From assembly GCA_900540385.1 (NCBI GenBank), contig UQFY01000001.1:11344-75343 (forward strand): a DNA stretch of 64,000 bases. Reading direction: 5' to 3'. The DNA is from an uncultured Mollicutes bacterium. Lineage in GTDB: Bacteria > Bacillota_I > Bacilli_A > RFN20 > CAG-826. Positions 1 through 64,000 of this stretch are shown here, one piece after another; position 1 is the stretch's first letter, and the number at the start of each line of letters is the position of its first letter. Under the pieces are notes generated by a model. That model did no database searches, was not told the origin of the DNA, and worked only from the letters and a program-made list of their open reading frames with translations. A program made the position numbers and the translations under genes.

Positions 1-1624
1 TATCCACAAAAGAATTTGGAAGAGGGGTACCTGTTAACGCAAGTTTGTAAATAGGTGGTTCAGCGCATCCTGTAAGTAAACTAATAAACGCTTTCGAGCG
101 AATCCCGACTATAGACTTTAGCTTGTGTATTTCGTCAAAAATGAGCAAGGTTTTGGAATCTAATGCTCTATTTTGTAATAGTTTTGCTTTTTCAGGAGAA
201 GAGAGCCATTCATAATTAAAAAGATAGACATCGTACTTATTTTTATCTAATGCTCTGACATAGTCTGATTTGTGCTCAGTTATGTCGAAAAAAGCCAATT
301 TTCTTTTTCCTTCGAAGATGGCGTTTCCTTCGTCCTTCCATGCTCTAAAACAATTTAGAGGGCCAAATACGACGATATGATTTGCTTTTTGACCATCCTT
401 AAAATGATGCGACAAATAAGCGAACAGGCCATAAGAAATATATGTTTTTCCAGTTCCAGGGACGGAATAATCTGCTGATGACTGCATAGCGAAATGGAAA
501 AAAGCGTTATCCATTTGCCTGTCTTTCAATTTTCTCGTCATTTCTTCGTCGACGATATTTTTAAACTCATAAAAGGAATTGCTCCACAAATTCATGTTTT
601 TCTTGTCTTTTATCGCAACTCCAAGTTTGATTCGCTTTTCTAAATTAAGATCATTTTCATCTAAATATAATTGGGCTCCGACGCTCAAAATGTAATGGAT
701 ACCAAACGTTTTTAATGTTGGAAGAATGATGTCTCGAAGGACGTGAACGCTTAAATCATTGATGATATATGTGGAGTCTTCTTTTTCTTCCCATTTGCTG
801 CCAAATTTTGTTTTGAGCACCATCGGGCTTTTTAATAGCTTTTCATTTGAATAGTCTTTCAAACGAAAACTTTTATTTTCTTTATCAACATCGATAACAA
901 CGCAGTCTTTATAAACGTAATATTCCTCCTCGGAGCCAAATATCTTGTTTTTAGAATAGGATTTAAGCTTCTCGAATAATTTTCCGCAAGGATACTCGGT
1001 GTGGACGGAACCTGGGGAATATGTGTTGTTCCAGAGCTTTTCAAACATAGATATTCCATCATCAACATCTGGATTTTGTCCGCTGAAATTTGTGAAAACG
1101 TGAAAGTTTTCGGCATTCCTAAGAATTCCGCTGACTGTTTCATTACCTGAACCATCAAAATAAACTATGTTTCCTTTAGAATCTTCAAAAATACCCGCTT
1201 TGATATGACATAGGGCAGATTCGCTGTTCAACATAAAAGCAATTTTCACCTCGGCCAGGCCATGTTCGATTAGATAGCTGAGATTGCACACTTCAAAATC
1301 ATCCATTAAAAAAGAATCGTTTCTATCCATTTCTTTTGCCATGTCATCCATTTTGGTCTTGTATCCTTCTTCAATGTTTTTCATTTCTTCCGGAGATATT
1401 TGATTGGAAAAAATGAAACGGATGTGGCCCTTATTAGCAAAAAATTTATGCAATCCAGAACAAAAACTTTTTAAAATGGCTGAAGAAAAATAAGCAGAAA
1501 TCCTATCATAACGGTTAGAAACGGATAAGCAAGGAAGGTAAAAATCCTTCAATAGATTTGAGCCATCCGCTGAAGGATCGTATCTTCGCTTTAGAGGTAT
1601 TTCTTTTAAACTACTTAGTGGCAT
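1..1624 (-). CDS. PLD-family nuclease domain fused to SF2 (SNF2/DEAD-like) helicase; N-terminal ~540 codons only, gene continues beyond window start
   Basis: Minus-strand frame open from ATG (reverse complement of cat at 1622-1624) to position 1 with no stop; hand translation gives a phospholipase-D signature HIKAGIFED...FDGSGNET (HxK..D..GSxN) and ~250 aa later Walker A VPGTGKTY plus DEIH box (LLIFDEIHKLKS). Absent from ORF track because its stop is outside the window. Confidence 0.6.
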   Translation of the reverse strand, partial: MPLSSLKEIPLKRRYDPSADGSNLLKDFYLPCLSVSNRYDRISAYFSSAILKSFCSGLHKFFANKGHIRFIFSNQISPEEMKNIEEGYKTKMDDMAKEMDRNDSFLMDDFEVCNLSYLIEHGLAEVKIAFMLNSESALCHIKAGIFEDSKGNIVYFDGSGNETVSGILRNAENFHVFTNFSGQNPDVDDGISMFEKLWNNTYSPGSVHTEYPCGKLFEKLKSYSKNKIFGSEEEYYVYKDCVVIDVDKENKSFRLKDYSNEKLLKSPMVLKTKFGSKWEEKEDSTYIINDLSVHVLRDIILPTLKTFGIHYILSVGAQLYLDENDLNLEKRIKLGVAIKDKKNMNLWSNSFYEFKNIVDEEMTRKLKDRQMDNAFFHFAMQSSADYSVPGTGKTYISYGLFAYLSHHFKDGQKANHIVVFGPLNCFRAWKDEGNAIFEGKRKLAFFDITEHKSDYVRALDKNKYDVYLFNYEWLSSPEKAKLLQNRALDSKTLLIFDEIHKLKSIVGIRSKAFISLLTGCAEPPIYKLALTGTPLPNSFVD

Positions 1625-2870
1625 CTTTGATTTCTTGAATTTTGCTCTCCACGGCATCAATTCTGCTTAATAATTCTTCTTTTTCGGAGCTCTTCAAATT
1701 TTGCACAGTTGAAAGTTCTATGGCGTTTAACGCTTTTAAAACGTTTTCCATTGCCTTAGCTGGACCGTTTGCCTCTTTTTCAATTTGCTGTTTGAAAACG
1801 CCATCTCTATAAGCTTTATTCAAAATGCTTTCCAAAGCGCTTTTATCCCTTGCCATTTGTTCACTTTCCTCTGGGGTCGTCGCTTGATAATCGATCTTGG
1901 ATACAACTTTAAGAATTTTGTTGCTTACGTCAGGGGTGTCCACGGTTTCTTTAAAAACATGGTATAGCGCGTCTTCCTTGACTGCGGAATTGAGCAATTC
2001 TCTCGTCTTTCTAGTCCTGTCCCCCGTTTGATCTATGGTCATGGCAGAATAGATATAAAACTTTTTCTCATTCCATTCTTCTTCGGACATTTTCGTTCTC
2101 TTTTTGGCAATGTCTTCGATTGGACCATCTAATTTTTCGTTTTTGAGAATATAAAAGGCCTTTGGCTTTCCTCTCCAATCAAGATAATCCAACATGGTTT
2201 CGACAACCGCTGTGTTCGTTTTAAACTCGTTGGCCTTCATTCCTGAAGCGTGGCAATAGGTTTTTTCATCGCAAAGTTTCGTTAACGGATTCATCACATC
2301 TTTATAGAAACTGACCAAGAAATCGATACGGTTATAGTCTTTCTTTTCATCCACGTCGAACTGAAGATTTAATTCGAGAAGTTTAATTGCAAGCCAAGCC
2401 GCTTTGTCGTTTTCTTGGGGAGCGGGAAGACAAACCGCTTCAAAGAAAGCAAATTTTAAATCGCCGGTTTCTTTGAAAAGTTCGCGCAGCGCGGTGAAAC
2501 GTCTATTGCCATCGATGATGCGCCCGTCCGAAAGAATTACACCTGGCTGTTGTTGTCCCTTTGCGCGGATATCCTCTTTTGTTTTGTTGAATGAAACCAA
2601 ATTGTCGGACGAGGATTCTTTGATAAATCCTGCAATAACATCGTTATATTTCTCTTTATCGCTTTTGAGCAACTCTTTTAAAGGAGAATTGTTATGGTTT
2701 TCGTCGTATTCTTCGATATATGTGGATATACGACCATTCATGTCGTTGTAATAAAGGAGATTTAATGGAATTTTGTAAGAAGCATATTCGCCAGGCATGC
2801 CGTTAATCGTTAGTCGTTTGGGCAAACCTTTCTCGCACTTGTTTAACTGCTCTTCTGTAATGATAACCAT
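1611..2870 (-). CDS. ParB/Srx-like nuclease-domain protein (DUF262/ParB N-terminal fold)
   Basis: 419-aa ORF with motif DGRIIDGNRRFTALREL resembling the ParB-type GxxRxxA/DGQQR box; 3' end overlaps start of downstream PLD-helicase gene by ~14 nt, same strand. Confidence 0.55.
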   Translation of the reverse strand: MVIITEEQLNKCEKGLPKRLTINGMPGEYASYKIPLNLLYYNDMNGRISTYIEEYDENHNNSPLKELLKSDKEKYNDVIAGFIKESSSDNLVSFNKTKEDIRAKGQQQPGVILSDGRIIDGNRRFTALRELFKETGDLKFAFFEAVCLPAPQENDKAAWLAIKLLELNLQFDVDEKKDYNRIDFLVSFYKDVMNPLTKLCDEKTYCHASGMKANEFKTNTAVVETMLDYLDWRGKPKAFYILKNEKLDGPIEDIAKKRTKMSEEEWNEKKFYIYSAMTIDQTGDRTRKTRELLNSAVKEDALYHVFKETVDTPDVSNKILKVVSKIDYQATTPEESEQMARDKSALESILNKAYRDGVFKQQIEKEANGPAKAMENVLKALNAIELSTVQNLKSSEKEELLSRIDAVESKIQEIKDATK

Positions 2871-2880
2871 ACTGTTCCTC

Positions 2881-3564
2881 CTAATTTTGTTGGATAATCT
2901 CTGCTATATATTTTTTGTTAAGCCAAAAAGATTGTTTTGAAAGACCAATGAACCTCGTATTGGCGTCTCTTTTTGGAAGATTGGCTAAATCCATGGAATT
3001 TCTTCCATGCGGCCTTACGTGACATACTTTCGTATCTTTTTCTTTCGGAAAATTCAGGACTATATTCCCTTTAGCATTAATTTGATTTACCACGTTGCCA
3101 GATAAAAGAATCTCTTTCGTCTTTAACCAAACGGGTTTTACTTCACCATCCAACGTCTTTTCTGACATTTTCCATAAGAAAACTTTTTGAAGAAAAACCT
3201 GCCTATTCTCTTTTTCTTCAAAAACAAAAAATAGGAAACGATATGAAAAATGCTTTCTTAGGGTAGAACTCTCCCATTTTTCTTCGATTAAAGAAGAGAA
3301 ATCCATGGTTGGAAAAGACATAGATTCGTTAGGTATGCCTTGACAATCGGTTTGAATCGTCTTTACCCAGATGGATTCATGTTCTAACAAAGCTTTGCCG
3401 TATCCCGCACCTTTGTAAGAATCGATTAGTTTATTTACTAATAAGGCGTTTCTGGACTTGGATTTAGAAACCATTTTCGTAAGGCGGGCCAAGTCATCAA
3501 AGCTCATGCCAATATATCGCTTTAAAAACTCTATTAAAGAGGATGTTTCTTGCTTGAAATCCAT
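2881..3564 (-). CDS. putative type II restriction endonuclease partner of the adjacent m5C methyltransferase
   Basis: 227-aa ORF immediately downstream of (1 nt after) the C5-MTase gene on the same strand; no strong recognisable catalytic motif by eye, call is by context. Confidence 0.35.
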   Translation of the reverse strand: MDFKQETSSLIEFLKRYIGMSFDDLARLTKMVSKSKSRNALLVNKLIDSYKGAGYGKALLEHESIWVKTIQTDCQGIPNESMSFPTMDFSSLIEEKWESSTLRKHFSYRFLFFVFEEKENRQVFLQKVFLWKMSEKTLDGEVKPVWLKTKEILLSGNVVNQINAKGNIVLNFPKEKDTKVCHVRPHGRNSMDLANLPKRDANTRFIGLSKQSFWLNKKYIAEIIQQN

Positions 3565-3565
3565 G

Positions 3566-4834
3566 TCATTTCTCCTCTTTCATAATTGGGATAATCACAT
3601 CGCCAATTCGTTTGACGATTCCGCAAACCAAAGCATTCCCCATCATGAAATAACGCTTTTTATATGGCATGGTATCAGTCCAGTTATCTGGAAATTGATT
3701 GATTCTTTCGCATTCGAGCGCACTTAATATTCTTCTTTTGCCTGTTTTCGGGTCGTCGATGATATGCGTAGAACGATTCACCGTTCCCTCACTTGTAAGC
3801 ATTGTTCTTGCGGGGCGATCTAAATAATCTGGGTTGGCTATCGGTCCCTCAGAATAATAGTATTTATGTCCATTTTTTGCCGTTCTTTCGATTTTTTTAC
3901 CGCCTTTTAAGTAATTAAACTTTTGAATAGCTTTCTCGGATAAGAACAACTCTTTTTTAACATCTCCGCGTTCAATTATTTCCCCCAACGTCGTTGGTTT
4001 TTCAAAGACTGGATTTGTTTTTGCTGTGTAAATGATTCCATCTATCATCAAACCGCTATTTTCAAAAGGGAACGCAAATTCTTTTTGCAATTCTAGGAGG
4101 TCCTTAAAAACCTTTTTGGAAATGTCCGTTTTCTTAATTTTTATTTCTTCTTTTTCAATGGGAAAGGCTTTAGCAAAAACGCCGCTTTCTTTAAAAACGT
4201 TCTCAGGACTTAAATCAATGATATTTCTATAGAATAAAGTGGTATTTCTATAGGCAAAAATGAACGTTCTTCTTCTGCGTTGAGGGAAACCATAATCGGC
4301 TGCATTAATAACTCTATATTCAACCGCATAGCCTTGCTCTGCAAAGCAACGAAGAATGATTCCAAAATCACGACCACGTTGTTTTGAAGGGGCCTTAATT
4401 AAACGGTCAACATTTTCTAACAGCACAAAAGGAGGATGCTTTGCGACAAGAATTTCGTTTATCTGCCACCAAAGTACCCCTTTTTTCCCTTCAATTCCTT
4501 TTTCATGCGTCAAACTTCTTGCGACAGAATAGTCTTGGCAAGGGAAACCGCCTGTTAAAAGAGTGTGCTCAGGTATTTCAAGGTTTTTATCTACCTTACA
4601 AATGTCCTTGTTGGAGTTGTGCTTAGATGGGAACCTAGTATTGTAACAATCAAACGCATATTGAGTTTTCGTTGAGGGCTCCCATTGATTTGCCCAAACG
4701 AATCTTACTCTCTCTCTCTCTCTCACCGCGCCGTTTTCGAAAGTGACTTCATTTAAGCCAACTCGGAAACCGCCAACTCCTGCAAAGAGTTCGATGGCAG
4801 TAGGTGTGATGGATGTATTGGTTCTTTTTGTCAT
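3566..4834 (-). CDS. DNA (cytosine-5)-methyltransferase
   Basis: Classic C5-MTase motifs in order: FAGVGGF (motif I), GFPCQDYSVA (PCQ, motif IV), ENV (motif VI), QRRRR (motif VIII), GNA (motif X). Confidence 0.9.
   Translation of the reverse strand: MTKRTNTSITPTAIELFAGVGGFRVGLNEVTFENGAVRERERVRFVWANQWEPSTKTQYAFDCYNTRFPSKHNSNKDICKVDKNLEIPEHTLLTGGFPCQDYSVARSLTHEKGIEGKKGVLWWQINEILVAKHPPFVLLENVDRLIKAPSKQRGRDFGIILRCFAEQGYAVEYRVINAADYGFPQRRRRTFIFAYRNTTLFYRNIIDLSPENVFKESGVFAKAFPIEKEEIKIKKTDISKKVFKDLLELQKEFAFPFENSGLMIDGIIYTAKTNPVFEKPTTLGEIIERGDVKKELFLSEKAIQKFNYLKGGKKIERTAKNGHKYYYSEGPIANPDYLDRPARTMLTSEGTVNRSTHIIDDPKTGKRRILSALECERINQFPDNWTDTMPYKKRYFMMGNALVCGIVKRIGDVIIPIMKEEK
4708..4724. repeat. (CT)8C dinucleotide simple-sequence repeat inside the 5' coding region of the m5C MTase (encodes VRERERVR)
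   Basis: ctctctctctctctctc read directly at 4708-4724; lies ~33 codons into the MTase ORF, downstream of motif I. Confidence 0.9.
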
Positions 4835-5397
4835 GTTAATTTTTACTAAATCGGCAAGGACACGATCGAAAACGAATAAATGTAACGATCGGCCCTTAAC
4901 GTTTTTACAAAACTAATTATAGAAGATAATTCTCGATCTTTAAGCGATTTTTTAGTCTTTGAAAAACGCTTGGAGCTGAAGAAATGCAAAAAGCGATGTC
5001 GTAAAGCTGATATCAGACCTTTTGCTTTCCGCTCAGCATGAACTGACTTTGCTTTTGACGTACGAATGAAGCAAAAGACCTTAAGCCAAAACAAACTATG
5101 AAGTATTCTTGAATCAAATCATTTTCTTTCTACGTTTTTTACGAATTTAAGTATACGATTCATAAAACAACGTCTTTTTTACTGCCCTATGCGATTGCTG
5201 ACGTTGGAAAGCCCAGTACTGCCTGAAAATGAAAAAACCAGCGTTCTTGCTATGATTTTTTACAATGCGCTTATAAAAATGCTCCCATGTTGTTTTCTAA
5301 AAAAGAGCAGGGGGTGCCGAATGGCACTTCTATGATTTTTCTTGTGTCGCTAAAATTTTCTAAATTCCCCATCCACTTATTGAAAAGGAGCTTAAAA

Positions 5398-6153
5398 ATG
5401 AAACGCAAAACGCTTAAAACGACGTTGTTATCTTTCATGATAATCCCTTTACTCGCTTCCTGCGGGCAGAAGGAACATAACTTTGATAAATCAAAGGAAG
5501 AAAGCACCTATACCATTACCTTTGATAGTAAAGGAGGAAGTGAGGTAGCAAGTATTTCCGCTCCAGCAGGCGCAAAAATTGAAGCGCCAGCTTCCCCAAC
5601 AAAAGAAGGTTTTCTTTTTGCTGGTTGGTATGAAAGCAATGATGGTGGAGCAACTCTAGCAGAAAAACCTTTTGAATTCACCTATATGCCTGCAAGATTT
5701 TTCACTCTCTATGCTAAATGGGGCTTTGATAGCATCAAAGGAAAAACCTTTAAGCACACGTCCTCGGTTTTAACTTGGAGTGGAACGGAAGAAGAAAAGA
5801 AAGCCTTCCTTGGGGAAATGGGGTTAACGGAAGAGCAATATAAGAAGATGAATGAAGCCGCGATTATCAACTTTACCTTTGATAAGGTAGAAGAAAAGGC
5901 TTCGGCTACCTTTGGCGTGGAAATGGAAGGAGAAACGAGTTTAGATAACTGTACCGTTCTTTATAAACTCACTGGAAATATCATCGTTTTCTATGATTCC
6001 GAAGAAGACTTAAAAGTGGGTCTTCCTGCTCATAAATATGGTTTATTTGCGGGTGTAACCTTTTCCCTTTCGCCTGACAGATCCCAAATGATTCTTACAG
6101 GAGTCACAGGAATCTTGAAACTAGAACATATTCTCTCTGTCGTAAAAGAATAG
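5398..6153 (+). CDS. lipoprotein with Listeria-Bacteroides repeat (Flg_new) domain
   Basis: Start chosen at ATG 5398 with SD aaaaggag 8 nt upstream (ORF track begins earlier at 5287); signal peptide + lipobox LLASCG; segment YTITFDSKGGSEV...PTKEGFLFAGWYESNDGG...FTLYAKW matches the Listeria-Bacteroides repeat consensus. Confidence 0.8.
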   Translation: MKRKTLKTTLLSFMIIPLLASCGQKEHNFDKSKEESTYTITFDSKGGSEVASISAPAGAKIEAPASPTKEGFLFAGWYESNDGGATLAEKPFEFTYMPARFFTLYAKWGFDSIKGKTFKHTSSVLTWSGTEEEKKAFLGEMGLTEEQYKKMNEAAIINFTFDKVEEKASATFGVEMEGETSLDNCTVLYKLTGNIIVFYDSEEDLKVGLPAHKYGLFAGVTFSLSPDRSQMILTGVTGILKLEHILSVVKE

Positions 6154-6215
6154 AAATATTCGATATAAACAGAGAAGAATGATGATAAATTCATCCCCAT
6201 TCCATAAGGAGGTGA

Positions 6216-6250
6216 TTACGCTACTGGGGAATAATAAATAAGTAGCGTAA
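6216..6250 (+). promoter_or_regulatory. perfect 10-bp inverted repeat hairpin (TTACGCTACT...AGTAGCGTAA) directly upstream of the RBS of the next lipoprotein gene
   Basis: Read directly; sits between two same-strand lipoprotein genes, no T-run after it, so terminator versus attenuator role unclear. Confidence 0.3.
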
Positions 6251-6257
6251 AAAGAGA

Positions 6258-8261
6258 ATGAAGAAGAAAAAACTATCCGCATTGGCTGTAACATTCTTCT
6301 TTCTTGCGACAGGCTCATTGGCTAGCTGTGGCAAGAAGAAGGAATCCAGCAGCCTTCCATCCGTTTTAGAAAGTGTTCATCAACACGATTTTTCTACTGC
6401 CTGGGCACATGATGAGACAAAACATTGGCACGCTTGCAAGGATACATCTTGCAATGAAAAGAAAGATTTAGCAGACCACAGTTTCGTTTGGAGCGAGAAA
6501 ACACCAGCATCTCTCCATACCAACAAAGTAGAAAAAGGAGTCTGCTCCGTTTGTAATTATGCAACCGAACGAACAGTAGAAAATACGGCAACCCATGAAT
6601 GGAGTGACGAGTGGAAGAAAGATGCAACTGGACATTGGCATGAAACAAGTTGCACTGACCATGATCCAATGAAGAAAGACTTTAGCGAACATCAAGGGGA
6701 ATGGACGGTTAAAGTTGAGGCGGCTTATCAACAAAATAGAGTAGACGAAAGAACCTGTACCGTTTGCGCCTTCCATGAAGAAAAGACCATTGAAGGAACT
6801 GCTCTTGCCTTTAAACCAAGAAGCATTACCGTCTCTCAAAGTGAATTCGTTTATAATGCAAAGCCTTATGCCTTAGATAGCTACATTACAACTGAAGATA
6901 AGGAAGGCATGCAAGTTGAATATAGAAAGAAAGGCACCGAAGCCTATTCAACAAGTGCACCATCTAACGTAGGCATCTATGAATATAAAATCACTCTTCC
7001 AAAAGCTGGAGAGTGGGATGCTGCCGAAAAAACGGGTGAAATGAAAATCGCCCAATACGAAGTGACATTGACAAAGAAAGAATTTTCTAGAGATTTAGGC
7101 TCTCAAGTTGTTGATGGACAAATCCAATTAGAAGAAATCGAAGTCAGTATCGACACTTCGACAAAAGAGAAAATAATGCTTACGCTTGATGCGTCTTTTG
7201 ATGTGGCGGGTGTTCAAAGCGTTCCTGCTACAGAATTAAAACTCGCCAATCCGAATTACGCATTAAATGTCGGGGAAATCACCGAAGTAACTTTGAAAAA
7301 CTACGATACTGCTGACTTCTATTGTGGTATCCAGGATATCTACACCTTCCCTAGTAAAGAGGGCGTCGCTATTCAAACGCAAATTGCTCGTGGAACACTC
7401 AAAGTCGGAGATTCTGTTTATATCCACGAAATCAAAAAGTCTGTGACTGTAACCGCTATGGAAGCAGAAAGAAAAAAATTAGAAAAAGCAACGGTCGGAG
7501 AAACCATCATGTTCCTCGTCACTGGCATTACCAAAACGGAAATTGCAAGAGGCTACACGGTAAGTAAAAAGGACACGCTATTGGAATACGATCGTGTTGT
7601 TGGGAATATTTATGTTTACACCAAAGATGAAGGCGGCAGACATACTCCATTAATGGATAGCACCAAGGAAGCATACCTTCCTACCATCAGGTTCGTAGAC
7701 ACTGGTTCGGAGAGAGAAGCAAGAATGTTCTTCCCGAAAGATACGACGATGATAATGCCAGGGGAAACAGTTGAGGGCGTTAGATTCTACTTCCCATACT
7801 CTATGCCTGCTTTCGTTGGACGTAGTTTTGTTCTGATAGAATCAGGAAGAACAATCGCCAAAGTCGAGATTACGGATGTTCATAAACACGATAGCAACTA
7901 CTATAGAGATGGTACTTGTAGAGACTGTTACTACGCTTCAGGGACTTCTTTGAATTTAACAGATAACAAAGTGGAAGTGGAGCGTAAATTCCTTAAAGAT
8001 GAAAATAGAATCTTCCTCCTCAAACTCACCGGCAATGGGAAGGGCGAAAGGACATATCGCTTCATACTTTCGGATACCACAAACTTCACAATGGTACTTA
8101 AAGCCACGCTTGGTAACACGATATACACCTTGACTAACAAAGGCGATTTCACCGTTGAAAATGATGGATATTACCATATCGCTATCAATATCACGGCTAA
8201 GAATCGTGGAACTTGTAAATTGACAGTATCTGAAGTATTCACCATTAAACCAATTGGTTAA
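6258..8261 (+). CDS. surface lipoprotein with N-terminal His/Trp/Cys-rich repeats and a C-terminal region homologous to EF-Tu domains 2 and 3
   Basis: Signal peptide + lipobox LASCG; aa ~360-540 (nt ~7340-7885) align convincingly to EF-Tu beta-barrel domains: RGTLKVGDSVYI, TVTAMEAERKKLEKATVGETIMFLVTGITKTEIARGYTVSK, IYVYTKDEGGRHTPLMDS...MIMPGETVEGVRFYF...GRSFVLIESGRTIAKVEI versus EF-Tu RGIIKVGEEVEI ... VYILSKDEGGRHTPFF...MVMPGDN...GLRFAIREGGRTVGAGVV. Confidence 0.85.
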   Translation: MKKKKLSALAVTFFFLATGSLASCGKKKESSSLPSVLESVHQHDFSTAWAHDETKHWHACKDTSCNEKKDLADHSFVWSEKTPASLHTNKVEKGVCSVCNYATERTVENTATHEWSDEWKKDATGHWHETSCTDHDPMKKDFSEHQGEWTVKVEAAYQQNRVDERTCTVCAFHEEKTIEGTALAFKPRSITVSQSEFVYNAKPYALDSYITTEDKEGMQVEYRKKGTEAYSTSAPSNVGIYEYKITLPKAGEWDAAEKTGEMKIAQYEVTLTKKEFSRDLGSQVVDGQIQLEEIEVSIDTSTKEKIMLTLDASFDVAGVQSVPATELKLANPNYALNVGEITEVTLKNYDTADFYCGIQDIYTFPSKEGVAIQTQIARGTLKVGDSVYIHEIKKSVTVTAMEAERKKLEKATVGETIMFLVTGITKTEIARGYTVSKKDTLLEYDRVVGNIYVYTKDEGGRHTPLMDSTKEAYLPTIRFVDTGSEREARMFFPKDTTMIMPGETVEGVRFYFPYSMPAFVGRSFVLIESGRTIAKVEITDVHKHDSNYYRDGTCRDCYYASGTSLNLTDNKVEVERKFLKDENRIFLLKLTGNGKGERTYRFILSDTTNFTMVLKATLGNTIYTLTNKGDFTVENDGYYHIAINITAKNRGTCKLTVSEVFTIKPIG

Positions 8262-8274
8262 AAGCATGAAACAA

Positions 8275-8303
8275 AGAGTGGGGCGTTTGCTCCACTTTTT
8301 TCT
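8275..8303 (+). terminator. rho-independent terminator after lipoprotein gene
   Basis: GC-rich imperfect hairpin agagtggggcg-ttt-gctccact followed by tttttt. Confidence 0.5.
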
Positions 8304-8559
8304 ATGCCCATAAATTGAATCTCAACATCTTGTTTTTGTAATGCTTATCTTGCCATATGATGCCAAAAACCAACGTTTCTCCCTTTCAAAACATTCTTCT
8401 ACATAATAATGCTCAAGGTAGACATAACAAATATTTTCAAATTAGCAAAAACAGCGAATATAACTGCTAAAAATACACGATAAAATAAAGAATGAGTTTG
8501 CAATTAGTTGAAACTTACCTTTTAAGAACTATAATTTTTTAAAGAAAAGAGGATGCTTG

Positions 8560-8729
8560 AATGCAAAATTTATTCTTAATCGGTGTCTTAAGCCTTGCGG
8601 TAATACTAACAAAGGGGGCTTCCGGTGGCAATGTGACCATTCAAAGTAACCTCTCTAAAACGAGCGGCTCTTTTAGAGCATACGCAAACATTGACGATGT
8701 CGAAAGCCTAATTTGGGAGAAATATTGAT
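8560..8729 (+). CDS. small (56 aa) signal-peptide-bearing ORF, overlapping the start of the next lipoprotein gene
   Basis: ATG at 8560 preceded by agagga SD; MQNLFLIGVLSLAVILTKGASG hydrophobic N-terminus; below ORF-track size cut-off. Confidence 0.3.
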
Positions 8730-9224
8730 ATGAATAAGGCATTTTGCATAGTTCCATTTATTTTTTTCCTGTTTTCCTGCCAGAATCAGAAAAGTGACCT
8801 TGAGATTTTGAAAGAAAATTCCTGCCTTCCTTTGGGAGGCGAACTTGAATCTATGAAAAACAGTTTGGAATTCGAGGAGAGAAGACAAGACGAATTCAAC
8901 GTTTATTCTATTAAGGCTGATAAACTGTACGAAGGAAGGAAAACCTATATCTATTTTAATGATGAAGGAGAATGCATCGGCCTTCTCACTAGGAATCCTT
9001 TCTATGGTTTTAACGTTTTTGGACTAGGGATTCACGATTCTTTTTATAGCCAATGGTATCCTCAAAAGGATAAAAAAGATGGTTGGCACGTTCTTGCTAA
9101 TGAATACAAGTATTACGAATGGCCTTTGGAGAATGCGAAAAACGAAGATGGAGAGGTTTGGTATGGAGCTACCAACCAAGATGAAACAATCCAATTAAAT
9201 TTCTCGATTGATTTCTCGGGCTGA
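8730..9224 (+). CDS. small lipoprotein, unknown function
   Basis: MNKAFCIVPFIFFLFSCQ signal peptide with lipobox. Confidence 0.65.
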   Translation: MNKAFCIVPFIFFLFSCQNQKSDLEILKENSCLPLGGELESMKNSLEFEERRQDEFNVYSIKADKLYEGRKTYIYFNDEGECIGLLTRNPFYGFNVFGLGIHDSFYSQWYPQKDKKDGWHVLANEYKYYEWPLENAKNEDGEVWYGATNQDETIQLNFSIDFSG

Positions 9225-9544
9225 GAGTATGATGAATCCACGGGCTGTATCCGTGCTTTAGAAGTGATTGTTAGTGAACGGTAAGCAAGAATATACGACA
9301 AAATGTTTTTGCCGATCATTTAAAATCAAATATGCTTCACCAATATTTAAAACGAAACCCTAGACCGCTTTTCTTGAGGGGCTTATCGTTTTTAAAAAAA
9401 GAATTGTTTTTCTTTTTTGTCTTCTATAATTTCCAATGGAAACGAATAACGTCATAAATGCATGGAAACAAATAACGTCATAACGACAAACAGAAATTCC
9501 TTGAATGTAAAAAACTGTGATTTCATTTAGGATAAAATAATAAT

Positions 9545-10207
9545 ATGAAATCACTTGTTATCAATTTCCTTGGCGATTCTATTACCGAGGGTGCGGGAGC
9601 TCTTTGTTCTGAAAATGCTTTCCCTGCTGTTTGTTGCCGTTTGGCTAAAGCAAAAGAAGGAAACTATGGCGTAGGAGGAACACGTATTGCTAAGCAACGC
9701 GTTAGCATCAATAACAATCCCGATGAAGAATTCATTCTCCGTGCAAGATGGATGGGTCCATGTGACTTTTTATTCGTATTTGGCGGAACGAATGACTTTG
9801 GACATGGTGATGCGGAATTAGGTGAGATGGGTGATAAAACACGCTGGACTTTCTATGGTGCTTTAGATGAACTCATCCGTTATCTTTTAACGCAAAAAGG
9901 ATTAAAGAAAGAACAAATTTGTTTCATTCTTCCAACCCCACGTCAAGATGAAGATAACCCACATGGAGATGGACGTAGCAAAACCTGGAAAGACTTTCCT
10001 CCTTTAGAGAGCTATCGTGAAGCCATCCGAAAAGAATGCGACGCTTTCGGAATCGAATACATAGAAAGCAAGCTTCCTGCTCCCCCGAAAGGACTTGCGG
10101 GTCCTAGTGACCTTTATATGGATGGACTTCATCCTAACGTTAAAGGACATTATCTCTTAGGCGTAGAACTATACGAATACCTTAAGAAAAAAGGCCTTGT
10201 TGAATAA
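9545..10207 (+). CDS. SGNH/GDSL-family hydrolase
   Basis: N-terminal GDSITEG block I and C-terminal DGLHPN block V (DxxH) motifs. Confidence 0.85.
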   Translation: MKSLVINFLGDSITEGAGALCSENAFPAVCCRLAKAKEGNYGVGGTRIAKQRVSINNNPDEEFILRARWMGPCDFLFVFGGTNDFGHGDAELGEMGDKTRWTFYGALDELIRYLLTQKGLKKEQICFILPTPRQDEDNPHGDGRSKTWKDFPPLESYREAIRKECDAFGIEYIESKLPAPPKGLAGPSDLYMDGLHPNVKGHYLLGVELYEYLKKKGLVE

Positions 10208-10296
10208 AACGGATAAGAAAGCGGACATATTCCCTTTTTTGCTTCATATCATTTTGCAATAAAACCTTGCTTACATGTTATAATCTTCCAATGAAA

Positions 10297-12084
10297 ACGG
10301 AACCCCTTTTTAAAAGACAAATCCCCTCCTTTTGGGAGAAGATTTTCTCTTATTTGAAAGCCCATTGGAAATGGATTGCTTTCGCTTTGGGCTGTATTCT
10401 TTTCCTCTATGTCGTCTATTTTATCTTTTGTTTTAAGACGGCTCCGACTTATTCTAGTGCCGATCAAAGCTATTGGAATGTTCGCGTTATCTTGTTCCGT
10501 GTTTTTTGCGGAGCTTTGGACGTGGCTATTTTTATTTGGGGCATGTGGCTTTATGCCAAAGGAAGACTCAATGCAGGTAACGCTTGTTTGTTATTGGCTT
10601 TGATGGCAATGACGATAGCAATGTGTTATTCCTTTAGCACACCGATTTGGGATTATGGCCGTCATTGGAACCAACATGACGATTATTATGCGTCTACAGG
10701 CGGACAATACCTTATGCAAGATGGGATTCTTGATGGGGGCTCAGGTCATTTTGGTCTTATTATGACTGTTTTCCGTACAGGAAGGGTACCAGAGATTATC
10801 TTTCAAAATGGCGCTTACGATTTCTCTTTCTCGGCTGTAGGGGAGAGATATCAACCAAAGACCTTCTATATGCTTACGGGCTTTTTTATGAAGGTTAATT
10901 CCCTTATGGTTCATGGAGCGGAAGGAAACGTTTCTATTTCCTCCTATGTGATGAGCAATACGGAATGGACCTTATTTGAAATGAATAGAATCCTTTGGAC
11001 GGGTTTTGTTTGGTTCACTTACTATTACATTTATAAAGCGTTGACGGCTTTAGGATTAAAGGGCAAAGCCCTTCCTTTAGCCTACGCTTGCATTGTCTTT
11101 TGCCCGATGTTTTTCTTCTTTGCAAATTGGGATAACAATGATGGCATGTCCGCTTTCTTTGCTTTTGCGGCTCTTTATCGTGGCATTACTTTCATGAAAA
11201 AGAGAGATTGGAAGAGTGCTATGCTTTGTGCTTTAGATATAGGACTTTCTATGTCTTGCAAACTTGGCGGTGCGATTGTTGCTTTGGCTCTTATTCCAAT
11301 GCTTGCGGTCGCTTTCATAGATAGTCTTCGAGCAAGCAAAGGACAAACTCTTTCTTTGAAAACGCCTTGGGTTCAATTACTTTTAAAAGGCGTTTGTTTT
11401 GCTTTGATTGTCTTTCCGATCGGTCTTTTTTGGCCTGTTTATAGCAAGATTCGTTTTGGACAAGATATATTCTTCTTCTCTGATGCAAAGAATGAGCGGT
11501 TGTTTATCAATATCCCTCTTTGGCAAGCTTGTTTCCTTTGGCCGAACAAGGAAAGTTTTTGGTCCATCTTCGTTTATCATTTTCAATATCCTGAATGGAA
11601 TATGATTCAAGATGTTTCCTTAACGAGCAATGTTTTGAAAAAGGCTCTTTATAACGAATATCAGTGGGGGCATTCTTATTGGCAACTTTCTGTTTTATAC
11701 GCTACAGCGCTTCTGCTTGTCCTTTATGTTTTAGTAATGATCCCCATCCGTTTTGTTTTTGCTTTGATTAAAAGGAATAAGCCCAAAGATTGGAGAAGAA
11801 GCTTAGCTATCGCATCCATTCTTATTTCCAATTGGGGATGGCTTGTATGGTTTATTTATAAATCGCCATACACTTGCAATTGCGATATCCGTTACATTCC
11901 TACTTTCTTGCTTGGATTTGGGGCTTTGTTTGGGGGTCATGTCGATTCAAGCGATAATATAAGCAATCCCAGATTAAAGAAATTGAACGATGTTTTTCAA
12001 ATAGGACTTGTTTCTTGCTTCGTTATGGCTAGCATTGTTACATATATAAGCGTGTGTCAATGGTACGCGCCTTTGCATGTTTAA
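10297..12084 (+). CDS. polytopic membrane protein, GT-C-type glycosyltransferase-like (ArnT/PMT-like)
   Basis: Start moved to ATG 10297 (MKTEPLF...) downstream of a TATAAT box at ~10279; >10 predicted TM segments; adjacent to GtrB-like GT2. Confidence 0.55.
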   Translation, partial: TEPLFKRQIPSFWEKIFSYLKAHWKWIAFALGCILFLYVVYFIFCFKTAPTYSSADQSYWNVRVILFRVFCGALDVAIFIWGMWLYAKGRLNAGNACLLLALMAMTIAMCYSFSTPIWDYGRHWNQHDDYYASTGGQYLMQDGILDGGSGHFGLIMTVFRTGRVPEIIFQNGAYDFSFSAVGERYQPKTFYMLTGFFMKVNSLMVHGAEGNVSISSYVMSNTEWTLFEMNRILWTGFVWFTYYYIYKALTALGLKGKALPLAYACIVFCPMFFFFANWDNNDGMSAFFAFAALYRGITFMKKRDWKSAMLCALDIGLSMSCKLGGAIVALALIPMLAVAFIDSLRASKGQTLSLKTPWVQLLLKGVCFALIVFPIGLFWPVYSKIRFGQDIFFFSDAKNERLFINIPLWQACFLWPNKESFWSIFVYHFQYPEWNMIQDVSLTSNVLKKALYNEYQWGHSYWQLSVLYATALLLVLYVLVMIPIRFVFALIKRNKPKDWRRSLAIASILISNWGWLVWFIYKSPYTCNCDIRYIPTFLLGFGALFGGHVDSSDNISNPRLKKLNDVFQIGLVSCFVMASIVTYISVCQWYAPLHV

Positions 12085-12096
12085 GGAGAAGACTTA

Positions 12097-13043
12097 TGGA
12101 TGAGATTGCCGTATTGATCCCTTGTTATAATGAGGGGATTACCATAGCTAAAGTGATTCTAGACGCGAAGAAATATCTTCCTAATGCGACCATTTACGTT
12201 TATGACAATAACAGCACGGATAATACTGTTTCCGAAGCCCTTAAAGCCGGAGCCATTGTTAGAAAAGAAGCTCGCCAAGGCAAAGGAAATGTTGTTCGCA
12301 GCATGTTTCGCGATATCGATGCCGAAGTCTATTTAATGGTGGATGGAGATGATACATACGGGTTAGAAACTTCTCCAGAGATGGTTCGTCGTGTTAAAGA
12401 AGAAAACGTTGATATGGTTATTGGCGATCGTCTTTCTGGAGCGTATTACGTAGAAAATAAGCGCGCTTTTCATAACTTCGGGAATGATTTGGTCCGTTTC
12501 CAAGTCAATCATCTTTTCCATACGAATGTGAAAGATGTTATGACTGGCTACCGCGCTTTCTCTTATCGCTTTGTGAAATCCTTCACGATTTCTTCAAAGG
12601 GCTTTGAAATTGAGACGGAGATGACTTCTTTCGCCGCTAACCATAATCTGCTTCTGTCAACACTTCCTATCACCTATCGTGATCGTCCTGAAGGCAGTTT
12701 CTCTAAACTTCATACGATTCGTGATGGGTTCAAAGTCTTAAAAACAATCGGAAGATTGTTCCGTGAATATCGTCCTTTAGCGTTCTATTCTTTTTTCTTC
12801 CTTCTTTTTTCCGCTCTAGGTATTGGTTTCTTTATTCCTAGTTTCCTTGATTATCTTGCGAATGGAGGGAGGGAGAATCTAGCAATATTCCTCGTTTGTT
12901 CTTTCTCTCTTTTTGTGGGTATACTTTGTCTCTTTTTAGGCCTTCTTCTTTCTTCTTTTCAAAAGAAAGAAAAAGAAGAATTCGAAAGATCCTTTATTCA
13001 GGCAGAGAGTATCTTTTCTTTAAAGAAAAATCAGAAATTATAA
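12097..13043 (+). CDS. GT2-family polyprenyl-phosphate glycosyltransferase (GtrB/CsbB/DPM1-like) with C-terminal TM helices
   Basis: Start set to ATG 12097 after SD aaggaga; motifs AVLIPCYNEG, YVYDNNSTD, VDGDDTY typical of GT2 bactoprenol glycosyltransferases. Confidence 0.85.
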
Positions 13044-15460
13044 GCAAAGAACGCTTCCTTTAAACGAAGAAGCAAGCCAAAGCAATTGCCCGCTTTCATA
13101 CCATCAAAGGAATCAAAATTTAGGCAAAGGCACACGAACGCGGATATAAGCATTATGAGGAAGCCTCCTCCTAATACCCAATTTTGTACAGGCGTATCTT
13201 GAACTCTTTTTTGTAATTGCAAGAAAGTAAAGACAGAGATAATCGTTGCAAGATGGAAAAATTCAATTAAATAACGTGGGCAAACGCCTGCTTTAGAATA
13301 GGTTGTAAAAGCAAAAAAGAAGAGGAAGAAAGGGAAAATGATGCCCATGATTTTCTCTGGATTTTTAGCCTTTTTTAAGAAAAGGAAAGGCGCAAATAAA
13401 CTTAACCAGAAGAAAGGAACCCCCAATAAACCATAACAAGAAGAGACGTATGGGGCTAAAGCAGTGCTTTCAAAGCTATAACGTTGCACAGTGCAAGATA
13501 TATAAGGGAAGACGTTATAGAAATTACCCCCTTGGCAAAAGAAATGGAAGAAGGTTGGAAGAAGCTTTTCTGCCGAATAAGAAAGATATCTTTGATCGGC
13601 AATATTTAACTGATAAGATTGGCCAAATTCAAAGATAGAATCGAAACGAGCATAATTATATAAACATGCCAAGATTCCCCCTGTAAGCAAGATTAGGAAC
13701 ATCGGAAGGAATTCGATGACTTTCTCTTTAGGAGAGGCCTCTTTTTCACGTAATATCCCCAATAAGAAAGGAAGAGCAAGCAATAATCCCAAAAACAAAT
13801 TTGGGCGGCTAAAAACAAGAAAAACAAAAGATAAACCAGCAAGTGCTAAAGGAAGAATGCGAAGTTTCTTTTTGCGGTAAGCATTCAAAATAAAACCAAA
13901 GAAAAGGTCAAAGAAAGCCAACCCATATATATCAGGAACGTGATAAATTGCTTCATGATAAACCCCATCTTTCCAAGTGTAGGCAAGAATCATCATGGAG
14001 GTAACACTTCCAAGGATAGCAAAGAAAAGATATTGCACCCAATCAAATTTCTTTTGCATGAGTTGGAAAATCTCAAGCAATACAAATAAGAAGGAAGGAA
14101 TTAAAATAGCCATTCCGATGGTTTCTAAGCCAAAAGCCGTTAAAACATAACGCATTCCCGTTAAGAAATAAAAGGGGAAGGAAATTAAAAGGACAGGCAT
14201 TGGCCCATAATAAGAATAATATTTGCCATTATAGAAAGCGTGGTCCCAATAATAGGAAACATTCGCCCAACTTCTTTCCGAAGGATTCCAAGGGTTCTTT
14301 AAGGATAATAGTTTGGGATCAACCGCCAAATCTAAATCGATTCTTCCTTTTCTAAAAGCGTCGAAAAGAGAAACGAATATATCCGTTTTCCCGGTGGTAG
14401 AAGATATATGGGCATGAAGATCTTCGGTGGAAATAGGGTAGGGCGTAGCAAAATCAGTTATATTGCCCACCATATAGAAGAAAGTCCCTAAGAACAAAAG
14501 ACAGGCAAATCCACCTAATATTAGATAAGGGGTTCTCTCTGAGATTTCTTTCCTGTTTCTATTAAGGAACGTACTTAAAGAAGAAAAGAAAAGCACAACG
14601 ATGGAAAAGCTTCCAAATCGAAGCAAAGAAAAATGAAAACGAAGGGGGACGTTTAGCGAAAAAGAAGAAAGAATGGCATTCGTAGGCGACGCATAATATT
14701 CATCTTGGAAAGAGAAATCGATACGGTATGCCTTGATTGTTTCTCCTGGATAAGTAGGCAAAGATAAGACATTAGAATTCCCGTTACTCGTATCAAGAAG
14801 GTAGTTTCCATCTTCACTGAAATTCACTAAATCGGTAGAAAAAGAGATTTTTGCCTTAATGGTTGCTCCATTTCTTTCGGAGAAATTCAAATAGATGTTC
14901 TTCGGCTTCTCTTCTTTCCCCCAATTTAAGATGAAATAAGACCCATTCTGTAATTGGATACGACCATCTTCTAATTTTTCATAGCTTCCTGATATGACAG
15001 AAGAAGTGCTAAGCGCATCAAAAGAATAAGCATTCCCTCCTAAAGGATAGGCTTGGAGGTTGCTTGTAAAGCTTTCTAAGAAGATGCCTAGCAGAAGTAA
15101 GGAAGAGCATATCAGTTTCTTCTTACTTGGCTTATTGCTTTTCCAAGGAAAGAAACGATAAGGATGAATGATAAGCAATAGAAGAGAGAGAAAGAAAAAA
15201 GGTAATGTCCCATTTAAGCAAGGGAAACGAGGGAAACAGAAATAGAAAATCAAAGCAAAAAGAAAGCCTAAACCGAAAGGAATTCCGTAACGGTAAAGAT
15301 CGTCTTTAGAAAAAATAGGATCTGTAGACTGCTCTTTCTTTTTCTTGAAAAGATGGCAAAGGAAATAAGCAAGAAACGCGACTAAATTTCCTAAAAACCA
15401 ACTTAAAAATGCCATGGCAAAATTATAATCCATGAAGATAAAGGTAAGCAACAAACCCAA
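13031..15460 (-). CDS. large polytopic membrane protein, YfhO/GT-C-like putative glycosyltransferase (start uncertain; ATG at 15433 possible)
   Basis: 809-aa highly hydrophobic ORF convergent with GT2 gene; track start is a TTG immediately after an in-frame TGA. Confidence 0.5.
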   Translation of the reverse strand: MGLLLTFIFMDYNFAMAFLSWFLGNLVAFLAYFLCHLFKKKKEQSTDPIFSKDDLYRYGIPFGLGFLFALIFYFCFPRFPCLNGTLPFFFLSLLLLIIHPYRFFPWKSNKPSKKKLICSSLLLLGIFLESFTSNLQAYPLGGNAYSFDALSTSSVISGSYEKLEDGRIQLQNGSYFILNWGKEEKPKNIYLNFSERNGATIKAKISFSTDLVNFSEDGNYLLDTSNGNSNVLSLPTYPGETIKAYRIDFSFQDEYYASPTNAILSSFSLNVPLRFHFSLLRFGSFSIVVLFFSSLSTFLNRNRKEISERTPYLILGGFACLLFLGTFFYMVGNITDFATPYPISTEDLHAHISSTTGKTDIFVSLFDAFRKGRIDLDLAVDPKLLSLKNPWNPSERSWANVSYYWDHAFYNGKYYSYYGPMPVLLISFPFYFLTGMRYVLTAFGLETIGMAILIPSFLFVLLEIFQLMQKKFDWVQYLFFAILGSVTSMMILAYTWKDGVYHEAIYHVPDIYGLAFFDLFFGFILNAYRKKKLRILPLALAGLSFVFLVFSRPNLFLGLLLALPFLLGILREKEASPKEKVIEFLPMFLILLTGGILACLYNYARFDSIFEFGQSYQLNIADQRYLSYSAEKLLPTFFHFFCQGGNFYNVFPYISCTVQRYSFESTALAPYVSSCYGLLGVPFFWLSLFAPFLFLKKAKNPEKIMGIIFPFFLFFFAFTTYSKAGVCPRYLIEFFHLATIISVFTFLQLQKRVQDTPVQNWVLGGGFLIMLISAFVCLCLNFDSFDGMKAGNCFGLLLRLKEAFFAYNF

Positions 15461-15555
15461 ATGCAGGGGGCTTCATTGCTTTCTTTTGATATTTCTAACC
15501 CATGTTTAGAATAATCTTTCTTAAAAGAATCCCCTCTAATGAGATTATTTCTTTA

Positions 15556-15660
15556 TCTAGAACATCTAGAAATTATCTAGAAACATCTAGAAATGTTTTA
15601 GACGTAAAATATTAAAACAGGCTATTTATCGAAAGAAAAATCTAGAAACATCTAGAAATA
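15556..15660. repeat. ~105-bp direct repeat, copy 1, composed of helically phased ATCTAGAA(A/C) motifs
   Basis: atctagaacatctagaaattatctagaaacatctagaaatg ... ggctatttatcgaaagaaaaatctagaaacatctagaaat read directly; near-identical copy at 17179-17284. Confidence 0.9.
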
Positions 15661-15708
15661 GTCTAGATACTAGTATAAAATTTAACAGGAATAAAAAGGA
15701 GGTTCTTT

Positions 15709-17184
15709 ATGAAAATTAACGAGCTATTTCCAGAAATAGATAATGAAAATTATGGTATAGAATTGAAAGTTCGCTTATTAACTGGTCTCGATAAGCAAGG
15801 CAACGATAACGAATTGAAATGGTTGAAGGAAATTGTTGCTTTCGCTAACACTCAAGGAGGCACTTTATTTTTGGGCGTTAACGATAAAACCCATGAATTG
15901 GAACCATTAGACCATTCTGGGATTGATGAAGCAGCAAGACTTCTCTATCAAAAAGTGGAAGAAAGAATAGAACCTGATATTTCCTTAAGAGTCAAAGAAA
16001 TAAGCTTAGGTAAGACGTATAAAGATCAATATATTCTTCGTATCGATGTTGAAAAATCAGAAAAAACCCCTGTCTATGTTCATGTAAATGGGATACCTGT
16101 GTGTTATATTCGTCAATTCGGTAGAGTAAAAACGGCCTCCCCTGAACAAATCGCTCAGCTTGTTGTGAAATCCACAAGGATTGCATACGATTTGGTTTTG
16201 ACTGATGAAATCTATAAGGAAAAAGACTACCAGAGGTTAATTGCTAAATATGAAGAAACGAATCCTGGAAAAAAACTAGATGATAAGACTTTGATTTCTT
16301 TCGGGTTTATGAATAATGAAAAACGTCTCTTTAAAGGTTCTTTATTATTCAAAGATAATTGCGAAGATTTAATAACTCTTGCTAAATGCTCTGTCTATCC
16401 TGGTTTTGATAAAGGCGGGAATGTTGTTTCCGCCTCTCAATCATATCAGGGATGTCTTATATCGGTCATTTACGAAGTCGTTGACTTTGTTAAAAATCAT
16501 TCCACTATTGGCTATAAAAAAACAAATGATTCGAGAATTGATCTCTCTTCTTATCCAGAAAGAGCGTTGTTTGAAGGAGTGGTTAACGCATTCGCTCATC
16601 GAAATTATTTTATTTTTGGTTCAGAGATACAGTTTGATATTTTTAAAGACCGCCTAGAAATCACTTCGCCAGGATCATTACTTGGTGGAAAGAACCTAGA
16701 ACAAGAAAAACAAATTAGCCAAATTATGCCAAAAAGAAGAAATGAGCTTATTTGCAAAATACTGGAGTCTTTGCACATGATGGAAGCCAAAGGGACGGGC
16801 TTTGATAAAATCGTTGAAGAATATCGTCAAGCTAAAGAATCTCAAAAACCATTTGTTAGTTGCAACGATGATTATTTTACTTTGACATTACCTGATTTGA
16901 CCTTCCAAAAAGGGGTACTCGGTGAAGGCAATCCTTATCCTGAAATCCATCTTTTAAGGGAAATTGCCTCTTCCTACGATGAGAGAATTCTTTCGTGTTG
17001 TTACTTAAAGGAAAGAACGATCACTGAAATTGCCTCTTTTTTACAAATATCTTCCTCTTCTCATCTTAGAAACGATATTCTCGAAAAACTAGTTGAAGAA
17101 GGATATCTTTTTAAAACACAAAAAGGAAAAGCGTTCTTTTATCTAACCAATAGGGCAAAGCTCGAAAAAGAAAATGCCATCTAG
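15709..17184 (+). CDS. AlbA_2 (Schlafen-like) domain ATP-binding protein with C-terminal HATPase-like/wHTH region; putative transcriptional regulator
   Basis: N-terminal LKWLKEIVAFANTQGGTLFLGVND matches the AlbA_2 divergent AAA box; SD aaaaggagg upstream. Confidence 0.65.
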   Translation: MKINELFPEIDNENYGIELKVRLLTGLDKQGNDNELKWLKEIVAFANTQGGTLFLGVNDKTHELEPLDHSGIDEAARLLYQKVEERIEPDISLRVKEISLGKTYKDQYILRIDVEKSEKTPVYVHVNGIPVCYIRQFGRVKTASPEQIAQLVVKSTRIAYDLVLTDEIYKEKDYQRLIAKYEETNPGKKLDDKTLISFGFMNNEKRLFKGSLLFKDNCEDLITLAKCSVYPGFDKGGNVVSASQSYQGCLISVIYEVVDFVKNHSTIGYKKTNDSRIDLSSYPERALFEGVVNAFAHRNYFIFGSEIQFDIFKDRLEITSPGSLLGGKNLEQEKQISQIMPKRRNELICKILESLHMMEAKGTGFDKIVEEYRQAKESQKPFVSCNDDYFTLTLPDLTFQKGVLGEGNPYPEIHLLREIASSYDERILSCCYLKERTITEIASFLQISSSSHLRNDILEKLVEEGYLFKTQKGKAFFYLTNRAKLEKENAI

Positions 17185-17284
17185 AACATCTAGAAATTAT
17201 CTAGAAACATCTAGAAATGTTTTTAGCATTAAATATTAAAAATGGCTATTTATCGAAAGAAAAATCTAGAAACATCTAGAAATT
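17179..17284. repeat. ~105-bp direct repeat, copy 2 (contains the TAG stop codon of the AlbA_2 gene in its first TCTAGA motif)
   Basis: Sequence near-identical to 15556-15660. Confidence 0.9.
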
Positions 17285-17352
17285 CAAGAAATATAGCCAA
17301 TGTTAAAACCCATTCATTTTTAGAATGGTTCTGATGGTTTTTCCTTTTGAAT

Positions 17353-17517
17353 ATTACTTTCCTTCCTTTTTCTTGGCTTTGTTATAGTCCTTTATGAGCT
17401 CTTTGGCTTTTCTAGAAACCTTCTTCTTTTTAAAAAGAAGGGGATATAGCTTATAGAAAATAACGGCAAGGATCGCTAAAACAACACATAAAACAACAAC
17501 GACATCTACCCAATTCA
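17353..17517 (-). CDS. small single-TM membrane protein translationally coupled to feoB (ATGA overlap)
   Basis: ATG overlaps feoB TGA stop; MNWVDVVVVLCVVLAILAVIFYKLYPLLFKKKKVSRKAKELIKDYNKAKKKEGK; below ORF-track size cut-off. Confidence 0.45.
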
Positions 17518-19632
17518 TAAGCCACTCACCCCCATAAAGCCATTACAGGCCCAGCCAATCGTCCCAATGATCGTAGATATTAGGTAAGCAATAAGCAATT
17601 CCATTCCCATGGTGAAGAGAAGTTTCTTTGCAGAACCTAACTCTCTTCTTAAGGTGGTCACGGCTGAGATACACGGGATAGAGAAAAGATTAAAGCAAAG
17701 GAAGGATAATGACGTAAGTATTCCGTTAGCGTCCATCGTAGCAAGGAAAGAGAATGGCGAAGAGGGGGAGAGGATGTTACTTCCTCCGCCTGCAATAACG
17801 GATAAAGAGGATACGATTTGTTCCTTTGCGATAAGACCTTGTATAGCAGAAACCGTTAATCCCCAAGAATAATGCCCTCCGAAAGCAGGGATAAACAAAT
17901 AGGCTAGAATCTTACCGATGCTCGCAAGTATAGAAGCAGAGACGTTCATTGAATCAAGATTCTTAAAACTTCCAACGGGTCCAACATATTGCATGCTCCA
18001 AGTAAATCTTGTGAAGAACCATACCAAAAAGGTACATAAGAAGATGGTGGTTCCCGCTCTTTCAAGGAAGTCTAGCGTCTTATCCTTTGCATCACGATAA
18101 ACATAATAGGCATTAGGCAATTTATATTCCGGCAGTTCAGAAATGAAAGAATCGTCTCCATCCTTAAAGAAAAATTTCTTCAAGATGATGGCTGCTAGCA
18201 AGATTATGGCAATAGAGAAGATATAGCAAAGGAAGGTTACTAACCACCCCGCTTTAGGGAAGATGAGACTTGCTAAAAGAGACATAATAGGAAGCTTGGC
18301 ATTGCAAGGAATAAAAGGAACAAGCATTGCCGTCATTTCTTTTTCCTTTGGATTTTCAACCGTTCTTGCCGTCATAATCCCTGGAACGGAGCAACCTGTA
18401 CCCACAATAAAAGGAATAATGGATTTGCCAGATAAACCGAATTTCTTAAAGACTGCGTCTAAGAAAAAGGCAATTCTAGACATATATCCTGTCGCTTCCA
18501 AAATGGATAAGCAAATAAATAACATCACTAATTGAGGAACGAAAGACAAAACAGTGGAGATACCTCCAATAATGCCGTTGGCAATCAAATCAGAAGCCCA
18601 AACGGAACCGCCTGCATTTTCGATAGCATCGCCTAATATCGGTCCTAAGCCTTCTATCTCAAAAGGAACTTCATGGAAGAAAATGCTTATGGAAGTGGAA
18701 CCGTTAAACAAAGCGTCGATGAAATCGCTCGTAATTGATCCAACAACCCCAACCGATAAGAAATACATCAAACCGATTGCCAACAAGAAAATAGGCAAGG
18801 CTAAAAACTTATTGAGGACGATTTTGTCTAATTTATCCGTCAAAGATTCAGGCATTGGACTTTGAGCGCAACATTCTTGCTTTATCTTCGTCACATACTG
18901 ATAACGACCATCCGCGATGATTTGTTCCGCATCCATGTCGTATTTCTTTTCTAAGGATGCAACCTCTTTCTTTGTTGAGCCGTTATTCAATGCTTGATAA
19001 AAAGGATCGTTTTCAAAGAGTTTTACGGCAGAGAAACGGAGTTCTCTCTTATCTTCTAGTTCGTTATAGAGGTCATTTTGCAAATGATCCAATTCTTTTT
19101 CAACATCTGGAGCAAAGATTTTCTTCTTCGGGTTCTTACGATATTTTCTGTCTCTAATCAAAGAAATAAGGTCGTCAATTCCTTCCCCTGTTTTAGCGGA
19201 GATTCGTACAATGGATACGCCTAATTCTTCTTCAAGCTTCTTAAAATCGATATGGATACCTTTCTTTTCTAGAATATCCGCCATATTCATTGCGACAATG
19301 ACATCCGCATCTAATTCCATCAATTGCGTCGTTAAATAAAGGGAACGTTCCATAGCGGTAGCGTCCACGATATTGACGATTAAATCAGGATTGGCATCTA
19401 AGCAAAAAGAACGCGTTACTTGTTCTTCGCTCGTGTATGGAGAAAGAGAATATACCCCAGGGGTATCCACTAAAAGGAGACTCTTTTCACCTTTGATATA
19501 TCCTTCTTTTCTTTCGATGGTCACGCCAGGCCAGTTACCGATTGTAGCGTTTTGACCAGTGAGGGCATTAAATAAAGTTGTTTTGCCAGCGTTCTGGTTA
19601 CCAACTAAGCCGATGATCATTTTCTCACTCAT
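17514..19632 (-). CDS. feoB: ferrous iron transport protein B
   Basis: N-terminal GTPase GNQNAGKTTLFNALTG, DTPG, NMAD motifs followed by large polytopic membrane domain. Confidence 0.95.
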
Positions 19633-19922
19633 TTTTCATTACCTATTACAACGACATCGATGTTTTTTAAATCTTCGATACGCATCGCTAATTCGTATCC
19701 ACGTAGCTCTATATCAATTGGGTTACCAAATGGCGCGACTTTTTTCACTTTCACTGTGACACCTCTGGTTATGCCCATATCTAAAAGATGTCTTTTTAAT
19801 GCAGCATTATCATTATGGAAGTCTAAGACTTTTGCAACTTGGCCTTTTCTTAAATCAGATAGATGGCCATGATCGCCTATCTTTAAGTTTTGGCGATGTT
19901 TCGTTGAATCGTTAACGCTCAT
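19629..19922 (-). CDS. feoA: ferrous iron transport protein A (FeoA, SH3-like)
   Basis: Small ORF overlapping feoB start by 4 nt; LSDLRKGQVAKV...GITRGVTVKVKKVAPFGNPIDIELRGYELAMRIEDLKNI typical of FeoA. Confidence 0.8.
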   Translation of the reverse strand: MSVNDSTKHRQNLKIGDHGHLSDLRKGQVAKVLDFHNDNAALKRHLLDMGITRGVTVKVKKVAPFGNPIDIELRGYELAMRIEDLKNIDVVVIGNEK

Positions 19923-20015
19923 ACTTATCCTCTATACTGGAATATTATAGCCTTTATCCTTATTAGAATATGCAAGATGCTATAAGCTTATTAAAAATGT
20001 AATAGCCTCACTTGT

Positions 20016-20056
20016 AAAAAGCCACGAAAGCAAAAAATATCGTTTCGTGGCTTTTT
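20016..20056. terminator. bidirectional terminator-like hairpin (AAAAAGCCACGAAA ... TTTCGTGGCTTTTT) upstream of feoA
   Basis: Perfect 9-bp stem flanked by A-run and T-run read directly. Confidence 0.5.
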
Positions 20057-20527
20057 ACTATATAACCATTCAAAAAGAACCTTCTATTTCTAAAATGAAG
20101 AGAAATATGCATAAATACTAAGTATTTTCTTATTTAATTGACGAAATGAATTGCAAAAAGGGTAATATTGAAGAAAGATCTTAGCCACGAAACGTTATTT
20201 TTTTGTTTCACGGCTACGATAAACAGGAGCATCTACGGATTATATAAAAACGAATATTCTTCCATATTTGCAAATGTTATAAGCCTAGATGATTTGCTCC
20301 GATTTTGATTTCTCCAATTTATAGTCATCGCTTAAAGAAGTGACGCATTAAGAACGTCATTACTTTTAACTTTCAACAAAAAAGCATGAATGATAGGGAT
20401 TTGTTTAACTGCTAGGGAATCTGTTTAAACTACTTTTTCTTTGTCTTCATTAGTATTAATTTGATGAAAAAGGAAAACTCATCCGAATAAAAAGAGCAAA
20501 AGAATAATCAATCGTAAAGGAAAAAAT

Positions 20528-21127
20528 ATGGCAGATTTACAGGCGATTTTTGATAGTTGTAGGGAGGCGTATAAAGAAAGCCACTTTAAGATTAGTGCGA
20601 TGGGAGAGTGGCTTAGCGAACGTTTGGACAATGGGAAAAAGGAAAGATTTAATTCGGAGCTTCTTTGTAGGAACTTTGATATCGTTCTTCAGTTCTCTTT
20701 GTTACAAATTGCGGTCACAGATAATGATTTAGACTCAAAAGAAGTGGTTTTCATTCGGGAATTAACAATAAATGGCGATCTTATTGAGTATCTTAATTCT
20801 CTTGTCGAAAACAAAATTGACTGGGAAACGGTCTATAATGCAGACGTTTTCGAATTGAAGAGATTACTTAAAGATGTTGAACCGCTTATAGAAAGTTTGA
20901 GTAATGATCTCGCTACCGCTTTTGCTATTTGTGATGCAAGTACTGTTCATAATTACGTATCTGATTTGAAAACGTCGATTTTCGTCATCGTCAATGGCTT
21001 AGGCAAAATGGATGGTGATTTCTCCTATTTAGAGCAACATGCCGATTGTCTTGTTATCCGTTTGGCTTCAGAAATTGAAAGAAGAAAACAAAAACTGAAA
21101 ATACAATTCCCGGAAGACTTTAATTAA
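20528..21127 (+). CDS. hypothetical protein
   Basis: 199-aa ORF with SD aaaggaaaaa upstream; no recognisable motif. Confidence 0.45.
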   Translation: MADLQAIFDSCREAYKESHFKISAMGEWLSERLDNGKKERFNSELLCRNFDIVLQFSLLQIAVTDNDLDSKEVVFIRELTINGDLIEYLNSLVENKIDWETVYNADVFELKRLLKDVEPLIESLSNDLATAFAICDASTVHNYVSDLKTSIFVIVNGLGKMDGDFSYLEQHADCLVIRLASEIERRKQKLKIQFPEDFN

Positions 21128-21273
21128 GGAAAAGTTTTATGGATAAAGCAACATTACAACAACTTAGTTATGCGAAGGGGTTTTGGAATTCCTGGATAAA
21201 TAAAGGTCCTGGAGTTTGAAGTGAGACCCAAATGGTGGATTTGCTTCTAATATCCCAGTTGAACAAAGGGTTT

Positions 21274-22626
21274 TTAATCGTTTATCGGCACAAAAGTTTT
21301 CATCATTCTTTTTAACAAAAATGTGCAGAAATATGGAAAAGTGTATATATGTTCGTTGTAACCGATATTGTTTGCTGATAATTTGAAACCGTATGCAATG
21401 TCCGGATATTCGTTAGAAGAGATCAATGTTCTTAAAGACTTTGAATGGCCGCCTTTTGCTTTTACTTCGATAGGTATCAGATTATTTGCCGTACGAATGA
21501 AGAAGTCTTCTTCTAATGTTCCATTCTCTTTTTTGTAGTAGTAGAGCTTGTAACCGGATTTAACTAACGCTTCAGCGACGATGTTTTCATAAAGCGCACC
21601 TTTATAAACACCAAGATTTTTATTTGCTCGCAAATCTTCTTGCGATTCTTCATCTAAGAGCGAAACAAGCAAACCCGTATCAGAGAAATACAACTTATAT
21701 TTGTCAATATCGCAATTCCCTGAGAGGGGTAATTCCGCCACATTCAAACAATAACACGCGTTGATGACTCCTGCGTCTACAAGCCATTCGGTGCAACCAC
21801 GATAATCACGGAATTTCGCATTTTTTTCGACTTTCGAAATCTGGAATTTTTTGTTTTCCTTCGCTAATTGAGACGGAACACTATTGAAAACGTTTAATAT
21901 TCTTGTTTGATCAATCCCCTCTGCATATTTCCTTATGTCTTCTTTATAGTCGGCTATAAGCTGATGTTGGGTATCGAGAGAGCCTTCAAAAGTCCCTTTC
22001 TCTATATATTCTTTTATAACTGCAGGCATTCCGCCAAGAATCACGTAGTCTAGGAAAATCCCATGAAATAGGGACATTTCAAGTTCACTAAAAGGAGTAA
22101 GTGTTTTCATGTGCGAAAGAATATCTTCTATTGTTGCTTCGCTATAACCCTTCGCCCATAGAAATTCTTCGAAATCCATTGAATACATCTCGTAGTCAGT
22201 CTTATATCCAACGCTGTTACTTTCAATCTTTTTGTAATTTATTCCAAGCATAGAGCCGCTGCAAATAACGTCAAAACGCCCATCTTCCTTAAAGAACTTC
22301 AAAGAAGTTGCAATATCGGGAAAATCGCTTATTTCATCAAAAAATATTAATGTTTTCCCAGGTATAAAGGATTTAGAAGGGTCCAGCAATGAAATATTTT
22401 TTATGATTGCTGAAGCGCTATACCCATCTAAGGTTATTTTTTTATACTTTTCGTCTTTTACGAAATTGATTTCAATGACACTTTGATAACCTGCCACTTT
22501 GGCAAAATGCCTAATGGATTCGGTTTTACCTACTTGTCGGCATCCCTTGACTATTAAAGGCTTTTTGTCTTTGTCTTCCTTCCATTTTAAAAGAAAGCCA
22601 TCTATCTTACGTTTTAAATAGGCCAT
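21274..22626 (-). CDS. AAA+ ATPase with DUF4143 C-terminal domain (COG1373 family), paralog 1
   Basis: P-loop LIVKGCRQVGKTE and family-typical C-terminal IEVK box. Confidence 0.85.
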   Translation of the reverse strand: MAYLKRKIDGFLLKWKEDKDKKPLIVKGCRQVGKTESIRHFAKVAGYQSVIEINFVKDEKYKKITLDGYSASAIIKNISLLDPSKSFIPGKTLIFFDEISDFPDIATSLKFFKEDGRFDVICSGSMLGINYKKIESNSVGYKTDYEMYSMDFEEFLWAKGYSEATIEDILSHMKTLTPFSELEMSLFHGIFLDYVILGGMPAVIKEYIEKGTFEGSLDTQHQLIADYKEDIRKYAEGIDQTRILNVFNSVPSQLAKENKKFQISKVEKNAKFRDYRGCTEWLVDAGVINACYCLNVAELPLSGNCDIDKYKLYFSDTGLLVSLLDEESQEDLRANKNLGVYKGALYENIVAEALVKSGYKLYYYKKENGTLEEDFFIRTANNLIPIEVKAKGGHSKSLRTLISSNEYPDIAYGFKLSANNIGYNEHIYTFPYFCTFLLKRMMKTFVPIND

Positions 22627-22698
22627 TTCTATAAAAACCTCCGAAAAATTCTAAAAATATTATGCTAAGTTTGTAGATAAAAATCAATGTCGCTCACA

Positions 22699-22756
22699 TT
22701 TTCGTAGCGAAAAATATTAATGTTAAACACCTTTTCGTAGCGAAAATAATGCACTC
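22699..22756. promoter_or_regulatory. two direct copies of an imperfect palindrome TTTTCGTAGCGAAAA upstream of COG1373 paralog 1
   Basis: cacattttcgtagcgaaaaata ... caccttttcgtagcgaaaataa read directly. Confidence 0.4.
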
Positions 22757-23013
22757 CACACACATTTTATTAGGGAAAAGATGTGTTCAACTGGTTTTTA
22801 ACTGCCAACTTATGGCGCTTTGTTGGTGAGTTTGGAATAGCAAATCGAATTCGATAAGCTTACGAAGGCTTTATGTTTTGATACTGAAACTCCTTAAAAA
22901 TGTTGTGGCAATTTTGGGAATTTCTTAAAAAATTGCTACATTCATGGGAAATCGTCTAAATGCTAACTGAAAGCCTTATGAGACTTATTGTGAAATAAAA
23001 CGTCCATCGGGAA

Positions 23014-24057
23014 TCAGTCTTTCTGTTGCTCTTCCATGCCTGCTGAAGCAGTCTTTTGTTCTTCGACAAACTTCTCAGCTTTTTTCTTTGTTTGCTCAGG
23101 AACGTGATATTCTTTCTTCTTCTTTTCTTCTACGACAACACGGTCATAGTCGAAATCGATACCGTTTTTCAAGAAAATCTGATGGTATTCTCTTAAGATA
23201 TCTCTTTGCACTTGGAAACGGTCCTCTTCTTTGCATTTAGCAAGGATCTTTAATACGGCATTGCTTGCTTTGTATTCGGAAACGCCTTTGTAGAAAGGCC
23301 CTTCAATGATTTCAGGGATCTTTTCCTTCATGGCAGGAAGGTTCTCTTTCAATATTTTCTCTACCAATTCGATAGGGACATCATAGCTGACTTCACAATC
23401 TACGACTGCTAAGGATAATTCACGAGAAAGATTAACGACATTCTTAATGTCAGAATTGTTGATGATTTTGATATTTCCAGCAGCATCCGTAATTTTTGTG
23501 GCGCGGATACCAATTTCCGTTACGGTTCCTCTAAAACCATCGATGGATACAATCTCACCAACGTTATACTCATTTTCAAAGATGATGAAAACGCCAGCGA
23601 TAATATCAGCGATAAGCGATTGGGCTCCAAGACCTATGATCAGGGTGATAACACCAACCGATTCCCAAATAGCTCTTGTATTCACGCCGAAAGCATTCAA
23701 GATAAGGAAGAAGAGGGCAATTGCACTTCCGTATTTGATAAGGCCATCCAATAGAGTGATAACGGTCTTGGCACGATCAGAGCGTTGCATGATGTTTTTA
23801 AAAATCATTCGAATTAGCTTAGATAAAGCGATAACGATAACAATTAAGATCAAGCAATGGATGAAAACCTTGTAGTTTGCTTGTAACATCCCTGGGATTG
23901 CGCTTAGGTCTATGACGTTTTCTTTTGACCAAGGGACGAAACCGTTCTCTGGTGGCAAAGCCAATTGCAAAATGCAAATCAAAACAAATAGAAATAAGAT
24001 TGCACTTAGCAATATCGTCGAGATCCATTTCGACACCTTTCTCTTTTTCTTTTCCAT
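23014..24057 (-). CDS. small-conductance mechanosensitive channel (MscS family)
   Basis: TM helices followed by MscS beta-domain GEIVSIDGFRGTVTEIGIRATKITDAAGNIKIINNSDI. Confidence 0.85.
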   Translation of the reverse strand: MEKKKRKVSKWISTILLSAILFLFVLICILQLALPPENGFVPWSKENVIDLSAIPGMLQANYKVFIHCLILIVIVIALSKLIRMIFKNIMQRSDRAKTVITLLDGLIKYGSAIALFFLILNAFGVNTRAIWESVGVITLIIGLGAQSLIADIIAGVFIIFENEYNVGEIVSIDGFRGTVTEIGIRATKITDAAGNIKIINNSDIKNVVNLSRELSLAVVDCEVSYDVPIELVEKILKENLPAMKEKIPEIIEGPFYKGVSEYKASNAVLKILAKCKEEDRFQVQRDILREYHQIFLKNGIDFDYDRVVVEEKKKKEYHVPEQTKKKAEKFVEEQKTASAGMEEQQKD

Positions 24058-24069
24058 ATCATTTACCTC

Positions 24070-26229
24070 CTATGCATTGATATTGAAATTGTATGTTTTA
24101 TATCGATTACCCTTCATCTCACACTCGGTTGAATAGGACGCATAATTGCCATCATATAAAGTCATACTCAACGTCATCTGTTTTCCTAGGACATTTCCAG
24201 GAACAAGAGACATATAGGAACCAGCATGTTCTACGTACTCATTAAAGTAATAATAAATTCCATCGATTAAAAGTTCGTTCTTGATGAAATAGTTTGAATG
24301 GTTATAGACGATAATCTTAGTGGAATTACTTGTTTCATCGTAACTTGCCTCGTAACGAACGGGTTCGTTATCTTTTAGCCTTAAAGAACCCGAAGGTATC
24401 TCTTTACTCATCTGATAGGTGATTCCGTCCTTTTCGTAATTTATAAAATATATTGGGCGATAATCAAGGGCTGGCAAATCTTCCATAATGGAATAGGTAC
24501 CTGTCGTTTTGCTATGTATGGCATTGGAATATTTCTTTTCGCCAGTGGTGGGATCTTCAGTGACTCCTTCATATAGCATCGTGTCTAAATAAATATTTGG
24601 ATCAGAAGAAGAGAAACCAACCTTTCGATAGACATTAACCGTATCATCATCGTTATAGGTGACGACAAAGTCATTCGGATTGACATAATCAGAGATTGTC
24701 GGTTCAACATACGTGCTACGGATTTCACTTACACCAAGGATTGTATAATCCGACACTTTCTTCCATTCGTTTCCATCCGGAGAGAGGATAGCAAGGGAAA
24801 GAGTATCCCCATCGGCAGATGGCACCTTCTTTAGATAATAAGAGTCCGTTAATGCGAATTTTTCATCGATTGTTCGATCTTGGTTATAAATAGCAATGGA
24901 ATAATCATTCGGAAGAAGATAATCGAATTCAAAACTCAAAGGAATGTAATCAGTTCCTACCTCTGTCAAATCTGCACGTAATGATGTGACATTGAGGTGA
25001 TATTGCAAATTGTAGGTGTTCTCAATAATAGGCACTTTATGTGCATAACTATCTAAGCTGTTATCTTGGAACTCTAATTCACCAGATAAAACAAGGTTTC
25101 CGATTTCACCTTCATACTCGTCTAAGACAATTGTTCCAGCTTTCTCCAAATTTTGAATTGTTTTCTTTTTCTTTCCTGCCCCATTATCTAAAGTGAGATA
25201 TAAGCAAAAAGAAGAAAACTCATAAATGGTGTCAAAAAAATAGGGCAAAGTGAAGTTTTGACCATCAAAACCAAATGTATTGTCAAAAGAAAGGCGAGGA
25301 AATGAGACTACGCTATAATCGGATGCCATATATTGCTCAGAAATAATTTCTTCATAGGCAAAATAAGAAATATTTTTATAAGCCAAAAAGAGATCCTGAC
25401 CGTATGGGACATGCAATTTCACTAAAGGGTCCGTTCCTTTATAGCTATCTAACACTTCGCCTTCTCTTGTAACAGCGGAAACCTCATATTGGAAAACATC
25501 TGGATAAGGACTTTGATATCCCGTATTAATTTCGACTTCATACGTATCTGTTTCGGTAAACGTTATCTTTGTTTCTGTTGGTTTTAGTTTTTGATAGTTC
25601 CCTTGGTAGCCTTGATCAAGATTAAACGGAATCAAAGAAGAGGAATAAATGACGTTTTCTTTTTCCTCCTCCGAATAGGAAAGAAGTGTATAGCGATAGG
25701 ATTCAAGACCATAGATTGCTTCCACATAAAAAGAAAAATGCGTATCGGTAAAGACTAAATCTGTATAGTATTCTTCTTTTCTCTCGTCTTTTCCGTATTC
25801 TTCCACCAATGCGCAATAACGGGAAACCTCATCACCAATCTCCATTTCTCCTTCGATAGAAATCTGATGAAAAGAAGTCTTATCAACCAAAGAGTCTGCA
25901 ATTAAAGTTCCAAACGGATTTTTCTCTTTAATTACTTCAGGTACAAATCCAAGGACGGTAGCGGAAACGACGGCAACTGCAGCCGTGGTAACAACCGTTG
26001 AAGTATGGGAAACAATCTTATCTTTTAGTTTATCGAACTTACTAAGCCCCTCTTTTTCTTCTTTCTTAGGAGGCTCTTCCCCTAAAGAGATTTCTTTTAC
26101 GTCAAAATCCTCTTTAGCTTCGTTTTTTAACTCTAGCGTTTTGTAATCTTCCGCAGGAAAAAGGGAATATTCTTCACATACGTTCTCTTCGTTGCCCGAA
26201 AAGATTTCAGAATCCCCTTTGCTTTTCAT
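24070..26229 (-). CDS. single-pass membrane-anchored protein with large Tyr-rich extracytoplasmic domain, unknown function; co-oriented immediately upstream of MscS gene
   Basis: 719-aa ORF, one TM segment (TVVTTAAVAVVSATVLGFV) after an acidic N-terminus. Confidence 0.55.
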   Translation of the reverse strand: MKSKGDSEIFSGNEENVCEEYSLFPAEDYKTLELKNEAKEDFDVKEISLGEEPPKKEEKEGLSKFDKLKDKIVSHTSTVVTTAAVAVVSATVLGFVPEVIKEKNPFGTLIADSLVDKTSFHQISIEGEMEIGDEVSRYCALVEEYGKDERKEEYYTDLVFTDTHFSFYVEAIYGLESYRYTLLSYSEEEKENVIYSSSLIPFNLDQGYQGNYQKLKPTETKITFTETDTYEVEINTGYQSPYPDVFQYEVSAVTREGEVLDSYKGTDPLVKLHVPYGQDLFLAYKNISYFAYEEIISEQYMASDYSVVSFPRLSFDNTFGFDGQNFTLPYFFDTIYEFSSFCLYLTLDNGAGKKKKTIQNLEKAGTIVLDEYEGEIGNLVLSGELEFQDNSLDSYAHKVPIIENTYNLQYHLNVTSLRADLTEVGTDYIPLSFEFDYLLPNDYSIAIYNQDRTIDEKFALTDSYYLKKVPSADGDTLSLAILSPDGNEWKKVSDYTILGVSEIRSTYVEPTISDYVNPNDFVVTYNDDDTVNVYRKVGFSSSDPNIYLDTMLYEGVTEDPTTGEKKYSNAIHSKTTGTYSIMEDLPALDYRPIYFINYEKDGITYQMSKEIPSGSLRLKDNEPVRYEASYDETSNSTKIIVYNHSNYFIKNELLIDGIYYYFNEYVEHAGSYMSLVPGNVLGKQMTLSMTLYDGNYASYSTECEMKGNRYKTYNFNINA

Positions 26230-26523
26230 GCTGTCTTCACTTTATCGAAAAAGGAGAAGATATTCAAAACAAAATATTTGTTTTCTACGAAATATTTGCG
26301 AGTTCTTCATTTACTACATCATTTCATAGTGAAATGGAATTTTTTGGAAAAGCCCGTTTTTAGATGCCATATTTGTTTGGAAAAGTCTCAAAAAGGATAT
26401 AAAAACATATTGGAAAAATCCCAATGAAAGTCTGGTTATTTTATCGATTGCTGTGGGATAGAGGTCTTGCGAATCAAAGTTAGGAGTGGATTTGGAGAAA
26501 GTCATCTTTAGAGAAATACAGAC

Positions 26524-26778
26524 TTATTTGGCTAATTCCTCATAGGCTTTGCGATACTTTTTCTCCGATTCTTCCGACAATTTTTCGAGAGTTTTCCTAT
26601 CCATGTATTGGATATTGGGATTCTTGGTGATTTTGAAAGGGATGCTTTGTTCTCTAAGAGCTTGTTTGACGAACATATTGAAGGCTGCATTCATTGTGAG
26701 ACCAAATTCCGAGAATAGTTTCTCTGCCTGTTCTTTATCATTGGCGTCCATTCTAATTGTTACGTTTACGCTTGCCAT
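26524..26778 (-). CDS. RelB/DinJ-family type II antitoxin (apparently orphan)
   Basis: MASVNVTIRMDANDKEQAEKLFSEFGLTMNAAFNMFVKQALREQSIPF matches DinJ pattern; ORF 26314..26505 in toxin position shows no RelE/YafQ features. Confidence 0.65.
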   Translation of the reverse strand: MASVNVTIRMDANDKEQAEKLFSEFGLTMNAAFNMFVKQALREQSIPFKITKNPNIQYMDRKTLEKLSEESEKKYRKAYEELAK

Positions 26779-27016
26779 AGCTAATATCTCCTTTTTCTAG
26801 ATACATTATACCAGTTGATTGAAAAGGAACAAATAAAAAAGAAGTGCAACATACGTGCAAAACAAATGCTTTCGCTAAAAAGTGTAGCATCGGAACAACA
26901 AACGTCATCACTTTCGTTGTTATAAAAACAGCGATTAAAACACTAGTCGACCAGTGTTTTCATCGGAAAATATATAAAAAGCTTACTAACGGATAATTTT
27001 GACGGGAGGCTAATAA

Positions 27017-27241
27017 ATGTATTTAAAACGAGAAATCGATCTTCTTTATGTGGATGAGGATGCCATTTATCCTATCGAAGTCAAAAAAGGCGAAGCACCA
27101 AATAAACGGACAAAGAACTTTAACGTTCTGTCGAAATACCATATGGAGATAAAATCAGGACTGGTGGTGGATTGTTACGATAAAATACGTCCAATTAACG
27201 AAAAAGCCTATACTTTCCCTGTTTATCTGTTAGGAGCATAA
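27017..27241 (+). pseudogene. C-terminal fragment of a COG1373 (DUF4143) ATPase
   Basis: 74-aa ORF EIDLLYVDEDAIYPIEVKKGE... corresponds to the family C-terminal IEVK box only. Confidence 0.5.
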
Positions 27242-27396
27242 ACATGAAATGAGCTAAATGGCTTTAAATGACATCGCTCTTTTGAAATGGAGAATAGAGA
27301 TATTTTGGTGGTTCATCTCCTTTGCTAATGAATGCCATGTAACTATGTGTCACGTTGTCCATAGGAGAAAAATTTATTTGCTTGCTTGAATGTCCT

Positions 27397-27427
27397 AACT
27401 AAAATTTTTGCAAGTCCTTGCACATTT
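27397..27427. repeat. CTAACTAAAATTTTTGCAAGTCCTTGCA motif, copy downstream of COG1373 paralog 2 (internal palindrome TGCAAG-N2-CTTGCA)
   Basis: Read directly; two further copies at 28725-28757 and 28790-28822. Confidence 0.8.
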
Positions 27428-27462
27428 AAAATTTAGAAATCGATAGGATTATAAGCGAATTT

Positions 27463-28713
27463 CTAGGATTTTATGGAATCCGGATCGATAAGGAATTCCT
27501 TCAAACCTAGGAAGAGAGTTCCCTTATCGTCTTTCCATTTCTTGATGTTATTTCTTACGACGATGATCTTTTTGAAACTGTCGTTGATGTGTAGCAATGA
27601 TTTTTCTTCCTGCTCTCTTTTTCCTTTTTCGTCGATAGTAAGTGCAGATTGTATGTAATATCTTTCGTATCCAAGATTACAAACAAAATCGACTTCCAGG
27701 TTCTTTCTTACGTAGTTGTTGTTCTCATTCTTTTCGCCGATTGTTACAACGCCGACGTCTACTTTATATCCACGGATTATTAATTCGTTGAAGATAATGT
27801 TTTCCATGATGTGATTTTCTTCTTGCTGCCTAAATCCCAGCCTTGCGTTTCTTAGCCCGATATCAGTGAAATAATATTTTAAAGGAGTGTCGATATATTT
27901 CTTTCCTTTGACGTCGTACCGATACGCTTTCTGTAGTAAAAAAGAGTCGGCACAACAATCCAAATACTGCTTTATCGTGTTGGGCGCCACATCGATGTTT
28001 TTAATGGATTTGAATGAATTTGATAGCTTGTTTGGATTCGTCAATGACCCGACGCTCGAAGAGACGATGTTCAAAACGTCTTCTAGAACTTCGGTGTTCC
28101 TGATGTTGTTACGATTGACGATGTCTTTAATATAGGTCTCAGTGAATAGATTTTCTAAATAATTGATCTTTTGTTCGTCACTCTTGCAGGTTAAAAGGTA
28201 AGGCATCCCCCCAAACATTGAATATTCATTCCACGCGTCATCAAAATCCATTTTGCAATAATCGAAATATTCTTTGAAAGACAGTGGTGATAGATAGATT
28301 TGATCACCTCTTCCTCTAAATTCCGTGATAATGTCTGAAGAAAGGAATTTTGCGTTGCTTCCTGTCACATACACATCGACATTTTTAATGTGGAGGAAAG
28401 AATTCAGGACGCTTTCAAAGTCGTGAACAAACTGTACCTCGTCTAAAAGAATATAGTATTTACCATTGTCGATAATTTGATTACGGACATATTCATATAA
28501 ATAATCCGGATTTTGGAATTTGATGTTTGATCTGTCGTCTAACTGCAAGGCGATTATATGGGATTTATCGACGCCGTTTTCTAGTAGATAGTTATAGAAT
28601 ATTTCGAATAAAAGGTATGATTTACCGCATCTTCTGATGCCAGTGATTACTTTTATCATCCCGTTCCCCATTCGGTCGATGAGCTTTTTTAGATAATCAT
28701 TTCTTTTAATCAT
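27463..28713 (-). CDS. AAA+ ATPase with DUF4143 domain (COG1373 family), paralog 2
   Basis: P-loop VITGIRRCGKSYLLFE; C-terminal VDFV box. Confidence 0.85.
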   Translation of the reverse strand: MIKRNDYLKKLIDRMGNGMIKVITGIRRCGKSYLLFEIFYNYLLENGVDKSHIIALQLDDRSNIKFQNPDYLYEYVRNQIIDNGKYYILLDEVQFVHDFESVLNSFLHIKNVDVYVTGSNAKFLSSDIITEFRGRGDQIYLSPLSFKEYFDYCKMDFDDAWNEYSMFGGMPYLLTCKSDEQKINYLENLFTETYIKDIVNRNNIRNTEVLEDVLNIVSSSVGSLTNPNKLSNSFKSIKNIDVAPNTIKQYLDCCADSFLLQKAYRYDVKGKKYIDTPLKYYFTDIGLRNARLGFRQQEENHIMENIIFNELIIRGYKVDVGVVTIGEKNENNNYVRKNLEVDFVCNLGYERYYIQSALTIDEKGKREQEEKSLLHINDSFKKIIVVRNNIKKWKDDKGTLFLGLKEFLIDPDSIKS

Positions 28714-28724
28714 GGCCTTCTCCT

Positions 28725-28822
28725 AACTAAAAATTTTGCAAGTTCTTGCATAAATATTATACAGCATGACGTTGATAGTAACGATTAATAAATAAAACTT
28801 TTGCAAGTTCTTGCATTTTTTA
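28725..28822. repeat. two copies of the (CTAACTAAAA)ATTTTGCAAGTTCTTGCA motif upstream of COG1373 paralog 2
   Basis: ctaactaaaaattttgcaagttcttgcataaat and aaaacttttgcaagttcttgcatttttt read directly. Confidence 0.8.
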
Positions 28823-29790
28823 ACCAAAAAGCCGTCTAATCCAAAGAACACCGCAAAAAACTGCTTTAAAAACGTCTAAATTTTCGATTGACCTTGGATT
28901 TCTTGTTTACTAGATTTGCTTTGAGGGCGACATTCTTCTTCAAGGGCTTTATAGCCTAGGGCATGATGTCTTTGACGCTTTGAAGAACAACGCTCTTACG
29001 GAAACGCGCCTTGAAATGGTGTGTAAAACTGTTCAATGGTAGTGAACAATAATATTGTATAGAGACAAAGTGTTCAGTAAAATTTTGACTTTACTAAGCC
29101 GAAGGTTCGTTCATGAAATGCTTTGTTCCATTTCGATAGCAAAACATCTTGCTTAAATCTTGCTTAATATCTTACTTAAAAAAGAAGCTAAATCGTTGAT
29201 AGATTTACAAGTCTTTTATCATCGCCTTTATGAACAAACTGCGCCTGCTAGGCAAATCTTTATTCTCCAAACAAAGGGTTATGAGAGCCAGTTCTAGCTA
29301 ATGTCAGGATAAGCTTGCCATTCACAGTTCTTGAAAACGAGAAACCAATCCCACTTTCTAAGCGTCACGCACATAAAAATGGTACTCTCTTACAAAAACT
29401 CGCTCATTTTTTAGTAATTATTGATTAAAACTCGCTCATTTTTTATAAAAAGACTAGATTTTATCTTTATTATTATTTGCAGGCTTATTGTCCGTTATGG
29501 TGGTGAGCAACAAAATTATTTGGATGAAGTTAAAAAACGGCGTTGATATTAACAAAGGCCGTATTGTGATTGAATGCGAATTAAAAGGAATCGCTAGTCT
29601 TTTAGACAACCAATAGGAATGACAAAAAACGCCATCCTCTCTTCGATAACCATATTCGGTTCCAGTGATGACAATCTTCAAATCAGGGAGTCTCAATGGC
29701 ATTTGTTTTTCTTTTTCGTTGTATTCTTTGATCAATCTTTCGATTTCACTTGAACCTAACTTGAATTCGAGCAAAACATATCTTCCATTT

Positions 29791-29880
29791 CCAATATTTG
29801 TGGCATTTCACTTCCAATATTTGTGGCATTTCACTTCCAATTTTTGTGGTATTTTGTTTCCAACTTTTGTGAATACGAAA
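29791..29880. repeat. four tandem ~23-bp direct repeats (TTCCAATATTTGTGGCATTTCAC x2 plus two degenerate copies), iteron-like
   Basis: Read directly. Confidence 0.85.
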
Positions 29881-29896
29881 GCACTTATTTATAGAC

Positions 29897-30106
29897 GTGG
29901 CCATTCTCTTTGGCAAAGAAAAGACAAGGGAATATTCCGGTATAACGAAAAACTTCTTTGACGAATATTTTAAGGACAGAAAGGTTGCTTGCGCTTACAA
30001 ACTTGGGAAAATCAAAGTATACGATGAGCCAAAGGCTTTAACGGAATTTGGTTTAAGAGTTGCCCCTCAACATTTGCTTATGCAAAATAACTTTACCCCT
30101 TTTTAA
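29897..30106 (+). pseudogene. truncated duplicate of the 3' half of the ASCH-domain gene at 32226..32597
   Basis: Protein REYSGITKNFFDEYFKDRKVACAYKLGKIKVYDEPKALTEFGLRVAPQ nearly identical to C-terminus of 32226..32597 product; DNA 29921-30201 parallels 32430-32700. Confidence 0.75.
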
Positions 30107-30166
30107 AGGATTATTATTCGCACTTATAACAAAAGCCTCCAGTTCCCTCGAGGCAATCTATCTATT

Positions 30167-30201
30167 TGGTGCGTCTGGCAGGAATTGAACCTGTATGAGT
30201 C
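30167..30201 (-). repeat. 35-nt partial copy of the tRNA-like 3'-end element, bracketed by CTATTTGG direct repeats
   Basis: tggtgcgtctggcaggaattgaacctgtatgagtc preceded by hairpin gcctccagttccctcgaggc; reverse complement ends ...GGTTCAATTCCTGCCAGACGCACCA. Confidence 0.8.
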
Positions 30202-30375
30202 CGCTTTATCTATTTGGACGATTGATTATTTGATATACTTATAAGCGCCGTTTTTCATAACCAACAATAGAGTTTCGGTTGTTAAATAGTAGTTTTAATG
30301 AATATCGCATGCAGACTCATTTTTATTTATTTGAATATTAGGTTTAAAAATTTAAATGTAAGGGGGTAAGTGAAT

Positions 30376-32229
30376 ATGAAATCGATTATTGCCAAGATTA
30401 GGCCGCAGTTTTTGCCCTTAATAAAAAACGGCATAAAAAAACACGAATACCGTCTTGCCTCCCCTAAATACACCTCTTTAAATGTGGGAGATAGATTGAT
30501 TCTCGTCTCAAATCAAAATTCTGGGGATTTCGCGGTTACCCGAGTGAATAAAATAACAAAGTTTTATGATTGGGAAAAAGCTTTGGAAAAACATTGGGAA
30601 GAGGATTTTAAAGGGCTTTATTCCGACTTCGACGAGCTAATTGAGGAATGCCATGGATTCTACACAGCCGATGAAATCAAGGGATACGGAATCGATGTTT
30701 TTGATATTTCATTAGATGAGCCCAAATTTCAAAACGCCCGATTTCTTCTTGATACGAATGTTATCATCCAAAAAGAAAGCGTGAATGATTGCTGTTCAGA
30801 AATCAATTTAGTTTATCAATCGATTGATAAGTTCAAAGGGACAAAGCTGTATCATCCAGCTACCGCAAAAGAGTTGAACGGATATAAGGATGAAAACATA
30901 AAGAAGACAATGATTGCCAAACTAAATTCATATGAAAAATTAAGCGAAACAACAATTTGTGATGCTTATTTCAAACAAATTGTCGCACTTTTTGAAAATG
31001 ACGAGAATAGTGAGAATGATAATGAGATTCTTTATCAGGTATATAGCGGAAGAGCTGATTTTTTAATTAGTGAAGGCCGTGGCATTTTAAGAAAAGCGGA
31101 GCGACTGTATTTACGAGACAGGGTGATGAGCCCAAGCGAATTCCTAACGAATGTTGAAAAACAAAACCCAAGTTTAATTTATTACGACGCGTTGTCCGTG
31201 TCTCTAGTCAAAATTAGCTCGTTAGATATCAATGATCACTTTTTCGATTCTCTTCGTGAAGACTATGGTGGAGAAGATTTTAACCAATGGCTAACGAAAA
31301 AATCAAAGGATGACGCATACGTTTTCCGAAATAAGGAAGGAATTCAGGGGTTTTTGTATTTGAAGGCCGAGGGAATAGATGAAGATTATTCCGATTTTAA
31401 TCCTCGCCTTACGCCGAAAAGAAGGCTTAAGGTAGGAACGTTTAAAATCAATAGCATCGGGATTCGTTTGGGCGAAAGATTCCTAAAAATCATCTTCGAC
31501 AACGCTTTGAAACGAGATGTTGATGAGATTTATGTCACCATGTTTAAAGACAAACGCCAGGAAGTGCGCGGCTTAAAGGAATTGATGGAAAAATGGGGAT
31601 TTGTCGAAAAAGGCGCAAAGGAAAACGGTGAAGTTTACTTAGTAAAAGACATGCGGAATTACGATGAGACGAAAAATCCAAAATTCAATTACCCACTTTA
31701 TAAGAACGATTGCTCGATTTCTTTTTTGCCAATCGTTTCCAAATATCACACAAAGTTATTTCCAGATCTTCACCTCAAGAATGAAAATCCCGCGCTTTTT
31801 GATACCGCATGCAGTTACGCAATTGAAAAGACTTATGTTACCGCGTGGAAAGGCGTTGATTTAGGACCAGGCTCTCTTTTATGTGTTTATTGTATGGCGG
31901 ACTATAATAAGAAATACCGTTCTGCCATCACAGGGGTGTGTATCCTTAATGAAGTAATTAAAACGTCGAGCGTCGATGAACTTGTTAAGGAATGCCAAAA
32001 CAGGTCTGTATTCACGGAGCCTGAGTTGCGCGAGCTTTATAATGAAAAGAATTACACAACCATTGTAAAAGTTTTGTATTTGAAGCCGTTTGACCATAAG
32101 ATAAACTACGATCGTTTGAATGCCGCTGGTTTGCTCGGCACTAAAGGTGGACCCCGATTGAATTCCAAACTTTCGTATGAAGAATATCTTGAACTAGTTA
32201 AATTAGGGGAAGGAGAAGAAATAATATGA
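30376..32229 (+). CDS. multidomain protein: N-terminal ASCH domain, central PIN-like domain, C-terminal GNAT-like region
   Basis: ATG 30376 after SD aaggggg (track uses upstream GTG); N-terminus MKSIIAKIRPQFLPLIKNGIKKHEYR paralogous to the ASCH protein next door; ARFLLDTNVIIQ looks like a PIN first acidic box; IGIRLGERFL...LMEKWGFVEKG resembles GNAT motif A. Confidence 0.55.
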   Translation: MKSIIAKIRPQFLPLIKNGIKKHEYRLASPKYTSLNVGDRLILVSNQNSGDFAVTRVNKITKFYDWEKALEKHWEEDFKGLYSDFDELIEECHGFYTADEIKGYGIDVFDISLDEPKFQNARFLLDTNVIIQKESVNDCCSEINLVYQSIDKFKGTKLYHPATAKELNGYKDENIKKTMIAKLNSYEKLSETTICDAYFKQIVALFENDENSENDNEILYQVYSGRADFLISEGRGILRKAERLYLRDRVMSPSEFLTNVEKQNPSLIYYDALSVSLVKISSLDINDHFFDSLREDYGGEDFNQWLTKKSKDDAYVFRNKEGIQGFLYLKAEGIDEDYSDFNPRLTPKRRLKVGTFKINSIGIRLGERFLKIIFDNALKRDVDEIYVTMFKDKRQEVRGLKELMEKWGFVEKGAKENGEVYLVKDMRNYDETKNPKFNYPLYKNDCSISFLPIVSKYHTKLFPDLHLKNENPALFDTACSYAIEKTYVTAWKGVDLGPGSLLCVYCMADYNKKYRSAITGVCILNEVIKTSSVDELVKECQNRSVFTEPELRELYNEKNYTTIVKVLYLKPFDHKINYDRLNAAGLLGTKGGPRLNSKLSYEEYLELVKLGEGEEII

Positions 32230-32597
32230 AAAAAATAATAATTTCAATCAATCCAGAACACGTGAATAACATCATAAACGGAACAAAAAAATACGAATAT
32301 CGTACCAAGGCGGCCAAGAAGGACGTCAATAAACTGATCATTTACGAAACCACGCCAATCAAAAAAGTAGTTGCCGAAGCCGAGATTGTCGAGGTGCTTG
32401 CTCTTGATCCAAATGCCCTTTGGGAAAAGACAAGGGAATATTCCGGTATAACGAAAAACTTCTTTGACGAATATTTTAAGGACAGAAAGGTTGCTTACGC
32501 TTACAAACTTGGGAAAATCAAAGTATATGATGAGCCAAAGACCTTAACGGAATTTGGTTTAAGAGTTGCCCCTCAATCATTTGCTTATGCAAAATAG
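32226..32597 (+). CDS. ASCH (PUA-like) domain protein
   Basis: MKKIIISINPEHVNNIINGTKKYEYRTKA typical ASCH N-terminus; overlaps upstream gene stop by 4 nt. Confidence 0.7.
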   Translation: MKKIIISINPEHVNNIINGTKKYEYRTKAAKKDVNKLIIYETTPIKKVVAEAEIVEVLALDPNALWEKTREYSGITKNFFDEYFKDRKVAYAYKLGKIKVYDEPKTLTEFGLRVAPQSFAYAK

Positions 32598-32673
32598 CTT
32601 TTGTCCCTTTCAAATGAATTATTATTTGCACTTATAACAAAACCTCCAGCTCCCCGGAGGCAATCTATCTATT

Positions 32674-32754
32674 TGGTGCGTCTGGCAGGAATTGAATCTG
32701 CATGAGCTGCCTCGTTAGATCCTAAGTCTCACACAGTCCTTTCTTTCGTTTGGA
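32674..32754 (-). repeat. ~80-nt partial copy of the tRNA-like 3'-end element with preceding terminator hairpin
   Basis: tggtgcgtctggcaggaattgaatctgcatgagctgcctcgttagatcctaagtctc... aligns to first ~95 nt of the full copies; hairpin cctccagctccccggagg at 32643-32660. Confidence 0.8.
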
Positions 32755-33018
32755 AGAGCAAAATGCATCCGATTGGAACAGGACGGAAAATAGCGTATTG
32801 TTTTCAACCTAAAGTACGAAAAATGATTGTCGATCATTTGGGCACTTTGGCTTTTCCAGCTCGCTCACTAATCAAACGCTTTTCGATGAATGTTAAGAAG
32901 GAACGAGACTTAAAAACATATCTTTTGATATACTTATTAATGCAAGCACATCTTACCGGCGTTCGCTGTTCATTTTTTGAACTAATGGTGCGTTTTCGGA
33001 TGTTGAAAAAGAATAACA

Positions 33019-35781
33019 ATGATACATGAATTTGATTTTCAATTTTGGAAAAACAACGTTGTCGATATTTGTGACTGGATAGATGCAACAATTAAAAGAT
33101 ATCCAGCTGAGGAACGAGAAACTGTTTCCACAGATGCGATAAAACGTTTGCGAGACTTGATTAATGCCGTTTGTGTTTGCTGCCTTTTAAAAAACAAACC
33201 CCAAACTTTTAAAAACCAATATGACTATATTGTTCAAGGCCTAAAATATGTCGAAGCCAATAAAAGCTATAAATTCATATATGACTTTTACAAACGTTCA
33301 AAAATAAGCCTGTCCCATTATTCTCCTTTTGGGGAAGAAGCAGAGAGATTAATGCTAAGATATTGCGAAAATCTACTTCATTTAAAAAACTATTTGAAAA
33401 ACGAACTTGGCTTGGACGTTCTTCATGAATTGGATCGTTTCCCGATGGACTTAGATGAAACGTTCGAAACATACTATTTGGAAATCATAAAAGCCATGCA
33501 ATCGATAGCCTTTGACGGTCGTTCTTCGAGAGGAAGAGATTTATATTATGTTCAGAAAAAGAAAACCATTTATTGCCAGAACGTTCTTTTTTATGAATAC
33601 ACTTTATCGAGCGCGAATGACGGCCTAAGCAAATTTGATCGCTTTACCGCCTTTTCAAAAATTGATGTTTTTGATAATTACGCCATCAAAGCTTCATTTT
33701 TGAAGAAACCTGTTTCACTTTTTGGCGTAGAAGTTCACCTCAATTTTTTGACGGATTATCAGGTTGCCATTCGACCTTGTGAATTTAGCCGTTTACTGCA
33801 AATTATCGGAATTACTTTAAAAAACACTTTTTCTCCAGGAAAAGAATACCATCGGTTGTTATCTTATATTCAGGAACACAAAGAGCCTTTAGATGAGCTT
33901 TTAATTGCAGATAAGTATGATTTCAAACGCCTTTTAGATACCATTCATATAACAAAAGAATCATATTTGTATCTCTTTTTAACTAAATCTCGAAGAATTC
34001 TTTTGAGTGATCAAATTGGAAAAAATGTTTATAAATATCTTCTTCGCACTATCAACAATAGAATTTTGAAAGAACAAATGCCTTTGTTGGGTTATTCCTC
34101 AATTTTAAGTAATGAAATCAGGGTCAGAAAAGCGGATTCTCTTTTCGATGGTATGCCATACGTTTTTTCTTTGGTCAAACATAATCCTAGATTTGAAACT
34201 CTGTTAGATTGTTTCCCTTTGGCGGAACATGAAGATGAAATGATTAAAAGATGGGTTAATAAAATGAGTTTGGATAAATCCGTACTTTACAATCAGATTC
34301 CTGGTGAAACCACTTTTGAGAAAATAGAAGAGAGTGTTCGCAGGTTTAATGCTCTGTGTAACGAAAAAGGTTTTAAAGACGAATATAAACTGCAGTTTTT
34401 CAAAAATTATATCTACGAAAACGGCACCGAACAAACTTGTCATAAACTGATAAAAAAGCTCTTGGATTTGGCGAAATGTTCAAATGTTCCCGATTTTACC
34501 TCCTACATTCAATCAAGGATTGAAGAGATAGGCTTTAAAATAGATGACCCGCAGAAAAGATCGGCTTTAAAAACAATGTATAAAAATGGTTCTCTTTTCG
34601 CCATATATGGCTGTGCGGGTTCCGGGAAAAGCACCTTCGCAAGCTATCTTCTTAAAATACTTGGTAAAGAAACAAAAGTACTTTGCTTGACCAACACAAA
34701 TCCAGCTTTAATGAATCTAAGAAAGAAATTGGGTGAAGAAGGAACTCAATATTTCACGACATATAGGTTTCTACGTTTGAAAGAAGAAAATGTCCCGGAT
34801 TGCGATTTTTTAATTATTGACGAATGTAGTAACATTTCCAATACAGATATGCTTGCCGTTCTTGAGAAAGCCCATTTTAAACTGCTTCTTCTTTTGGGAG
34901 ACGTGCATCAAATTGAATCAATACAATTCGGCAATTGGTATTCTTTGCTGTTCCATTTTCTTTCGGACACAGAAAAAATAGAACTTTGTTCAGCCTATCG
35001 AGCTCAAAAAAATGAACATTTATTGGGCTTATGGAAAGTGGTACGAGAAAACGATGATTCGATATTTGAACTATTTGAAAAGTGTAAAGTTTCTAAAAAA
35101 CTTGGAGATGAGTTATTCGAAACTTCAAGCTCGGATGAAGTCATTCTTTGCCTTAATTACGATGGCTTATATGGCTTGAATAACATTAACAATTATCTTC
35201 AAACAAGAAACCCAAATCCTGCGGTTTATTGGAAACAGTATACGTTTAAAAAGGGAGATCCTATTTTATTTATTGAAAACTCTCGCTTTGGTTCCCTGCT
35301 TTATAATAATTTAAAAGGGAAAATCGATGAAGTGGAAAAGGACGAAAAAGGCAATCTTCATTTTAAGATTGTGGTTAATAGATCCGTTAATCCTTTTGAC
35401 CGATTAGAAGGATTTGAGTTAGTAAAGAACTTTGGCGACGGACGGAGCCTTATTGCTTTTTCCGTTAGAAATCCTAAAGATATAGACTATGAAAACGATA
35501 TGAAGGAGGATTGCAAAATTCCTTTTCAGATTGCTTATGCTGTTTCTATACACAAAGCCCAAGGGCTTGAATACGATTCCGTTAAGATCGTGATAACAAA
35601 TGAAGTAGAGGAACTAATTACTCACAATATTTTTTACACAGCTATTACTAGGGCAAAAAATGATTTAACGATTTACTGGACGCCTGAAACCGAAAGAAAA
35701 ATCATTAAATCTTTGCAAATTAGAAACAACGCCAGTGATTTTTCCATTCTTCAAAATAAGTTCTCAGACTTGCGCAGATAG
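33019..35781 (+). CDS. SF1 (RecD/UvrD_C_2-type) helicase with ~500-aa N-terminal domain of unknown function
   Basis: Walker A IYGCAGSGKST, Walker B LIIDECSN, AYRAQ and SIHKAQGLEYDSV (UvrD_C_2 signature). Confidence 0.75.
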   Translation: MIHEFDFQFWKNNVVDICDWIDATIKRYPAEERETVSTDAIKRLRDLINAVCVCCLLKNKPQTFKNQYDYIVQGLKYVEANKSYKFIYDFYKRSKISLSHYSPFGEEAERLMLRYCENLLHLKNYLKNELGLDVLHELDRFPMDLDETFETYYLEIIKAMQSIAFDGRSSRGRDLYYVQKKKTIYCQNVLFYEYTLSSANDGLSKFDRFTAFSKIDVFDNYAIKASFLKKPVSLFGVEVHLNFLTDYQVAIRPCEFSRLLQIIGITLKNTFSPGKEYHRLLSYIQEHKEPLDELLIADKYDFKRLLDTIHITKESYLYLFLTKSRRILLSDQIGKNVYKYLLRTINNRILKEQMPLLGYSSILSNEIRVRKADSLFDGMPYVFSLVKHNPRFETLLDCFPLAEHEDEMIKRWVNKMSLDKSVLYNQIPGETTFEKIEESVRRFNALCNEKGFKDEYKLQFFKNYIYENGTEQTCHKLIKKLLDLAKCSNVPDFTSYIQSRIEEIGFKIDDPQKRSALKTMYKNGSLFAIYGCAGSGKSTFASYLLKILGKETKVLCLTNTNPALMNLRKKLGEEGTQYFTTYRFLRLKEENVPDCDFLIIDECSNISNTDMLAVLEKAHFKLLLLLGDVHQIESIQFGNWYSLLFHFLSDTEKIELCSAYRAQKNEHLLGLWKVVRENDDSIFELFEKCKVSKKLGDELFETSSSDEVILCLNYDGLYGLNNINNYLQTRNPNPAVYWKQYTFKKGDPILFIENSRFGSLLYNNLKGKIDEVEKDEKGNLHFKIVVNRSVNPFDRLEGFELVKNFGDGRSLIAFSVRNPKDIDYENDMKEDCKIPFQIAYAVSIHKAQGLEYDSVKIVITNEVEELITHNIFYTAITRAKNDLTIYWTPETERKIIKSLQIRNNASDFSILQNKFSDLRR

Positions 35782-35815
35782 TTAAAAGCGGCATTACGTT
35801 TTAGAGGAAAAATAG

Positions 35816-37018
35816 ATGAGAAAATACGATTTAATCCATAGCCTGCCAGCAATAAAGCTTGTTATAGGAAATGGCTTTGACTTATATTGTGGTTTAGAAA
35901 CTAGATATGTTGACTATTTCAATTCACGTAAAGAAAAATTCGACAGTATACGAAATTGCATAAATCAGCTTAAAAATGTTACAACAAAAAAATTTATAAA
36001 AGAAGCGTCCATCAATGAACTAATACCTCATGTTTTTCCAGGAAATAGAAATATCAAAGAAATAAATGTGTGGGATTTTTTGTTTGCAATATTGTCAGAT
36101 GAACACAAAGACGAAATCGAAGATTGGAACTGGTGTGACGTAGAAAGCGTAATGGCAAAATGGCTTAAAGATGAGCCTCATTCTGAAAACGAATGTGATT
36201 GGAATATTGTCTTTGAAGCCTTGAAAAATAATGTAAGCAAAGAACCAATGTCGTTTCAATATCGTTGTTTGGCCGCTTTCGTCCTTTTAAAAAATAAACT
36301 TAAAACTTTTGAAAGCGAAGACGCCTATTTCGTTTTTCTATTGGAGCAGCTTAATCAATTCGAAAAGGATTTCGGTGAATACATTCAAAACCAACTCATG
36401 ACTCGGATAGAAATAAGCTTTGGTATAAGAGAGAGGCTGGAACGGTTTTCTTCTGATTCTGAGCGGACAATACAAGAATTGTGTTCTCAAAACAGAATCA
36501 CAAGTATTGATACTTTCAACTATGACGCTCCGTCCATCGAAGGCCTTTACGATAAATTTCATCATATAAACGGCGATTTGGAGTCGCCGATTTTTGGAGT
36601 GGATACGACGTTATTTAAAGCGGATGACCCCAGGTTCATTTTTACAAAAACTAGCCGGAGAATGCATCTTGATATGATGCGCTCTGATAATTTCATACCG
36701 GCAGGATTTAGTAACGTCATTATTTTTGGTCATTCTTTAAATAGAGCTGATGATAATTACTTCTTTTCAATTTTTGATAAACTTGACATTACAAATCCAA
36801 GCAACAATTCAAAAATTGTATTTGCGTATTACGTTTATGATTCTCAAAGGCGTAGCGAAATAATATCTTGCGAGAGAAATAAAATCTCTATTCTTTTTCA
36901 AGAGTACTCTAAATATAAATTTGGAGATTTTCATGGTAACAGGCTGCTTGACGAATTAACTATACAGGGAAAAATTATTATGTATGAAATGCCAACATTG
37001 CCAAAGAATTATTTTTAA
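35816..37018 (+). CDS. AbiH-like abortive-infection protein
   Basis: N-terminal KLVIGNGFDLYCGLETRYVDYF matches the AbiH family N-terminal signature. Confidence 0.5.
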   Translation: MRKYDLIHSLPAIKLVIGNGFDLYCGLETRYVDYFNSRKEKFDSIRNCINQLKNVTTKKFIKEASINELIPHVFPGNRNIKEINVWDFLFAILSDEHKDEIEDWNWCDVESVMAKWLKDEPHSENECDWNIVFEALKNNVSKEPMSFQYRCLAAFVLLKNKLKTFESEDAYFVFLLEQLNQFEKDFGEYIQNQLMTRIEISFGIRERLERFSSDSERTIQELCSQNRITSIDTFNYDAPSIEGLYDKFHHINGDLESPIFGVDTTLFKADDPRFIFTKTSRRMHLDMMRSDNFIPAGFSNVIIFGHSLNRADDNYFFSIFDKLDITNPSNNSKIVFAYYVYDSQRRSEIISCERNKISILFQEYSKYKFGDFHGNRLLDELTIQGKIIMYEMPTLPKNYF

Positions 37019-37207
37019 TTAGTTCCGGCCAATTTTCTAAAACAAAATGGTTTTCTAAGAAGCATTTGAATGGAACACTTTTTTTTAGGTTTATGGTGTG
37101 CATTCATAAAAAGATTTAAAACATCAAAAAAAGTTTGACATATTCAAAAATAAATTGATGCTAAAATATATTTGTGATAAAAATAATGAATACTAAAGAG
37201 GTTTAAT

Positions 37208-37342
37208 ATGTCAGTCAGCTATAATAAACTTTGGAAAAGATTAATCGATGAGAAAATGAAAAAGGTTGATTTAATGAGAAAATCGGGAATTAGTACAAAC
37301 GCATTGACGCATTTGAGCAAAAATGAAATTGGATGGCATTGA
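37208..37342 (+). CDS. truncated XRE/Cro-type helix-turn-helix protein (44 aa)
   Basis: ATG 37208 with SD aaagagg; MRKSGISTNALTHLSKNE is an HTH_3 helix2-turn-helix3, but ORF stops (TGA 37340) where family members continue; overlaps next gene start. Confidence 0.4.
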   Translation: MSVSYNKLWKRLIDEKMKKVDLMRKSGISTNALTHLSKNEIGWH

Positions 37343-39041
37343 AGCTTTTAACCTGCAAAAAGAGGAGGATCTTATTCTCCCTTCTTTGCCTTGTGTCTCT
37401 TTCGAGGTAACAAAAGGCAACGAACTAGAAACCATTGACCAATATAGATTGGTTTCAGGAGAGCAAAACGAATACACGCTCCTCGTATCTTATATGAGTG
37501 ATGTACATCTTACGCATAAATTATTGGCTAATTCTTGCAAGACGATATACGATGCGGAAGAAGAAATTCGTGAACTCTCGAACGTTTTCTTTAATAAAAC
37601 GCAAACTAAGATTTCTTTGTTTGTAGGCGACCTTACTGACAAATTCGATTTATACGAGAAATTTTTGAAATGCCCAGTCTTGTTCCGCCACAAGAATAAG
37701 TTTTTCTTCACTTTAGGGAATCACGAACTTTGGGCATTCCCAAATCAAAGTTTGGAAGAAACAATAACTAAATACAGATGCCTTTTGGAAGATGAGGGGA
37801 TCAATCTTGTTCAAAACGATGTCTATTATTTTCAGTCTTCTGATCCTTTTTTCTTAAGAGATCCTATTAGGATTAGCGAACAAGAATTAAAGACTCTATC
37901 CTCTGACGATCTTCATAAAAAACTGAGGGATGCCTCTCTCATTATTTTTGGAGGCATTGGTTTTGCTGGCGCCAATCCTACGTTTAACGCTACGAGCGGC
38001 ATTTATCAAAACGTTTTGAGTAGAGAAGAAGAAATAGAGGAGACAAAAAAGTTCTGTGATTATTACAAGAAAGTCATCGATGCGACAAAGGGGATGCATC
38101 TTATTGTGTTGACCCACATGCCAGTGAAGGATTGGCTTGGCGAAGAAAAATACGAGCCCGGAGTCTTATACGTTAATGGTCACACTCACAATAACTATAG
38201 ATACGACGATGGGATAAAAAGAGTCTATTCAGATAACCAATCGGGATACATGTCTAAATCGATTTCATGGAAAGAAACTTCCACTGACTTTGGATTCGAC
38301 TGGTTCAAAGATTATAAAGATGGCATTTATCCAATAAGCCTTGCTGATTACCGAGTATATTATCGAGGAATCAATGAGAGGATGAATCTCAAGAAAGAAC
38401 CCGGGCAACTATATCTTTTAAAACGAGATGGCTTGTATATGTTTCTTTGCAAAAAGGAAAAACTGTATTTCATGCAAGGCGGGAAAAAACTTAATTTAGA
38501 GAATCAAGACGTTGAATATTATTATAAAAAGATGGAGGCGTATGCGAACTCTATCAAAGAATGCCTTTCCGAATATGAATTGGCCCAAAATCGCATAGCA
38601 AACGAAATCAAAAAGATTGGCGGTAGTGGTCTTATCCATGGTTGCATCATCGACATCGATTTCTTTAACCATATTTATCTTAATATCCTTGATGGAAAAG
38701 CAACTCCTTATTACGCTTCCTTCATAACAGCTAAAATGGCATATCAAAATGTCGCCAGTCTTCTAAGTGATAAATGTCCAACGCTATATTCCAAATATCA
38801 AGCCCTCATTGATGGGACAAAAGGCAACTCATTAACGACTTTAGGCGATAATAAGATTTCAAAAAAGACGTATTTCGTAACGGACACGAGCATGTATCGT
38901 ATCTCTAGACTGATTAAGCAACTCCAATTCATTGGAGACCATGGCTTGATAAGGCAATGGAATGATGAGGTTGCTAATAAAGCATCTAAAGAGAATGGAA
39001 CTCTTATTTTGAGAGATATGCTTATCGGAGAAGAACAATAA
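37323..39041 (+). CDS. calcineurin-like metallophosphoesterase with long C-terminal extension
   Basis: VGDLTD (GDxxD) and FTLGNHELW (GNHE) phosphoesterase motifs. Confidence 0.65.
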   Translation: MKLDGIEAFNLQKEEDLILPSLPCVSFEVTKGNELETIDQYRLVSGEQNEYTLLVSYMSDVHLTHKLLANSCKTIYDAEEEIRELSNVFFNKTQTKISLFVGDLTDKFDLYEKFLKCPVLFRHKNKFFFTLGNHELWAFPNQSLEETITKYRCLLEDEGINLVQNDVYYFQSSDPFFLRDPIRISEQELKTLSSDDLHKKLRDASLIIFGGIGFAGANPTFNATSGIYQNVLSREEEIEETKKFCDYYKKVIDATKGMHLIVLTHMPVKDWLGEEKYEPGVLYVNGHTHNNYRYDDGIKRVYSDNQSGYMSKSISWKETSTDFGFDWFKDYKDGIYPISLADYRVYYRGINERMNLKKEPGQLYLLKRDGLYMFLCKKEKLYFMQGGKKLNLENQDVEYYYKKMEAYANSIKECLSEYELAQNRIANEIKKIGGSGLIHGCIIDIDFFNHIYLNILDGKATPYYASFITAKMAYQNVASLLSDKCPTLYSKYQALIDGTKGNSLTTLGDNKISKKTYFVTDTSMYRISRLIKQLQFIGDHGLIRQWNDEVANKASKENGTLILRDMLIGEEQ

Positions 39042-39068
39042 GAATCAATGTTCTCTTTTAACAAAAAA

Positions 39069-39096
39069 GCCTTGAAGATATTCTTCTCCCCAAGGC
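39069..39096. terminator. bidirectional terminator hairpin GCCTTG...CAAGGC between metallophosphoesterase gene and repeat copy C
   Basis: acaaaaaaGCCTTGaagatattcttctccCCAAGGCaagtttcttatatttt read directly. Confidence 0.55.
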
Positions 39097-39102
39097 AAGT
39101 TT

Positions 39103-39505
39103 CTTATATTTTTGGTGCGCCTGGCAGGAATTGAACCTGTATGAGTCGCCTCATTAGATCCTAAGTCCTACATAGGGGGCTTCTTTCGTTTGGCTCGCTA
39201 AGGAACACGGAAGTGGAATCAGACGCACAGGAGGAAATTTGTTGCCAGTCCAAAGTAAGAAAAAGAATGCCAATCAATAGCGTACATTGGCTTTTGCGGA
39301 CGAGCTGCGGACGGAAGCGGACGGCCATGGCAAGCCTTATTTTAGACCTGCAGATTGATGGTGTTTCACCAGTCGGAACCGCCTTCGTTCCTGCAAGCAT
39401 TATAACAAAACAAAATGCGAATACAATAGGAAAAAACAAAGATTTCATCGAACTTTTTTCAATGCCCGGATAAGATTCTGTCGGGTTCTTTTTAAGGTAT
39501 GCGGA
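39103..39505 (-). repeat. ~400-bp GC-rich repeat, copy C; minus-strand 3' end is tRNA-like (T-arm CAGG-UUCAAUU-CCUG, acceptor CAGGCGC, A, CCA); candidate structured ncRNA
   Basis: Identical to 44296-44690 over ~350 bp, similar to ~390; reverse complement of 39103-39216 gives GCGUCUG...ACAGGUUCAAUUCCUGCCAGGCGCACCA with 7/7 pairing between ends including one G-U; internal GNRA hairpin AUGAG-GCGA-CUCAU. Confidence 0.85.
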
Positions 39506-39658
39506 CGCATCGGTTTAGCAAAAATGATGTCATTGTTTTAAATATCATCTCCCCTTTTTCAACTTAAGAATAGAAATATAAAAATCGGTTTCTTCGATGC
39601 CCCATCATAATCCTGCTATAATAATGTGAGCAATAAACATATAAGGAGCATAATCATC

Positions 39659-41566
39659 ATGGGAGATAACCAATTTGAACCCTATCCTTGGTCGCTTAAA
39701 CAGGTAGTTGAACAGAACTTCTATGAAGTCCCGATTTATCAAAGACCATACACATGGTCCACTCCGGAAGTGAATTCCCTTTTAGATGACATTTTTTCAG
39801 CTTATCGTTCTAATACGGATCAATCCCGAAATTGCCTTTTCACCGGCCAACTTTTCTTGCGCAAGATGGGTAAAGGGAGTGATGGTGTAAAAGACAAATA
39901 CGAAGTTGTTGATGGACAGCAGCGTCTTACAACTTTTTCTATGATTCTAATCGCCATTTTTTCCATTGCTAGAAAAAGAGGGTTTAAGGACGAGGATAAG
40001 GAAATTGCAGACCTTCGTTCTTTTTTATGGAAATACTCTCAAAGTCAAAGAAACTATAACAAGAATGAACGTTTAATCACTCTATCCAGTATTGACAAGG
40101 ATTTGTTCCAGTTCATTTTTGATTCCGCTTATGATAGTCCCACTGAGATTTTGAAACTTGTTGATGGTTATCCAATTGCATGTGCTACAGAGAGTAATCT
40201 TCGTCTCATGCTTCACAAAGTTTATGAAAGAATCGAAAAGGAGATCCCAATTAGAAAAGATGCTTCCGATGAAATTCTTCATTTTTTGTCGTTTTTATGC
40301 GATAAGACTCTTTTCATTGCTATCCAATCCTCAATCGATATGCCTCGTGTCTTCTCAGTTTTTGAGTCTATTAACAGCAAAGGAAAACCGTTGGATGACA
40401 TTGATAAAATCAAGACGTACATCTTCTCAATCTTGGAAGAAAAGGATTATTCCAGCTATCTCATGCGCTGGGGACAGCTCATCATCAAAACCGATGATAA
40501 ATTAGAGGAATATTTGCAGGTATACATTAAAGCTTTCCTTTTCTATTATCGCCAAAAAATCAACTTGAAGGAATTCAAAGCTATCGCTAGATGCTTACCC
40601 GGCATCTATGGTGTGTCATCTCTGGCCGAAGCATTGAAACGGCTGATTGACGAAATGCTGGCAAAAGCGGATAGCTTTGCTTTGCTCGGAAATGAAGCGA
40701 AAATAGAAAAACTTATCAACAAACCAGAATTCACGACCTTTTACAAGCTTTATTCTTTGAATGGCTATTCGCACCCTAAGTCTTTGTTCTTCCGTGCAAT
40801 GTGTGAATACTTACACACGAAGGACGACGGGACACCAGACCCACTTATTACAAAAGAAGGACTGACCAAGATTGTAAAATCGGCAACCTTGTTCATGTTC
40901 AAGTTCCAATCAATTAAGGGCGGCGATTCTAAAGATGCAATCAGATATTTTGAGAATATCGGTAAGAATTTCTATGGGAAAGTCGCTTTGGACCCAGATT
41001 GGATTTCTTCCGCTTTTGCCAACGCTCTTATAAAAGAAGGCGTAGACAAATCTACGATTCGCTCCGACTTTATCAATATGGACTTCTATTCTAAACGAGA
41101 CCTTGCTTATTGTGTTCTTTCTTTGCTTGAGTCCATTGATACAAAGAAAAATAAAGATGGAACCGTCAGTAACAAGCTGCTTTTCGCTCAAGCATCAGCA
41201 ATGCTGTCTCATATCAAAGATAAAACTTTCCAGGTAGATCATATGCTTCCTCAATCTCCCGATAAAAACGAGCCTAGATTCAAATATTATAAAGATGATA
41301 GTAAGAATCCTGCTGTTTTGGTTTTGAAGGAGGGAAATGATTTTCCAAAAGAAACTGTTATTGATGGCATGAGATATGATGAATTTGAAAGCAGAACAAT
41401 CAATCATATAGGAAACATTCAGCTATTAAACCCTCAGAAAAACGAAGAGAAAGGGAATGGAGTTTATCAACTCCCTAACCATGAAGAATTTACAACCTAT
41501 CAGCAGGTGCTTGATCGTTGTCAAAAAATGGCTGACTTGTTATTCAATACGTCGGATTTAAACTAA
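39659..41566 (+). CDS. GmrSD-family type IV (modification-dependent) restriction enzyme, DUF262 + DUF1524
   Basis: ATG 39659 after SD aaggag; DUF262 motifs YQRPYTW and VVDGQQRLTT; C-terminal His-Me finger-like QVDHMLPQS and INHIGNIQLL. Confidence 0.8.
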   Translation: MGDNQFEPYPWSLKQVVEQNFYEVPIYQRPYTWSTPEVNSLLDDIFSAYRSNTDQSRNCLFTGQLFLRKMGKGSDGVKDKYEVVDGQQRLTTFSMILIAIFSIARKRGFKDEDKEIADLRSFLWKYSQSQRNYNKNERLITLSSIDKDLFQFIFDSAYDSPTEILKLVDGYPIACATESNLRLMLHKVYERIEKEIPIRKDASDEILHFLSFLCDKTLFIAIQSSIDMPRVFSVFESINSKGKPLDDIDKIKTYIFSILEEKDYSSYLMRWGQLIIKTDDKLEEYLQVYIKAFLFYYRQKINLKEFKAIARCLPGIYGVSSLAEALKRLIDEMLAKADSFALLGNEAKIEKLINKPEFTTFYKLYSLNGYSHPKSLFFRAMCEYLHTKDDGTPDPLITKEGLTKIVKSATLFMFKFQSIKGGDSKDAIRYFENIGKNFYGKVALDPDWISSAFANALIKEGVDKSTIRSDFINMDFYSKRDLAYCVLSLLESIDTKKNKDGTVSNKLLFAQASAMLSHIKDKTFQVDHMLPQSPDKNEPRFKYYKDDSKNPAVLVLKEGNDFPKETVIDGMRYDEFESRTINHIGNIQLLNPQKNEEKGNGVYQLPNHEEFTTYQQVLDRCQKMADLLFNTSDLN

Positions 41567-42295
41567 GGATCTGAAACTGATTATAAAGAAGCATTCAGAG
41601 CTTTAGAATCTCCATGGATATAAGTATGGCTGAAGTTTTAGTGCACAGTTATTTTAACTACATTCTAGAACCCTAGAAATTAGTGACTAAACCCGCAACA
41701 TCCTGCCGGCAAGATTTGAACCCCACCAGCAATTAAGGTGGTTTTGTTTCAATTGGGGATGCTATTTAACGACGTATACCCTGGAAGGAGTCGAAAACGG
41801 CAATACGACCAACGGGGATGTATCCGTATCCTGGGAAGACGATGATGTTTCGAAGATTGTCTATTCCCTTGATGGAGGAGAGGGAATTCTATTTGAAAAC
41901 TGCGCTCTCTTCGACAAAGAGGTAAAGTATGTTGTAAAGGTGGTCGATAAGCTAGGAAATGAGACCTTAAAACCTTCACTATCGATAAGACTGTCGATCA
42001 CTCTGTGGCTACTTCGGACGGATATCGATTTTTGTTGTCTACTCGTCGATCTCTTTTCGTAGCACCTTATTCCATGCGGCGAGACCCTCCACGGATTTAT
42101 AGTTCTTATCAAACTGGGAGGTGGTTAGCTTCATTTCGGAGCTGAGCGCCTTTAAACACTGGTTGATGTCTACCAGTAGTGTTTTTTTGAACTCTTTTTC
42201 GCCTTCAAGACCGATCTTCAGTCCGAAACTATCTGCTATATACCGTCATCTCCTTGTAGATGGCATGAAAAAAACACCTTTTCACCGAGAAATTG

Positions 42296-42316
42296 GGACG
42301 AAACCGTCCGAAGTTT
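42296..42316. repeat. hairpin motif GGACGAAACCGTCCGAA downstream of COG1373 paralog 3
   Basis: Read directly; second copy at 43687-43708. Confidence 0.8.
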
Positions 42317-42394
42317 TCGGTGGGAGCCTTCCTGATGGTACGAAAAAGGAGTGTCCCTGAAAGGCCACTCCTCGTAGACATATGAGTTATTTTG

Positions 42395-43678
42395 TCAGAA
42401 CAATTCTACCCGGCCAAGCAGCAGGTCGATCAGATTGCAGTGGAAGATGCCGTTGTCGTCATAAAAATTGTGCTGCACATCCATGCGAACGATAATCTTT
42501 TTGAAGAAATCCTTGGTAAGCATCAGCGATGCCAGTTCGGAAAATTCCTTTTTATCGGTATCCATGCGGAAAGCGGACTGAATATAGATTTTTTTATCCG
42601 CATCGTTTACCACAAAGTCGATCTCTTTCTGAACCTTTCTGTCGCCCGTGCGGTCGCAAACCACACCGACATCAACGGAGTACCCGCGTCGCAGAAGTTC
42701 GTTATAGACCATGTTTTCCATGATATGACCGGGATCGTATTGGCGGTAATTCAGCCGTGCGTTCCGAAGCCCGATATCTGTATAGTAGTATTTGTTCGGA
42801 TATTTGAAATAGGTCTTTCCTTTGACATCATATCGCTTTGCCATTGAAATGAGAAAAGAGTCGATAACATACTGCACATAGTTTGAAACCATCGCAGGAT
42901 TGATTTTTTCGTTCTTCATGGACGCGATGGCGTTTGCGATATTGGTCGGATTCGTCAGCGAACTGATCTGCGAAGCAAGGAAGTCCAGAATATCATTTAG
43001 AACATCCTCGCGCTCGATGCCGTTTCGCTCCACAATATCCTTAACATACAATTCGTTGTAGAGGGAGGTCAGATAATCCTTCTTATCTTTGTCATCCTCC
43101 AGTGCTAAAAGTCTCGGCATACCGCCATAGAGCATATAGGTATCCAGCGCTTTTCGCTCGTCGCCGCCCACGGCAGAATAAAACTCCGCAAATGACAAAG
43201 GGAACACGTGGATCTGTGTAGCACGACCGCGAAACTCTGTTGCGATATCTTTTGACAACCCTTTGGAGTTACTGCCGGTGACATAAACATCAAGGTTTTT
43301 ATATGCCTTGAGTTCGTTCAGCATATCGTAGATGGTAACCTCGATGCCACCGTTTTCCTTGTCCACTACTTTTGTGGTGAGCTGCACCTCATCAATGAAC
43401 AGATAGAATTTTTCATCCTTCCTGCCCTGGACGGCGTTTTCTACATATTCGCACAAAGTGATCGGATTCCTGAGCTTATAGTACCGCCGCTGGTCCAGTT
43501 CGATTTTCAAAATATGATCTTCCGAAACGTTCTGCGAAAGAAGATACTCGAAAAACAGATCGAAAAGCAGTACGGACTTGCCGCATCTGCGTATGCCTGT
43601 GACGACCTTTATCTCGCCGTTCCACATACTGTGGATCAGTCTGTTCATATAGGAATCGCGTTTAACCATATATTTCAC
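42395..43678 (-). CDS. AAA+ ATPase with DUF4143 domain (COG1373 family), paralog 3, in a GC-richer patch
   Basis: VVTGIRRCGKSVLLFDLF P-loop; C-terminal EIDFVV box. Confidence 0.85.
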   Translation of the reverse strand: MKYMVKRDSYMNRLIHSMWNGEIKVVTGIRRCGKSVLLFDLFFEYLLSQNVSEDHILKIELDQRRYYKLRNPITLCEYVENAVQGRKDEKFYLFIDEVQLTTKVVDKENGGIEVTIYDMLNELKAYKNLDVYVTGSNSKGLSKDIATEFRGRATQIHVFPLSFAEFYSAVGGDERKALDTYMLYGGMPRLLALEDDKDKKDYLTSLYNELYVKDIVERNGIEREDVLNDILDFLASQISSLTNPTNIANAIASMKNEKINPAMVSNYVQYVIDSFLISMAKRYDVKGKTYFKYPNKYYYTDIGLRNARLNYRQYDPGHIMENMVYNELLRRGYSVDVGVVCDRTGDRKVQKEIDFVVNDADKKIYIQSAFRMDTDKKEFSELASLMLTKDFFKKIIVRMDVQHNFYDDNGIFHCNLIDLLLGRVELF

Positions 43679-43686
43679 CTCGTACT

Positions 43687-43708
43687 TAGGACGAAACCGT
43701 CCGAACTT
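43687..43708. repeat. hairpin motif GGACGAAACCGTCCGAA upstream of COG1373 paralog 3
   Basis: Read directly. Confidence 0.8.
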
Positions 43709-44295
43709 CTATGTGTAATATACCACGATTTTCGAAAAACATTAAGACTATACGAAAAAAGCTCACAAAGAAGTTACGACGGAAATGGGCTTAGTTCGAG
43801 GTGAAACTGCCGGATATGGGTCAAATGCCGTCCGGGATAATATCGTCGATATGATGCTCTCGTGCCGGGGCGTCCTGCCCGTTATACCGCTTGTGGCACT
43901 CCCATAAGTTCAAAAGCAGGGCAAACGGCATCAGACACGCCTCATCCTGCGACCGATGAAGGTGATCAATTTTACGGTAGCGATATTGATCGGTTTTATA
44001 TTAGCACCACCATTCCTCTCAAGATTCTCGTCAAGGAAGGCCGCTAGAAGGCAGCAAAGCGCCTGATTGAGGAACTTTCCGCTCCGGGAGCCTTCAACCT
44101 CGAATCCGTCAATGCGACAAATCAGAGATTGACTGTGGGTTTAAATTATATGAAGCCGCTCCATATCTTTTCAAAATCGCTGATTCTTGTTATTACATTT
44201 GCATCGGTGACCTGAAAATAGTGGTTTCATCATTTTTAATACTGTATTCCTGTAATTAAATCCCCTTCATTTGAAGGGATTGCTATCTATCTATT

Positions 44296-44690
44296 TGGTG
44301 CGCCTGGCAGGAATTGAACCTGTATGAGTCGCCTCATTAGATCCTAAGTCCTACATAGGGGGCTTCTTTCGTTTGGCTCGCTAAGGAACACGGAAGTGGA
44401 ATCAGACGCACAGGAGGAAATTTGTTGCCAGTCCAAAGTAAGAAAAAGAATGCCAATCAATAGCGTACATTGGCTTTTGCGGACGAGCTGCGGACGGAAG
44501 CGGACGGCCATGGCAAGCCTTATTTTAGACCTGCAGATTGATGGTGTTTCACCAGTCGGAACCGCCTTCGTTCCTGCAAGCATTATAACAAAACAAAATG
44601 CGAATACAATAGGAAAAAACAAAGATTTCATCGAACTTTTTTCGATGCTCGGATAGGGTTCTGTCGTGTTCTATTCAAGGCATGCGGATG
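44296..44690 (-). repeat. ~400-bp GC-rich repeat with tRNA-like 3' end, copy D, preceded by terminator hairpin ATCCCCTTCATTTGAAGGGAT
   Basis: Identical to copy C over ~350 bp. Confidence 0.85.
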
Positions 44691-44890
44691 CATCGGATTT
44701 TGGATGGGGCTATCTTTTGATATACTTATAGAGGCCAAATCAATTGAGAAAAATTAATGGATGCTTTTGTGCTGACTGACCAACTTGTTGTGCATTTGGT
44801 TTAATTTGTTCCTAAGTCTTCTTCTATTAAAAAACAATTGAATGTCACAAGTCAGTAATGAACACGGTTCATTTTGAAGGGGGCTAAATC

Positions 44891-46276
44891 ATGGATTTAG
44901 AAGATAAGATAGGTCGGCAAGAATTTGTGGATAAAGTTTGTGGGGTGATTGATTCACTGAAAAAGGACAACCACATCTGCCTGGCAATTAATGGGTCCTG
45001 GGGAAGCGGGAAGTCGTTCGTTTTAGGAATGATTGAAGATAAGCTTTCACAAAAGCCTGAATATATCGCCATCAAATATGATGCCTGGGAAAACTCTTTT
45101 TATTCCGATCCGCTTATATCTATCCTTTCCTGCATCATTGATGAAGTAGAGGAAAAGTTCCCTTTGCCACCTGGAAAAGAGAATATCAAGCAAGCCGTAA
45201 AGGCTGGCTTTGAAGCTATTGCCGAGGTAACGCCTAAACTACAAAATCTGAAGGCTATCATCAAAGGATTGACTGCCGTTATAAAAAGCTTTCAACATCC
45301 CATTGATACGGCAGATCTTGATGAATTCAAATCGTACAAGAAGCTTTTGAAGGAAACGAAAGAACTTCTGAATAAACTTGCGTCATCGGAAGATGGCGCA
45401 AGTCAAAGCAAACTTATCATCCTTGTCGATGAGATTGATCGTTGCTTGCCTGATGAGCAATTGAAGATATTGGAACGGCTTCACCATTTGTTTGATGTGA
45501 AGAACTGCGCGGTCATCGTTACGATGAATCAAAGCTCTGTGGCAAAAACAGTGGAAACAGTCTATGGAGTTGATGGCTATGAATATCTTCGCAAGTTCTT
45601 TGACTTCACCTTTAGACTCAGCGTGTCTGCGAAAGATTATCTTAGAAATCTACTGAATGATTGCACCAAGATTTTTGTGAAAATGGGCGTGCCCGAAGAC
45701 AAGGCCGAAATTCCCACCAAGCTGGCTTGCCAATGCTTGCTGTACGGGGATAAAAAAGTCCTGGATAAAACAGATAACAGAGAGCTTACCCGATATTACG
45801 AAGGGGTAATGAATGTTTGCAATGACTTTGGATGGGAGAGAATAAGAAATCCCTATTATGTTTTCTTTGTTTTGGTGGCTTTATACATTCGAAGAGTAAT
45901 TGATCCCTCATTTTTAGATACAGAGATGATTTTGTCTAATCAGGCTAAATTTTCAAATGATTTTAAAAGCCTCTCACGGGAAGAAAGAGAGATGAAAATG
46001 CCCTATTTTGATTACTTGAAGAAGCACATAGGATTCGATAGAGAAAACCCTCCAGAAGCATTCGAACAGCTTTATCGCTGGGGAGGAAGCGACATGGCTG
46101 AGTATTGCTGGACCTTTAATGAAACTATTTATTATTCTTTGGCAAAAGAAATTCCCAACAATGATTGGAGAAGATTTTACAGCCAACCGACTGTTAATCC
46201 GGATGATTGCAAAGTGTTGTGTAAGCTAATTGTCTTATATGGCGGGGAGCAACCGAATGTAGTTGATAAAAAGTGA
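44891..46276 (+). CDS. KAP-family P-loop NTPase
   Basis: LAINGSWGSGKSFVLG Walker A and LIILVDEIDRCLPDE Walker B. Confidence 0.8.
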   Translation: MDLEDKIGRQEFVDKVCGVIDSLKKDNHICLAINGSWGSGKSFVLGMIEDKLSQKPEYIAIKYDAWENSFYSDPLISILSCIIDEVEEKFPLPPGKENIKQAVKAGFEAIAEVTPKLQNLKAIIKGLTAVIKSFQHPIDTADLDEFKSYKKLLKETKELLNKLASSEDGASQSKLIILVDEIDRCLPDEQLKILERLHHLFDVKNCAVIVTMNQSSVAKTVETVYGVDGYEYLRKFFDFTFRLSVSAKDYLRNLLNDCTKIFVKMGVPEDKAEIPTKLACQCLLYGDKKVLDKTDNRELTRYYEGVMNVCNDFGWERIRNPYYVFFVLVALYIRRVIDPSFLDTEMILSNQAKFSNDFKSLSREEREMKMPYFDYLKKHIGFDRENPPEAFEQLYRWGGSDMAEYCWTFNETIYYSLAKEIPNNDWRRFYSQPTVNPDDCKVLCKLIVLYGGEQPNVVDKK

Positions 46277-46446
46277 AAACCCCAAAATTTAAGAAAATCG
46301 AGTGAAACTACCTGTCAAGTCCTGAAATTCATAACTTTTGAAACTATAATATAAGCATATTGAAGGGCCTATGGCTCCATTTGCTTACGATCATGGAGTA
46401 CGTAAGGAAACAAGACTCCTTTAAGGAAGAAATAGGAGGATTTTCT

Positions 46447-46600
46447 TATGAACTATGAGTACACAGTCTTTTCAGAGAACAACTATGGAGTTCTCAAACA
46501 GGAACTAAACGATTATGGAAGATATGGCTGGAAGCTTGTCAACGTCGTCTGGGATAATGATAATGCCTGTTTGGTTGCCGTGATGATAAGAGAAAGATAA
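46447..46600 (+). pseudogene. DUF4177-like small ORF, apparently split by a +1 frameshift at a G-run near 46498-46502
   Basis: ATG 46447 with SD aggagga gives MNYEYTVFSENNYGVLKQ; the downstream +1 frame gives ELNDYGRYGWKLVNVVWDNDNACLVAVMIRER ending at 46600; joined they match the DUF4177 pattern (M.YEY......GW.LV.V). Depends on exact G-run length at a line break, so low confidence. Confidence 0.3.
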
Positions 46601-46618
46601 GAGCAAAAAAGAAGTTGA

Positions 46619-46891
46619 TTATTCAACACTCTCTTTGCATTTTTGAATGCATTGATCATATTTTTCTTTATTAAGTTTAAGAGAAGATATTTCTTCTTCG
46701 ATGGCCTCTCTCACTGCCTGTGCAAAAAAATCAGTATCAAAGTTTTCAGCAGGACATTCACATGTAATCTGAGAAACATCAATCTTTTCGGTATCTGTAA
46801 CAAATTTCACTAATTCTGAAAGTGAAGGTGTGTTAGTTTTTAGCTTTGCTATTTGTTGGCCTTTATAAAGAATTATGATTTCATTCGCCAT
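46619..46891 (-). CDS. hypothetical 90-aa protein, last gene of the 7-gene operon, overlapping PHP-ATPase gene end
   Basis: Overlaps upstream gene by 11 nt; no recognisable motif. Confidence 0.5.
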   Translation of the reverse strand: MANEIIILYKGQQIAKLKTNTPSLSELVKFVTDTEKIDVSQITCECPAENFDTDFFAQAVREAIEEEISSLKLNKEKYDQCIQKCKESVE

Positions 46892-49232
46892 ATTTTAATA
46901 ATCTCCGTTCTATTGCACGTTTTCCGCCATCTAGAATTTTAGATATCTTATCAAGAATGTCCTTGTATTCTAGAGCGCCATATTCGTAATTAAATTCATC
47001 ATCAGCTATTTGACTACTCAAAACAACGTTTTCGGAATCGGAATTTACTACAATGTTTGCATCATGCGTTACCACAATAACTTGTCTTTTCTTTTTGAGT
47101 TCCGAGAACCAGGTTGTCAGTTGAGTATAAATTGTTTCGTTGTCTATGTTATCTTCTGGCTGATCAATAATGATAGGGTCGTTGCTTTCTTTGAAAACAA
47201 TATATTCAAGCAAAAGATTTGCTCTAGTTCCTGGAGAGACTGTTTTTAAATCTTTCTTATTGCCAAACTCATCTTGGAATATTATTTCGTTGGTCAATTC
47301 GATTTTGTAGCTCTTAAGATGGTTTAATTCATCATCTAATTCATAGTCTTTTTTTGATTCCAGAAGAACTTCGGAACAATGGTAGCAATATACCTGAATT
47401 AGTTTGAATAGGTCTGCTTTGTCTTTTCTATTTATGTAGAACGATTTCAGCTTATTTAAATCAAAATAGCTGTTAAAAACATCAAATAAGTAATCGTTTA
47501 GGTTCTGAAAATGCAGGCTTCTTTGAAAGTAAAATTTTCTAGAATTGTAACCATTACTTTCTTTTTTAGAGCATTTATTGAAATTAAAATCAAAGATGGC
47601 CAAGTAATTATTCATCAAATGAACTCTAAAATTTATTTTATCGAATTGAGATGCAAAAGATTGTTTAAAAGTTTTAATAGCATCGTCTTTCTTTTTCTTT
47701 TCTTTATTTTGCGCATTGACTTTTGCTTGATACTTATCCGGAATTAAATATCTAAGGTTTTCTAAAATAGCCTTCTTGTTAAAAGTGAAAGTAGAAGAAT
47801 AAATTGCCTGAATATACTTTATTGCTGCTTCTTTAATTTCGGGACAATCGGCCAATTCTTTCGGGACAATTTCATTATTTGTGAGTTTTGAAAACAAGTC
47901 CTGAAAATTGCTATAAGCGACTTGATTATCTTCTTTGCCTTTGGCCCACAAAGAAATTACTTTGCAATCTTGCAGATGGACTACCTTTTTATCTAAAGAT
48001 GTAATGTTCGAATTTGTGGGAGAAGTCTGTTCAAAGCAAGTGATCTTATTTAGTAAATTATTCTTTTCTTGTTCGATACTATAAGTTTCCAAAGAAGAAA
48101 ACTCATCTTTGAAATAAACCGTGGAAACCAAATCACATTTTTTACGGAATAACTCTTGTGCGTATCCCTGATTATAATAGTCAAAATGAAAATCGTGCCC
48201 TTTTAGCGGTTCGCCATTTAAGTCGGAAACACAGTATTGAAGCTTTTCCAAGTAATCAATTCGATCTGGCTGAGATTCTGTGAAAATACTATTGGACAAG
48301 GCTGGGTTTAAATAGAAAGCAGCTCCATCAATTAAGAGACTTTTTCCCGATCCTCTACCGCCAACAACAGAATTTAGACCGGGACTAAATAAAATCCTGT
48401 TATTTCCTTGAGTTATTTCTCCAATGCATTTTCCTTTCATGTCACTTGTCAGCGTTTTTCTTTTTTTGGCAATTCGGTGGCAATCAGTTCCGACTAGTCT
48501 CAAACCATTAAATGTAGGGAGGGAATTGAAATACTGCTTTGGATTGTTGAGGTAGTTTTCTAATTTTTCGAAATTGTTGGAGTCAGAAAATGATATTACT
48601 GAAACTCTGTCTCCTCTGTCGAAATCTTTTAATAGCTCAATTGCTCTTTGAACGTTGGTGTTATTTGACGCCTCCCAAAAGCAGCACATTTGATCTATGT
48701 ATTTATCTATGTTTTGCTTTGTCGACTCTTCATCCCAATTGAATTCAATTCCACGTTTGTCTTGCTTTATGAAATGTGGGCTAATCAAAAATGGAACTTT
48801 TATCTTTGTTATTAAGAAATTTAAGAAGTTGGCAAGCGTTGGAATGTGATTATTCTTAAGAAAGGAGTTTATTTTTTCGGCTTGTGTGTTTAAATCAAAC
48901 TTTTCATCGTCAAAGTAAAATATGATGTGTTTGTAATTGTCTCCGCTCTCGCCCTCTTCTAAATATAAATCTGCTTCTAACCCGATTAGCAGTTTAACGC
49001 TAGTGTTTTTTGATAGGAATTTCTTATAAACCTCCGTGCTAATTTGGTTGTGATCCGTAAAACTGATCATCTCCAAATCTGAATGCTTTGAAAACAATGT
49101 GATTAATCGACTGATGTATGCATCCACGGACATTTTTGAAAATTCATTAGACCCTTTCGGGCATAACGGGGTGTGTATATGAAGATCCCAAACAGAACCT
49201 TCATAGGCTATTGCTCTGTTAATATCTTGCAT
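46881..49232 (-). CDS. PHP-domain phosphoesterase fused to ABC-type (AAA_21/SbcC-like) ATPase
   Basis: N-terminal PHP motifs WDLHIHTP, SFTDHN, GLEAD, SPHF; P-loop VVGGRGSGKSLL; C-terminal Walker B IIIDQPEDNID and H-loop VVTHD. Confidence 0.75.
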   Translation of the reverse strand: MQDINRAIAYEGSVWDLHIHTPLCPKGSNEFSKMSVDAYISRLITLFSKHSDLEMISFTDHNQISTEVYKKFLSKNTSVKLLIGLEADLYLEEGESGDNYKHIIFYFDDEKFDLNTQAEKINSFLKNNHIPTLANFLNFLITKIKVPFLISPHFIKQDKRGIEFNWDEESTKQNIDKYIDQMCCFWEASNNTNVQRAIELLKDFDRGDRVSVISFSDSNNFEKLENYLNNPKQYFNSLPTFNGLRLVGTDCHRIAKKRKTLTSDMKGKCIGEITQGNNRILFSPGLNSVVGGRGSGKSLLIDGAAFYLNPALSNSIFTESQPDRIDYLEKLQYCVSDLNGEPLKGHDFHFDYYNQGYAQELFRKKCDLVSTVYFKDEFSSLETYSIEQEKNNLLNKITCFEQTSPTNSNITSLDKKVVHLQDCKVISLWAKGKEDNQVAYSNFQDLFSKLTNNEIVPKELADCPEIKEAAIKYIQAIYSSTFTFNKKAILENLRYLIPDKYQAKVNAQNKEKKKKDDAIKTFKQSFASQFDKINFRVHLMNNYLAIFDFNFNKCSKKESNGYNSRKFYFQRSLHFQNLNDYLFDVFNSYFDLNKLKSFYINRKDKADLFKLIQVYCYHCSEVLLESKKDYELDDELNHLKSYKIELTNEIIFQDEFGNKKDLKTVSPGTRANLLLEYIVFKESNDPIIIDQPEDNIDNETIYTQLTTWFSELKKKRQVIVVTHDANIVVNSDSENVVLSSQIADDEFNYEYGALEYKDILDKISKILDGGKRAIERRLLKYGE

Positions 49233-49255
49233 CGGTTTCTCCTGCTACGAAAGCT

Positions 49256-52117
49256 TTACTCCTTGAACTTCAGGAAACCTTTTGTAAACCCATCTGGATT
49301 AACAAACTTTTTCTCGCCGACAGCAAAACGGACGGTAAGGTATTTGTCTTTCTTATCTATATTTATGATCTCACCATCACCGAATTTGGCATGGACCACT
49401 TTTGCACCGACTACAATCTTAGAAAAGTCTATGTTCATCGCTTCTGTATAGTCGTTTACTTGTTTCAAGATAGGCTTGATAGTGGTCTTAACTTTATTAT
49501 CTACGGGTTCTGATTTATCCGCGTTAGAAGGTTCGGGCGGAATCGGAAATTCTGAGTTCTTCATGGTTGCCTGCTGGTTATAGAAGAGTTTTTCGTATTC
49601 CTCTCTTCTGATGACGGTATCCCAACCACCGATATCCTCGCTCGTGTGTTTTTCAATGCCGGTGTAGGAAAGAGAGGAATCCTCATATCTCTTGAATTTG
49701 AAGATGGCGTCGTTCATTAAGGACGAGTTGAAAACGCCAAGAGAGCAAAGGAGTTCGAAATCTTTGACATCCAGGCCTGTGACCTTCTTGAAAAGACCAG
49801 GCTCAAGCTGTGTGATGACATCTTTGAGACATCTCTCTCTGTAATCAGTGAGATACATGAAAACAGGAATTCTGGTCGCAAACTTGATGAGCTTCTCCTG
49901 GATTTCCTTTCTCTTTGATTTGTATTCCTTCTCCTCTTCGGTGAGTTCCTTCTTTTCTTTTGGAGTGAGCTTTTCGTCCCCTTCTTGCTTTGCCTTCTTG
50001 ACATGCTCGGACTTGTTGATGATGGTCTCGATATCCGAGTTCAAGGATCGGAATCCTTCAATGCTCATCAGAGCATCCAATGCGTCTTTGTTGTTCAAAA
50101 GCTTATTGAGAGTATCGTTATCGACATTGACCAAAAGAGCGGATTCCCATCTTCTCGCAAGCAATGTCGCGGAAGTGCCGGCCATAGCGATATCCAAGAC
50201 ATCCTGAGCGTTAATCTGCTTCATGGTGGAGCCATCGTAAGCGAGCACAGGAAGGAAATTGATGAATTCAGCAACTTTTTTCTCTGGATCAGAACCATCC
50301 GGATTGAGACGACAGGAATAGTCCGAAATCTGTCTCAAGGCACGGTCCAAGGCAAAATCAAAGACGTAGCATTCCTCTTTGAGGATTGTCTCGGTTCCAT
50401 TCGAATTCTTAATCGTCCATGGGGACTGGACTCTGAAAGCCGCCTGGAAATAGGTTTCTGGCGATTTCAGATTTCTCAGCATAAAGATGCCAGTCCATGG
50501 ACGGATGGTGACACCTGTTGTTAATTTTCCGCAGGTTAAAGTGATTGTCTTTTTTTCTAAGGCAGGATCCATTGACCGTTTTACTGGGTCTACAGCGGCC
50601 AGGCCAATGCCTGCCTTTGTTCCTGCACAGAGATTGATGGTGTAGTCATGATAGAAAGTGTTTTGTCTTTCTCTGAGAAGGTTGTACATGGCTTCGCAGG
50701 AAGCGACGTTAGGCAAAAACCACAAAGTGTGAGAAAGGACATTCAGAAGACGGGTATCAGAAAACGGCATCGGAGGACGCTTATCCTGACCTAATTTTAA
50801 ATCATCAATGCTGGCGGTGAGATATTGTCCTCTGATCAAATCAAGCCATTTCTGAACTTCGTTCTTGTATTTGAAGGTGGCGTTTGCTCCTTTTCCTTCT
50901 GCGGAGAAGAAGACGTTGAGATCGAATTCGTTGAATTCGCCGTCCATGGCCACCTGTTTGATGCTGTCAGGCATCTGATAGGTCATCAAAACCATTCTCG
51001 GCAAAGAAAGATATGGGTTATTGGAACCTTTCCAATTCTCTTTGGCTCTTTGCTCATCGGAATAGGTCCAGTTGTAGATTTGGTCTTCGATGAATTCTCC
51101 GCTGCTGATGGCTCTGAACGGTGTTCCGGAAAGGAAGAGATAGTAATTTGTCGTGATAGGAAGGAAGGTTTCGTTGTACGCATTGCCGGCTTCATCGTTT
51201 TGGTATTTCTCGACATCGAAATCGGCGTCCGCTTCCTCATCCGGGTTCTCGAAAAGCTTCTTTGCGTTTTCACGCCAGGCACCGAAATGATATTCGTCGA
51301 AGATGACCATATCCCAGTTTTCTGTATGGATGAATTCGTTCTTGGCTTTGATTCCGCCATTGTCGTTCGTTCCGAGAAGGTTCTGGAAGGAACCGAAAAC
51401 GACAATAGGTTTGGATTTGTCACAGGCTTCAAATTCTTTGTCCAAGCGGGTGCTCGAATCTTTGGCATCGTTATCGGAAACGAACTGCCATCCTTCGAAA
51501 TCAATATGTGTGAGCAGATCCTCTTTCCAAGCAGATTCGACTGCTGGTTTGAAAGTCAGGATAAGGATTCTCTTTAAACCCATGCTCTTTGCCAGCTCAT
51601 AGGAAGCAAAAGTCTTTCCAAAACGCATCTTGCAGTTCCATAGGAACTTCGGTGCCTTATTCGGCTCTTCCTCTTTGGCTTTCTTGAAGTATTCTTCCGT
51701 GTATTGGACGGCTCTAACCTGTTCAGGTCTCATCTTGAATGTTGCCGTTCTTCCGCGGGTAGTGATGATGCCGGCACTGACTTCCTCGATGGCCTTCTCT
51801 ACATCTTCTTTAGTGCATTTGAACCATTCGTTCTTGTCTTCTCCGTTATAGAGCTGTTTGAATCCTTCTCTCTTTAAAATCGCATGGATATCATGATCCA
51901 TGAAGCACGTTCCATCGGAACGCACAGCAGATCTAACTAATTCGGTCTTATGTTTCAAACCACTGGTATGAAGCTGTTCGTTGATTCTGTCTTCGTAGTC
52001 CCCACGATCGGTGTATCCTATTTTCAGATATCCCTTATGAGAAGGAACATCGGGTAAGCTATAGGCATATATGGTCGGCTTGACCTCAGGTCTTTGCTTG
52101 AAAAATTCCGTTGCCAT
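49256..52117 (-). CDS. T5orf172 (GIY-YIG-superfamily, MUG113-like) domain fused to SF2 DEAD/DEAH-type helicase with C-terminal small beta-rich domain
   Basis: N-terminal TIYAYSLPDVPSHKGYLKIGYTDRGDYEDRINEQL fits the T5orf172 pattern; Walker A MRFGKTF and DEAH-like VIFDEYHF; 4-nt ATGA overlap with upstream MTase gene. Confidence 0.7.
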   Translation of the reverse strand: MATEFFKQRPEVKPTIYAYSLPDVPSHKGYLKIGYTDRGDYEDRINEQLHTSGLKHKTELVRSAVRSDGTCFMDHDIHAILKREGFKQLYNGEDKNEWFKCTKEDVEKAIEEVSAGIITTRGRTATFKMRPEQVRAVQYTEEYFKKAKEEEPNKAPKFLWNCKMRFGKTFASYELAKSMGLKRILILTFKPAVESAWKEDLLTHIDFEGWQFVSDNDAKDSSTRLDKEFEACDKSKPIVVFGSFQNLLGTNDNGGIKAKNEFIHTENWDMVIFDEYHFGAWRENAKKLFENPDEEADADFDVEKYQNDEAGNAYNETFLPITTNYYLFLSGTPFRAISSGEFIEDQIYNWTYSDEQRAKENWKGSNNPYLSLPRMVLMTYQMPDSIKQVAMDGEFNEFDLNVFFSAEGKGANATFKYKNEVQKWLDLIRGQYLTASIDDLKLGQDKRPPMPFSDTRLLNVLSHTLWFLPNVASCEAMYNLLRERQNTFYHDYTINLCAGTKAGIGLAAVDPVKRSMDPALEKKTITLTCGKLTTGVTIRPWTGIFMLRNLKSPETYFQAAFRVQSPWTIKNSNGTETILKEECYVFDFALDRALRQISDYSCRLNPDGSDPEKKVAEFINFLPVLAYDGSTMKQINAQDVLDIAMAGTSATLLARRWESALLVNVDNDTLNKLLNNKDALDALMSIEGFRSLNSDIETIINKSEHVKKAKQEGDEKLTPKEKKELTEEEKEYKSKRKEIQEKLIKFATRIPVFMYLTDYRERCLKDVITQLEPGLFKKVTGLDVKDFELLCSLGVFNSSLMNDAIFKFKRYEDSSLSYTGIEKHTSEDIGGWDTVIRREEYEKLFYNQQATMKNSEFPIPPEPSNADKSEPVDNKVKTTIKPILKQVNDYTEAMNIDFSKIVVGAKVVHAKFGDGEIINIDKKDKYLTVRFAVGEKKFVNPDGFTKGFLKFKE

Positions 52118-52120
52118 CGC

Positions 52121-53674
52121 TTAGTCCTCCATCGATTCGACGTTGTTTTCGATGAAATCTATTTCTTTTTGATTAAGACCGTATTTCTCATAGAGTTCTT
52201 TGTCGGTCCACGGCTTAGAAAAGTCTTGGAGAGGGACGTATTGATAAACTCCGGAAGCTGCTCCTTGGTCATTTTTCTTCACACCAACAAGTGCACGGAA
52301 AAATTTAGTTTTTATGTAAGACCAGCAATTCATCATTTCTTTTTCTGTTTTGAATCCACCAATAACAACGAAAGTTTCTGTACATAGTTCTCCTGGTTTA
52401 GCAAAAACAGGTTCAGAGAATTTTTCTCCAAATAAACCTGCCCCTTGGTTTCGTGCCATAAACATTTTGTAGTCGTTAATGAAATCTTTCTTTGGAATAG
52501 GATAATTAGATGGAATGTATCGTATTGCTCTTTTTGCACCATCTAATCCATAAATAGAATAGCCATTTTTAAATGGAGTTTCACTTACTGCAGGAAGCCC
52601 ATATTTTGAGGGGTTTTTGAACATGTCGCCACGAAAACCAAACGGTTTTTGTGGCGACACATGTAAGGAAAACGATTCTTCATTAAATTTCTTTACTTTT
52701 CTATAAATCGAAACCAGTTCATTATTTCTAATGAAAATATCACATCCATCTTCTAACATTGTTCTATCAGTTTCGGTCGCGACTTGGTTTCCGTTGTCGT
52801 TGATGATATGTACGACAGGGCTTGTCTTATCTCTATCCCAAAGGAAGTAATTAACACCACCTTTGATCTCAACACCTGTAAAACACAGGGATGCGTCTTT
52901 GAAATCGTGGATGATGGACATTCTGTTGTCATGGAGCATTTCGTTTCTAAAATCGTCAAGGCCCTTGCCGCCTGTCATCCAACGGGAAGGTACAATCATG
53001 GAGAGATATCTTGGCTTGAGCTTGATGGCTTGCTGAATGAACTTTTGATAAATGGGGCTGGCACTAGCTTGGGCACCTCCGTCATTGAGCTGATAAGGTG
53101 GGTTACTGATAATGACATCGAACTTCATCTTGAATACCTCCTCCACGTTCATTCCATGAATGAACTCATATGCATGTGTTTCTAAATCTTCTCTTTTTGT
53201 TCCACCCAATTCCTGTTCGCTTGCTCCGCAGTAAACACATCTTCCGTTTTTGAACGTGTGGCTGCAGTTCTTGAATCGGATGTTTCCGTCCGCATTTTCG
53301 AAATGTGTGATAGAGAACTCGCCGTTTGCGTATTTAGAACAATAGACACCGCGTCTTGAAAGAAGACTGGTCAGTTCCGTGATTGCGATTCCATAAAGCT
53401 GTTTATGGAAGATATGGTCGACTCTATCCTGAAGATCAGGGATTTGGTTTTCTAGTCCTTTGAGGAGTCTTTTTGCGATTTCTCTCAGAAAAACGCCAGT
53501 CTTGCAGGCAGGATCAAGGAATGTCGTATCCGGATTCTCGAACAGCTCTTGAGGGAGCATGTCTAACATCTGGTTGACGACATCCGGGGAAGTGAAGACT
53601 TCATCGTTGGAGAGATTGGCCAAACAGCTCAATACGTCAGGGTTATAAACCTTGCTGAATAAATCATCACTCAT
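52121..53674 (-). CDS. N6-adenine DNA methyltransferase (gamma-type motif order, Eco57I/TaqI-like) with Cys-cluster insertion
   Basis: Motif I TFLDPACKTGVFL, motif IV VIISNPPYQ; CSHTFKNGRCVYCG between them. Confidence 0.85.
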   Translation of the reverse strand: MSDDLFSKVYNPDVLSCLANLSNDEVFTSPDVVNQMLDMLPQELFENPDTTFLDPACKTGVFLREIAKRLLKGLENQIPDLQDRVDHIFHKQLYGIAITELTSLLSRRGVYCSKYANGEFSITHFENADGNIRFKNCSHTFKNGRCVYCGASEQELGGTKREDLETHAYEFIHGMNVEEVFKMKFDVIISNPPYQLNDGGAQASASPIYQKFIQQAIKLKPRYLSMIVPSRWMTGGKGLDDFRNEMLHDNRMSIIHDFKDASLCFTGVEIKGGVNYFLWDRDKTSPVVHIINDNGNQVATETDRTMLEDGCDIFIRNNELVSIYRKVKKFNEESFSLHVSPQKPFGFRGDMFKNPSKYGLPAVSETPFKNGYSIYGLDGAKRAIRYIPSNYPIPKKDFINDYKMFMARNQGAGLFGEKFSEPVFAKPGELCTETFVVIGGFKTEKEMMNCWSYIKTKFFRALVGVKKNDQGAASGVYQYVPLQDFSKPWTDKELYEKYGLNQKEIDFIENNVESMED

Positions 53675-54359
53675 AATCTTTTAACCTCTTGTAGTTCATT
53701 ACGCTCCGATGGACGAATTTGCCTTCTCCGTTGTTATTGTCGAAGAGGGTTTCCTGTCCATTTGTGTCTTGCTTAGGATTTTCGTTTTGCTTAAGAATCT
53801 CATCGAATGTGTATTCGCTTCGGGATAGCTGAGGCCCGGTTACGAATCCCCATTCGCTGAAGAGAATCGGATCTTCCTTGTCGTTTCCATTTTCATCGAC
53901 TTCATGGAGCGTCAAAGCATTCCCGCAGACGATATTCTTGGAAAGGATGAAACGGATGGAATCCCGCATATCCTCGCTGCATTCCTTTTTGCAGACGGCT
54001 TTATATTGCTTGTCCCAGATTTTGAAAAGACGCTCACGGCACGCAATCACATTGTCCATCATAATGTCCACACCATAAAGGCTAGATACCGCAAGCAAAG
54101 AGTTCTTTTCAAAATCCATGACACTTCTTCTGTATTTTTTCTTCACAACAGCCAGTTTTCTGTCGAGAATCTCTGCTAAGAAGTTTCCGTCTCCACAGGC
54201 AGGCTCCAGGAATCTGGAATCGATTCTCTGTGTTTCGTCGTTCACAAGATCACACATTGCTTTGACTTCACGCTCATTGGTGAAGACCTCGCCGTGGTCG
54301 ACGACACGCTTTCTGGATTTGATCTGCTTGTTTGCTTTCTGTTTCGTTTCTTTTGGCAT
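53667..54359 (-). CDS. methyltransferase-like N-terminal paralog (motif I present, no NPPY)
   Basis: EVFTNEREVKAMCDLV...FLEPACGDGNFL parallels the N-terminus of the downstream N6A-MTase but the 230-aa ORF lacks a (N/D)PP(Y/F) motif; overlaps MTase start by 8 nt. Confidence 0.55.
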   Translation of the reverse strand: MPKETKQKANKQIKSRKRVVDHGEVFTNEREVKAMCDLVNDETQRIDSRFLEPACGDGNFLAEILDRKLAVVKKKYRRSVMDFEKNSLLAVSSLYGVDIMMDNVIACRERLFKIWDKQYKAVCKKECSEDMRDSIRFILSKNIVCGNALTLHEVDENGNDKEDPILFSEWGFVTGPQLSRSEYTFDEILKQNENPKQDTNGQETLFDNNNGEGKFVHRSVMNYKRLKDYE

Positions 54360-54574
54360 TACTCGTCTACCTCGATCTTGTGTTTCTTGAAGTAGGGAGC
54401 AAGCTTTCTCTTTGCTTTGATGGTCGGCTGATGGGCGCCTCTTTCCCAGCGGTTCACAGTCTGAAAGGAAACACCCAAAAGATTCGCAAGTTCCGTCTGG
54501 GATAAAATCAGAGTAGTTCTCAGCTTCTTAACAGCTTCAGCATAGGTCATATGTTTGCTCCTGTTCTTGGTCAA
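54359..54574 (-). CDS. XRE-family HTH regulator (controller/C-protein-like)
   Basis: LSQTELANLLGVSFQTVNRWERG HTH_3 signature; stop overlaps downstream MTase-like gene start. Confidence 0.75.
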   Translation of the reverse strand: MTKNRSKHMTYAEAVKKLRTTLILSQTELANLLGVSFQTVNRWERGAHQPTIKAKRKLAPYFKKHKIEVDE

Positions 54575-54635
54575 AAGTATACCATTTTCTTCTCATTCTG
54601 TCGATGAATAGGACGATAAAAGTTTCGGCTTCTCC

Positions 54636-56503
54636 TTAGTTCTTGACCAACTGTTTAAGATATTCGCGAAGATTGTCATCTTCTGCATAGATGAACGTTC
54701 CTTTTACACCTCTGGTCAGAAGAACCTTATAGGTGTTTCGAATCAGTTTCTCTGCCAAAGCGCCATCTGCAGTTCTGATTCCACTTGCGGAATCACTATG
54801 GGCATTCATTTCTTTGTGGAATTCAAGCTTGCCTGTTTTCTTGTTGTAGGTAAGGTCTTTTCCAATGATGACGCCTGCATATTCGACTTCCAGTCCCTGG
54901 ATGGTATGGATACAGAACACATTCTCTTTCTGAGTTTCATCCAAAATCGCGGCTCTATCCGCCTTCTTGATATTCCAGCGAAGCTTGGTTCCGTCTTGGT
55001 ATTCGAAATCATATTTATCCAGATCATATTGGCTGACCCATTCATGGGTGTAACCGGCCATGAGTCTCATCTGATGGTTGGAATCCCAGAGTTCACTCCA
55101 TTTCTTCATCATGTCCTTCATGGAATCCATGATTTCTACTTTGTATTTCATTCCTTTTAAGGAGACATAGTCATTCGTGTAACCCAAGAAATGATTCACA
55201 AAGGAGATGTACTGTTCTCCTCCGACGCAACGGAACTGGGAAGAGAGAATCATTCGATCATCTTCAATCACCTTCGAACCATATTTTTCAGCGTATTCCT
55301 TTATCTGTTTGATGGACAAGTCATCGGAAGTGGTGACAACCTGGTCTTCGTCAACCAAGAACACATTGACTCTTGATGCATTGAATAATTTATCGATGAC
55401 ATCGACGCTTCTCTGCACGCCCCATCCGAACTTCCATTTCAGCATTCGATGAGCTTCATCGACGATGATGCAGTCGAAGTCATAGGCAGCCGATTTTGCA
55501 AAGGCGGCAGGGGTTTTGAACAACTCCTTGATGGCTTTCTTGGTGAAATCTTTGGTGAGGATATCGCCAAAATAGGTACGAGGCGTGAAATTTGCAGTCA
55601 CATAGCAGGCATTTCTTCTTTCTGAACCATCCTTCGGATGCATAAGCTGACCTAGGGCATTGATAGCCACGATGGATTTTCCAGATCCCGGTCCACCTCT
55701 TACGATGATAGTTCTTCTTTCCCCTTTTTCTAAAGCTTCCTGAACTTCACTTACTATCTTTGAAACAGAATAGGACTGCTCGGCGTCATAAGAAAAGAAT
55801 GGTTCACCGTTGATGGCATCGGCAACCATCTTGGAGAAGCCTTCGCTTGGTCGGATTTGAGAACTATCGATTTCATAGAGCGTGTTGTGACTATAAGGTT
55901 TCTTTATATATTTTGCGATGAACTCGCTGAGTTTCTTCTGATCATCTTTTAAGAATGCAGGTGCCTCATGGACGAGAGGGTATTCCTTTTCGTTTTTCAA
56001 AAGGACTTCATATCCCTCTGGCATGTTGTGGAGATAAGAGCAGGCATTCACACCGACCTTGTTGGTGTAGATGTACTCGTTGAAGTCTTTCATGATGTTG
56101 GCGTAGTTCAACGCCTGATAGGAAGGATGCCAGTAATCATCCATTCCATGCCCACCATCTGTTACGACATAGTCTTTTAGTGATGATCTTCTTACTGTAC
56201 TCCATTGTTTGAGCTCAATGAGGATGACATTTTCCTTGTCTTCTTCGTCTTTTCCAAAAATCAGGAAGTCCACTCTTTGTTTCGTGTCTACGAGTTTGTA
56301 TTCGACACCGACGCCTGCCTCTTTGGGAATGGAATTATCCTTCAAGGCTTCGGCGACCTTTGGAAGGGAGTGAATCCAGGAGTTGTACTCGCTTGGAGAA
56401 CCGCCGCCGATATGGTTCGCTTTGAATTCGTTTAAAAGCATTCGGCCGATAATCGGATTTGATCCGCTGCAACTGCTTATGAAATTTCCTACAGTATCGC
56501 TAT
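54636..56503 (-). CDS. DUF2075-like SF1 P-loop NTPase/helicase with N-terminal PD-(D/E)xK-like nuclease motif
   Basis: Start set to ATG at 56503 after SD GGAGGG (track uses a longer alternative start to 56564); VDFLIFG...ILIELKQW (D...ExK), Walker A RGGPGSGKS, Walker B CIIVDEAHR. Confidence 0.7.
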
Positions 56504-56919
56504 ATAAAATCATCAGAAACCCCTCCCATGTCCTTGCTATTAGTTTATAACAAAGATATGTCACTTTGGAAATTTTATGGAAAAAATTGACGAAAAGGCT
56601 TATGGTCGAAACTCATCATTTCTTTAAAAACGTAAAGTAATAAGCGAAACCGGGATTGCATCTCTTGATTTTGACAAAGAAAAAGGCAAATAAACGAAGA
56701 ATATAGGCGCTTTCAGCTAATGGCATGTTTAAATATTAGGGAGCCTAGGGAAGTTCTAGGTTGTTGTCCTGGCAACGTGATTAGCAACTCACGACCCGAT
56801 CAACGCATCAACGGCCTGGTTGCTGGGCTGTCTGCCTGATTAGGAGAGCAGCTTCTGATAGACAGGCAACGACGACCTACTCTTTTCACTTGTCTGTTCT
56901 CCTGAAAGGAGGACAGCCG

Positions 56920-57393
56920 ATGGCTGTCAAGATAATAACAATGGAGATCGTCTCCAAGAAGTCCGGAAAGGCCATAGAGGTCTCTTTTCCGATGGACGAA
57001 GGCCTTTTTAAGGCCTCGTTCTCCCTTCCGAAGAAGAAACGCATCCTGTTCCTTACGGAAGCGTACCGTGAGTTCAAGCACGAGGAGAAGAGAAAACGTA
57101 GATTGCTTTCCCTCGAATCCATGCTCGAAGACTGTACGGAGTTCGAAGACGGACTTGTAGACGATAGCCTCAACCCAGAAGAGCAGTGCCTCAGAAACGA
57201 AAGAGACGTTCTTCTTTACGATGCCATATCCAAACTCAACGAAAGACAGAGAAAAGTCATCGTTGGGCTTTTTTACAATGGGAAGACTCAGAGACAATTG
57301 GCCGAGGAAATGGGCATGACGGAGTCCGCTATGTCACATTTCGTTGATTATGTCTTAGCAAAGCTAAGAAACTGCCTTGAAGGAAAAATCTAA
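56920..57393 (+). CDS. sigma-70 region-4-type HTH regulator (conjugative-transposon Orf7-like)
   Basis: ATG 56920 after SD aaaggagga; C-terminal LNERQRKVIVGLFYNGKTQRQLAEEMGMTESAMSHFV is a sigma-70 region 4 HTH. Confidence 0.6.
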   Translation: MAVKIITMEIVSKKSGKAIEVSFPMDEGLFKASFSLPKKKRILFLTEAYREFKHEEKRKRRLLSLESMLEDCTEFEDGLVDDSLNPEEQCLRNERDVLLYDAISKLNERQRKVIVGLFYNGKTQRQLAEEMGMTESAMSHFVDYVLAKLRNCLEGKI

Positions 57394-57583
57394 AAATTTT
57401 TTCTCAAGTTTTGCCGTTTTCAGGGCGTCTAAAGTGAGGGGCCAAAACATTCCAACAATCACAGTGTCCAAGAAGTGTGCTAGGTATAGCTCCTAGTAAA
57501 TACACTAGACAAACTAAGCGTGAAGCTTAACAGGAATGAGAGGCCCCAAACTTTATGAAAAAAGAAAAAGGAGGCTGTATGTC

Positions 57584-58048
57584 ATGTGCGAAAGCAATGT
57601 CTTGAACACGAAGCAGATCACAAGATGCACCCTGCGTTTCTATGATCCTAGCTTCGTGGAAAAACTAAATTCCCTCTACAAGAAGGTAGGAGGTACTCAG
57701 TCCTCCTTCCTAGGAATGCTCATCAAGGAAGGATACAAGGTGATGTCTCCTCTCTATGAGAGCAATGAGGAACCTGTGTCTGAATCCGTATTGGGGGTTC
57801 TAGGGGACAAGCTCGAGAGTTCACTTTCCGAACTTAAGGAGATCCTTCTCGAGAAATCGGATGCCGAGATGAAAGGAATCTCGTCTTTGTCAGATGACCA
57901 CGTCGAGCTGCTCCGCTTCCTCTCTTGCATCTACAACCTCTTCGTCTTGATCTCCATCAACGACAAGGAAGTGAAGGACATCGCCGAGGAAGGAGGACTC
58001 GACAGAATCCCGAAGAGATTCCAGAAGGCAAACAACGCCAAGAGATGA
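57584..58048 (+). CDS. MobC-like relaxosome accessory protein (ribbon-helix-helix)
   Basis: ATG 57584 after SD aaaggagg; ITRCTLRFYDPSFVEKLNSLYKKVGGTQSSFLGMLIKEG fits the MobC RHH pattern. Confidence 0.55.
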   Translation: MCESNVLNTKQITRCTLRFYDPSFVEKLNSLYKKVGGTQSSFLGMLIKEGYKVMSPLYESNEEPVSESVLGVLGDKLESSLSELKEILLEKSDAEMKGISSLSDDHVELLRFLSCIYNLFVLISINDKEVKDIAEEGGLDRIPKRFQKANNAKR

Positions 58049-59229
58049 GCACTTCCCCGAACATCCTTCTCCGTGTCCATTACTACGAGCCTAAAAGCGA
58101 GAAACGAGGCTTCTATTCCTCAGAACGTACCAACAGCGATTACCTCGGCTACATGGACAAAGGGCACAGAAGCGGGAAGTACTCCGACTACATGGATTAC
58201 CAGGGAAACAGAGAAAAAAGCTCCGGCGTGTTCGACGGGAATGGTCTGATGGATGAGAAGAAGAAATCCGAGTTTCGGAAAGAGCTCAAGGAAACCCTCT
58301 CTGTCATCTGGGACATGATCGTCTCCACGGAAGAAGAATATGGGAAAGAGAAGCTATCTTCCTGGAAATCCGCCATGGAGCTAATCAAGGCGGAACTTCC
58401 GAAGTTTCTGGAGGACAACCACATGTCCATTGATAACGTCGGATGGTGCGGAGCACTCCATGAGAATACCGACAACCGCCATATCCACCTGCTTCTATTT
58501 GAAAAGAAGATGGAATGCTTCAATCCAGACACCAAGAAGATGAGATTCCATCAGGGAACTTTGAACAAGCTCTCGATGGAGGACTTCAAGATACGGATTG
58601 AGCAGAGACTCGATGGTCATGAGCATTCCTTCCACCGGTACAGAGACAAGCTCCTGGCCATGGAAAAGGAAAGACTCGAAGAAGTGGACGATAAGGCTGT
58701 CTACAGCAAAGACCTCAAATCGATGCTCTTGGAGCTATACCGCAAAGCTCCGAAAGGAACCTACGGATACAGAAGCGAAAAAGCGGATCCGATAAGACCG
58801 TTGGTGGACAGCATCACAACCTACATGCTCACCGGTGACGAATCCTCCCTCCTTCTCTTCATGGAGCTTCTTGGAAAGCTCAAGAAGAGAGACGAGGAAG
58901 TCAAAAGAATCTGCCAAAGAGACAAGATCGATCCTTCTCCGCATCTGTTGGCGGAGAAGTTCAAGGAGGATCTCTACCGCCGCTGCGGAAACGAGATTCT
59001 CGGCTATATCCGCAAGGCAGATACAATGGAATCGAAGATAGGCAACGGCGATGCCGTCAGAAAAAGACGCTGGGACGAAAAGAAAAAACGCGGATACCTC
59101 TTCAGTAAAGCGATGAAGCTGGATGGGCTCGTCAGCCAGGAGAGAATCAGCGTGTTCGACGAATACCGGAGAGCGCTTCAAAATGCGGAATACCAGAGAC
59201 TGAAGGAGGAAGGGGTCATCGAAGTATGA
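58045..59229 (+). CDS. MOBP-type relaxase/mobilization nuclease
   Basis: ATGA overlap with MobC stop; histidine triad ALHENTDNRHIHLLLF (HxD/N...HxH). Confidence 0.8.
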   Translation: MSTSPNILLRVHYYEPKSEKRGFYSSERTNSDYLGYMDKGHRSGKYSDYMDYQGNREKSSGVFDGNGLMDEKKKSEFRKELKETLSVIWDMIVSTEEEYGKEKLSSWKSAMELIKAELPKFLEDNHMSIDNVGWCGALHENTDNRHIHLLLFEKKMECFNPDTKKMRFHQGTLNKLSMEDFKIRIEQRLDGHEHSFHRYRDKLLAMEKERLEEVDDKAVYSKDLKSMLLELYRKAPKGTYGYRSEKADPIRPLVDSITTYMLTGDESSLLLFMELLGKLKKRDEEVKRICQRDKIDPSPHLLAEKFKEDLYRRCGNEILGYIRKADTMESKIGNGDAVRKRRWDEKKKRGYLFSKAMKLDGLVSQERISVFDEYRRALQNAEYQRLKEEGVIEV

Positions 59230-61445
59230 AAAAGAAGAAAGCATCGAAGATATTCCTGATTCTCCTCATCGTGTTCTGGATTTCCTATCTCCTTGGTCTT
59301 GTTCTCTCTTGCCTAGTGCATAAGGGATTCGAACCCCGTTGCCTTATCTCCAGGGAGACGATGGGATTCACAGCACTGTTCCTTCTTCTGTCTTTGGTGG
59401 CAGTCCTTCTATACGCCTACAACCATTGGTGGATCTTCCGCTCGAAGAAGATCATGGAAGGGAAGGACAGCGACCTCCATTTCTCCGCCAACCTCGAGGA
59501 AGCGAGATTCCAGAGCGAGGAAGAGATGAACAAGAATTACGGAACCTATGATTTCGAAAAGCTCAAGGACAGGGAAATCACTGGAGCCATCATCAAGGCA
59601 AAGGAGGTAGACGGAAAACTGAAGGTAACCTTCGCAAAACCCGCCCATACGTTGGTCATAGGGACTACGGGCTCTGGGAAGACCGCTACCTTCGTCAACC
59701 CTTCCATCCAGATCCTAAGCGAGCTGAAGAACCATCCGTCGATGCTCATCAGCGACCCCAAAGGAGAGCTCTATCAGTCCAATGCCAAAGCGCTGAGGAA
59801 CAAAGGATATGAGGTCAAAGTCCTTGATCTAAGAAATCCGTACAACTCCGTGAGATGGAATCCGTTGGAAAGACCTTATCTGCTCCACCAGAGAGCAATG
59901 GGGCTCGAGAAGGAAATCACAACGGACGAGGAGCAGGGTTGCTACTTCTTCGAAGGCAACCAGTATTGGTCTAAGGAAGAAGTGGACTGCGCCATCCAGG
60001 TGAGAAGACAGCAGCTCAACGACCAGGTCTACGAAGACTTGAACGACATCTGTGCCGTCCTTTGTCCGGTGACGAACAAGGAGGAGCCCATGTGGGAATC
60101 CGGAGCCCAGCACCTGATTCTGGCGATTGCCCTGGCCATGCTCGAGGATTCTGGCGACCCGAAGCTAGGGATGACGAAGGAAAAATACAACTTCTATTCC
60201 ATCATGAAGGTGGCAACTTCTACGGAGGACGAGTGCAAGGAGCTCATCGACTACTTCCACAATAGAAGCCCTCTTTCGAAATCTTCTTCCCTTTCTAAGC
60301 AGGTCATGGATTCCTCAGACAAGACCAGAGGCTCCTATCTTTCTTCCACGTTCGACAAGATATCGATGTTCTCGGATTTGTCGTTATGTGCATTGACCTC
60401 GTCAAACGAAATAGAGTTCGGCTCCATGGGAGAGAAGCCCATCGCACTGTTCTTGCAGATACCGGATGAGAAGGAGACAAGACATACCCTTGCATCCATG
60501 GTGATACTCCAGGCCTACAAGGAACTTGTGAACAAAGCAAACAGCTATCCTTCTTTGTCTCTTCCAAGACCCGTCTACTTCCTTCTCGATGAGTTCGGAA
60601 ACCTCCCGAAGATCCATAAGCTCGAGCAGATGGTGACGGTCGGAAGAAGCCGCAACATCTGGCTTGACCTCGTCATACAGAGCTATTCCCAGCTTTCGAA
60701 GGTCTACGACGAGAAATCCGCCGACATCATCAAGAGCAACTGCAACATCCAGGTCTGGATAGGATCGACCGATTTGAAAAGCGCCGAGGAGTTCTCCAAG
60801 AGATGCGGGAACTATTCCATCGTCCAGAGAAGCGTCGGATACCAGAGTGCGAAAGCCGATGACATCAGTTCGAACTCCAGCGTGAAGGAAAGACCTCTTA
60901 TCTATCCTAGCGAGCTTCAGACTCTGAACAATCCTCGGGACATGGGCCATGCCATCGTGACCGTGTTCGGCTACCAGCCGATAAGAAGCACGTTCACGCC
61001 TTGCTTCCAGGTTCCCCAGTTCGATATGGAGAAGATCGATCAGAAGCTTGAAAAAGGACGCTTTTTCGACGAGAAGAACGCCTATTACGACATGAAGAAC
61101 AGAAACAGGATCGTGATGGAAAACCGAGGGAAGAAAACCTCTGCCGTCTCCGATCTGCCGAAGAACAGCAACGAGCAATACCGCACCAAGCTCATCCTGG
61201 AGCAGATCCTGAAGAAGGCGGAAGACGGGATAGATGGAATCCTGGATGACGCTGATTCGGCTTCCTTGGCCGATGCCATCCAAAGACATGACACCCAAGG
61301 TTCCGTCGCTCTTATAGAGAAGGCGGAGAAGAAGGCAAGAAGCAAAGGGAAACTGAGCAACCTGGAGATATTGGAAGACGTAAAAGGCCGGATCATCTCC
61401 TTCTTCGCAGAAGAGGAGAGGCCGCCGATGAACAGAAAAAGCTGA
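59226..61445 (+). CDS. type IV secretion coupling protein (VirD4/TraG/TcpA-like)
   Basis: Two N-terminal TM helices; Walker A LVIGTTGSGKTATFV; Walker B-like VYFLLDEFGN; ATGA overlap with relaxase stop. Confidence 0.85.
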   Translation: MKKKKASKIFLILLIVFWISYLLGLVLSCLVHKGFEPRCLISRETMGFTALFLLLSLVAVLLYAYNHWWIFRSKKIMEGKDSDLHFSANLEEARFQSEEEMNKNYGTYDFEKLKDREITGAIIKAKEVDGKLKVTFAKPAHTLVIGTTGSGKTATFVNPSIQILSELKNHPSMLISDPKGELYQSNAKALRNKGYEVKVLDLRNPYNSVRWNPLERPYLLHQRAMGLEKEITTDEEQGCYFFEGNQYWSKEEVDCAIQVRRQQLNDQVYEDLNDICAVLCPVTNKEEPMWESGAQHLILAIALAMLEDSGDPKLGMTKEKYNFYSIMKVATSTEDECKELIDYFHNRSPLSKSSSLSKQVMDSSDKTRGSYLSSTFDKISMFSDLSLCALTSSNEIEFGSMGEKPIALFLQIPDEKETRHTLASMVILQAYKELVNKANSYPSLSLPRPVYFLLDEFGNLPKIHKLEQMVTVGRSRNIWLDLVIQSYSQLSKVYDEKSADIIKSNCNIQVWIGSTDLKSAEEFSKRCGNYSIVQRSVGYQSAKADDISSNSSVKERPLIYPSELQTLNNPRDMGHAIVTVFGYQPIRSTFTPCFQVPQFDMEKIDQKLEKGRFFDEKNAYYDMKNRNRIVMENRGKKTSAVSDLPKNSNEQYRTKLILEQILKKAEDGIDGILDDADSASLADAIQRHDTQGSVALIEKAEKKARSKGKLSNLEILEDVKGRIISFFAEEERPPMNRKS

Positions 61446-61458
61446 AGGAGGAAAAAGA

Positions 61459-64000
61459 TTTGAACAGAAAGAAGACGAAATACCTGCCGCTTGTCCTTAT
61501 GCCTGCAATCCTTGCGGGATGCGGCAAAGCACAGGCACCATTGGTTCTGAATGGGGCAGAGTTGCCTTATAAGGTGAATTCCGCTTTGAGAGAAGGCATT
61601 GCCAGAAGCAGCTACCAGAGAACCGGATACCCATCTTTTTACGGGAAGGAGACGCACAAGCAGACCGTAGAGGTGCCATTGTTAGGAAATGTTCCCGATA
61701 TAGGGGACGAATCCGTATACGACGACTCCGGAATCAAGTTCTACTGCAGCGGGACCTCGACTAACGTCGGTTCCACGAACAGCATTGTATTAGGAAAGAC
61801 CGGAGTCTACATCGACTTCACCGATGCCGAGATGAGCTATCCCTATACCGTCAAGAAGCACATCGACTTCGTCAAATCCCAGCAGGGGAATGAGTCCGTC
61901 AAGCTTCCCTTGCTCCGCCATTTCCGCCTGGAAATCCTCAATTCCTACGGAAGCAAGGCCTTCTTTGTCGACATGAAGACCGTGGAGCAGGATACCTACG
62001 ACAAGTTCGTCGTGAACAAGAACGGAACAAGCACGACGGTCACGGACGAAAACGGAATCGACCCAATGACATTAGGGAAGATCAGCGCTTCCCTCTACAA
62101 CGGCTCCTACACCATCAAGCTTACGACCGAATACGTGTGGATCTACGCCGAAGGGACTCCAATCAACACCATGGGGACGGTGTGCGGCTCCTCGTCCTTG
62201 ACCGGCACGCTGCTCATCGACTCCATCGCTCCGACTCTGACAGCACTCAAGACAAGCGACAAGTCCTACGTCAAGGACGGAAGCTACGTGGATTCCAACG
62301 TCAAGGTCGTTTCCAACGACGCCAACCATGGCTACATCTATTTCAAGAAGCCGGATGGATCAAACCGGAGCACGACTTTGGACAGCTTCACGACCGACAC
62401 CGATGGACAGTATGAGGCTTATTCCGTGGACCAAGCCGGGAACCAATCTCCGGTCCTCCGCTTCTACGTCGACACCAAGGCGCCTAACGGAAAGCTCTTT
62501 GCCAACGGCAAGGAAATCGGCAGCGGAAGCTACGTGGACACAAGCTTTTCCTATGTTGCCTCCGATACAGGAAGCGGAATCAGGGAATGCTATTACAAGT
62601 CTCCGGTCTCGAATTCCTTCGTCCAGTACTCCTCCGGTTCCATCATTCCGAACAGCAGCGAGGAAGGCTGGTATGAGTTCTATTCCGTCGACAAGGCAGG
62701 AAACGAATCCAGCCACAGCAAGGTCTATCTTGAGACAACGAAACCTGTCGTCTCTATCCTCCGAAACGGAAAGGAAGTCTATTCCGACACCATCGTGAGC
62801 TCTGGAAATATCGATACCGGCCTCTATTTCAACGAAGGCGACAGCGTGCAGTTCAAATACCAATCCACAAGCGGGGTCCACACCGGAGGTGCCTTCTCAT
62901 CCGGGACGAAGTATTTCCTGAAGAAAAGCGCCTACCCTGACGACACCTATCGGAACACCATCGTCACCGCCACCGGTACCAAGGTCACCTATCAGTTCGA
63001 CATCGTGAGAGAAAAGCCTTATCTGACAATCGGAGGTGAGCGCTACGAGGATGGGGCCGTCATCCGCTTTGCAGAGGATCAGGATGCCCTCTTCGGAATC
63101 GACTCCGTCATCGATTCCGGGAAGAACGAAGCCGAAATCTCCTTTGACGGCTCGATTATCACCAAAGACATCCTCAGGGGAAAGGGAACTCTCCTTTCCG
63201 CAGAAGACGGAGAGGAAAAGGCGTATGGAATCACCTTGAAGGACGCAGCCGGGAATTCCTCTTCCTTCACCGTCATCATCGACAAGGAAGGTTCGAAGGG
63301 GCAGTGGATGCATGATGAAGCAATCATCGAGGACGGAAGCTATGTCAACCATCCTGTCTCCTTCGTCTATTCCGAGGATGGGACCATTGCCACCATCTCC
63401 AAGGACGGAGAGGAAACAAAGAGCTACGTTAGCGGAACGGAAATCAGACAGGACGGCTCCTATACCATCGTTCTTAAGGATTCCGTGGGGAACACATCCC
63501 TGTTCCATATCGTCATCGACACCGTTCCTCCGAAAGGGACTGTCTACGTCGATGGAAAGCCATCGGAGAGCGGAACCGTCACTTCAGAGAAGATCTACTT
63601 CACCTGGGACGGAGACGACACCTGTCTTGTGAATGGGGAAGAGTACTCAAAGAACACCCTTATCGACGAACAAGGGATTTATGAGTTCGTTCTCTCTGAC
63701 AAGGCGGGGAACAAGACTGCTTATACCGCAGAGATCGACAGAACCGCACCTTGCTTCAACAAGGATTTCCTGGAAAACAAAGGCAATGACGACCTCGCCG
63801 TAAGCAAGTGGTACAGAGTCTCTTTCAGTGGAACCGAGAAGGACTTCAAAGACAAAGCGGATGCCTTGGATTATGCCAAAGGGCTCGAAAGAGAGGCGAA
63901 TGTCAAAGAGCATCAGCTCGATGACGTATCGAAGCTCCCGTCTCAGGGCCAGATTGCCGACAACGGGGATCCGGAGAACCATGACGATGAGGTTAGAACC
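61459..64000 (+). CDS. large surface lipoprotein with repeated Ig-like domains, 5' part only (runs off window end)
   Basis: TTG 61459 after SD gaaggagga (or in-frame ATG 61498); lipobox LAGCG; open frame to window end with recurring units such as VDQAGNQSPVLRFYVDTKAPNG, VDKAGNESSHSKVYLETTKPVV, KDSVGNTSLFHIVIDTVPPKG; not in ORF track because no stop in window. Confidence 0.7.

Follow-up and report, generated by a model that had tools for sequence, protein, structure and literature searches.

Why should a gut bacterium export two domains of EF-Tu on a lipoprotein, and what could they do there? The question is raised by a 667-residue lipoprotein from uncultured Bacilli (labelled 'Mollicutes') of the human gut, the open reading frame at 6258-8261 (plus strand; ORF list) of a 64-kb window, by which we mean the whole stretch of DNA analysed. 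A sequence-only reading had proposed that this secreted protein carries EF-Tu domains 2 and 3 (D2-D3) without the GTPase domain, and had named as possible roles an adhesin, a decoy for tRNA, EF-Ts or toxins, and a mimic of a phage receptor. The protein begins with MKKKKLSALAVTFFFLATGSLASC and has a six-part layout, in which a lipid anchor is followed by two Cys/His modules, an MBG-like and a further β domain, the D2-D3 pair, a knuckle and a jelly-roll:

6258-8261, plus strand: coding sequence of the 667-residue lipoprotein, stop codon included (ORF list; dN/dS 0.14; 343 homologues)
6258-6329, plus strand: signal peptide and lipobox L-A-S-C, with Cys24 as predicted lipidated residue (sequence pattern)
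6372-6797, plus strand: two Cys/His-rich modules, residues 39-110 and 111-180, HxH..W..D..HWHxC...CxxC (predicted zinc-binding stalk)
6798-7052, plus strand: MBG-like β domain, residues 181-265 (all-β model, pLDDT about 79-93)
7053-7307, plus strand: all-β domain of no assigned family, residues 266-350, just before D2 (model pLDDT about 90)
7308-7577, plus strand: EF-Tu domain 2-like β barrel, residues 351-440 (Pfam, NCBIfam, PDB sequence, Foldseek)
7578-7880, plus strand: EF-Tu domain 3-like β barrel, residues 441-541 (NCBIfam, PDB sequence, Foldseek; Pfam below cutoff)
7881-7937, plus strand: HxH...CxxC knuckle with H542, H544, C554 and C557 (predicted zinc site)
7938-8258, plus strand: C-terminal β-sandwich/jelly-roll, residues 561-667, at the presumed membrane-distal end (AF2 sub-model pLDDT 85)

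The homology of residues 353-541 (nt 7314-7880) to EF-Tu D2-D3 is far beyond chance. In Pfam, the protein is matched by GTP_EFTU_D2 with E = 1.9e-8 and 35.1 bits, above the cutoff of 30.3, and by GTP_EFTU_D3 with E = 1.8e-4 and 22.2 bits, below the cutoff of 27; the two models match 22/27 and 18/27 family members, respectively, the latter with a best E of 4e-18. The EF-Tu models of NCBIfam match with E = 6e-26 to 7e-25 and cover model positions ~210-395 only, bacterial EF-Tu reaching 91 bits versus 36 for EF-1α, 31 for SelB and 19 for CysN; the score for the equivalog TIGR00485 is 87.5 bits versus a cutoff of 522. With phmmer against PDB sequences, residues 210-390 of E. coli EF-Tu were found (E = 4.9e-21), the top match being 5i4q, a D2-D3 fragment crystallized with a CdiA toxin, and BLASTP against E. 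coli D2-D3 aligned 184 residues with 32% identity (E = 8e-25). The AlphaFold2 model of D2-D3 has a pLDDT of mostly 83-93 (71 at residues 461-470), and in Foldseek both barrels superpose jointly on many EF-Tus (E = 5e-15, rmsd 2.0-2.2 Å, 191-195 columns).

A Walker A/P-loop (GxxxxGK[ST]) is absent throughout the 667 residues (motif scan), the Pfam G-domain model GTP_EFTU has no match in the lipoprotein, and the region ahead of D2 is all-β in the model. A dedicated secreted lipoprotein with D2 and D3 and no GTPase domain is thus borne out by Pfam and NCBIfam (D2 above its Pfam cutoff, D3 below), phmmer, fold (about 2.0 Å over about 191 columns) and lipobox, and the range originally given for it, 7340-7885 (residues 362-543), falls approximately within the homologous stretch. 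Both sequences that had caught the eye, KDEGGRHTP (residues 456-464, nt 7623-7649) and MIMPGETV (residues 498-505, nt 7749-7772), were found, each in the D3-like barrel. That only the β barrels of EF-Tu stand behind the signal peptide held as well, except that they do not follow it directly: some 330 residues come in between, D2-D3 being one of six modules. It is present as a single copy in each protein of the family.

The gene is real and under purifying selection. Against the 89%-identical orthologue in locus L001, dN/dS is 0.14 with intact reading frames (omega 0.14 overall, 0.16 for D2 and 0.15 for D3). There are 343 homologues, the relatives fall into no fewer than 27 clusters when grouped at 50% identity, and the family is repeatedly recovered in human-gut metagenomes, with the full-length architecture repeated across hundreds of independent assemblies. 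The lipoprotein signal, MKKKK followed by a hydrophobic core and LASC with Cys24, is kept in the orthologues (by pattern match only), and 23 of the 28 family representatives have a lipobox (pattern [LVI][ASTVI][GAS]C). From this pattern Cys24 is predicted to be lipidated and anchored in the membrane; the lgt and lspA genes of the host are situated beyond the window.

How the barrels came into the lipoprotein is best read as an ancient capture from a bacterial EF-Tu, of which the fold and the structural turns were retained. Compared with 119 diverse EF-Tu fragments the module is 26-34% identical and its least diverged relative, P0164, 34-46%, in both cases with no lineage closer; being equidistant from all of them, the module is not a recent copy. 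There is no tuf gene within the 64-kb window (tblastn).

The tRNA-binding residues were mostly not preserved. The residues that we take to be the aminoacyl-tRNA pocket and T-stem contacts in E. coli are E215, D216, F218, T228, E259, F261, R262, N273, R318, H319, Q329, T338, E378 and G379. Across the family representatives these are retained in 2/28 to 20/28 (E. coli numbering), most of them in 2/28 to 15/28 and only D216 (20/28) and G379 (19/28) in more; least kept are E215 and F261 (2/28 each), T338 (3/28), and N273 and Q329 (6/28 each). The protein studied here has changed residues at Q359, E404, T416, T476 and E487 and retains R461/H462 (E. coli R318/H319), E528 (E378), D360 (D216), R405 (R262) and E402 (E259). 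The KDEGGRHTP loop is missing or unrecognizable in about a quarter of the subfamilies. Since the pocket and T-stem residues are not conserved, roles in translation or in the binding of tRNA or EF-Ts are unlikely, and a module that has no G domain and an extracellular site cannot act in translation.

The part N-terminal of D2-D3 looks like a stalk. The two Cys/His modules are repeats of each other (38% identity, E = 1e-10), and H41, H43, H56, W57, H74, C96 and C99 in the first and H113, H126-H128, C132, C167 and C170 in the second are invariant in 15 relatives; the modules are predicted to bind zinc. AlphaFold2 confidence is low for their residues 39-70 and 114-142, the pLDDT of the model being below 50 at 1-71 and 114-142. 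They match residues 903-970 and 1071-1132 of 9qa6, the IgA protease of Thomasclavelia ramosa (phmmer E = 9.8e-9), which probably correspond to its domains CTD2 and CTD4. CTD2 and CTD4 have an uncharacterized metal-binding periscope fold and were proposed to be zinc-stabilized projection domains (PMC12415215). The same stalk bears other heads elsewhere, among them FGE-sulfatase, cohesin, dockerin, LRR and Flg_new domains. The domain that follows, residues 181-265, has no Pfam match in the protein itself; in the corresponding place, two of the 27 relatives are matched by MBG_3 (best E = 2.4e-5) and two by YDG. Residues 266-350 have no Pfam match above noise and are the least conserved part of the stalk, with 13-64% identity between subfamilies.

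Beyond D2-D3, H542, H544, C554 and C557 of the knuckle are invariant in 15 family members and in a C-terminal alignment of 10 sequences, and would form a second type of zinc site. The jelly-roll at the end, which varies more than any other part, is matched in Foldseek by the lysozyme inhibitor PliG, by C-CPE, the claudin-binding C-terminal domain of the C. perfringens enterotoxin, by the collagen-binding and PPC domains of ColG (ColG CBD/PPC) and by a PPC domain of B. anthracis; these matches are weak (E = 1.6e-4 to 3e-3, TM 0.45-0.57), and Pfam PPC matches neither the protein nor any of the 27 family members. D2-D3 remains constant between subfamilies in which the C-terminal parts differ. In P0164 it forms the very C-terminus, and in P0138, P0144, P0130 and P0158 it is internal and followed by 200-430 more residues. 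In two independent species-level groups the entropy is 0.07-0.10 in the stalk, 0.15-0.20 in D2/D3 and 0.22-0.35 in knuckle and tip, and in the group of 64% identity omega likewise rises from the stalk towards the tip.

Taken together, the data suggest to us a lipid-anchored, adhesin-like protein with stalk and head, in which D2-D3, captured long ago from EF-Tu, forms part of a ligand-binding head; we would give this interpretation an even chance. The lipid on Cys24 would hold the protein in the membrane, and the Cys/His zinc modules, the MBG-like domain and the further β domain would make up a stalk projecting the rest away from the cell. The head would be composed of the rigid single pair of D2-D3 barrels, the HxH/CxxC zinc knuckle and a jelly-roll of the fold type that binds collagen, claudin or lysozyme, and would most likely contact a surface molecule of the host, of a food particle or of a neighbouring cell. 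The geometry of stalk and head, like any binding activity, is our proposal. The stalk is argued for by the homology of the Cys/His modules to the periscope domains of T. ramosa (PMC12415215) and by the occurrence of the same stalk with other heads. The adhesin-like function is argued for by the fold class of the jelly-roll, shared with the protein-binding modules PliG, C-CPE and ColG CBD/PPC, by a variability increasing from the stalk via D2/D3 to knuckle and tip, and by the constancy of D2-D3, single per protein, next to differing C-terminal parts.

EF-Tu has repeatedly been reported as a moonlighting adhesin at the cell surface, where both its route and the meaning of the binding are disputed. 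A precedent that speaks for our interpretation is surface EF-Tu of M. pneumoniae, in which the binding of fibronectin was assigned to the last part of domain I, the beginning of domain II and the greater part of domain III (PMC5593925). The EF-Tus of this precedent are just ~25-29% identical to the D2-D3 module, which counts against an adhesin, as do the weakness of the tip's likeness to binding modules and the lack of a conserved operon partner other than a second lipoprotein. On a bolder reading, the half of EF-Tu with which the moonlighting factor is reported to stick to host molecules would have been built into an exported, stalk-mounted family of dedicated adhesins in gut Firmicutes, D2-D3 itself being the surface that binds; this appears to us rather doubtful.

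Somewhat better placed, and still on the improbable side, is the explanation that D2-D3 is a rigid spacer or stalk segment, the ligand being bound by the jelly-roll or other appended domains. β-Rich folds are often reused as projection domains (PMC12415215), the residues conserved in the family are mostly Gly, Pro, turn or core positions, the tip varies more than D2-D3, and in the four proteins with 200-430 residues after it D2-D3 is internal. Spacer domains are, however, usually tandem repeats, whereas D2-D3 is always single; it is the only element retained as the flanking C-terminal domains change, it is terminal in P0164, and it is more variable than the stalk domains. The latter could also reflect relaxed constraint instead of exposure.

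Much less probable is that D2-D3 acts outside the cell as a decoy or a sink for agents that target EF-Tu, be they thiopeptides, EF-Tu-dependent toxins, antibodies against EF-Tu or a protein of a phage. In favour of this, domain 2 of EF-Tu is bound by thiopeptides of the GE2270A class, the top match among PDB sequences, 5i4q, is a D2-D3 fragment with a CdiA toxin, and the gene is located in a defence-rich variable region. The positions that we take to line the D2 pocket or to confer resistance are R223, G257, F261, N273 and G275 of EF-Tu. All are altered in our protein, R223 to K (R in 5/28), G257 to A (G in 5/28) and G275 to M (G in 6/28), with F261 and N273 changed as well, and since neither the pocket nor the resistance positions are kept, a thiopeptide decoy has a low probability. 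Toxins of CDI and T6SS encounter EF-Tu inside the cytoplasm and not outside the cell, and with only 26-34% identity to real EF-Tu the module is unlikely to mimic any specific surface. As to a phage mimic, a fold search in BFVD returned only translation GTPases of giant viruses, plus meaningless long alignments (rmsd >20 Å); no phage protein with the module appeared, which leaves the idea of a phage mimic unsupported.

The retention of RNA, tRNA or EF-Ts binding, for example for capturing extracellular nucleic acids as nutrient, is less probable still. It would accord with the small genomes expected of the host group and with the contact residues R461/H462, E528, D360, R405 and E402 of the protein, but family-wide such contacts are poorly kept (mostly 2/28 to 15/28) and the GGRHTP loop is missing or no longer recognizable in about one subfamily in four, observations that also disfavour the decoy for tRNA or EF-Ts suggested earlier. 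For aminoacyl-tRNA to be bound, EF-Tu needs its G domain in the GTP-bound state, and the main binding site of EF-Ts is domain 1. Neither a nuclease nor a transporter that could be a partner lies near the gene in the window or in the compared loci.

The protein differs from each of the systems that it resembles. With EF-Tu (TIGR00485) it shares D2 followed by D3, the two set rigidly against each other in the same way, and the motifs xIxDxF, RG..KxGD, KDEGGRHTP, MPGE/D and ExGxT. Unlike EF-Tu it lacks the G domain and P-loop, carries an export signal and lipobox, is only 26-34% identical, does not conserve the tRNA-pocket and T-stem residues, and has the module inserted between unrelated extracellular domains. 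As with moonlighting EF-Tu, the barrels are displayed (here judging from sequence) on low-GC Gram-positive or Mollicutes-type bacteria. In the moonlighting case the complete cytoplasmic factor surfaces without a signal peptide and is then processed; here, a separate gene encodes a Sec/lipoprotein signal and D2-D3 only, with a very divergent sequence. CysN/NodQ, SelB, EF-1α and the translation GTPases of giant viruses have D2 (and D3) barrels in common with the lipoprotein, but are cytoplasmic and keep their GTPase domain.

The IgA protease of T. ramosa (9qa6) is likewise a modular surface protein of gut Firmicutes with homologous Cys/His modules. In the protease these are C-terminal to an M64 protease head, whereas here they are N-terminal, beside the lipid anchor, and the protein has an EF-Tu-like head and no protease domain. 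Residues 561-667 belong to the same β-sandwich fold class as ColG CBD, C-CPE and PliG, all three of which bind proteins; at 5-16% identity and an rmsd of 3-6 Å this is a likeness at the level of fold, from which no binding residues can be transferred. In the literature searched for secreted or lipoprotein EF-Tu-domain proteins we found no described example of D2-D3 alone behind a secretion signal nor of any comparable protein.

Because the family exports two EF-Tu barrels on a stalk by the ordinary lipoprotein route, it offers a clean and testable binding system. If D2-D3 were to bind ligands of the host or of other microbes, a core translation fold would have been converted to an extracellular binding module; domains of a translation factor would for the first time be seen as permanent extracellular modules, the smallest adhesive unit would be defined, and the debated adhesion via EF-Tu barrels would gain independent evolutionary support. 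Should D2-D3 serve as a spacer only, it would still be an unrecorded reuse of domains and an extra module in the periscope toolkit of surface proteins in little-known gut Bacilli. For annotation, matches to GTP_EFTU_D2/D3 need not signify a translation factor.

The gene is flanked by signals of its own and by a second lipoprotein gene:

5398-6153, plus strand: upstream lipoprotein with Listeria-Bacteroides (Flg_new) repeat, probable start MKRKTL..LLASC (Pfam Flg_new, E = 3.7e-15)
6206-6213, plus strand: strong Shine-Dalgarno sequence AAGGAGGT, about 44 nt 5' of the start codon (read in the sequence)
6216-6250, plus strand: leader hairpin of 10 bp with a 15-nt loop, between the Shine-Dalgarno sequence and the ATG (folding, conservation)
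8275-8301, plus strand: intrinsic terminator, a GC-rich hairpin and T run 14 nt past the stop codon (by eye and folding)

The Shine-Dalgarno sequence does not vary among 7 leaders of orthologues and paralogues. The hairpin behind it (MFE -15.8 kcal/mol, z = -5.4) has 91% of cells paired versus 21-56% in slid controls, with compensatory changes at 3 pairs, and contains in its loop a mini-ORF of 5 codons, CTG/TTG GGG AAT AAT AAA TAA; an Rfam search of the window gave no match. The hairpin of the terminator folds with -20.4 kcal/mol (z = -4.3), at a site that a consensus terminator scan did not list. An artefact, whether by pseudogenization, by mis-assembly of tuf and a surface-protein gene into a chimera or by an error in gene calling, has next to no chance and is already refuted for practical purposes: the assembly is metagenome-like and shifts in composition at the 3' end of the window, nothing specific to this gene, which has intact frames at a dN/dS of 0.14, its own conserved leader and terminator and the same architecture throughout hundreds of independent assemblies and in no fewer than 27 clusters (50% identity), and which at about 30% identity of D2-D3 to any EF-Tu is not a fresh chimera.

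The Flg_new gene is also found directly 5' in L010 and L011, the loci of the 64%-identity orthologues. Among the four contexts compared (the window, L007, L009 and L010/L011), this upstream lipoprotein is the only conserved operon partner, and only in the close groups. The gene for the 667-residue lipoprotein sits in a variable region rich in defence genes.

The open reading frame at 6258..8261 (+) in the window's ORF list encodes a protein of 667 amino acids with an N-terminus (MKKKKLSALAVTFFFLATGSLASC) in which a basic n-region is followed by a hydrophobic core closing on the lipobox L-A-S-C (Cys24); by this pattern it is a predicted lipoprotein, probably lipidated and surface exposed. Homology to EF-Tu was found at aa 353-541 (nt 7314-7880), which comprise domains 2 and 3 (D2, D3), and no other part of EF-Tu was matched. 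Of the NCBIfam EF-Tu models (E~1e-25), positions ~210-395 alone were aligned, phmmer against PDB sequences gave E. coli EF-Tu 210-390 (E=4.9e-21) and BLASTP aligned 184 aa of EF-Tu D2-D3 at 32% identity. In Pfam, GTP_EFTU_D2 passed its cutoff of 30.3 bits (E=1.9e-8, 35.1 bits) and GTP_EFTU_D3 remained under its cutoff of 27 (E=1.8e-4, 22.2 bits). The stretches KDEGGRHTP and MIMPGETV, noticed in the sequence-only reading, are located at aa 456-464 and 498-505.

The protein has no GTPase (G) domain: Pfam gave no GTP_EFTU match, a motif search of the protein found no P-loop, and the ~170 residues preceding D2 are all-beta in an AlphaFold2 model. This model, built from an alignment of 15 relatives, has block-mean pLDDT values of ~71-94 from residue ~150 to 660. 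In Foldseek its D2-D3 pair superimposed on dozens of EF-Tu structures with an rmsd of 2.0-2.2 A over 191-195 columns (E=5e-15); therefore the two barrels are, in the model, those of EF-Tu and are arranged relative to each other as they are there. The claim of the sequence-only reading, a lipoprotein carrying EF-Tu domains 2 and 3 without the GTPase domain, is thus borne out by profile, structure and motif searches.

That the gene is real is evident from its relatives. There were 343 full-length matches, with ~30 clusters at >90% identity, ~70 near 64% and others at 58, 42 and 37-39%; filter-free HMMER against 1.84 billion representatives at 50% identity gave ~27 clusters containing D2-D3, of which Pfam D2 matched 22 of 27 members and Pfam D3 18 of 27. 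A lipobox is present in 23 of 28 family representatives, among them P0134, which is N-terminally truncated yet included; of the five others, two are N-terminally truncated, one has the variant LTVC and one an N-terminal membrane helix. Compared with its 89%-identical orthologue (L001), the gene has a dN/dS of 0.14 overall, 0.16 in D2 and 0.15 in D3, the per-domain values resting on few sites each, and its stop codon is followed at 8275-8301 by a GC-rich hairpin with a T run (-20.4 kcal/mol, z=-4.3). An artefact has a negligible probability, given this dN/dS and the distance of D2-D3 from 119 EF-Tu fragments of many lineages (26-34% identity, median 29%).

The relatives are annotated as "hypothetical protein" and come from genomes labelled Bacilli bacterium (HGM MAGs), Bacillales bacterium, uncultured Mollicutes bacterium UMGS1247 and one mislabelled "E. 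coli" bin; one orthologue was from a stool-fibre cohort sample. The MAG GCA_963630675.1, titled 'Escherichia coli' and clearly mislabelled by gene content and by other records (Bacilli/Mollicutes MAGs), holds two family paralogues, of 89% (L001, CAVGNR010000010.1) and 38% identity (L007, CAVGNR010000001.1).

By sequence the module clearly has its affinity with bacterial EF-Tu rather than with EF-1alpha, SelB or CysN, whose NCBIfam scores were far below those of EF-Tu. A recent EF-Tu copy is excluded as its source. P0164, the relative that has diverged least, shares 34-46% identity with the same 119 fragments, and neither it nor the query module favours a lineage; its score against a reconstructed ancestral EF-Tu is 139 bits. 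Because the family shares derived features not found in EF-Tu, such as (K/S)AT.GD for G(R/Q)AG(E/D)N and PGET for PGDN, one capture with later divergence is suggested.

D2-D3 of the 28 representatives were aligned with E. coli EF-Tu and the ancestral EF-Tu. The E. coli positions scored are those which we take to form the aminoacyl/CCA pocket, the T-stem contacts and the domain 1-3 interface. E215, F261 and A375 were each kept in 2 of 28, T338 in 3, N273 and Q329 in 6, T228 in 9, H319 in 10, R262 in 13 and R318 in 14. Best preserved were Gly, Pro and turn positions (G317 in 23, P352 in 22, P321 in 21 and G316 in 20 of 28). The KDEGGRHTP loop is complete in the query, but about a quarter of the subfamilies lack it or have it in a form that cannot be recognised (e.g., P0128, P0133, P0138, P0139, P0141). 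A role in translation is very unlikely, as is retained binding of tRNA or EF-Ts, given the loop loss, the poorly kept residues, the lack of a G domain and a location outside the cell. Three defining features of EF-Tu (G domain, tRNA residues, cytoplasmic location) fail, and the protein, though it contains EF-Tu D2 and D3, is not an EF-Tu.

The modules around D2-D3 are as follows:
aa 39-180: two Cys/His-rich modules, pattern HxH..W..D..HWHxC...CxxC
aa 181-265: domain resembling MBG, Pfam models reached by just 2 of 27 relatives
aa 266-350: confidently modelled all-beta domain without family assignment
after D3: knuckle H542-x-H544...C554-x-x-C557, invariant in the aligned relatives
aa 561-667: C-terminal beta-sandwich (jelly-roll), AF2 sub-model pLDDT 85

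The two Cys/His modules repeat one another (38% identity, E=1e-10), have no Pfam model, and are homologous (E=1e-8) to residues 903-970 and 1071-1132 of the Thomasclavelia ramosa IgA protease, which we take to be its CTD2 and CTD4. These were described as an uncharacterised zinc-binding fold with wholly Cys/His coordination and proposed to be "periscope" domains that hold the active part off the cell (PMC12415215). The modules and the knuckle of the query would likewise bind zinc. Its stalk modules place the protein among the modular gut-Firmicutes surface proteins of "periscope" type. Such modules are very widespread: a single surface protein can carry as many as 18 of them, and the proteins reach 5612 aa (P0142-P0267, P0408-P0521); other heads on them are FGE-sulfatase, cohesin, dockerin, LRR_5, Flg_new and GDSL domains, in Clostridia, Treponema and Anaeroplasma MAGs. 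Weak matches of the jelly-roll (E=1.6e-4 to 3e-3, TM 0.45-0.57) are to PliG lysozyme inhibitors, the C. perfringens enterotoxin domain that binds claudin, and the collagen-binding/PPC domains of ColG, a likeness at the level of fold class and nothing finer.

Since the lipid anchor is N-terminal, D2-D3, knuckle and jelly-roll would form the membrane-distal end of what by architecture appears to be a stalk-and-head surface protein. We propose, with roughly even confidence, that D2-D3 are part of an adhesin-like binding head. Their placement in a functional head, not in the stalk, is suggested by their single copy in every protein, their constancy across the family while C-terminal appendages differ (in P0164 they are the C-terminus), and a gradient of variability. 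Mean per-site entropy is lowest in the stalk (0.07-0.10), higher in D2/D3 (0.15-0.20) and highest in knuckle and tip (0.22-0.35), in each of two independent groups at species level (31 and 73 sequences), and pairwise omega in the group near 64% identity has the same order (stalk 0.05-0.26; D2/D3/tip mostly 0.3-1.0, one D3 value 0.14). An exposed, interacting end is expected to give this gradient; relaxed constraint would give it too. A precedent is the surface EF-Tu of M. pneumoniae, in which fibronectin binding was mapped to most of domain III and to the junction of domains I and II (PMC5593925). The main rival, in which D2-D3 serve as a rigid spacer alone and binding falls to the jelly-roll, is less likely. 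A decoy is highly improbable in view of the poor residue conservation in the family and the low identity to EF-Tus, and RNA binding is still less credible, most tRNA-contact residues being poorly kept in the family.

In the literature searched we found no description of EF-Tu D2-D3 as an extracellular module; the origin of this head module in a modular surface lipoprotein appears unprecedented. Such reuse is surprising and bears on the debate about EF-Tu moonlighting, though the function proposed is inference throughout and the hosts have not been cultured.

The leader is unusual and conserved. A perfect Shine-Dalgarno sequence (SD), AAGGAGGT, at 6206-6213 lies ~44 nt 5' of the ATG, and a 10-bp hairpin (6216-6250) stands between them. 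This leader lies in window 6198-6260 and recurs upstream of the gene in L001, L002-L005, L007, L010 and L011. In the aligned leaders 91% of cells are paired and three pairs covary, compensatory changes being seen in orthologues as well as in a paralogue of 38% identity; folding of the hairpin gave z=-5.4. With the stem formed, ~9-11 nt separate the SD from the ATG. The alternative is a conserved five-codon mini-ORF encoded in the loop (MGNNK; MGNKI in L007), which is correctly spaced from the SD. Locus L009 has a normal SD and none of these elements; L003 has ATA at the start-codon position (10001-10003), with leader and remaining ORF intact.

Directly 5' of the gene, at 5287-6153 (probable start 5398), a lipoprotein with a Flg_new (Listeria-Bacteroides) repeat is encoded, also found in the 64%-identity loci (L010/L011 8975-9910); it is the sole conserved neighbour in the loci compared, and the stretch between it and the gene showed no terminator. 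Downstream are a promoter-like TTGAAA-16-TATAAT (8508-8535) 5' of a possible short ORF at 8562, and at 8730-9224 an ORF of 164 aa with a lipobox-like N-terminus (FLFSC) and a weak DUF7338 match only. The window is a defence-rich variable region (1611-4834, 15709-17184, 21274-22626, 27463-28713, 33019-37018, 39626-56564), containing:
C5 DNA methylase with MutH-like nuclease
Schlafen AlbA_2 protein
three AAA_14/DUF4143 ATPase paralogues
SF1 helicase adjoining AbiH
GmrSD
KAP NTPase
minus-strand block: SMC-like protein, T5orf172/ResIII protein, Eco57I-type and MmeI-type methylases, Schlafen-group-3 helicase

The end of the window (~57500-64000) has a GC content of 0.45-0.53, versus 0.34-0.41 in most of the window, and has the look of an integrated element, mobilisable or conjugative, or of a join made in assembly; it encodes:
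57925-59229: MobL relaxase
59226-61445: TraG/VirD4-type coupling protein

Follow-up and report, generated by a model that had tools for sequence, protein, structure and literature searches.

A defence-rich island beside a tRNA-Leu(TAG) gene, probably built by tandem accretion and decay of integrative conjugative elements

Introduction

A three-step route has been described for streptococcal integrative conjugative elements (ICEs) and IMEs: an element integrates, decays to a cis-mobilizable element (CIME) and is joined by the next element through accretion (PMC5704250). Tandems of this kind include ICESt1 and ICESt3 with their CIMEs in Streptococcus thermophilus and the composite tRNA-Lys islands of S. 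agalactiae (PMC5704250). Across the E. coli pan-genome, defence systems are the cargo of prophages, ICEs, IMEs and satellites, and the elements that carry them sit in a restricted number of hotspots, of which 18 lie at tRNA loci (PMC10121019). A third relevant case is the tRNA-dependent lysogeny of actinobacteriophages (Guerrero-Bustamante & Hatfull 2024, PMC10865867).

Here we analyse a stretch of 64,000 nucleotides (the window) from an uncultured Bacilli lineage of the human gut. An initial annotation had read part of it as four gene modules separated by tRNA-like repeats. It is probable, in our judgement, that 26.4-64 kb is an integration hotspot on the 3' side of a tRNA-Leu(TAG) gene, where ICEs have accreted in tandem and decayed to CIME-like relics. 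The mechanism that built the island is one already known.

Results

The repeats are real. Allowing up to two mismatches, GGTTCAATTCCTGCCAGGCGCACCA occurs four times on the minus strand (30167-30191, 32674-32698, 39113-39137 and 44296-44320) against 0.00 copies expected in shuffled sequence; no fifth copy was found. Related loci have an intact 84-nt tRNA-Leu(TAG), and the copies match its end: copies 2-4 contain the last 55 nt, which reach from the anticodon loop to CCA, and copy 1 contains the last 35 nt. All four are incomplete as tRNAs, and ARAGORN and Rfam detect no complete tRNA in the window. All the fragments lie on the minus strand in direct orientation, and each is followed by a hairpin terminator. 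Fragment 1 (30167-30201) is the most eroded and has no att arm beside it. Fragment 2 (32674-32728; 55 nt) carries six substitutions relative to the live tRNA, and fragment 3 (39113-39167; 55 nt) is identical to the 3' half of the live tRNA. Fragment 4 (44296-44350) is the host tRNA 3' half displaced by an ICE.

How did tRNA ends come to separate the modules? The sister strain L001 carries the same modules 1-3 as the window and no ICE; there, an intact tRNA-Leu(TAG) occupies the position of fragment 4, and beyond it lie chromosomal genes for a HAD hydrolase, a flavin reductase and an epimerase. Since the fourth copy is an intact tRNA followed by chromosomal genes in that strain, the array consists of stacked site-specific insertions at one attB. 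In L013 and L014 (sister species), nothing separates module 2, at its right end, from the intact tRNA. Each module boundary is an att scar: a 3' half of the target tRNA-Leu gene that has been displaced. The proposal of dedicated cassettes with boundary elements gives way to one of decayed integrative elements, as the modules appear to be. The window's own live tRNA-Leu(TAG) gene probably lies on the minus strand past the right end.

A conserved arm of about 370 nt adjoins fragments 3 and 4, and a truncated version adjoins fragment 2; all three lie on the minus strand. The left arm of the ICE (44351-44720) has three GTCCGC motifs at 10-11-nt spacing and a promoter-like site. Wherever the element occurs, this arm forms its unvarying left end, and in metagenomes its junction with the fragment is unchanged while the left neighbour of the arm varies. 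Module 3 has a full P arm (39168-39516) with four GTCCGC motifs and a promoter-like TTGTAT-N17-TATAAT facing the tRNA fragment; its opposite arm is reduced to about 100 nt. The truncated arm of module 2 (32729-32855) retains only the core-proximal part, which can be aligned by BLAST to 32855 and, as a multiple alignment suggests, may extend to about 165 nt; it lacks the GTCCGC cluster and the promoter and is 72% identical to the ICE arm over 198 nt. Seven of the window's 18 GCGGAC/GTCCGC motifs cluster in the arms at 10-11-nt spacing, and the opposite arm of related ICEs has the same motif six to seven times in inverted orientation, making these candidate Int-binding sites. From right to left the arms are full, truncated and then absent, and the cores pass from 55 identical nucleotides through 55 with six changes to 35.

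A quite different origin would involve no serial site-specific integration: one segment flanking the tRNA would have been multiplied by segmental duplication or unequal crossing-over, the modules being ordinary chromosomal genes. There is indeed shared flanking sequence, about 310 nt for copies 1 and 2 on one side and 300 nt at 99% for copies 3 and 4 on the opposite side. That 99% identity between the arms is found only in this strain, however, with 87% in L001 and L002, and so points to a conversion tract; the module 3 arm appears to be a mosaic in which about 300 nt have been converted to ICE arm sequence. What all four copies have in common is exactly the tRNA 3' part and nothing else, beginning in copies 2-4 at the anticodon loop, and the genes between them are unrelated. 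The array moreover holds integrase and other ICE relics, and in another species the same repeat, of 55-58 nt, bounds a different insert, a 1.8-kb toxin-antitoxin one. Duplication is already largely refuted, and we give it the least credence of the explanations considered.

Alternatively, the tRNA-like copies and the arm might be functional RNAs: transcripts of about 280 nt that start from the arm promoter and have a tRNA-like 3' end, with possible roles as regulators, decoys or insulators marking off the modules. The conserved TTGTAT-N17-TATAAT is aimed at the fragment, a terminator hairpin comes after each fragment, and the predicted 5' end could pair with the T-arm and the acceptor 3' strand. 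Yet Rfam and ARAGORN find no RNA family match to the window even at E <= 1, the RNAalifold covariation term is positive (penalising), with compensatory changes in one of 75 pairs, and the 5'-3' helix is broken by the L013 variant. Copies 1 and 2 have no promoter, and the arm is fully accounted for as an attP P arm with repeated arm-type motifs. We regard a functional RNA as very improbable and return to accretion and decay.

Left of the array lies an older ICE relic (26416-26778, minus strand) that matches the Fic/RelB region of the ICE at 81% DNA identity. It comprises a RelB antitoxin gene (26527-26778; 79% amino acid identity over 84 aa, E 1e-43) and a Fic remnant (26416-26511; aa 33-64 only, E 2e-6), both found by tblastn with ICE proteins of L007. 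A COG1373-type ATPase gene (AAA_14 + DUF4143, PDC-S01; 27463-28713, minus strand) has palindrome-bearing repeats of its own at 27396, 28724 and 28789. A second relic (29918-30152, plus strand) represents the right end of a module-1-like element, with the 3' end of an ASCH (PDC-M11B-like) gene and the region downstream. In a repeat search it duplicates 32424-32659, with 153 nt at 97% and then 83-84%, and strains without module 1 still carry it.

Module 1 (30370-32597, plus strand) encodes PDC-M11A (30370-32229; 619 aa, PADLOC 2.5e-142) and PDC-M11B (32226-32597; 123 aa, PADLOC 4e-41). Both match Pfam ASCH, the former at its N terminus. The longer protein had been called ASCH-PIN-GNAT-like; the ASCH assignment stands, and domain and profile searches detected neither PIN nor GNAT in it. 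Module 1 is flanked by duplications of about 310 nt that include the end of its own gene, a feature that simple site-specific insertion would not predict.

The genes of module 2 (33019-39041, plus strand) encode an SF1 helicase (PDC-S53; 33019-35781, 920 aa, PADLOC 5e-268), an AbiH-like protein (35816-37018, 400 aa, Pfam AbiH 7e-16), a truncated HTH_26 protein (37208-37342, 44 aa) and an N-terminally truncated Metallophos protein (37323-39041, 572 aa). Relatives have a 993-1010-aa protein of which this last ORF is the C-terminal portion. At this position L006 and L014 have a block of HTH, C5-MTase and REase genes and the long-form Metallophos protein, and the truncated HTH shows where a type II RM system has been deleted.

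Module 3 carries a GmrSD-like type IV restriction enzyme (39626-41566, plus strand, 646 aa; Pfam GmrSD_N 3.6e-29 and GmrSD_C 2.5e-9; PADLOC HEC-06 5.7e-34), whose translation shows a DGQQR motif and a DH nuclease motif. Its COG1373-type ATPase gene (AAA_14 + DUF4143; 42395-43678, minus strand, 427 aa; PADLOC PDC-S01 1e-112) has flanking 43-nt repeats of its own (42280, 43673 and 43761). Two relics on the plus strand keep the gene order of the ICE. The first (41733-42023) corresponds to aa 1210-1305 of the 1612-aa conjugation-module protein (tblastn, 56% amino acid identity, E 1e-17; 80% nucleotide identity over 237 nt). The second (44012-44131), 165 nt from fragment 4, covers aa 32-71 of a tyrosine integrase of about 455 aa; it is 85% and 80% identical at the amino acid level to the integrases of L047 and L058 (tblastn, E 1e-13 and 1e-14) and 89% identical in DNA over 119 nt. 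Modules 1 and 2 hold no recognisable ICE relic, so for them an ICE origin is argued from position and fragments and, in module 2, from the truncated arm as well. There is no integrase in modules 1-3, each of which is bounded by repeats on both sides, and the three are best read as remains of integrative elements that have lost their integrase and transfer genes.

The proposed fourth module is not a separate one. It has no right boundary at 46611 and is the left cargo end of the resident ICE, whose cargo continues past that point to about 56.7-56.9 kb and is followed by conjugation genes that leave the window. This ICE, right of fragment 4, is apparently intact and may measure about 40 kb. Its variable cargo region (44891-56886) encodes a KAP NTPase, as had been annotated (PDC-S20; 44891-46276, 461 aa, PADLOC 8e-52), a 50-aa protein (46448-46600) whose DUF4177-like assignment is weak (E 7e-4, under the Pfam cutoff), a 90-aa ORF (46619-46891), a TrlF/Ppl-like PHP-ATPase (46881-49232), a split type IIG RM system (49256-52117, 52121-53674 and 53667-54359) and a Schlafen-type helicase (54636-56564). 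Cargo meets backbone at about 56710-56886. The backbone (56890-64000, plus strand) has genes for a sigma-70-like regulator (56890-57393), a MobL relaxase (57925-59229) and a type IV coupling protein (T4CP; 59226-61445), all on the plus strand, and then the start of the 1612-aa gene, in the same orientation, at the window edge.

In identical relatives this gene is followed by Fic/RelB, a pilin-like gene, DUF8208 and a VirB4-like gene; onward, relatives have Xis, the tyrosine integrase, cargo and then the att site at tRNA-Leu. By comparison with them, the integrase, right att site and live tRNA of the window's ICE would lie off the window. The relatives used for this right end share 73-75% nucleotide identity in the conjugation genes; also used was the same-position element of L058, whose 191-aa HAD equals that of L001 in length and whose species identity is presumed. 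When the related elements of L047, L058 and L054 integrate, only a core of about 9 nt is common to element and tRNA, and the tRNA is not restored; the element brings a complete tRNA, matching in isotype and anticodon, near the junction. Module 3 is of the classical kind, its attP having carried the 55-nt tRNA 3' half.

Strains with identical flanking proteins differ in the modules they carry, with breakpoints within the repeats. Module 1 is missing from L004, and modules 1 and 2 are both missing from L029-L031, in which the arm is chimeric, module-2-like near the core and module-3-like further out. The island at this hotspot, claimed at the outset to be rich in defence genes, is real: its known and candidate defence families vary between strains. 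Among the checks that had been suggested, comparison with relatives revealed differing, repeat-bounded module content rather than a fixed gene set devoid of defence matches. PADLOC matched most genes (PDC-M11, PDC-S53, PDC-S01, PDC-S20 and GmrSD/HEC-06-like), AbiH being recovered through Pfam. Most of the annotated gene content was matched (two ASCH, SF1 helicase, AbiH, truncated HTH, Metallophos, GmrSD, COG1373 ATPase and KAP). The remaining members are indeed candidates, although they are not new, being already catalogued as PADLOC PDC candidates.

Is the array an active cassette platform? The Int and Xis of the resident ICE might excise integrase-less modules one by one and reinsert them between tRNA-Leu-derived att sites, or carry them in cis during conjugation, in which case the locus would work like an integron for defence modules. 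The uniformly direct fragments, the full arm and identical 55-nt core of module 3 and the presence or absence of modules bounded at repeats would all suit such a platform, and cis-mobilisation of CIMEs is documented elsewhere (PMC5704250). On contig L062 the end of a 12.6-kb ICE cargo unit runs into a tRNA fragment, then an arm and then the beginning of that unit, which fits a circle or, equally, a collapsed tandem. Homologous recombination nevertheless accounts for the observed variants, as in the L029 chimera of module 2 and module 3 arms; module 1 lies between 310-nt repeats of up to 97% identity, and the module 3 arm contains the 300-nt conversion tract. No GTCCGC arm is present in modules 1 and 2, module 3 retains about 100 nt of its opposite arm, and the modules hold pseudogene relics and are not compact cassettes. 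No excision or circular junction was directly observed, and none was seen for modules 1, 2 or 3. An active platform is unlikely, though less so than a functional RNA.

Discussion

How might accretion and decay have produced the array? One ICE family, with a tyrosine integrase and an HTH_17 excisionase-like gene, would recombine in the tRNA anticodon loop at the core GACTTAGGA. Every insertion would displace the earlier tRNA 3' half, from anticodon loop to CCA, as an orphan direct repeat. Resident elements would then decay by deletion, losing integrase and conjugation genes and keeping the att-proximal cargo, in this family a variable block of predicted anti-phage genes, and the next element would insert at the restored tRNA. 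The layers would run from the oldest at the left: the Fic/RelB relic; the ASCH relic with fragment 1; module 1 with fragment 2; module 2, with its truncated arm, and fragment 3; module 3, with its full arm and its integrase and 1612-aa gene relics, and fragment 4; and finally the ICE. The repeated fragments and arms would serve as substrates for homologous recombination, possibly also Int-mediated, by which modules are deleted or converted and strains come to differ.

The array resembles the chromosomal integron cassette arrays known as superintegrons in Vibrio, which contain defence genes. In those arrays, as here, a recombination site recurs between short gene modules, whose content is rich in defence genes and varies between strains. 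Unlike integrons, the window has no IntI integrase and no attC hairpin sites; its repeats are fragments of the target gene, not cassette-borne sites, and its modules are multi-gene, with their own promoters, mixed orientation and pseudogene relics.

As in tRNA-dependent lysogeny (PMC10865867), the elements of L047, L058 and L054 carry a complete tRNA and leave the host tRNA unrebuilt. They differ in being conjugative elements, not phages, in Bacillota hosts, and are known from sequence alone; module 3 of the window, with a 55-nt 3' half in its attP, departs from that scheme. The E. coli tRNA hotspots (PMC10121019) likewise vary in occupancy between strains with conserved flanks. Unlike them, the window's island is visibly layered, with orphan att scars between successive remnants, and most of its layers lack any mobility genes.

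Closest is CIME-ICE accretion (PMC5704250). In both, elements integrate serially and site-specifically at one att site, the resident is reduced by decay to a remnant between att sites that has neither integration nor transfer genes, a new element yields a tandem with direct att repeats, and deletion and accretion generate strain diversity. Cis-mobilisation is documented for CIMEs (PMC5704250), whereas the modules described here are sequence-defined. The present host is an uncultured gut Bacilli lineage and the target the anticodon loop of tRNA-Leu(TAG), and related elements of the window's ICE family bring their own tRNA instead of restoring the host's. Here, too, at least three layers are stacked beside older relics, and the cargo consists almost entirely of predicted anti-phage genes.

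Results

The boundary repeats derive from a tRNA-Leu gene

The initial annotation read positions 29897-46611 as four defence cassettes bounded by tRNA-like repeats. What are these repeats? With up to two mismatches allowed, the minus strand contains GGTTCAATTCCTGCCAGGCGCACCA at four places, 30167, 32674, 39113 and 44296 (fragments or copies 1 to 4); none is expected in shuffled sequence. When the four copies are aligned, all that they have in common is the T arm, the 3' strand of the acceptor stem and the CCA of a tRNA. In copies 2-4 the shared stretch reaches back to GACTTAGGATC, 55 nt in total; copy 1 is 35 nt long. Copies 1 and 2 are in addition similar to each other over ~310 nt to the left, a stretch that takes in the 3' end of an ASCH gene; for copies 3 and 4 the similarity lies to the right and covers 300 nt at 99% identity. 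Sensitive BLAST searches for additional degenerate fragments left of 30.1 kb returned nothing. Just upstream of fragment 1 in the tRNA sense, at 30207-30217, an 11-nt CCAAATAGATA duplicates the CCA end of the tRNA and its downstream bases; it is possibly the last trace of another fragment.

A functional tRNA has a full cloverleaf, including the 5' strand of the acceptor stem, the D arm and the anticodon arm. The copies begin in the anticodon loop or later. ARAGORN predicts 0 complete tRNA or tmRNA genes within the window, and Rfam, at both the gathering and E <= 1 thresholds, matches no known RNA family there, at the repeats or elsewhere. The repeat copies are therefore not genes.

Their origin is revealed by human-gut metagenome contigs that encode an exactly identical 920-aa helicase. 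One of these related loci (L001; L numbers denote such loci on metagenome contigs) contains modules 1, 2 and 3, the gene blocks between successive copies, in the same gene order as the window. At the position of the fourth repeat it has an intact 84-nt tRNA-Leu(TAG), and beyond this come genes for a HAD hydrolase, a flavin reductase and an epimerase. The window fragments correspond to the last 55 nt of this tRNA, from the anticodon loop onward. Two sister species (L013 and L014, whose HAD proteins are 96% and 88% identical) again have this tRNA in complete form, and it is directly followed there by the right end of module 2, the sequence that in the window lies downstream of copy 3. From these positions of the intact tRNA we conclude that the array consists of insertions stacked at one attB, each of which would have displaced the 3' half of the earlier tRNA. 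Viral contigs scanned for the att core gave 0 matches and so no evidence for phage use of the site.

The right end of the array is a probable integrative conjugative element

Of the four repeat-bounded modules originally described, modules 1-3 do lie between repeats, but 'module 4' has no right-hand repeat within the window and is instead the open end of a probable integrative conjugative element (ICE). Its left att site is present, consisting of fragment 4 and, directly after it, a conserved arm of ~370 nt. Next comes cargo: a KAP NTPase (PDC-S20), a DUF4177-like 50-aa ORF, a TrlF/Ppl-like PHP-ATPase, a split type IIG restriction-modification (RM) system and a Schlafen-type helicase. The backbone in the window comprises a sigma-70-like regulator, a MobL relaxase (2.8e-23), a type IV coupling protein (T4SS-DNA_transf, 1.5e-50) and a 1612-aa ORF running off the edge. 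The GC content of the window, ~36%, rises to 45-53% from about 49 kb.

Contigs sharing the identical coupling protein extend ~10 kb further than the window, and there the next genes are Fic/RelB, a pilin-like gene, DUF8208 and a VirB4-like ATPase. Of the features expected of an ICE, the relaxase, coupling protein and type IV secretion ATPase are accounted for, the VirB4-like ATPase coming from contigs beyond the window. At another locus (L008) the backbone is common from window position 56710 on, and different defence cargo lies to the left of it.

No integrase was found anywhere in the window. The chromosomal flank led to the integrase family: at two related loci (L047 and L058) the element next to the tRNA/HAD junction encodes a tyrosine integrase of 455-457 aa and also has an HTH_17 excisionase-like gene. 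At three others (L054-L056) a 68%-identical integrase ends the order DUF8208, VirB4, ArdC, primase-like, DUF1281_C, Xis, Int, which overlaps the order beyond the window at 73-75% nucleotide identity. Because the gene orders of these relatives overlap, we infer that the window element belongs to the same ICE family and measures about 40 kb; the integrase and right att site are known only from L047, L054 and L058.

The junction between the ICE arm and the fragment is constant, while the sequence to its left varies from one metagenome to another; several metagenomes have there the 3' half of a different tRNA, of the ICE type. These differing neighbours fit ICE integration into tRNAs left by earlier elements.

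One further contig (L062:1-11644) joins the equivalents of window positions 49602-56886 to those of 44293-48534. The end of the cargo unit, upstream of the Schlafen-type helicase, runs into 117 nt and a tRNA 3' half, after which that same unit begins again with its arm and KAP gene. Such a join would make the 12.6-kb block tandem or circular; a collapsed tandem of an ICE and a cis-mobilizable element (CIME, a decayed att-flanked remnant) is an equally good explanation.

Modules 1-3 are probable remnants in graded states of decay

Modules 1, 2 and 3 are bounded on both sides by fragments 1/2, 2/3 and 3/4, all on the minus strand and all derived from tRNA-Leu(TAG). No ORF of the 29.9-44.3 kb region contains a Phage_integrase, recombinase or transfer domain. 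Searches with the ICE proteins reveal only two traces of integration or transfer genes in this region. The first, 165 nt from fragment 4 at 44012-44131, is a 40-aa integrase relic (aa 32-71; tblastn, 80-85% amino acid identity, E 1e-13 to 1e-14). The second, at 41733-42023, is a ~97-aa relic of the 1612-aa conjugation-module protein (aa 1210-1305; tblastn E 1e-17). The same searches find a third relic to the left of the whole array, at 26416-26778: a RelB gene, with 79% amino acid identity to the ICE RelB, and a Fic fragment.

Module 3 reads arm, cargo, 1612-aa relic, integrase relic, att, which is the order of the ICE; these ordered relics and the full homologous arm indicate its origin in the ICE family. 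For module 2, a truncated homologous arm is suggestive of descent from the same-att family of ICEs or IMEs, and for module 1 we have no direct evidence of such an origin. Decay of arms and cores grows from right to left across the layers. The ICE layer and module 3 have full arms and identical 55-nt cores; module 2 retains only the core-proximal part of the arm and has six substitutions in its core; module 1 has no arm and a 35-nt core.

Module 2 has lost internal sequence as well. Where the window has a 44-aa HTH stump, three related loci (L006, L014 and L044) have a complete HTH controller with genes for a C5 methyltransferase and a restriction enzyme, and the Metallophos protein is 993-1010 aa in relatives but 572 aa in the window. 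By this comparison module 2 is a deletion derivative, the edges of the deletion being marked by the 44-aa HTH and the 572-aa Metallophos ORF (37208-39041).

The att arms contain candidate integrase sites and show signs of sequence exchange

Arm identity among elements ranges from 72 to 97%. The 64-kb window contains 18 GCGGAC/GTCCGC sites, seven of them within the two full arms, with three in each arm at 10-11-nt intervals. At L047, L058 and L054 the motif occurs 6-7 times, in the opposite orientation and on the other side of the core. Clusters of this kind match the pattern expected of arm-type integrase sites, which is the role we would assign to them.

In the window strain the module-3 arm (39105-39404) is 99% identical to the ICE arm (44288-44587), yet in L001 and L002 the identity of the module-3 arm to the ICE arm is no more than 87%. 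The module-3 arm of the window is a mosaic containing a ~300-nt tract copied from the ICE arm, a sign that gene conversion has acted between two att arms separated by 5.2 kb.

Both arms also have a conserved TTGTAT-N17-TATAAT site, at 44592-44620 and 39409-39437 (minus strand), that faces the att core and points past it. Were the element circular, transcription from this site would enter the opposite ICE end; in the array it meets the hairpin terminators that come after each fragment. A structured RNA in the arm was rejected when RNAalifold detected no covariation in four diverged arms. Likewise rejected as coding were the arm ORFs of 86 and 95 aa, which have no Pfam match and are interrupted by frame-breaking indels of 1-2 nt in the arm alignment.

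Relatives of the ICE appear to replace the tRNA they break

How does the host fare when its tRNA is interrupted? In the ICEs at L047, L058 and L054, only GACTTAGGA is common to the host tRNA and the element. The host tRNA-Leu is broken in the anticodon loop and is not rebuilt, so that a broken 5' half remains (L047:9542-9960, L058:7432-7850 and L054:13438-13880). These ICEs carry a complete tRNA-Leu(TAG) of different sequence at a distance of about 270 nt, on the far side of an arm in which TGCGGAC is repeated 6-7 times. The same design has been described in actinobacteriophages as tRNA-dependent lysogeny (PMC10865867), and the arrangement looks like such a strategy in a conjugative element. 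The ancestor of module 3 was of the classical kind, its attP carrying the 55-nt 3' half and a terminator, inserted ahead of TAATTACAGGAAT, a motif common to both kinds.

Content varies between conserved flanks

Strains were compared using contigs that encode an identical 416-aa left-flank ATPase. The initial annotation proposed to look for cassette swapping at this chromosomal position in related strains. Content does vary there: between this ATPase and the tRNA/HAD flank there are at least five arrangements. Modules 1-2-3 are followed by the tRNA in L001 and by the ICE in L002, L059 and the window; module 1 is missing from L004; and modules 1 and 2 are missing from L029-L031, which have two extra genes before GmrSD. 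Sister species have other genes at the same site: a TIR protein and a long Metallophos protein, a type II RM system, Fic/RelB with another COG1373 ATPase, and a 1.8-kb ParE/Phd insert between copies of the same 58-nt repeat.

The breakpoints between strain arrangements are located in repeats. The arm of L029 is chimeric, module-2-like near the core and module-3-like farther out, and module 1 is flanked by the 310-nt repeats, 97% identical. Homologous recombination between boundary repeats therefore explains the observed variants, given these breakpoints, the chimeric and converted arms and the 310-nt repeats. Integrase-mediated exchange is also possible.

The cargo matches known and candidate defence families

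The presence of known defence families was confirmed, seven of the nine main proteins having PADLOC or Pfam matches. With this cluster of defence-family genes, and with an occupancy that varies between conserved flanks, the locus is a defence island or variable hotspot. The 619- and 123-aa proteins match PDC-M11A (2.5e-142) and PDC-M11B (4e-41), a two-gene candidate system; here the A and B genes are adjacent and overlap. The 920-, 427- and 461-aa proteins match PDC-S53 (5e-268), PDC-S01 (1.1e-112) and PDC-S20 (8e-52). The PDC systems are 145 candidates obtained by guilt-by-embedding. PIN and GNAT domains had been proposed for the 619-aa protein; searches of Pfam (E <= 1), NCBIfam and PDB sequences detect neither.

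The 646-aa protein matches HEC-06 (5.7e-34) and, above cutoff, both Pfam GmrSD_N and GmrSD_C. Its translation contains 'VDGQQRLT' and 'VDHMLPQ', the DGQQR and His-Me nuclease motifs, and it is accordingly a predicted GmrSD type IV restriction enzyme (DUF262 + DUF1524). Phage protection has been demonstrated for HEC-06 GmrSD-like proteins (bioRxiv 10.1101/2024.01.29.577857). The 400-aa protein matches Pfam AbiH above cutoff (7e-16, profile positions 2-250 of 260); its match to the PADLOC AbiH model is weak (6.6e-4) and confined to the C-terminal part. It is from homology and context only that we infer a defence role for the cargo at this locus.

Three COG1373 (AAA_14 + DUF4143, PDC-S01) ATPase genes are each accompanied by a repeat of 33-43 nt that is particular to the gene and, in two cases out of three, bears a palindrome. 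In two of the genes a single copy follows closely on the stop codon and a pair precedes the start; in the third, all three copies stand in tandem ahead of the gene. The copies lie at 27396-27430, 28724-28758 and 28789-28823 for one gene and at 42280-42322, 43673-43715 and 43761-43803 for another, and the remaining site is at 22676-22774. This layout recurs in L013 and L039, and the repeats could be operator sites or unit boundaries. Elsewhere, a Schlafen AlbA_2/HATPase_c_4 gene (15709-17184) is flanked by 105-nt, AACATCTAGAAAT-rich direct repeats, 93% identical, at 15555-15659 and 17179-17283. Distant from the array, a second RM-like cluster (1611-4834) encodes a C5 cytosine methyltransferase (3566-4834) and a MutH-like endonuclease (2881-3564), together with a protein of 419 aa that matches no family.

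Discussion

The locus was probably built by accretion and decay. The description of it as a cassette hotspot was right about the hotspot and its defence content, and wrong about the units, which are probably decayed elements rather than cassettes. The mechanism is already known, and the locus is an unusually legible example of it: a clean, sequence-resolved case of defence-island assembly in an uncultured gut bacterium. In this route an ICE would bring defence cargo beside an att arm, its mobility genes would decay and the cargo would persist. The att scars and arms would then serve as recombination handles, reshuffling the island between strains. For annotation, this means that 'tRNA-like repeats' among defence genes should be read as att scars, from which an island's layers can be delimited and dated. 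It also places PDC-M11, PDC-S53, PDC-S01, PDC-S20, the TrlF/Ppl-like ATPase and the large Metallophos protein in a mobile or once-mobile context, which makes their candidacy as defence genes modestly stronger. Finally, integration in relatives of this ICE family appears to be tRNA-dependent, a strategy so far described for actinobacteriophages.

Could the tRNA-Leu locus be a working exchange platform as well? On this proposal the Int/Xis of the resident ICE would still recombine any pair of orphan tRNA-derived sites; att-flanked defence modules, for instance module 3 or the 12.6-kb KAP-to-helicase unit, would leave as circles, be reshuffled and travel in cis with the ICE; and the ICE would rely on a tRNA-Leu of its own, by analogy with tRNA-dependent lysogeny, because integration destroys the host copy. 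Only L062 hints at a tandem or circle, and it is limited to the ICE cargo unit. Taken as a whole, we regard this proposal as improbable and favour accretion and decay.

An integron cassette array was considered and rejected: the window contains no IntI or other integrase and no attC sites. Integron attC sites are imperfect palindromes, whereas the repeats here are tRNA 3' halves in direct orientation. The locus resembles the tRNA-hotspot defence islands of E. coli, which are carried by ICEs, IMEs, prophages and satellites (PMC10121019). It also resembles the CIME-ICE structures of streptococci, whose ICEs and IMEs integrate, decay to att-flanked CIMEs without integration or transfer genes, and accrete a new element (PMC5704250); the locus described here probably followed the same three-step route.

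Follow-up and report, generated by a model that had tools for sequence, protein, structure and literature searches.

A repeat of about 400 bp recurs among the defense genes of the 64,000-nt stretch of DNA analyzed here (the window), and its minus strand ends like a tRNA. What is this repeat, and why does it stand where it does? An earlier note on the sequence had proposed three identities: att sites repeated by serial integration at a tRNA-like gene, a family of tRNA-like structured noncoding RNAs, or the boundary elements of a cassette-exchange system. We conclude that each copy is very probably the left junction of a conjugative element (ICE) that inserted serially into the anticodon loop of tRNA-Leu(UAG), leaving blocks of defense genes behind. 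The first identity is thereby borne out by the tRNA-Leu identity of one part of the repeat, by unoccupied sites in relatives, by the presence of both junction types and by an integrase. The copies do delimit blocks of defense genes, as the note had said.

Extent of the copies and identity of their tRNA part

The 27-mer TGGTGCGYCTGGCAGGAATTGAAYCTG occurs four times on the plus strand of the window, at 30167 (copy A), 32674 (copy B), 39113 (copy C) and 44296 (copy D), where the number of matches expected from shuffles is 0, and the repeat is accordingly real (Table 1). Copies C and D match without a single mismatch over 350 nt (39111-39460 and 44294-44643), in agreement with the roughly 350 bp given earlier; 10 mismatches follow beyond 39460/44643, up to ~39514/44697, where the C-D similarity ends. 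Several details of the first description needed adjustment. The start it gave for copy C, 39103, lies ~2 to 10 nt too far left. The element is enriched in GC as claimed, but only modestly (0.46 versus 0.395 window-wide). For the partial copies, the extent of A (30167-30201) and the start of B (32674) were right, but B reaches ~32860. The minus strand does end in ...ACAGGTTCAATTCCTGCCAGGCGCACCA as described, and hairpins do follow copies C and D, but the T-run at D is poor. The hairpin after copy C belongs to the tRNA gene as its terminator and at the same time faces a convergent 572-aa gene.

Table 1. Features of the repeat copies and of the element sequences around them, in window coordinates
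Feature	Position	Strand	Remarks
Copy A, 35-nt tRNA-Leu 3'-end remnant (acceptor and T arm only)	30167-30201	-	Cut inside the variable arm; e1 deleted
Copy B, tRNA-Leu 3' half of another sequence type	32674-32728	-	Acceptor CAGACGC
Copy B, whole	32674-~32860	-	tRNA part plus ~130 nt of diverged, truncated e1
Hairpin and T-run just 3' of the copy C tRNA end	39069-39096	-	Terminator-like
Copy C, second displaced 3' part of tRNA-Leu(UAG)	39113-39167	-	55 nt; intact tRNA at the matching site in L038 and L013
Copy C, e1, left arm of the decayed ICE	39168-39513	-	Equal to D e1 up to 39460 in the window
Remnant of the ICE 1625-aa backbone gene	41781-42021	+	blastn, 79% identity over 242 nt to L067 6596-6837
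Integrase pseudogene fragment, codons 32-71	44012-44131	+	80% identical, in-frame stop; tblastn of P0173 against the window, E = 1e-13
Hairpin 3' of the copy D tRNA end	44262-44279	-	Terminator-like, T-run weak
Copy D, displaced 3' part of tRNA-Leu(UAG)	44296-44350	-	55 nt; equal to the 3' part of intact tRNA-Leu(tag) in L019, L038 and L013
Copy D, e1, noncoding ICE left arm	44351-44696	-	Contiguous with ICE cargo and backbone in the window and in L040-L051
GTCCGC(A/T) heptamers in copy D e1	44478-44505	-	
Diverged heptamer ATCCGCA, far edge of copy D e1	44683-44689	-	
Variable defense cargo by e1	44697-56709		KAP NTPase, PHP/SMC-like 783-aa protein, T5orf172-helicase, Eco57I/MmeI-type methylase genes, Schlafen-type helicase (Pfam)
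ICE backbone, start	56710-64000	+	Runs past the window end
Sigma-70 region-4 regulator	56920-57393	+	
MobL relaxase	57925-59229	+	
Coupling protein, VirD4-type	59226-61445	+	
1612-aa gene, start only in the window	After the coupling protein, to 64000	+	

The 55-nt part of the repeat was identified by a 26-mer scan of one genome per species, which returned many unrelated tRNA-Arg genes and three contigs with tRNA-Leu(tag), all three holding an intact 84-nt gene (L013, L019 and L038). Copies C and D equal the 3' 55 nt of that tRNA at every base. These comprise the last 2 nt of the 5' strand of the anticodon stem, the loop CTTAGGA, the 3' strand of the stem, the variable arm with its GCGA loop, the T arm, the acceptor strand and CCA. 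Only these 3' 55 nt match tRNA-Leu(tag), and the complete cloverleaf of a functional tRNA, with 5' acceptor strand, D arm and anticodon arm, is not present; a search of the window for the tRNA-Leu 5' half was negative. The DNA after the intact tRNA is 99.3% identical to window positions 44350 to 42727 (site D) in L019, and 87 to 92% identical to positions 39167 to 37315 (site C) in L038 and L013. These are unoccupied sites: the relatives hold the whole tRNA exactly at the window's D and C, with the same downstream DNA. The promoter of the intact host tRNA reads TATAAT.

The left part of the array and the history of copy C have features of their own. To the left of copy A, positions 29918-30150 repeat 32424-32660. 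The duplication extends over ~310 nt (29918-30230 versus 32424-32736), with 97% identity in its first 153 nt (29918-30070 and 32424-32576), and spans the 3' end of a small ASCH-domain gene together with the terminator of that gene and the tRNA remnant, which places copy A beside a truncated version of the gene preceding copy B. In strain L040, which is 99.8% identical to the window, the ~90 nt beside the tRNA half of copy C are of the B type, whereas in the window they are of the D type. The identity of C and D in the window thus reflects recent recombination or gene conversion.

The conjugative element, its arms and its right end

The ~346-nt remainder of each full-length copy, here called e1, is a conserved noncoding arm. 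A metagenome scan with the junction pattern yielded 12 more loci, and 12 distinct full-length e1 copies share a mean identity of 90%, with indels of 1, 1, 2-3, 5 and 11 nt. Because these indels shift the frame, the 95-aa minus-strand ORF and the 86-aa plus-strand ORF of e1 are not genes; no gene with a product like that of the 95-aa ORF is on record. The break point in the metagenome loci always falls at GATCCTAAGTC, within the anticodon loop region. To its left the tRNA half belongs to at least six T-arm/acceptor sequence types, with a non-tRNA-like sequence in two loci, and in three loci RNase III, a chromosomal gene, lies beyond the tRNA half. To the right of e1 the genes change from locus to locus (AAA_14/DUF4143 ATPases, Schlafen-type helicases, GmrSD and SIR2), and in other samples the same e1 and cargo are also joined to a tRNA-Leu(UAG) 3' half whose sequence differs. 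A blastn search of the element against annotated plasmids and phages gave no match, and viral contigs scanned for e1 and the tRNA 5' half held neither.

A few loci depart from this pattern. Where one e1 copy meets the tRNA half in L044 (7636-7660), the core reads GATAATAAGTC, a variant of GATCCTAAGTC. In L060 (~6955-7085) and L064 (~2080-2112, both in oriented coordinates) no tRNA half stands left of the core; the L060 sequence there carries GTCCGC repeats resembling the ICE right arm and may be attP-like or an ICE-ICE junction. In L065 (oriented 10040-10790) e1 is truncated to ~110 nt and directly followed by a CRISPR array (repeat GTATAGAACCCATCTTGTTTAACACACCTAGCAAAC); beyond the tRNA half, on its far side, there is a 1094-aa ORF.

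The loci that link e1 to cargo and backbone came from searches for exact matches to the KAP NTPase and to the coupling protein, and copy D is the left junction of an ICE. The same backbone is found in L049 from window position 56710 onward, next to other cargo, so the region adjoining e1 is a cargo hot spot. Further along, in related contigs, the backbone encodes Fic/RelB, a T4SS pilin, DUF8208 and a VirB4-like ATPase. At the boundary of cargo and backbone lies a GC-rich noncoding stretch of 176 nt (56710-56886), which is kept in L049 and in the units of L042 and L044, both without backbone; Rfam gave no match to this boundary, which could be a regulatory or oriT-like region.

No intact recombinase or recombinase domain was found among the 39 window ORFs scanned. 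A walk along the backbone via the DUF8208 homologue led to a 452-aa tyrosine recombinase (P0173/P0121; PF00589 at 84.9 bits). P0173 lies on the same 156,580-nt contig (ERZ919633 k127_24554) as L040; the contig of P0121 stops 62 nt past the integrase, and the right end was read from the cluster member P0173. A 114-aa protein whose gene immediately precedes that of the integrase is a candidate excisionase. An integrase, which the earlier note had named as something to look for, is thus present beyond the window in near-identical contigs, and only a 40-codon pseudogene fragment of one lies inside it.

In the loci around P0173 the right end is ordered as follows: integrase, two to three variable genes, a terminator, a complete 85-nt tRNA-Leu(tag), a ~280-nt arm, GGTTCCTAAGTC, the host tRNA 5' half with its native promoter, and chromosomal genes. 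The ICE-borne 85-nt tRNA lies ~280 nt inside the right junction in L071 to L076 (at 11880-11964 in L073 and at 7432-7516 in L071, whose integrase is 88% identical and whose right end has the same arrangement), and it is the only tRNA that ARAGORN detects in L072 to L076. In L071, L073 and L074, all related contigs outside the window, the core at the right end of the ICE gives way to the 5' half of the host tRNA and its promoter, and the promoter flank there equals the flank before the intact tRNAs; in L019, the 110 nt upstream of the intact tRNA are identical to the right-junction flank. Both junctions and the intact tRNA have only the 9-nt core TCCTAAGTC in common (44342-44350 in copy D, plus strand). 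The host tRNA is therefore cut in two by integration without being restored. In its anticodon loop the ICE tRNA reads TTTAGGA (U32) versus CTTAGGA (C32) in the host, one mismatch to the core that might stop the ICE from recombining with its own tRNA. The predicted restored attB reads ...TTAGATCCTAAGTCTAACGTG..., and the predicted attP junction (...GCAGGTTCCTAAGTCCTACATAG...) is absent from all 77 loci examined and from the viral contigs. L044 is circularly permuted, a permutation that a tandem array explains equally well.

The DNA past the ICE right end in L072 (13230-15354) is 72% identical to window positions 10327-12449 (605-aa and glycosyltransferase genes) and does not match the HAD-hydrolase flank of other loci; nor was a 5' half of the host tRNA detected past that right end. 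The locus suggests another insertion context or a rearrangement.

Short heptamers occur in both arms of the element. The e1 arm holds three units spaced 10 to 11 nt apart, the third reading GTCCGCT, and one more at its far edge that is exact in copy C and reads ATCCGCA in copy D. Of the six GTCCGCA matches that the window contains, five fall within e1 of C and D, on the strand opposite to that of the right arm, where L073 has seven on the plus strand within 170 nt (0 of 200 shuffles reached the count of this locus). One 11-nt heptamer unit is missing from e1 of L061 and L062, and within e1 the GTCCGC repeats show no higher conservation than the sequence around them. In lambda-type attP sites, the usual arrangement of tyrosine integrase arm-type sites is one of repeated short sites in opposite orientation on either side of the core. 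From their layout, the repeats in both arms are putative binding sites of the integrase or an excisionase.

Blocks between the copies

The block between copies C and D contains two pieces of the ICE, a remnant of the 1625-aa backbone gene and a fragment of the integrase gene (Table 1); the latter is also 86 to 87% identical by blastn to the integrase genes of L067 to L077. Both stand in ICE order and orientation. This makes the C-D block a decayed member of the same ICE family and copy C the left junction of that older element. A 3.3-kb version of the block in L055 consists of tRNA half, e1, ATPase and intact tRNA, and lacks both recombinase and GmrSD; its e1 is joined directly to the point of the 41781-42021 remnant. 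Compared with this unit, the window's version has one extra gene by e1, that for GmrSD, and an exact-match look-up of the GmrSD protein returned no contig. In L044 and L042, the cargo from KAP NTPase to Schlafen-type helicase occurs without backbone as a 12.7-kb unit bounded on the right by a tRNA half and e1, an arrangement that, as far as sequence comparison goes, fits a deletion. The C-D and B-C blocks and L055 are all bounded by att sites and lack integrase and transfer genes, two of the features of a CIME, which by definition would also be excised in trans by a related ICE.

Other observations concern the genes around these blocks. Positions 26478-26861, left of copy A, show 78% DNA identity to the Fic/RelB toxin-antitoxin region of the ICE (L067 8136-8522) and may be another ICE remnant. 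AAA_14/DUF4143 ATPase genes lie at 21274-22626, 27463-28713 and 42395-43678, all on the minus strand; this type is the commonest gene beside e1 elsewhere. The latter two are bracketed by short repeats of their own, TTTCACC...GGACGAAACCGTCCGAA... and TCCTAACTAAAATTTTTGCAAGTCCTTGCA (42280-42322, 43673-43715 and 43761-43803; 27393-27422, 28721-28750 and 28786-28815), and the second motif, TCCTAACTAAAATTTTTGCAAGTCCTTGCA, also occurs in L043. These ATPase genes may be mobile or coregulated units. Arrays of short repeats of the TCTAGAAA type (15555-15695 and 17179-17284) lie on either side of a Schlafen AlbA_2/HATPase_c_4 gene (15709-17184).

Competing explanations and known systems

In the mechanism that we favor, the 55 nt would be the displaced 3' half of a previously resident tRNA and the ~346-nt e1 the ICE's own attachment-site arm. 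The 452-aa tyrosine integrase, whose gene lies at the opposite end of the ICE, would recombine the 9-nt core, that is, the anticodon loop plus 2 nt of stem, which element and tRNA have in common. Since the core alone is shared, the host gene is split and not rebuilt, and the ICE brings a complete tRNA-Leu(UAG) of its own, which presumably compensates for the loss. New ICEs would insert repeatedly into whichever intact tRNA-Leu stands at the growing end, and older elements would decay, to leave a row of tRNA 3' halves A, B, C and D with defense cargo between them; this order of insertion and decay is the one we infer from the layout. Several observations weigh against the explanation. Integrase, ICE tRNA and right junction were read from near-identical or related contigs and not from the same molecule as the window, and copies C and D share one type of tRNA half, unlike what simple serial insertion of an ICE with a different tRNA would leave. 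The shared type requires gene conversion or an ancestor with this type. The missing circular junction among the 77 loci and the viral contigs, the ordinary conservation of the GTCCGC repeats in e1, and the cargo block of L044 and L042 without backbone, which a deletion would fit, also count against it.

The tRNA-like end of the repeat could also be taken for part of a gene for a structured RNA of 135 to 400 nt with its own acceptor stem, or for a divergent tmRNA. T arm, 3' acceptor strand and CCA are all perfect, and the GCGUCUG that lies 113 nt upstream is able to pair with that acceptor strand, as the earlier note had pointed out. GCGTCTG does occur at 39231-39237, but it reads CCGTCCT in 9 of 12 e1 variants, and the pairing is a matter of chance. 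The internal GNRA hairpin, which the earlier note had mentioned, is the variable arm of tRNA-Leu with its GCGA loop, next to the T arm. Moreover, the tRNA identity stops at the anticodon loop and the 5' half is found elsewhere in relatives; the ARAGORN and Rfam checks that had been suggested made no call (0 tRNA and 0 tmRNA genes in the window; nothing in Rfam at the gathering score, and nothing around copy C at E up to 10); and the minus-strand RNA folds with weak z-scores of -2.2 (133 nt) and -1.25 (408 nt). We therefore give a tRNA-like RNA gene next to no probability. A tmRNA, one-piece or permuted, had come into question through the ~400-nt size and the similar 3' end, and was rejected on the missing ARAGORN and Rfam calls and the discovery of the intact tRNA-Leu. 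Equally negligible is a plain segmental duplication or generic dispersed repeat with no tie to a mobile element. The identity of C and D over 350 nt and the ~230-nt duplication shared by A and B to their left would suit it, but the copies in the window and in 12 unrelated metagenome contigs start at the same base of the tRNA-Leu anticodon loop, relatives have intact tRNAs at the matching sites, and the window holds no further copy elsewhere.

Two further readings deserve more weight. Besides being a recombination arm, e1 might carry a promoter or encode a small RNA on the tRNA strand, starting after the extended -10 box TGnTATAAT (~39401-39393) and ending at a GCCAAT...ATTGGC hairpin with T-run (~39285-39252), or its promoter might read over the circle junction into the ICE tRNA. 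Copy D e1 holds the extended -10-like TGTTATAAT together with several hairpins, the box is kept in 10 of 12 e1 copies, including that of L059 with its diverged upstream sequence, the best-conserved stretch of e1 comes right after it and is closed by the hairpin and T-run, and the host tRNA promoter is likewise TATAAT. However, promoter and terminator scans called neither the -10 box nor the hairpin, covariation among the 12 copies is nearly nil (RNAalifold covariation term -0.62, with 4 of 68 pairs compensated) and Rfam gave no match, which makes an e1 transcript quite improbable. It is unlikely, though worth more consideration, that the blocks are live, nonautonomous CIME-like cassettes moved in trans by the ICE integrase, with the array serving as an exchangeable store of defense genes. 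The complete 3.3-kb unit of L055 without recombinase, the 12.7-kb cargo-only unit of L044 and L042 with the same boundaries, the single gene (GmrSD) by which the window unit exceeds that of L055 at e1, and the exchange of e1 segments between strains speak for such movement. Yet the units lack the GTCCGCA-rich right arm of an intact ICE, the integrase and backbone pseudogene fragments between C and D point to decay by deletion, and no circular form was seen among the 77 loci or the viral contigs. The dedicated cassette-exchange system of the earlier note is superfluous, as at least one of its "cassettes" is a decayed ICE with pseudogene fragments, and its tRNA-like noncoding RNA is contradicted by the end of the tRNA likeness at the anticodon loop and the empty ARAGORN and Rfam searches.

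Returning to serial insertion, the structure is of a known kind: att remnants left by elements that integrate serially and site-specifically at a tRNA gene, accrete in tandem and decay. One less common feature is the replacement of the host tRNA, instead of its restoration, by an ICE-borne copy. ICEBs1 of Bacillus subtilis is a tyrosine-integrase ICE that resides in a tRNA-Leu gene and is flanked on either side by direct repeats of tRNA sequence. The present ICE likewise has a tyrosine integrase and uses a tRNA-Leu gene; unlike ICEBs1, which inserts at the 3' end of trnS-leu2, restores the gene and has a relaxase of another family, it has its crossover in the anticodon loop and leaves the gene split. 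Williams (2002; Nucleic Acids Res 30:866) reportedly distinguished an anticodon-loop class of tRNA integration sites, exemplified by phage HP1 in tRNA-Leu. The crossover in a 7-nt anticodon loop flanked by the symmetric anticodon stem agrees with that class, whereas in its classical members attP includes the 3' part of the tRNA and the gene is restored.

The row of units also has parallels. ICESt1 and ICESt3 of Streptococcus thermophilus are associated with tandem accretion of ICEs and CIMEs. As in that accretion, elements here stand in a row at one att site with att repeats between them, some without recombination and transfer genes; unlike there, the defective units carry ICE pseudogene fragments and their cargo is almost entirely antiphage defense. 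The term tandem accretion appears in a review (PMC5812530). Like an integron array, the locus is a row of gene blocks with a repeated recombination site beside an integrase-bearing platform. Unlike an integron, its repeat is a tRNA half plus an element arm and not an attC hairpin, its blocks are multigene units of 2.5 to 12 kb with their own promoters, and the integrase is not of the IntI type adjacent to the array; an IntI gene and attI by an attC array were looked for in vain, with no recombinase domain in the 39 window ORFs and a repeat derived from a tRNA.

Taken together, these results (i) remove a candidate "new tRNA-like RNA family" and put a mapped mechanism in its place; (ii) illustrate how a defense island would be built in an uncultured gut bacterium from one ICE family at one tRNA gene, by serial insertion followed by decay; and (iii) provide exact junction sequences with which such elements can be found and delimited in metagenomes. 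The repeat itself is ordinary and explained; the tRNA-replacement strategy of the ICE and the resulting defense array are of moderate interest.

The closest described behavior to that of this ICE, in that integration is nonrestoring and the element carries a tRNA, is the tRNA-dependent lysogeny of mycobacteriophages such as Fionnbharth (Cluster K4/L), as set out in the relevant passages of Guerrero-Bustamante and Hatfull (2024; PMC10865867). We tentatively suggest, as a conceivable reading more than a probable one, that this ICE family is its conjugative equivalent, destroying the host tRNA-Leu(UAG) and substituting its own copy, with serial capture and decay producing a self-extending antiphage array. 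The conserved outward promoter of e1, itself putative, could drive the ICE tRNA in the excised circle. If the suggestion is true, loss of the ICE without precise excision would be harmful, and every resident ICE would offer the next one a fresh tRNA target. A text search of the literature returned no paper applying "tRNA-dependent lysogeny" to conjugative elements. As far as the passages on the mycobacteriophages go, the short core (9 nt here) and the element-borne tRNA, here tRNA-Leu(UAG), are shared features; the likeness lies in sequence, and the dependence on the tRNA is putative. Unlike those phages of actinobacteria, the element described here is conjugative, with a MobL relaxase, a coupling protein and T4SS genes, and resides in a gut bacterium, and it is possibly the first nonphage case of tRNA-splitting integration compensated by an element-borne tRNA.

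Follow-up and report, generated by a model that had tools for sequence, protein, structure and literature searches.

The closest studied analogue of the methyltransferase and helicase genes described here (g4 and g5) is the DnmA-YeeB-YeeC system of Bacillus subtilis, which follows a similar domain logic. This system showed neither restriction nor phage protection, its motif is not avoided in phages, and the methyltransferase has been proposed to be orphan-like and the helicase-nuclease a relic; Vibrio homologues of DnmA-YeeB, in contrast, affect phage sensitivity (PMC9973331). Type ISP enzymes resemble g4 and g5 in domain logic as well, but in the present locus the subunits are split and the nuclease is different. 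Nhi and the ‘Nhi-like’ single-gene defences have the same architecture as the first gene of the locus (g1), and Ppl and TrlF are relatives of the sixth (g6), which together with its small partner g7 forms a two-gene unit falling outside both.

The window, a stretch of 64,000 nucleotides from an uncultured Mollicutes bacterium, contains a block of seven co-oriented open reading frames on the minus strand (g1 to g7). An ORF check confirmed the genes, coordinates and domain calls of the preliminary description. The packing is indeed tight, with overlaps of 1 nt between g2 and g3 (TAATG), 8 nt between g3 and g4 and 11 nt between g6 and g7, and gaps of 3 nt between g4 and g5 and 23 nt between g5 and g6, the latter containing an AGGAG ribosome-binding site. 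No terminator was found between g5 and g6. The proposed maximum of 61 nt does not hold for g1 and g2, which lie 85 nt apart with revised starts, and none of the junctions in the block is a strict 4-nt ATGA overlap, although several had been described as ATGA-type. The block genes do not reflect chance, since homologues of every one of the proteins number in the hundreds to thousands; all seven are real and almost certainly anti-phage, and the assignment to defence DNA is supported. The block is flanked by genes for GmrSD, AbiH, a KAP NTPase, AAA_14/DUF4143, a type IV coupling protein and a relaxase of the MobL type. We consider the block to be, probably, a defence-island stretch carried as cargo by a human-gut conjugative or mobilisable element and holding three functionally separable units: g1, g2-g5 and g6-g7. 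Two earlier claims thus give way, namely that all seven genes belong to a single system and that they match no described one: g1 is Nhi-like, g4 and g5 correspond to two halves of one PADLOC model, and g6 is related to Ppl and TrlF.

The unit at the 3′ end is an autonomous cassette of a predicted PHP nuclease/SMC-like ATPase with a small acidic partner. Its large subunit g6 (46881..49232) follows the helicase gene, as first proposed, and combines a PHP phosphoesterase with an SMC/Rad50-like ABC ATPase head containing a coiled-coil insertion. The ATPase is a clear match, while the PHP domain is weak in Pfam (5.9e-4, under the gathering score). Its support comes from His, Asp and Glu residues that do not vary among 62 homologues, and from the AlphaFold model (pLDDT 84.5). 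Foldseek matched this model to the heads of SMC, RecN, Rad50, AriA and JetC, and also to Pol III alpha PHP and RNase AM. The invariant motifs of the family are HxH, DH, E, H, D, GKS, SPG and DQPED. Among NCBIfam models, g6 matches TrlF (3.2e-64, 218 bits, cutoff 350) and Ppl (2.9e-27, 95 bits, cutoff 1000), and in PADLOC it matches Ppl (1.6e-22) and PDC-M49A (4e-10). The partner g7 (46619..46891) encodes 90 aa with a pI of 4.7 and has no family match in Pfam, PADLOC or NCBIfam profile searches. In all 17 g6 loci examined, which span ~15 lineages, g6 is followed by an overlapping g7 homologue (84-105 aa, pI 4.2-5.2).

This cassette travels largely on its own. In a small context survey of about 15 lineages, about 13 carried g6-g7 without the g3-g4-g5 triad, and 9 had no adjacent restriction gene, the cassette standing alone in defence islands. 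Conversely, a set of 63 triad loci, each from a different species and with 3 kb or more of downstream sequence, contained neither g6 nor g7. In the remaining contexts, g6-g7 immediately follows, on the 3′ side, type I HsdR (L171, L172), HsdM-HsdS (L082), type III Res (L085) or two unrelated triads. At least six of these junctions with restriction operons (type I, type III or triad) are independent, all are co-oriented, and most gaps measure 3-24 nt. The order g2-g7 recurs in L162-164 and L169 (g6 identity 74-87%) and again in L083, a second, deeply diverged triad locus with a g6 identity of 36% and a g5/g6 gap of 3 nt. Because of this recurrence, the triad and g6-g7 may be functionally linked. 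In the g6 tree, the two triad-linked lineages fall in distant clades interleaved with other contexts, which indicates independent junctions and not co-inheritance. The GC content at third codon positions is 0.33 in g6 and 0.21 in g7 versus 0.50-0.55 elsewhere in the block, and this difference in codon-position GC marks g6-g7 as an import, as it does the recognition region of g4 (0.31 in the C-terminal half of g4 against 0.51 in the N-terminal half). The cassette would thus have been imported downstream of g5, with which it is probably co-transcribed.

A tighter bond between g6-g7 and its host operon, overlapping with the reading preferred here, is possible but on balance doubtful. A portable g6-g7 would then be functionally coupled to a neighboring ATP-dependent restriction enzyme and come into play as a backup once restriction has been blocked or overwhelmed, e.g., by anti-restriction DNA mimics, with the acidic g7 restraining the PHP nuclease. 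PARIS works in this manner, as do PrrC and RloC, the anticodon nucleases found inside type I loci. The repeated co-oriented junctions argue for such a coupling, as does the presence of other abortive-type cargo in triad operons. Among SMC-like heads, the g6 ATPase model resembles PARIS AriA (8v46, 8ux9 and the AriA-Ocr structure 8v45), and the g6 homologue of L083 has a PADLOC AriA match (1.8e-8), but this likeness is one that SMC-like ABC heads share in general (TM-scores of ~0.2). The many lineages without an adjacent restriction system also speak against it. Moreover, no genes are more common in defence islands than those for restriction-modification, and their adjacency to g6-g7 may therefore stem from insertion hot spots used in common or from piggy-backing on a promoter. 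Under the three-unit reading, g6-g7 and the Abi_2, HEPN, AAA_21-DUF4276 and RES genes would be cassettes that have repeatedly inserted into ATP-dependent restriction operons or settled at their end.

The middle unit, g2-g5, is an HTH-controlled, ATP-dependent restriction-modification-like system, of which the triad is very widespread. The core of methyltransferase and controller proposed earlier is borne out by Pfam Eco57I (3.8e-35) in g4 and by PADLOC Control_protein (3.7e-6, full length) in g2. The methyltransferase g4 (52121..53674) is an N6-adenine DNA methyltransferase of the Eco57I family with motif I LDPACKTG and motif IV NPPY, and it also matches PADLOC MTase_II (2.5e-49). It carries a hypervariable target-recognition region at about aa 276-425 (52400..52849), where the per-position identity to 67 homologues is 0.13-0.38, against 0.7-0.9 in aa 1-250. 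The preceding g3 (53667..54359), the small subunit of the triad, is the methyltransferase-like paralog without NPPY noted before. It represents the N-terminal half of a gamma-class methyltransferase with SAM-binding motifs and lacks the catalytic (D/N)PP(Y/F); accordingly, MmeI_Mtase is matched over the N-half only (2.5e-6), hhalign aligns the g3 and g4 families over motifs X-I alone (probability 97.5), and the best solved match is the N-terminus of M.BseCI (E 0.046). Invariant in the g3 family (alignment A3) are HGEVFT, FLEPACGxG, YGV(D/E), N(I)xxG(N/D)AL and PI(V/L)F(S/A)EW.

The candidate restriction subunit g5 (49256..52117) consists of a T5orf172 domain, an SF2 DExH translocase, a helical region and a C-terminal Tudor-like domain. 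The GIY-YIG-like T5orf172 domain lies at the N-terminus (aa 16-113, 8.5e-9), in place of the C-terminal PD-ExK nuclease of type III enzymes, as the preliminary description had recognized. The SF2 part matches ResIII (1.6e-6) and contains a GKT Walker A, DEYH, SGTP and QAAFR. Since the AlphaFold model of g5 is poor (pLDDT 58), the motor class is assigned from these motifs and from weak fold matches to Snf2/ISWI, ZorD, EcoR124I HsdR and RadD (Foldseek). The C-terminal beta-barrel is confident in this model (pLDDT 80-89); the domain (aa ~903-939; 49301..49411) matches PcrA_UvrD_tudor (1.6e-4) and CarD_TRCF_RID (2.4e-4), both slightly below gathering scores, and PDB 6yi2 and 7egs (E~0.05). No sequence similarity was found between the block proteins and any solved restriction enzyme. 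The PADLOC model of a type IIG restriction enzyme-methyltransferase (PDLC03626, 1359 positions) covers g5 with its N-part (positions 20-801, 1.6e-35) and g4 with its C-part (positions 863-1353).

The triad behaves as a conserved unit. Its order and strand are kept in 62 of the 64 loci with enough upstream flank, g4 always lying between g3 and g5, and these loci come from Bacillota, Bacteroidota, Fibrobacterota, Chloroflexota, Spirochaetota, Verrucomicrobiota and Pseudomonadota. Besides the triad, the loci share no gene families except HTH regulators and integrases. In 18 triad loci, g4 and g5 are separated by a variable gene, examples being Abi_2, HEPN_Apea, AAA_21+DUF4276 and RES. A plasmid of E. 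faecium (L182) encodes a fused g5-g4-type protein of 1445 aa with a g3-like gene upstream. Locus L002 is 89% identical to the block in g5 and 92% in g3 but 54% in g4, so g4 identity is decoupled from that of g5.

We infer that g4 recognizes a particular DNA sequence, probably an asymmetric one, by means of its exchangeable target-recognition region, and that it methylates adenine in the DNA of the host. Where the DNA is unmethylated, a complex of g4 and g5 would translocate along the double strand by means of the SF2 motor of g5 and cut with its T5orf172 domain. As a SAM-binding, catalytically dead half-methyltransferase, g3 would be the obligatory third subunit, serving as a cofactor sensor or in assembly.

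It is quite unlikely that the triad is instead a non-cleaving, epigenetic or otherwise non-canonical module, whether a relic helicase-nuclease beside an orphan-like methyltransferase or a BREX-like block of replication without cutting. The findings on B. subtilis dnmA-yeeB-yeeC favor such a module, as does locus L162, in which an insertion sequence interrupts g4 beside an intact g5, so that g5 is not lethal without its methyltransferase. Restriction by types I, III and ISP needs the methyltransferase/recognition subunit, and if the same holds here the loss of g4 would be tolerable. The nuclease catalytic and motor motifs are invariant (alignments A1 and A5) across the very large g5 family (1114 clusters at 50% identity, E<=1e-30), the hypervariability of the recognition region is typical of arms-race specificity switching, and active restriction systems are suggested by the mobility, by the setting in a defence island and by regulators of the C-protein type. 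The phage sensitivity effects in Vibrio likewise argue against a silent module.

The restriction-modification-like unit, and with it the probable g2-g7 transcription unit, is headed by g2, a small, C-protein-like XRE/HTH_3 regulator (HTH_3 1.3e-10). Its open reading frame spans 54359-54574, the likelier start being the ATG at 54550 (54359..54550, 63 aa). An HTH gene precedes g3 co-directionally in L002, L067, L079, L162 and L169 and divergently in 16 other triad loci. A promoter-like site in the g1-g2 interval (54604-54576; 54576..54604, minus strand) reads TCGACA-17 nt-TATACT with an extended -10 TG and has 10/12 consensus matches, which is no more than suggestive, such matches being no commoner in the region than in shuffled sequence.

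The remaining unit, g1, is a stand-alone Nhi-like nuclease-helicase, probably with its own transcription unit. Its open reading frame covers 54636-56564, but a start at ATG 56513, preceded by a GGGAGG ribosome-binding site, is likelier (54636..56513) and gives the 625 aa of the public gene call. The DUF2075/SLFN-g3 helicase of superfamily 1 is firmly identified (Pfam SLFN-g3_helicase 1.2e-69), and the PD-(D/E)xK nuclease claimed for its N-terminus remains putative, with weak matches to PDDEXK_4 (0.032) and NERD (0.045). In PADLOC, this candidate single-gene defence gives partial matches to Nhi (9e-8), AbiO (1e-8) and PDC-S41 (4e-14). Of the related loci, L002 and L169 alone carry g1, the L169 copy being broken beside an intact g2-g7, and L083 lacks it. 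Together with the promoter-like site before g2 and the Nhi-like architecture, this argues for its independence.

That all seven genes, or at least g2-g7, form one obligate defence machine of a new type, uniting the methyltransferases, both helicase-nucleases and the PHP-ATPase, is highly improbable: the tight packing, the translationally coupled junctions, the uninterrupted g5-g6 passage and the recurring HTH-g3-g4-g5-g6-g7 order favor it, but g1 occurs in 1 of 80 triad loci and is broken in L169, g6-g7 is missing from the surveyed triads and occurs alone or beside type I and type III systems, its triad-linked lineages arose by independent junctions, and its GC marks it as imported. As a full set, the seven components largely do not co-occur elsewhere. 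The pairing of a T5orf172-helicase with a PHP-ATPase, for which a neighborhood search had been suggested, does recur in the deeply diverged L083.

The seven co-oriented open reading frames of the preliminary description (g1 to g7 in order of transcription; minus strand, window 46619-56564) are all present, and the domain calls made for them were reproduced for all genes. The public gene calls of a 156-kb human-gut metagenome contig identical to the window (L001) agree with these open reading frames and start g1 at ATG 56513 (625 aa) and g2 at ATG 54550 (63 aa), both with a good ribosome-binding site. The first gene encodes a DUF2075/SLFN-g3 helicase, g2 an HTH_3 protein that also matches the PADLOC controller-protein model, g3 a gamma-class methyltransferase reduced to its N-terminal half and devoid of NPPY, g4 an Eco57I-family N6A methyltransferase with NPPY, g5 a T5orf172 domain and a ResIII helicase, and g6 a PHP domain and an ABC/SMC ATPase, while domain searches with g7 gave no match to any family. 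The junctions from g1/g2 to g6/g7 measure 85, -1, -8, +3, +23 and -11 nt, respectively. The block had been said to contain ATGA-type junctions, and we counted zero strict ATGA overlaps. The central proposal, a single seven-gene system that maps onto no described architecture, is not supported either: the block comprises three separate units, namely an Nhi-like gene (g1), an HTH-controlled triad (g3-g4-g5, with g2 as regulator) and an appended Ppl/TrlF-related two-gene cassette (g6-g7). Packing and co-orientation inside a defence island are no evidence of one system. The reported lack of a BREX, DISARM, Septu or Gabija match was borne out, as the signature proteins (PglX+PglZ+BrxC, DrmABC, PtuAB, GajAB) and partner genes are absent according to PADLOC, with marginal matches of PglX on the methyltransferase fold (3e-4 to 5e-3) and of GajB on g1 (3e-3). 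The window gave no matches to Rfam and none in a tRNA scan. Two features deserve follow-up: the obligatory g3 subunit, a dead half-methyltransferase, and the way in which g6-g7 are repeatedly attached to ATP-dependent restriction operons.

The block belongs to a defence island carried by a mobile element. A large stretch of this island lies on one side of it (window 21274-46276) and encodes three AAA_14/DUF4143 ATPases (21274-22626, 27463-28713, and 42395-43678), a 619-aa ASCH-domain protein (30370-32229), an SF1 helicase (33019-35781) followed by AbiH (35816-37018), a metallophosphoesterase (37323-39041), GmrSD (39626-41566), and a KAP-family NTPase (44891-46276). On the other side, a sigma-70 region-4-like small protein is encoded at 56890-57393 on the plus strand. 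Since a MobL-family relaxase (57925-59229) and a TraG/VirD4-type (type IV) coupling protein (59226-61445) flank the block there, the island is cargo of a conjugative or mobilisable element. Unrelated systems side by side are expected in such islands. The nearest relatives come from uncultured gut Bacilli and Bacillota. In or near the island, there are also two large minus-strand open reading frames (13031-15460, 809 aa; 24070-26229, 719 aa) with no Pfam match at E ≤ 1e-4.

The first unit, g1, is independent of the others. It resembles Nhi and Nhi-like proteins, in which a putative N-terminal nuclease and a DUF2075 SF1 helicase form one protein acting as a single-gene defence, and it differs from Nhi in that its PADLOC Nhi match is partial and weak (9e-8) and covers the helicase core. 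The DUF2075 helicase domain is recognized by PF09848 (1.2e-69). The N-terminal nuclease signals are weak and below the cutoffs (PDDEXK_4, 0.032; NERD, 0.045), and the sequence itself shows a D...ELK motif. The 85 nt that separate g1 from g2 contain a promoter-like site, and g1 is absent from L083, a locus carrying both other units. No relatives were found in a viral-contig scan with g1. In the sister locus L169 (568-2451), g1 is split into fragments of 174 and 337 aa, with g2 to g7 intact (g6 87% identical).

The triad is an uncharacterised, very widespread system of the ATP-dependent restriction-modification kind. Scanning a genome collection with g5 yielded 80 loci from different species (g5 identity 60-89%) belonging to Bacillota, Bacteroidota, Fibrobacterota, Chloroflexota, Spirochaetota, Verrucomicrobiota, and Pseudomonadota. 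The three genes have the same order and strand in 62 of the 64 loci with enough upstream DNA; the remaining two contain g3, and their best g4 match is partial. Clustering of all open reading frames of the triad loci revealed no further common family except HTH regulators and integrases/recombinases. The small HTH regulators are divergent from the triad in 16 loci and co-directional in three; g2, a candidate controller, is a small HTH protein encoded at the 5' end of its operon, C-protein-controlled restriction-modification operons being defined by such a gene and by a C-box operator. Among the triad loci scanned, g1 and g2 occur together in L002 only, and a g6 homologue is found in none of the 63 loci with at least 3 kb of downstream sequence. 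The g5 family counts more than 8000 close homologues in a word-indexed search and 1114 clusters of 50% identity at E ≤ 1e-30. The triad is among the commoner uncharacterised restriction-like systems of gut and rumen bacteria; a literature search returned no description of the triad, of its biochemistry or of the dead half-methyltransferase that it constantly contains. Once characterised, it would extend the ATP-dependent restriction enzymes by a multi-subunit branch of the GIY-YIG type and contribute many new m6A specificities that shape microbiome gene flow.

By its predicted domains, the triad looks like a restriction-modification system. The N-terminus of g5 carries T5orf172 (8.5e-9) and MUG113 (1.8e-8) matches, and domain searches found neither a PD-(D/E)xK nuclease nor RE_endonuc in the protein; invariance extends over the T5orf172 residues and the motifs of the motor (GKT, DEYH, SGTP, and QAAFR). 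In g4, the catalytic half is conserved (0.7-0.9 identity per position) and residues 276-425 are hypervariable (0.13-0.38 identity per position). GC3 breaks sharply within this gene, with 0.31 in the recognition half (52121-52894) and 0.51 in the catalytic half (52895-53674), which fits a recent exchange of the target-recognition domain, and with it of specificity, by recombination. In L002, g4 is decoupled from its neighbours, sharing 54% identity with the window gene, against 92% for g3 and 89% for g5. In L162 (1018-4216), a sister locus (g5 90%, g6 74% identical), a DDE_Tnp_1 insertion sequence interrupts g4 while g5, g6, and g7 are intact, so the nuclease-helicase is tolerated without its methyltransferase. 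The g5 and g4 products also match successive parts of the PADLOC/REBASE-derived type IIG model PDLC03626 (1359 positions), at 20-801 (1.6e-35) and 863-1353 (8.3e-43), respectively, so that existing catalogues already list the fused form of the family among the restriction-modification enzymes. Fused g5+g4 relatives are 1319-1464 aa long and arranged, from N- to C-terminus, as nuclease, motor, methyltransferase, and recognition domain. One of them, a 1445-aa ResIII-Eco57I fusion on an Enterococcus faecium plasmid, is preceded by a 248-aa g3-like 'N-6 DNA methylase' with an overlap of 8 nt.

The AlphaFold model of g5 has a mean pLDDT of 58, the alignment behind it being shallow (37 sequences with identities of 73% or more), and its usable parts are limited to the T5orf172 domain, the first RecA lobe and a C-terminal barrel; its weak Foldseek matches are the dsDNA translocases Snf2/ISWI, ZorD, EcoR124I HsdR, and RadD. 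The barrel (aa ~903-939, window 49301-49411) resembles the PcrA/UvrD-Tudor or CarD/TRCF-RID-like beta-barrel, with Pfam matches just below the gathering scores (1.6e-4 and 2.4e-4), matches to PDB 6yi2 and 7egs at E about 0.05, and a model pLDDT of 80-89. The Tudor/RID-like domain of PcrA/UvrD and CarD/TRCF proteins binds RNA polymerase. Most g5 family members (800-870 aa) lack this extension. Searches of solved structures with g5, a g5 profile, g4, g6, and the fused Enterococcus protein returned no informative relatives.

The least explained part of the triad is g3. Its homologue search listed only matches at least 91% identical, and the family was therefore analyzed from locus-derived sequences. 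The alignment retains motif X (HGEVFT), motif I (FLEPACGxG), YGVD, and NIVCGNAL; an invariant PIVFSEW stands at the position expected for (D/N)PP(Y/F), and the protein ends about 60 residues later. Profile comparison of the g3 and g4 families gives an alignment limited to motifs X-I, and the best solved match of g3 is the N-terminus of M.BseCI (E 0.046). From these motifs, we infer a SAM-binding, catalytically inactive subunit that may serve as a cofactor sensor or in assembly.

Type ISP enzymes (LlaGI, LlaBIII) are among the closest known systems. The triad would follow their domain logic of a nuclease, an SF2 translocase, a gamma N6A methyltransferase, and a recognition domain. The predicted set of activities is equal, the fused g5+g4 relatives share the N-to-C order, and the triad contains the SF2 motor (ResIII, with GKT/DEYH/SGTP), the Eco57I methyltransferase with NPPY and the variable region. 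It would depart from type ISP by being split into subunits, by its GIY-YIG-like nuclease and by an additional subunit: type ISP enzymes are a single polypeptide, whereas the nuclease-motor g5 and the methyltransferase-recognition protein g4 are separate here; their nuclease is of the Mrr/PD-(D/E)xK type, whereas that of g5 is T5orf172 (GIY-YIG-like); and the conserved dead half-methyltransferase g3 is an extra gene. The solved LlaGI and LlaBIII chains showed no sequence similarity to g5, the g5 profile, g4 or the fused Enterococcus protein. Membership of type ISP is thus rejected for want of the single chain, the Mrr nuclease and sequence homology.

The DnmA (YeeA)-YeeB-YeeC operon of Bacillus subtilis and Vibrio, which is conserved and horizontally mobile, combines an N6A methyltransferase of the gamma class that modifies one strand with an SF2 helicase and a T5orf172 protein (PMC9973331). 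The triad parallels it in linking a methyltransferase to an SF2 helicase and T5orf172. In that operon, however, the helicase and the T5orf172 protein are separate, with T5orf172 being C-terminal, whereas both are fused in g5; DnmA is a methyltransferase of the MmeI family of about 880 aa, whereas g4 matches Eco57I (3.8e-35) and MmeI_Mtase weakly (0.0019); and the operon is described without a g3-like subunit. The methyltransferase family and the g5 fusion exclude membership.

The label of the PADLOC model fits poorly. Type IIG enzymes combine restriction and methylation in one ATP-independent chain and cleave at a fixed distance, whereas the window encodes two chains and a conserved DExH motor in g5, which argues for ATP use. 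The window genes score moderately against PDLC03626, and they are separate and in permuted order (methyltransferase before nuclease-helicase). Type III is rejected on the class of g4 and the nuclease domain of g5: it requires a beta-class Mod (N6_N4_Mtase) and a Res with a C-terminal PD-ExK, whereas g4 is gamma-class and g5 has no RE_endonuc. A genuine type III pair (N6_N4_Mtase and ResIII+RE_endonuc) is present for contrast in L085. An anti-restriction methyltransferase of an ICE leading region, considered for g3 and g4, was rejected because of the many non-conjugative contexts of the triad and its hypervariable recognition region. MADS, raised by weak mad1/mad2/mad3 matches, was dismissed on curated cut-offs (NCBIfam MAD1, 16.3 bits against 80; MAD2, 22.9 and 19.7 bits against 720); the PADLOC mad3 match (3e-8) is generic ABC similarity, and no further genes of the MAD1-MAD8 set are present.

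The third unit is a two-gene cassette. The homologues of g6 number at least 578. In all contexts examined (17 loci from about 15 lineages, g6 identity 35-87%), the g6 homologue (about 780 aa) overlaps the next open reading frame downstream, a g7 homologue of 84-105 aa with an acidic product (pI 4.2-5.2). At superfamily level, sequence and structural model both predict a PHP-ABC ATPase architecture for g6. In 62 sequences, the PHP residues H18, H20, D60, H61, E86, H153, and D217 are invariant, as are G296-K297-S298, S666-P667-G668, D690-Q691-P692-E693-D694, and H723 of the ATPase, which cover Walker A, the signature, Walker B, and the H-loop. In the confident AlphaFold model (pLDDT 84.5), the PHP domain resembles its counterparts in Pol III alpha and RNase AM, and the ATPase head is of the SMC/RecN/Rad50 type with a coiled-coil insertion, similar to PARIS AriA and JetC among others. 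An N-terminal PHP phosphoesterase joined to an ABC/SMC-like ATPase is also the layout of Ppl and TrlF, and the C-terminal ATPase half of g6 aligns to the NCBIfam models of both and to PADLOC Ppl. However, g6 falls below both curated cut-offs and is assigned to neither: TrlF, the nearest curated family, scores 218 bits (cutoff 350), and Ppl_antiphage 95 bits (cutoff 1000) over the C-terminal 190 residues only. Ppl and TrlF are longer (870-940 aa) and single-gene systems, whereas g6 always has its overlapping acidic partner of ~90 aa; the TrlF genes inspected on plasmids were solitary. A literature search for 'TrlF' gave only unrelated matches. The metagenome scan with g6 returned mostly distant C-terminal ATPase matches, with L082-L087 as the only full-length members, and the viral-contig scan distant Ppl/TrlF-like matches only. 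With a GC3 of 0.33 (g6) and 0.21 (g7) compared to 0.50-0.55 for g1, g2, g3, g5, and the N-terminal half of g4, the cassette stands apart from the block, which marks it as an import.

The cassette follows the triad in the lineage of the window (L169, g6 87%; L162-164, g6 74% identity) and, independently, in L083 (g6 36%, g5 63% identical), in the same order and with a gap of 3 nt. Elsewhere, it is located behind a type I HsdR (directly in L172 and L173; with an intervening DUF2130 gene in L171), behind HsdM-HsdS (L082) or behind a type III Mod-RhuM-Res operon (L085, 1738-10638), or beside a SAM methyltransferase (L170), Fic (L177-179) or AAA_14 (L174). It also occurs alone in islands with AIPR, retron-type RT, Abi_2 or HEPN genes. 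These contexts are interleaved in a neighbour-joining tree, implying that g6-g7 and ATP-dependent restriction operons were joined at least six times independently.

Such operons harbour other genes as well. Between g4 and g5, 18 of about 62 triad loci contain a variable extra gene, encoding Abi_2, HEPN_Apea, an AAA_21+DUF4276 pair, a RES-domain protein or products without a Pfam match (L004, 8936-9943; L009, 8954-9982; L030, 2058-3996; L077, 1625-2467; L035, 3846-4874; and 13 more), so that the triad operon gathers restriction-linked cargo in the manner of type I loci. For the latter, accessory genes such as Fic, RhuM, and GIY-YIG have been described (PMC9881135). With restriction operons serving as landing pads for cargo, g6-g7 are best seen as one more restriction-linked cargo.

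What this attachment means is a separate question. PrrC and RloA/B/C are restriction-linked accessory genes of type I loci, and PARIS is an anti-restriction-triggered system. Like these, g6-g7 and the other cargo lie within ATP-dependent restriction operons or are attached to them, and the g6 ATPase head is SMC/AriA-like, a generic fold resemblance (TM about 0.2). In contrast to their anticodon-nuclease or Toprim effectors, the g6 effector is PHP. PARIS itself (AriA and AriB with Toprim/DUF4435) is rejected, there being no Toprim gene and g7 being a 90-aa acidic protein. Under a guard model, g7 would silence the PHP nuclease on the SMC-like ATPase, the cassette would be recruited repeatedly to the 3' end of type I, type III, and T5orf172-triad operons, and it would fire when phage anti-restriction factors block the restriction motors. 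We consider a functional, guard-like link as in PARIS or PrrC improbable, although its probability is not negligible; unlike restriction-linked accessory genes, many g6-g7 copies have no adjoining restriction system, and the association may be mere transcriptional piggy-backing. Equally doubtful is the combined reading, in which the g6-g7 pair would found a new family of two-gene restriction guards, and the triad would be a highly abundant, uncharacterised ATP-dependent class of restriction enzymes in need of g3 as a dead SAM-binding third subunit. If the cassette is coupled to restriction enzymes, it would add a further layered defence, with restriction backed by an abortive-type guard. The RhuM gene between Mod and Res in L085 and the Fic gene of L177 are more cases of accessory-gene stacking in modification-based defence loci; in L177 (7064-10596), which has a dndCDE cluster nearby, 10 nt separate Fic from the g6-g7 pair downstream of it.
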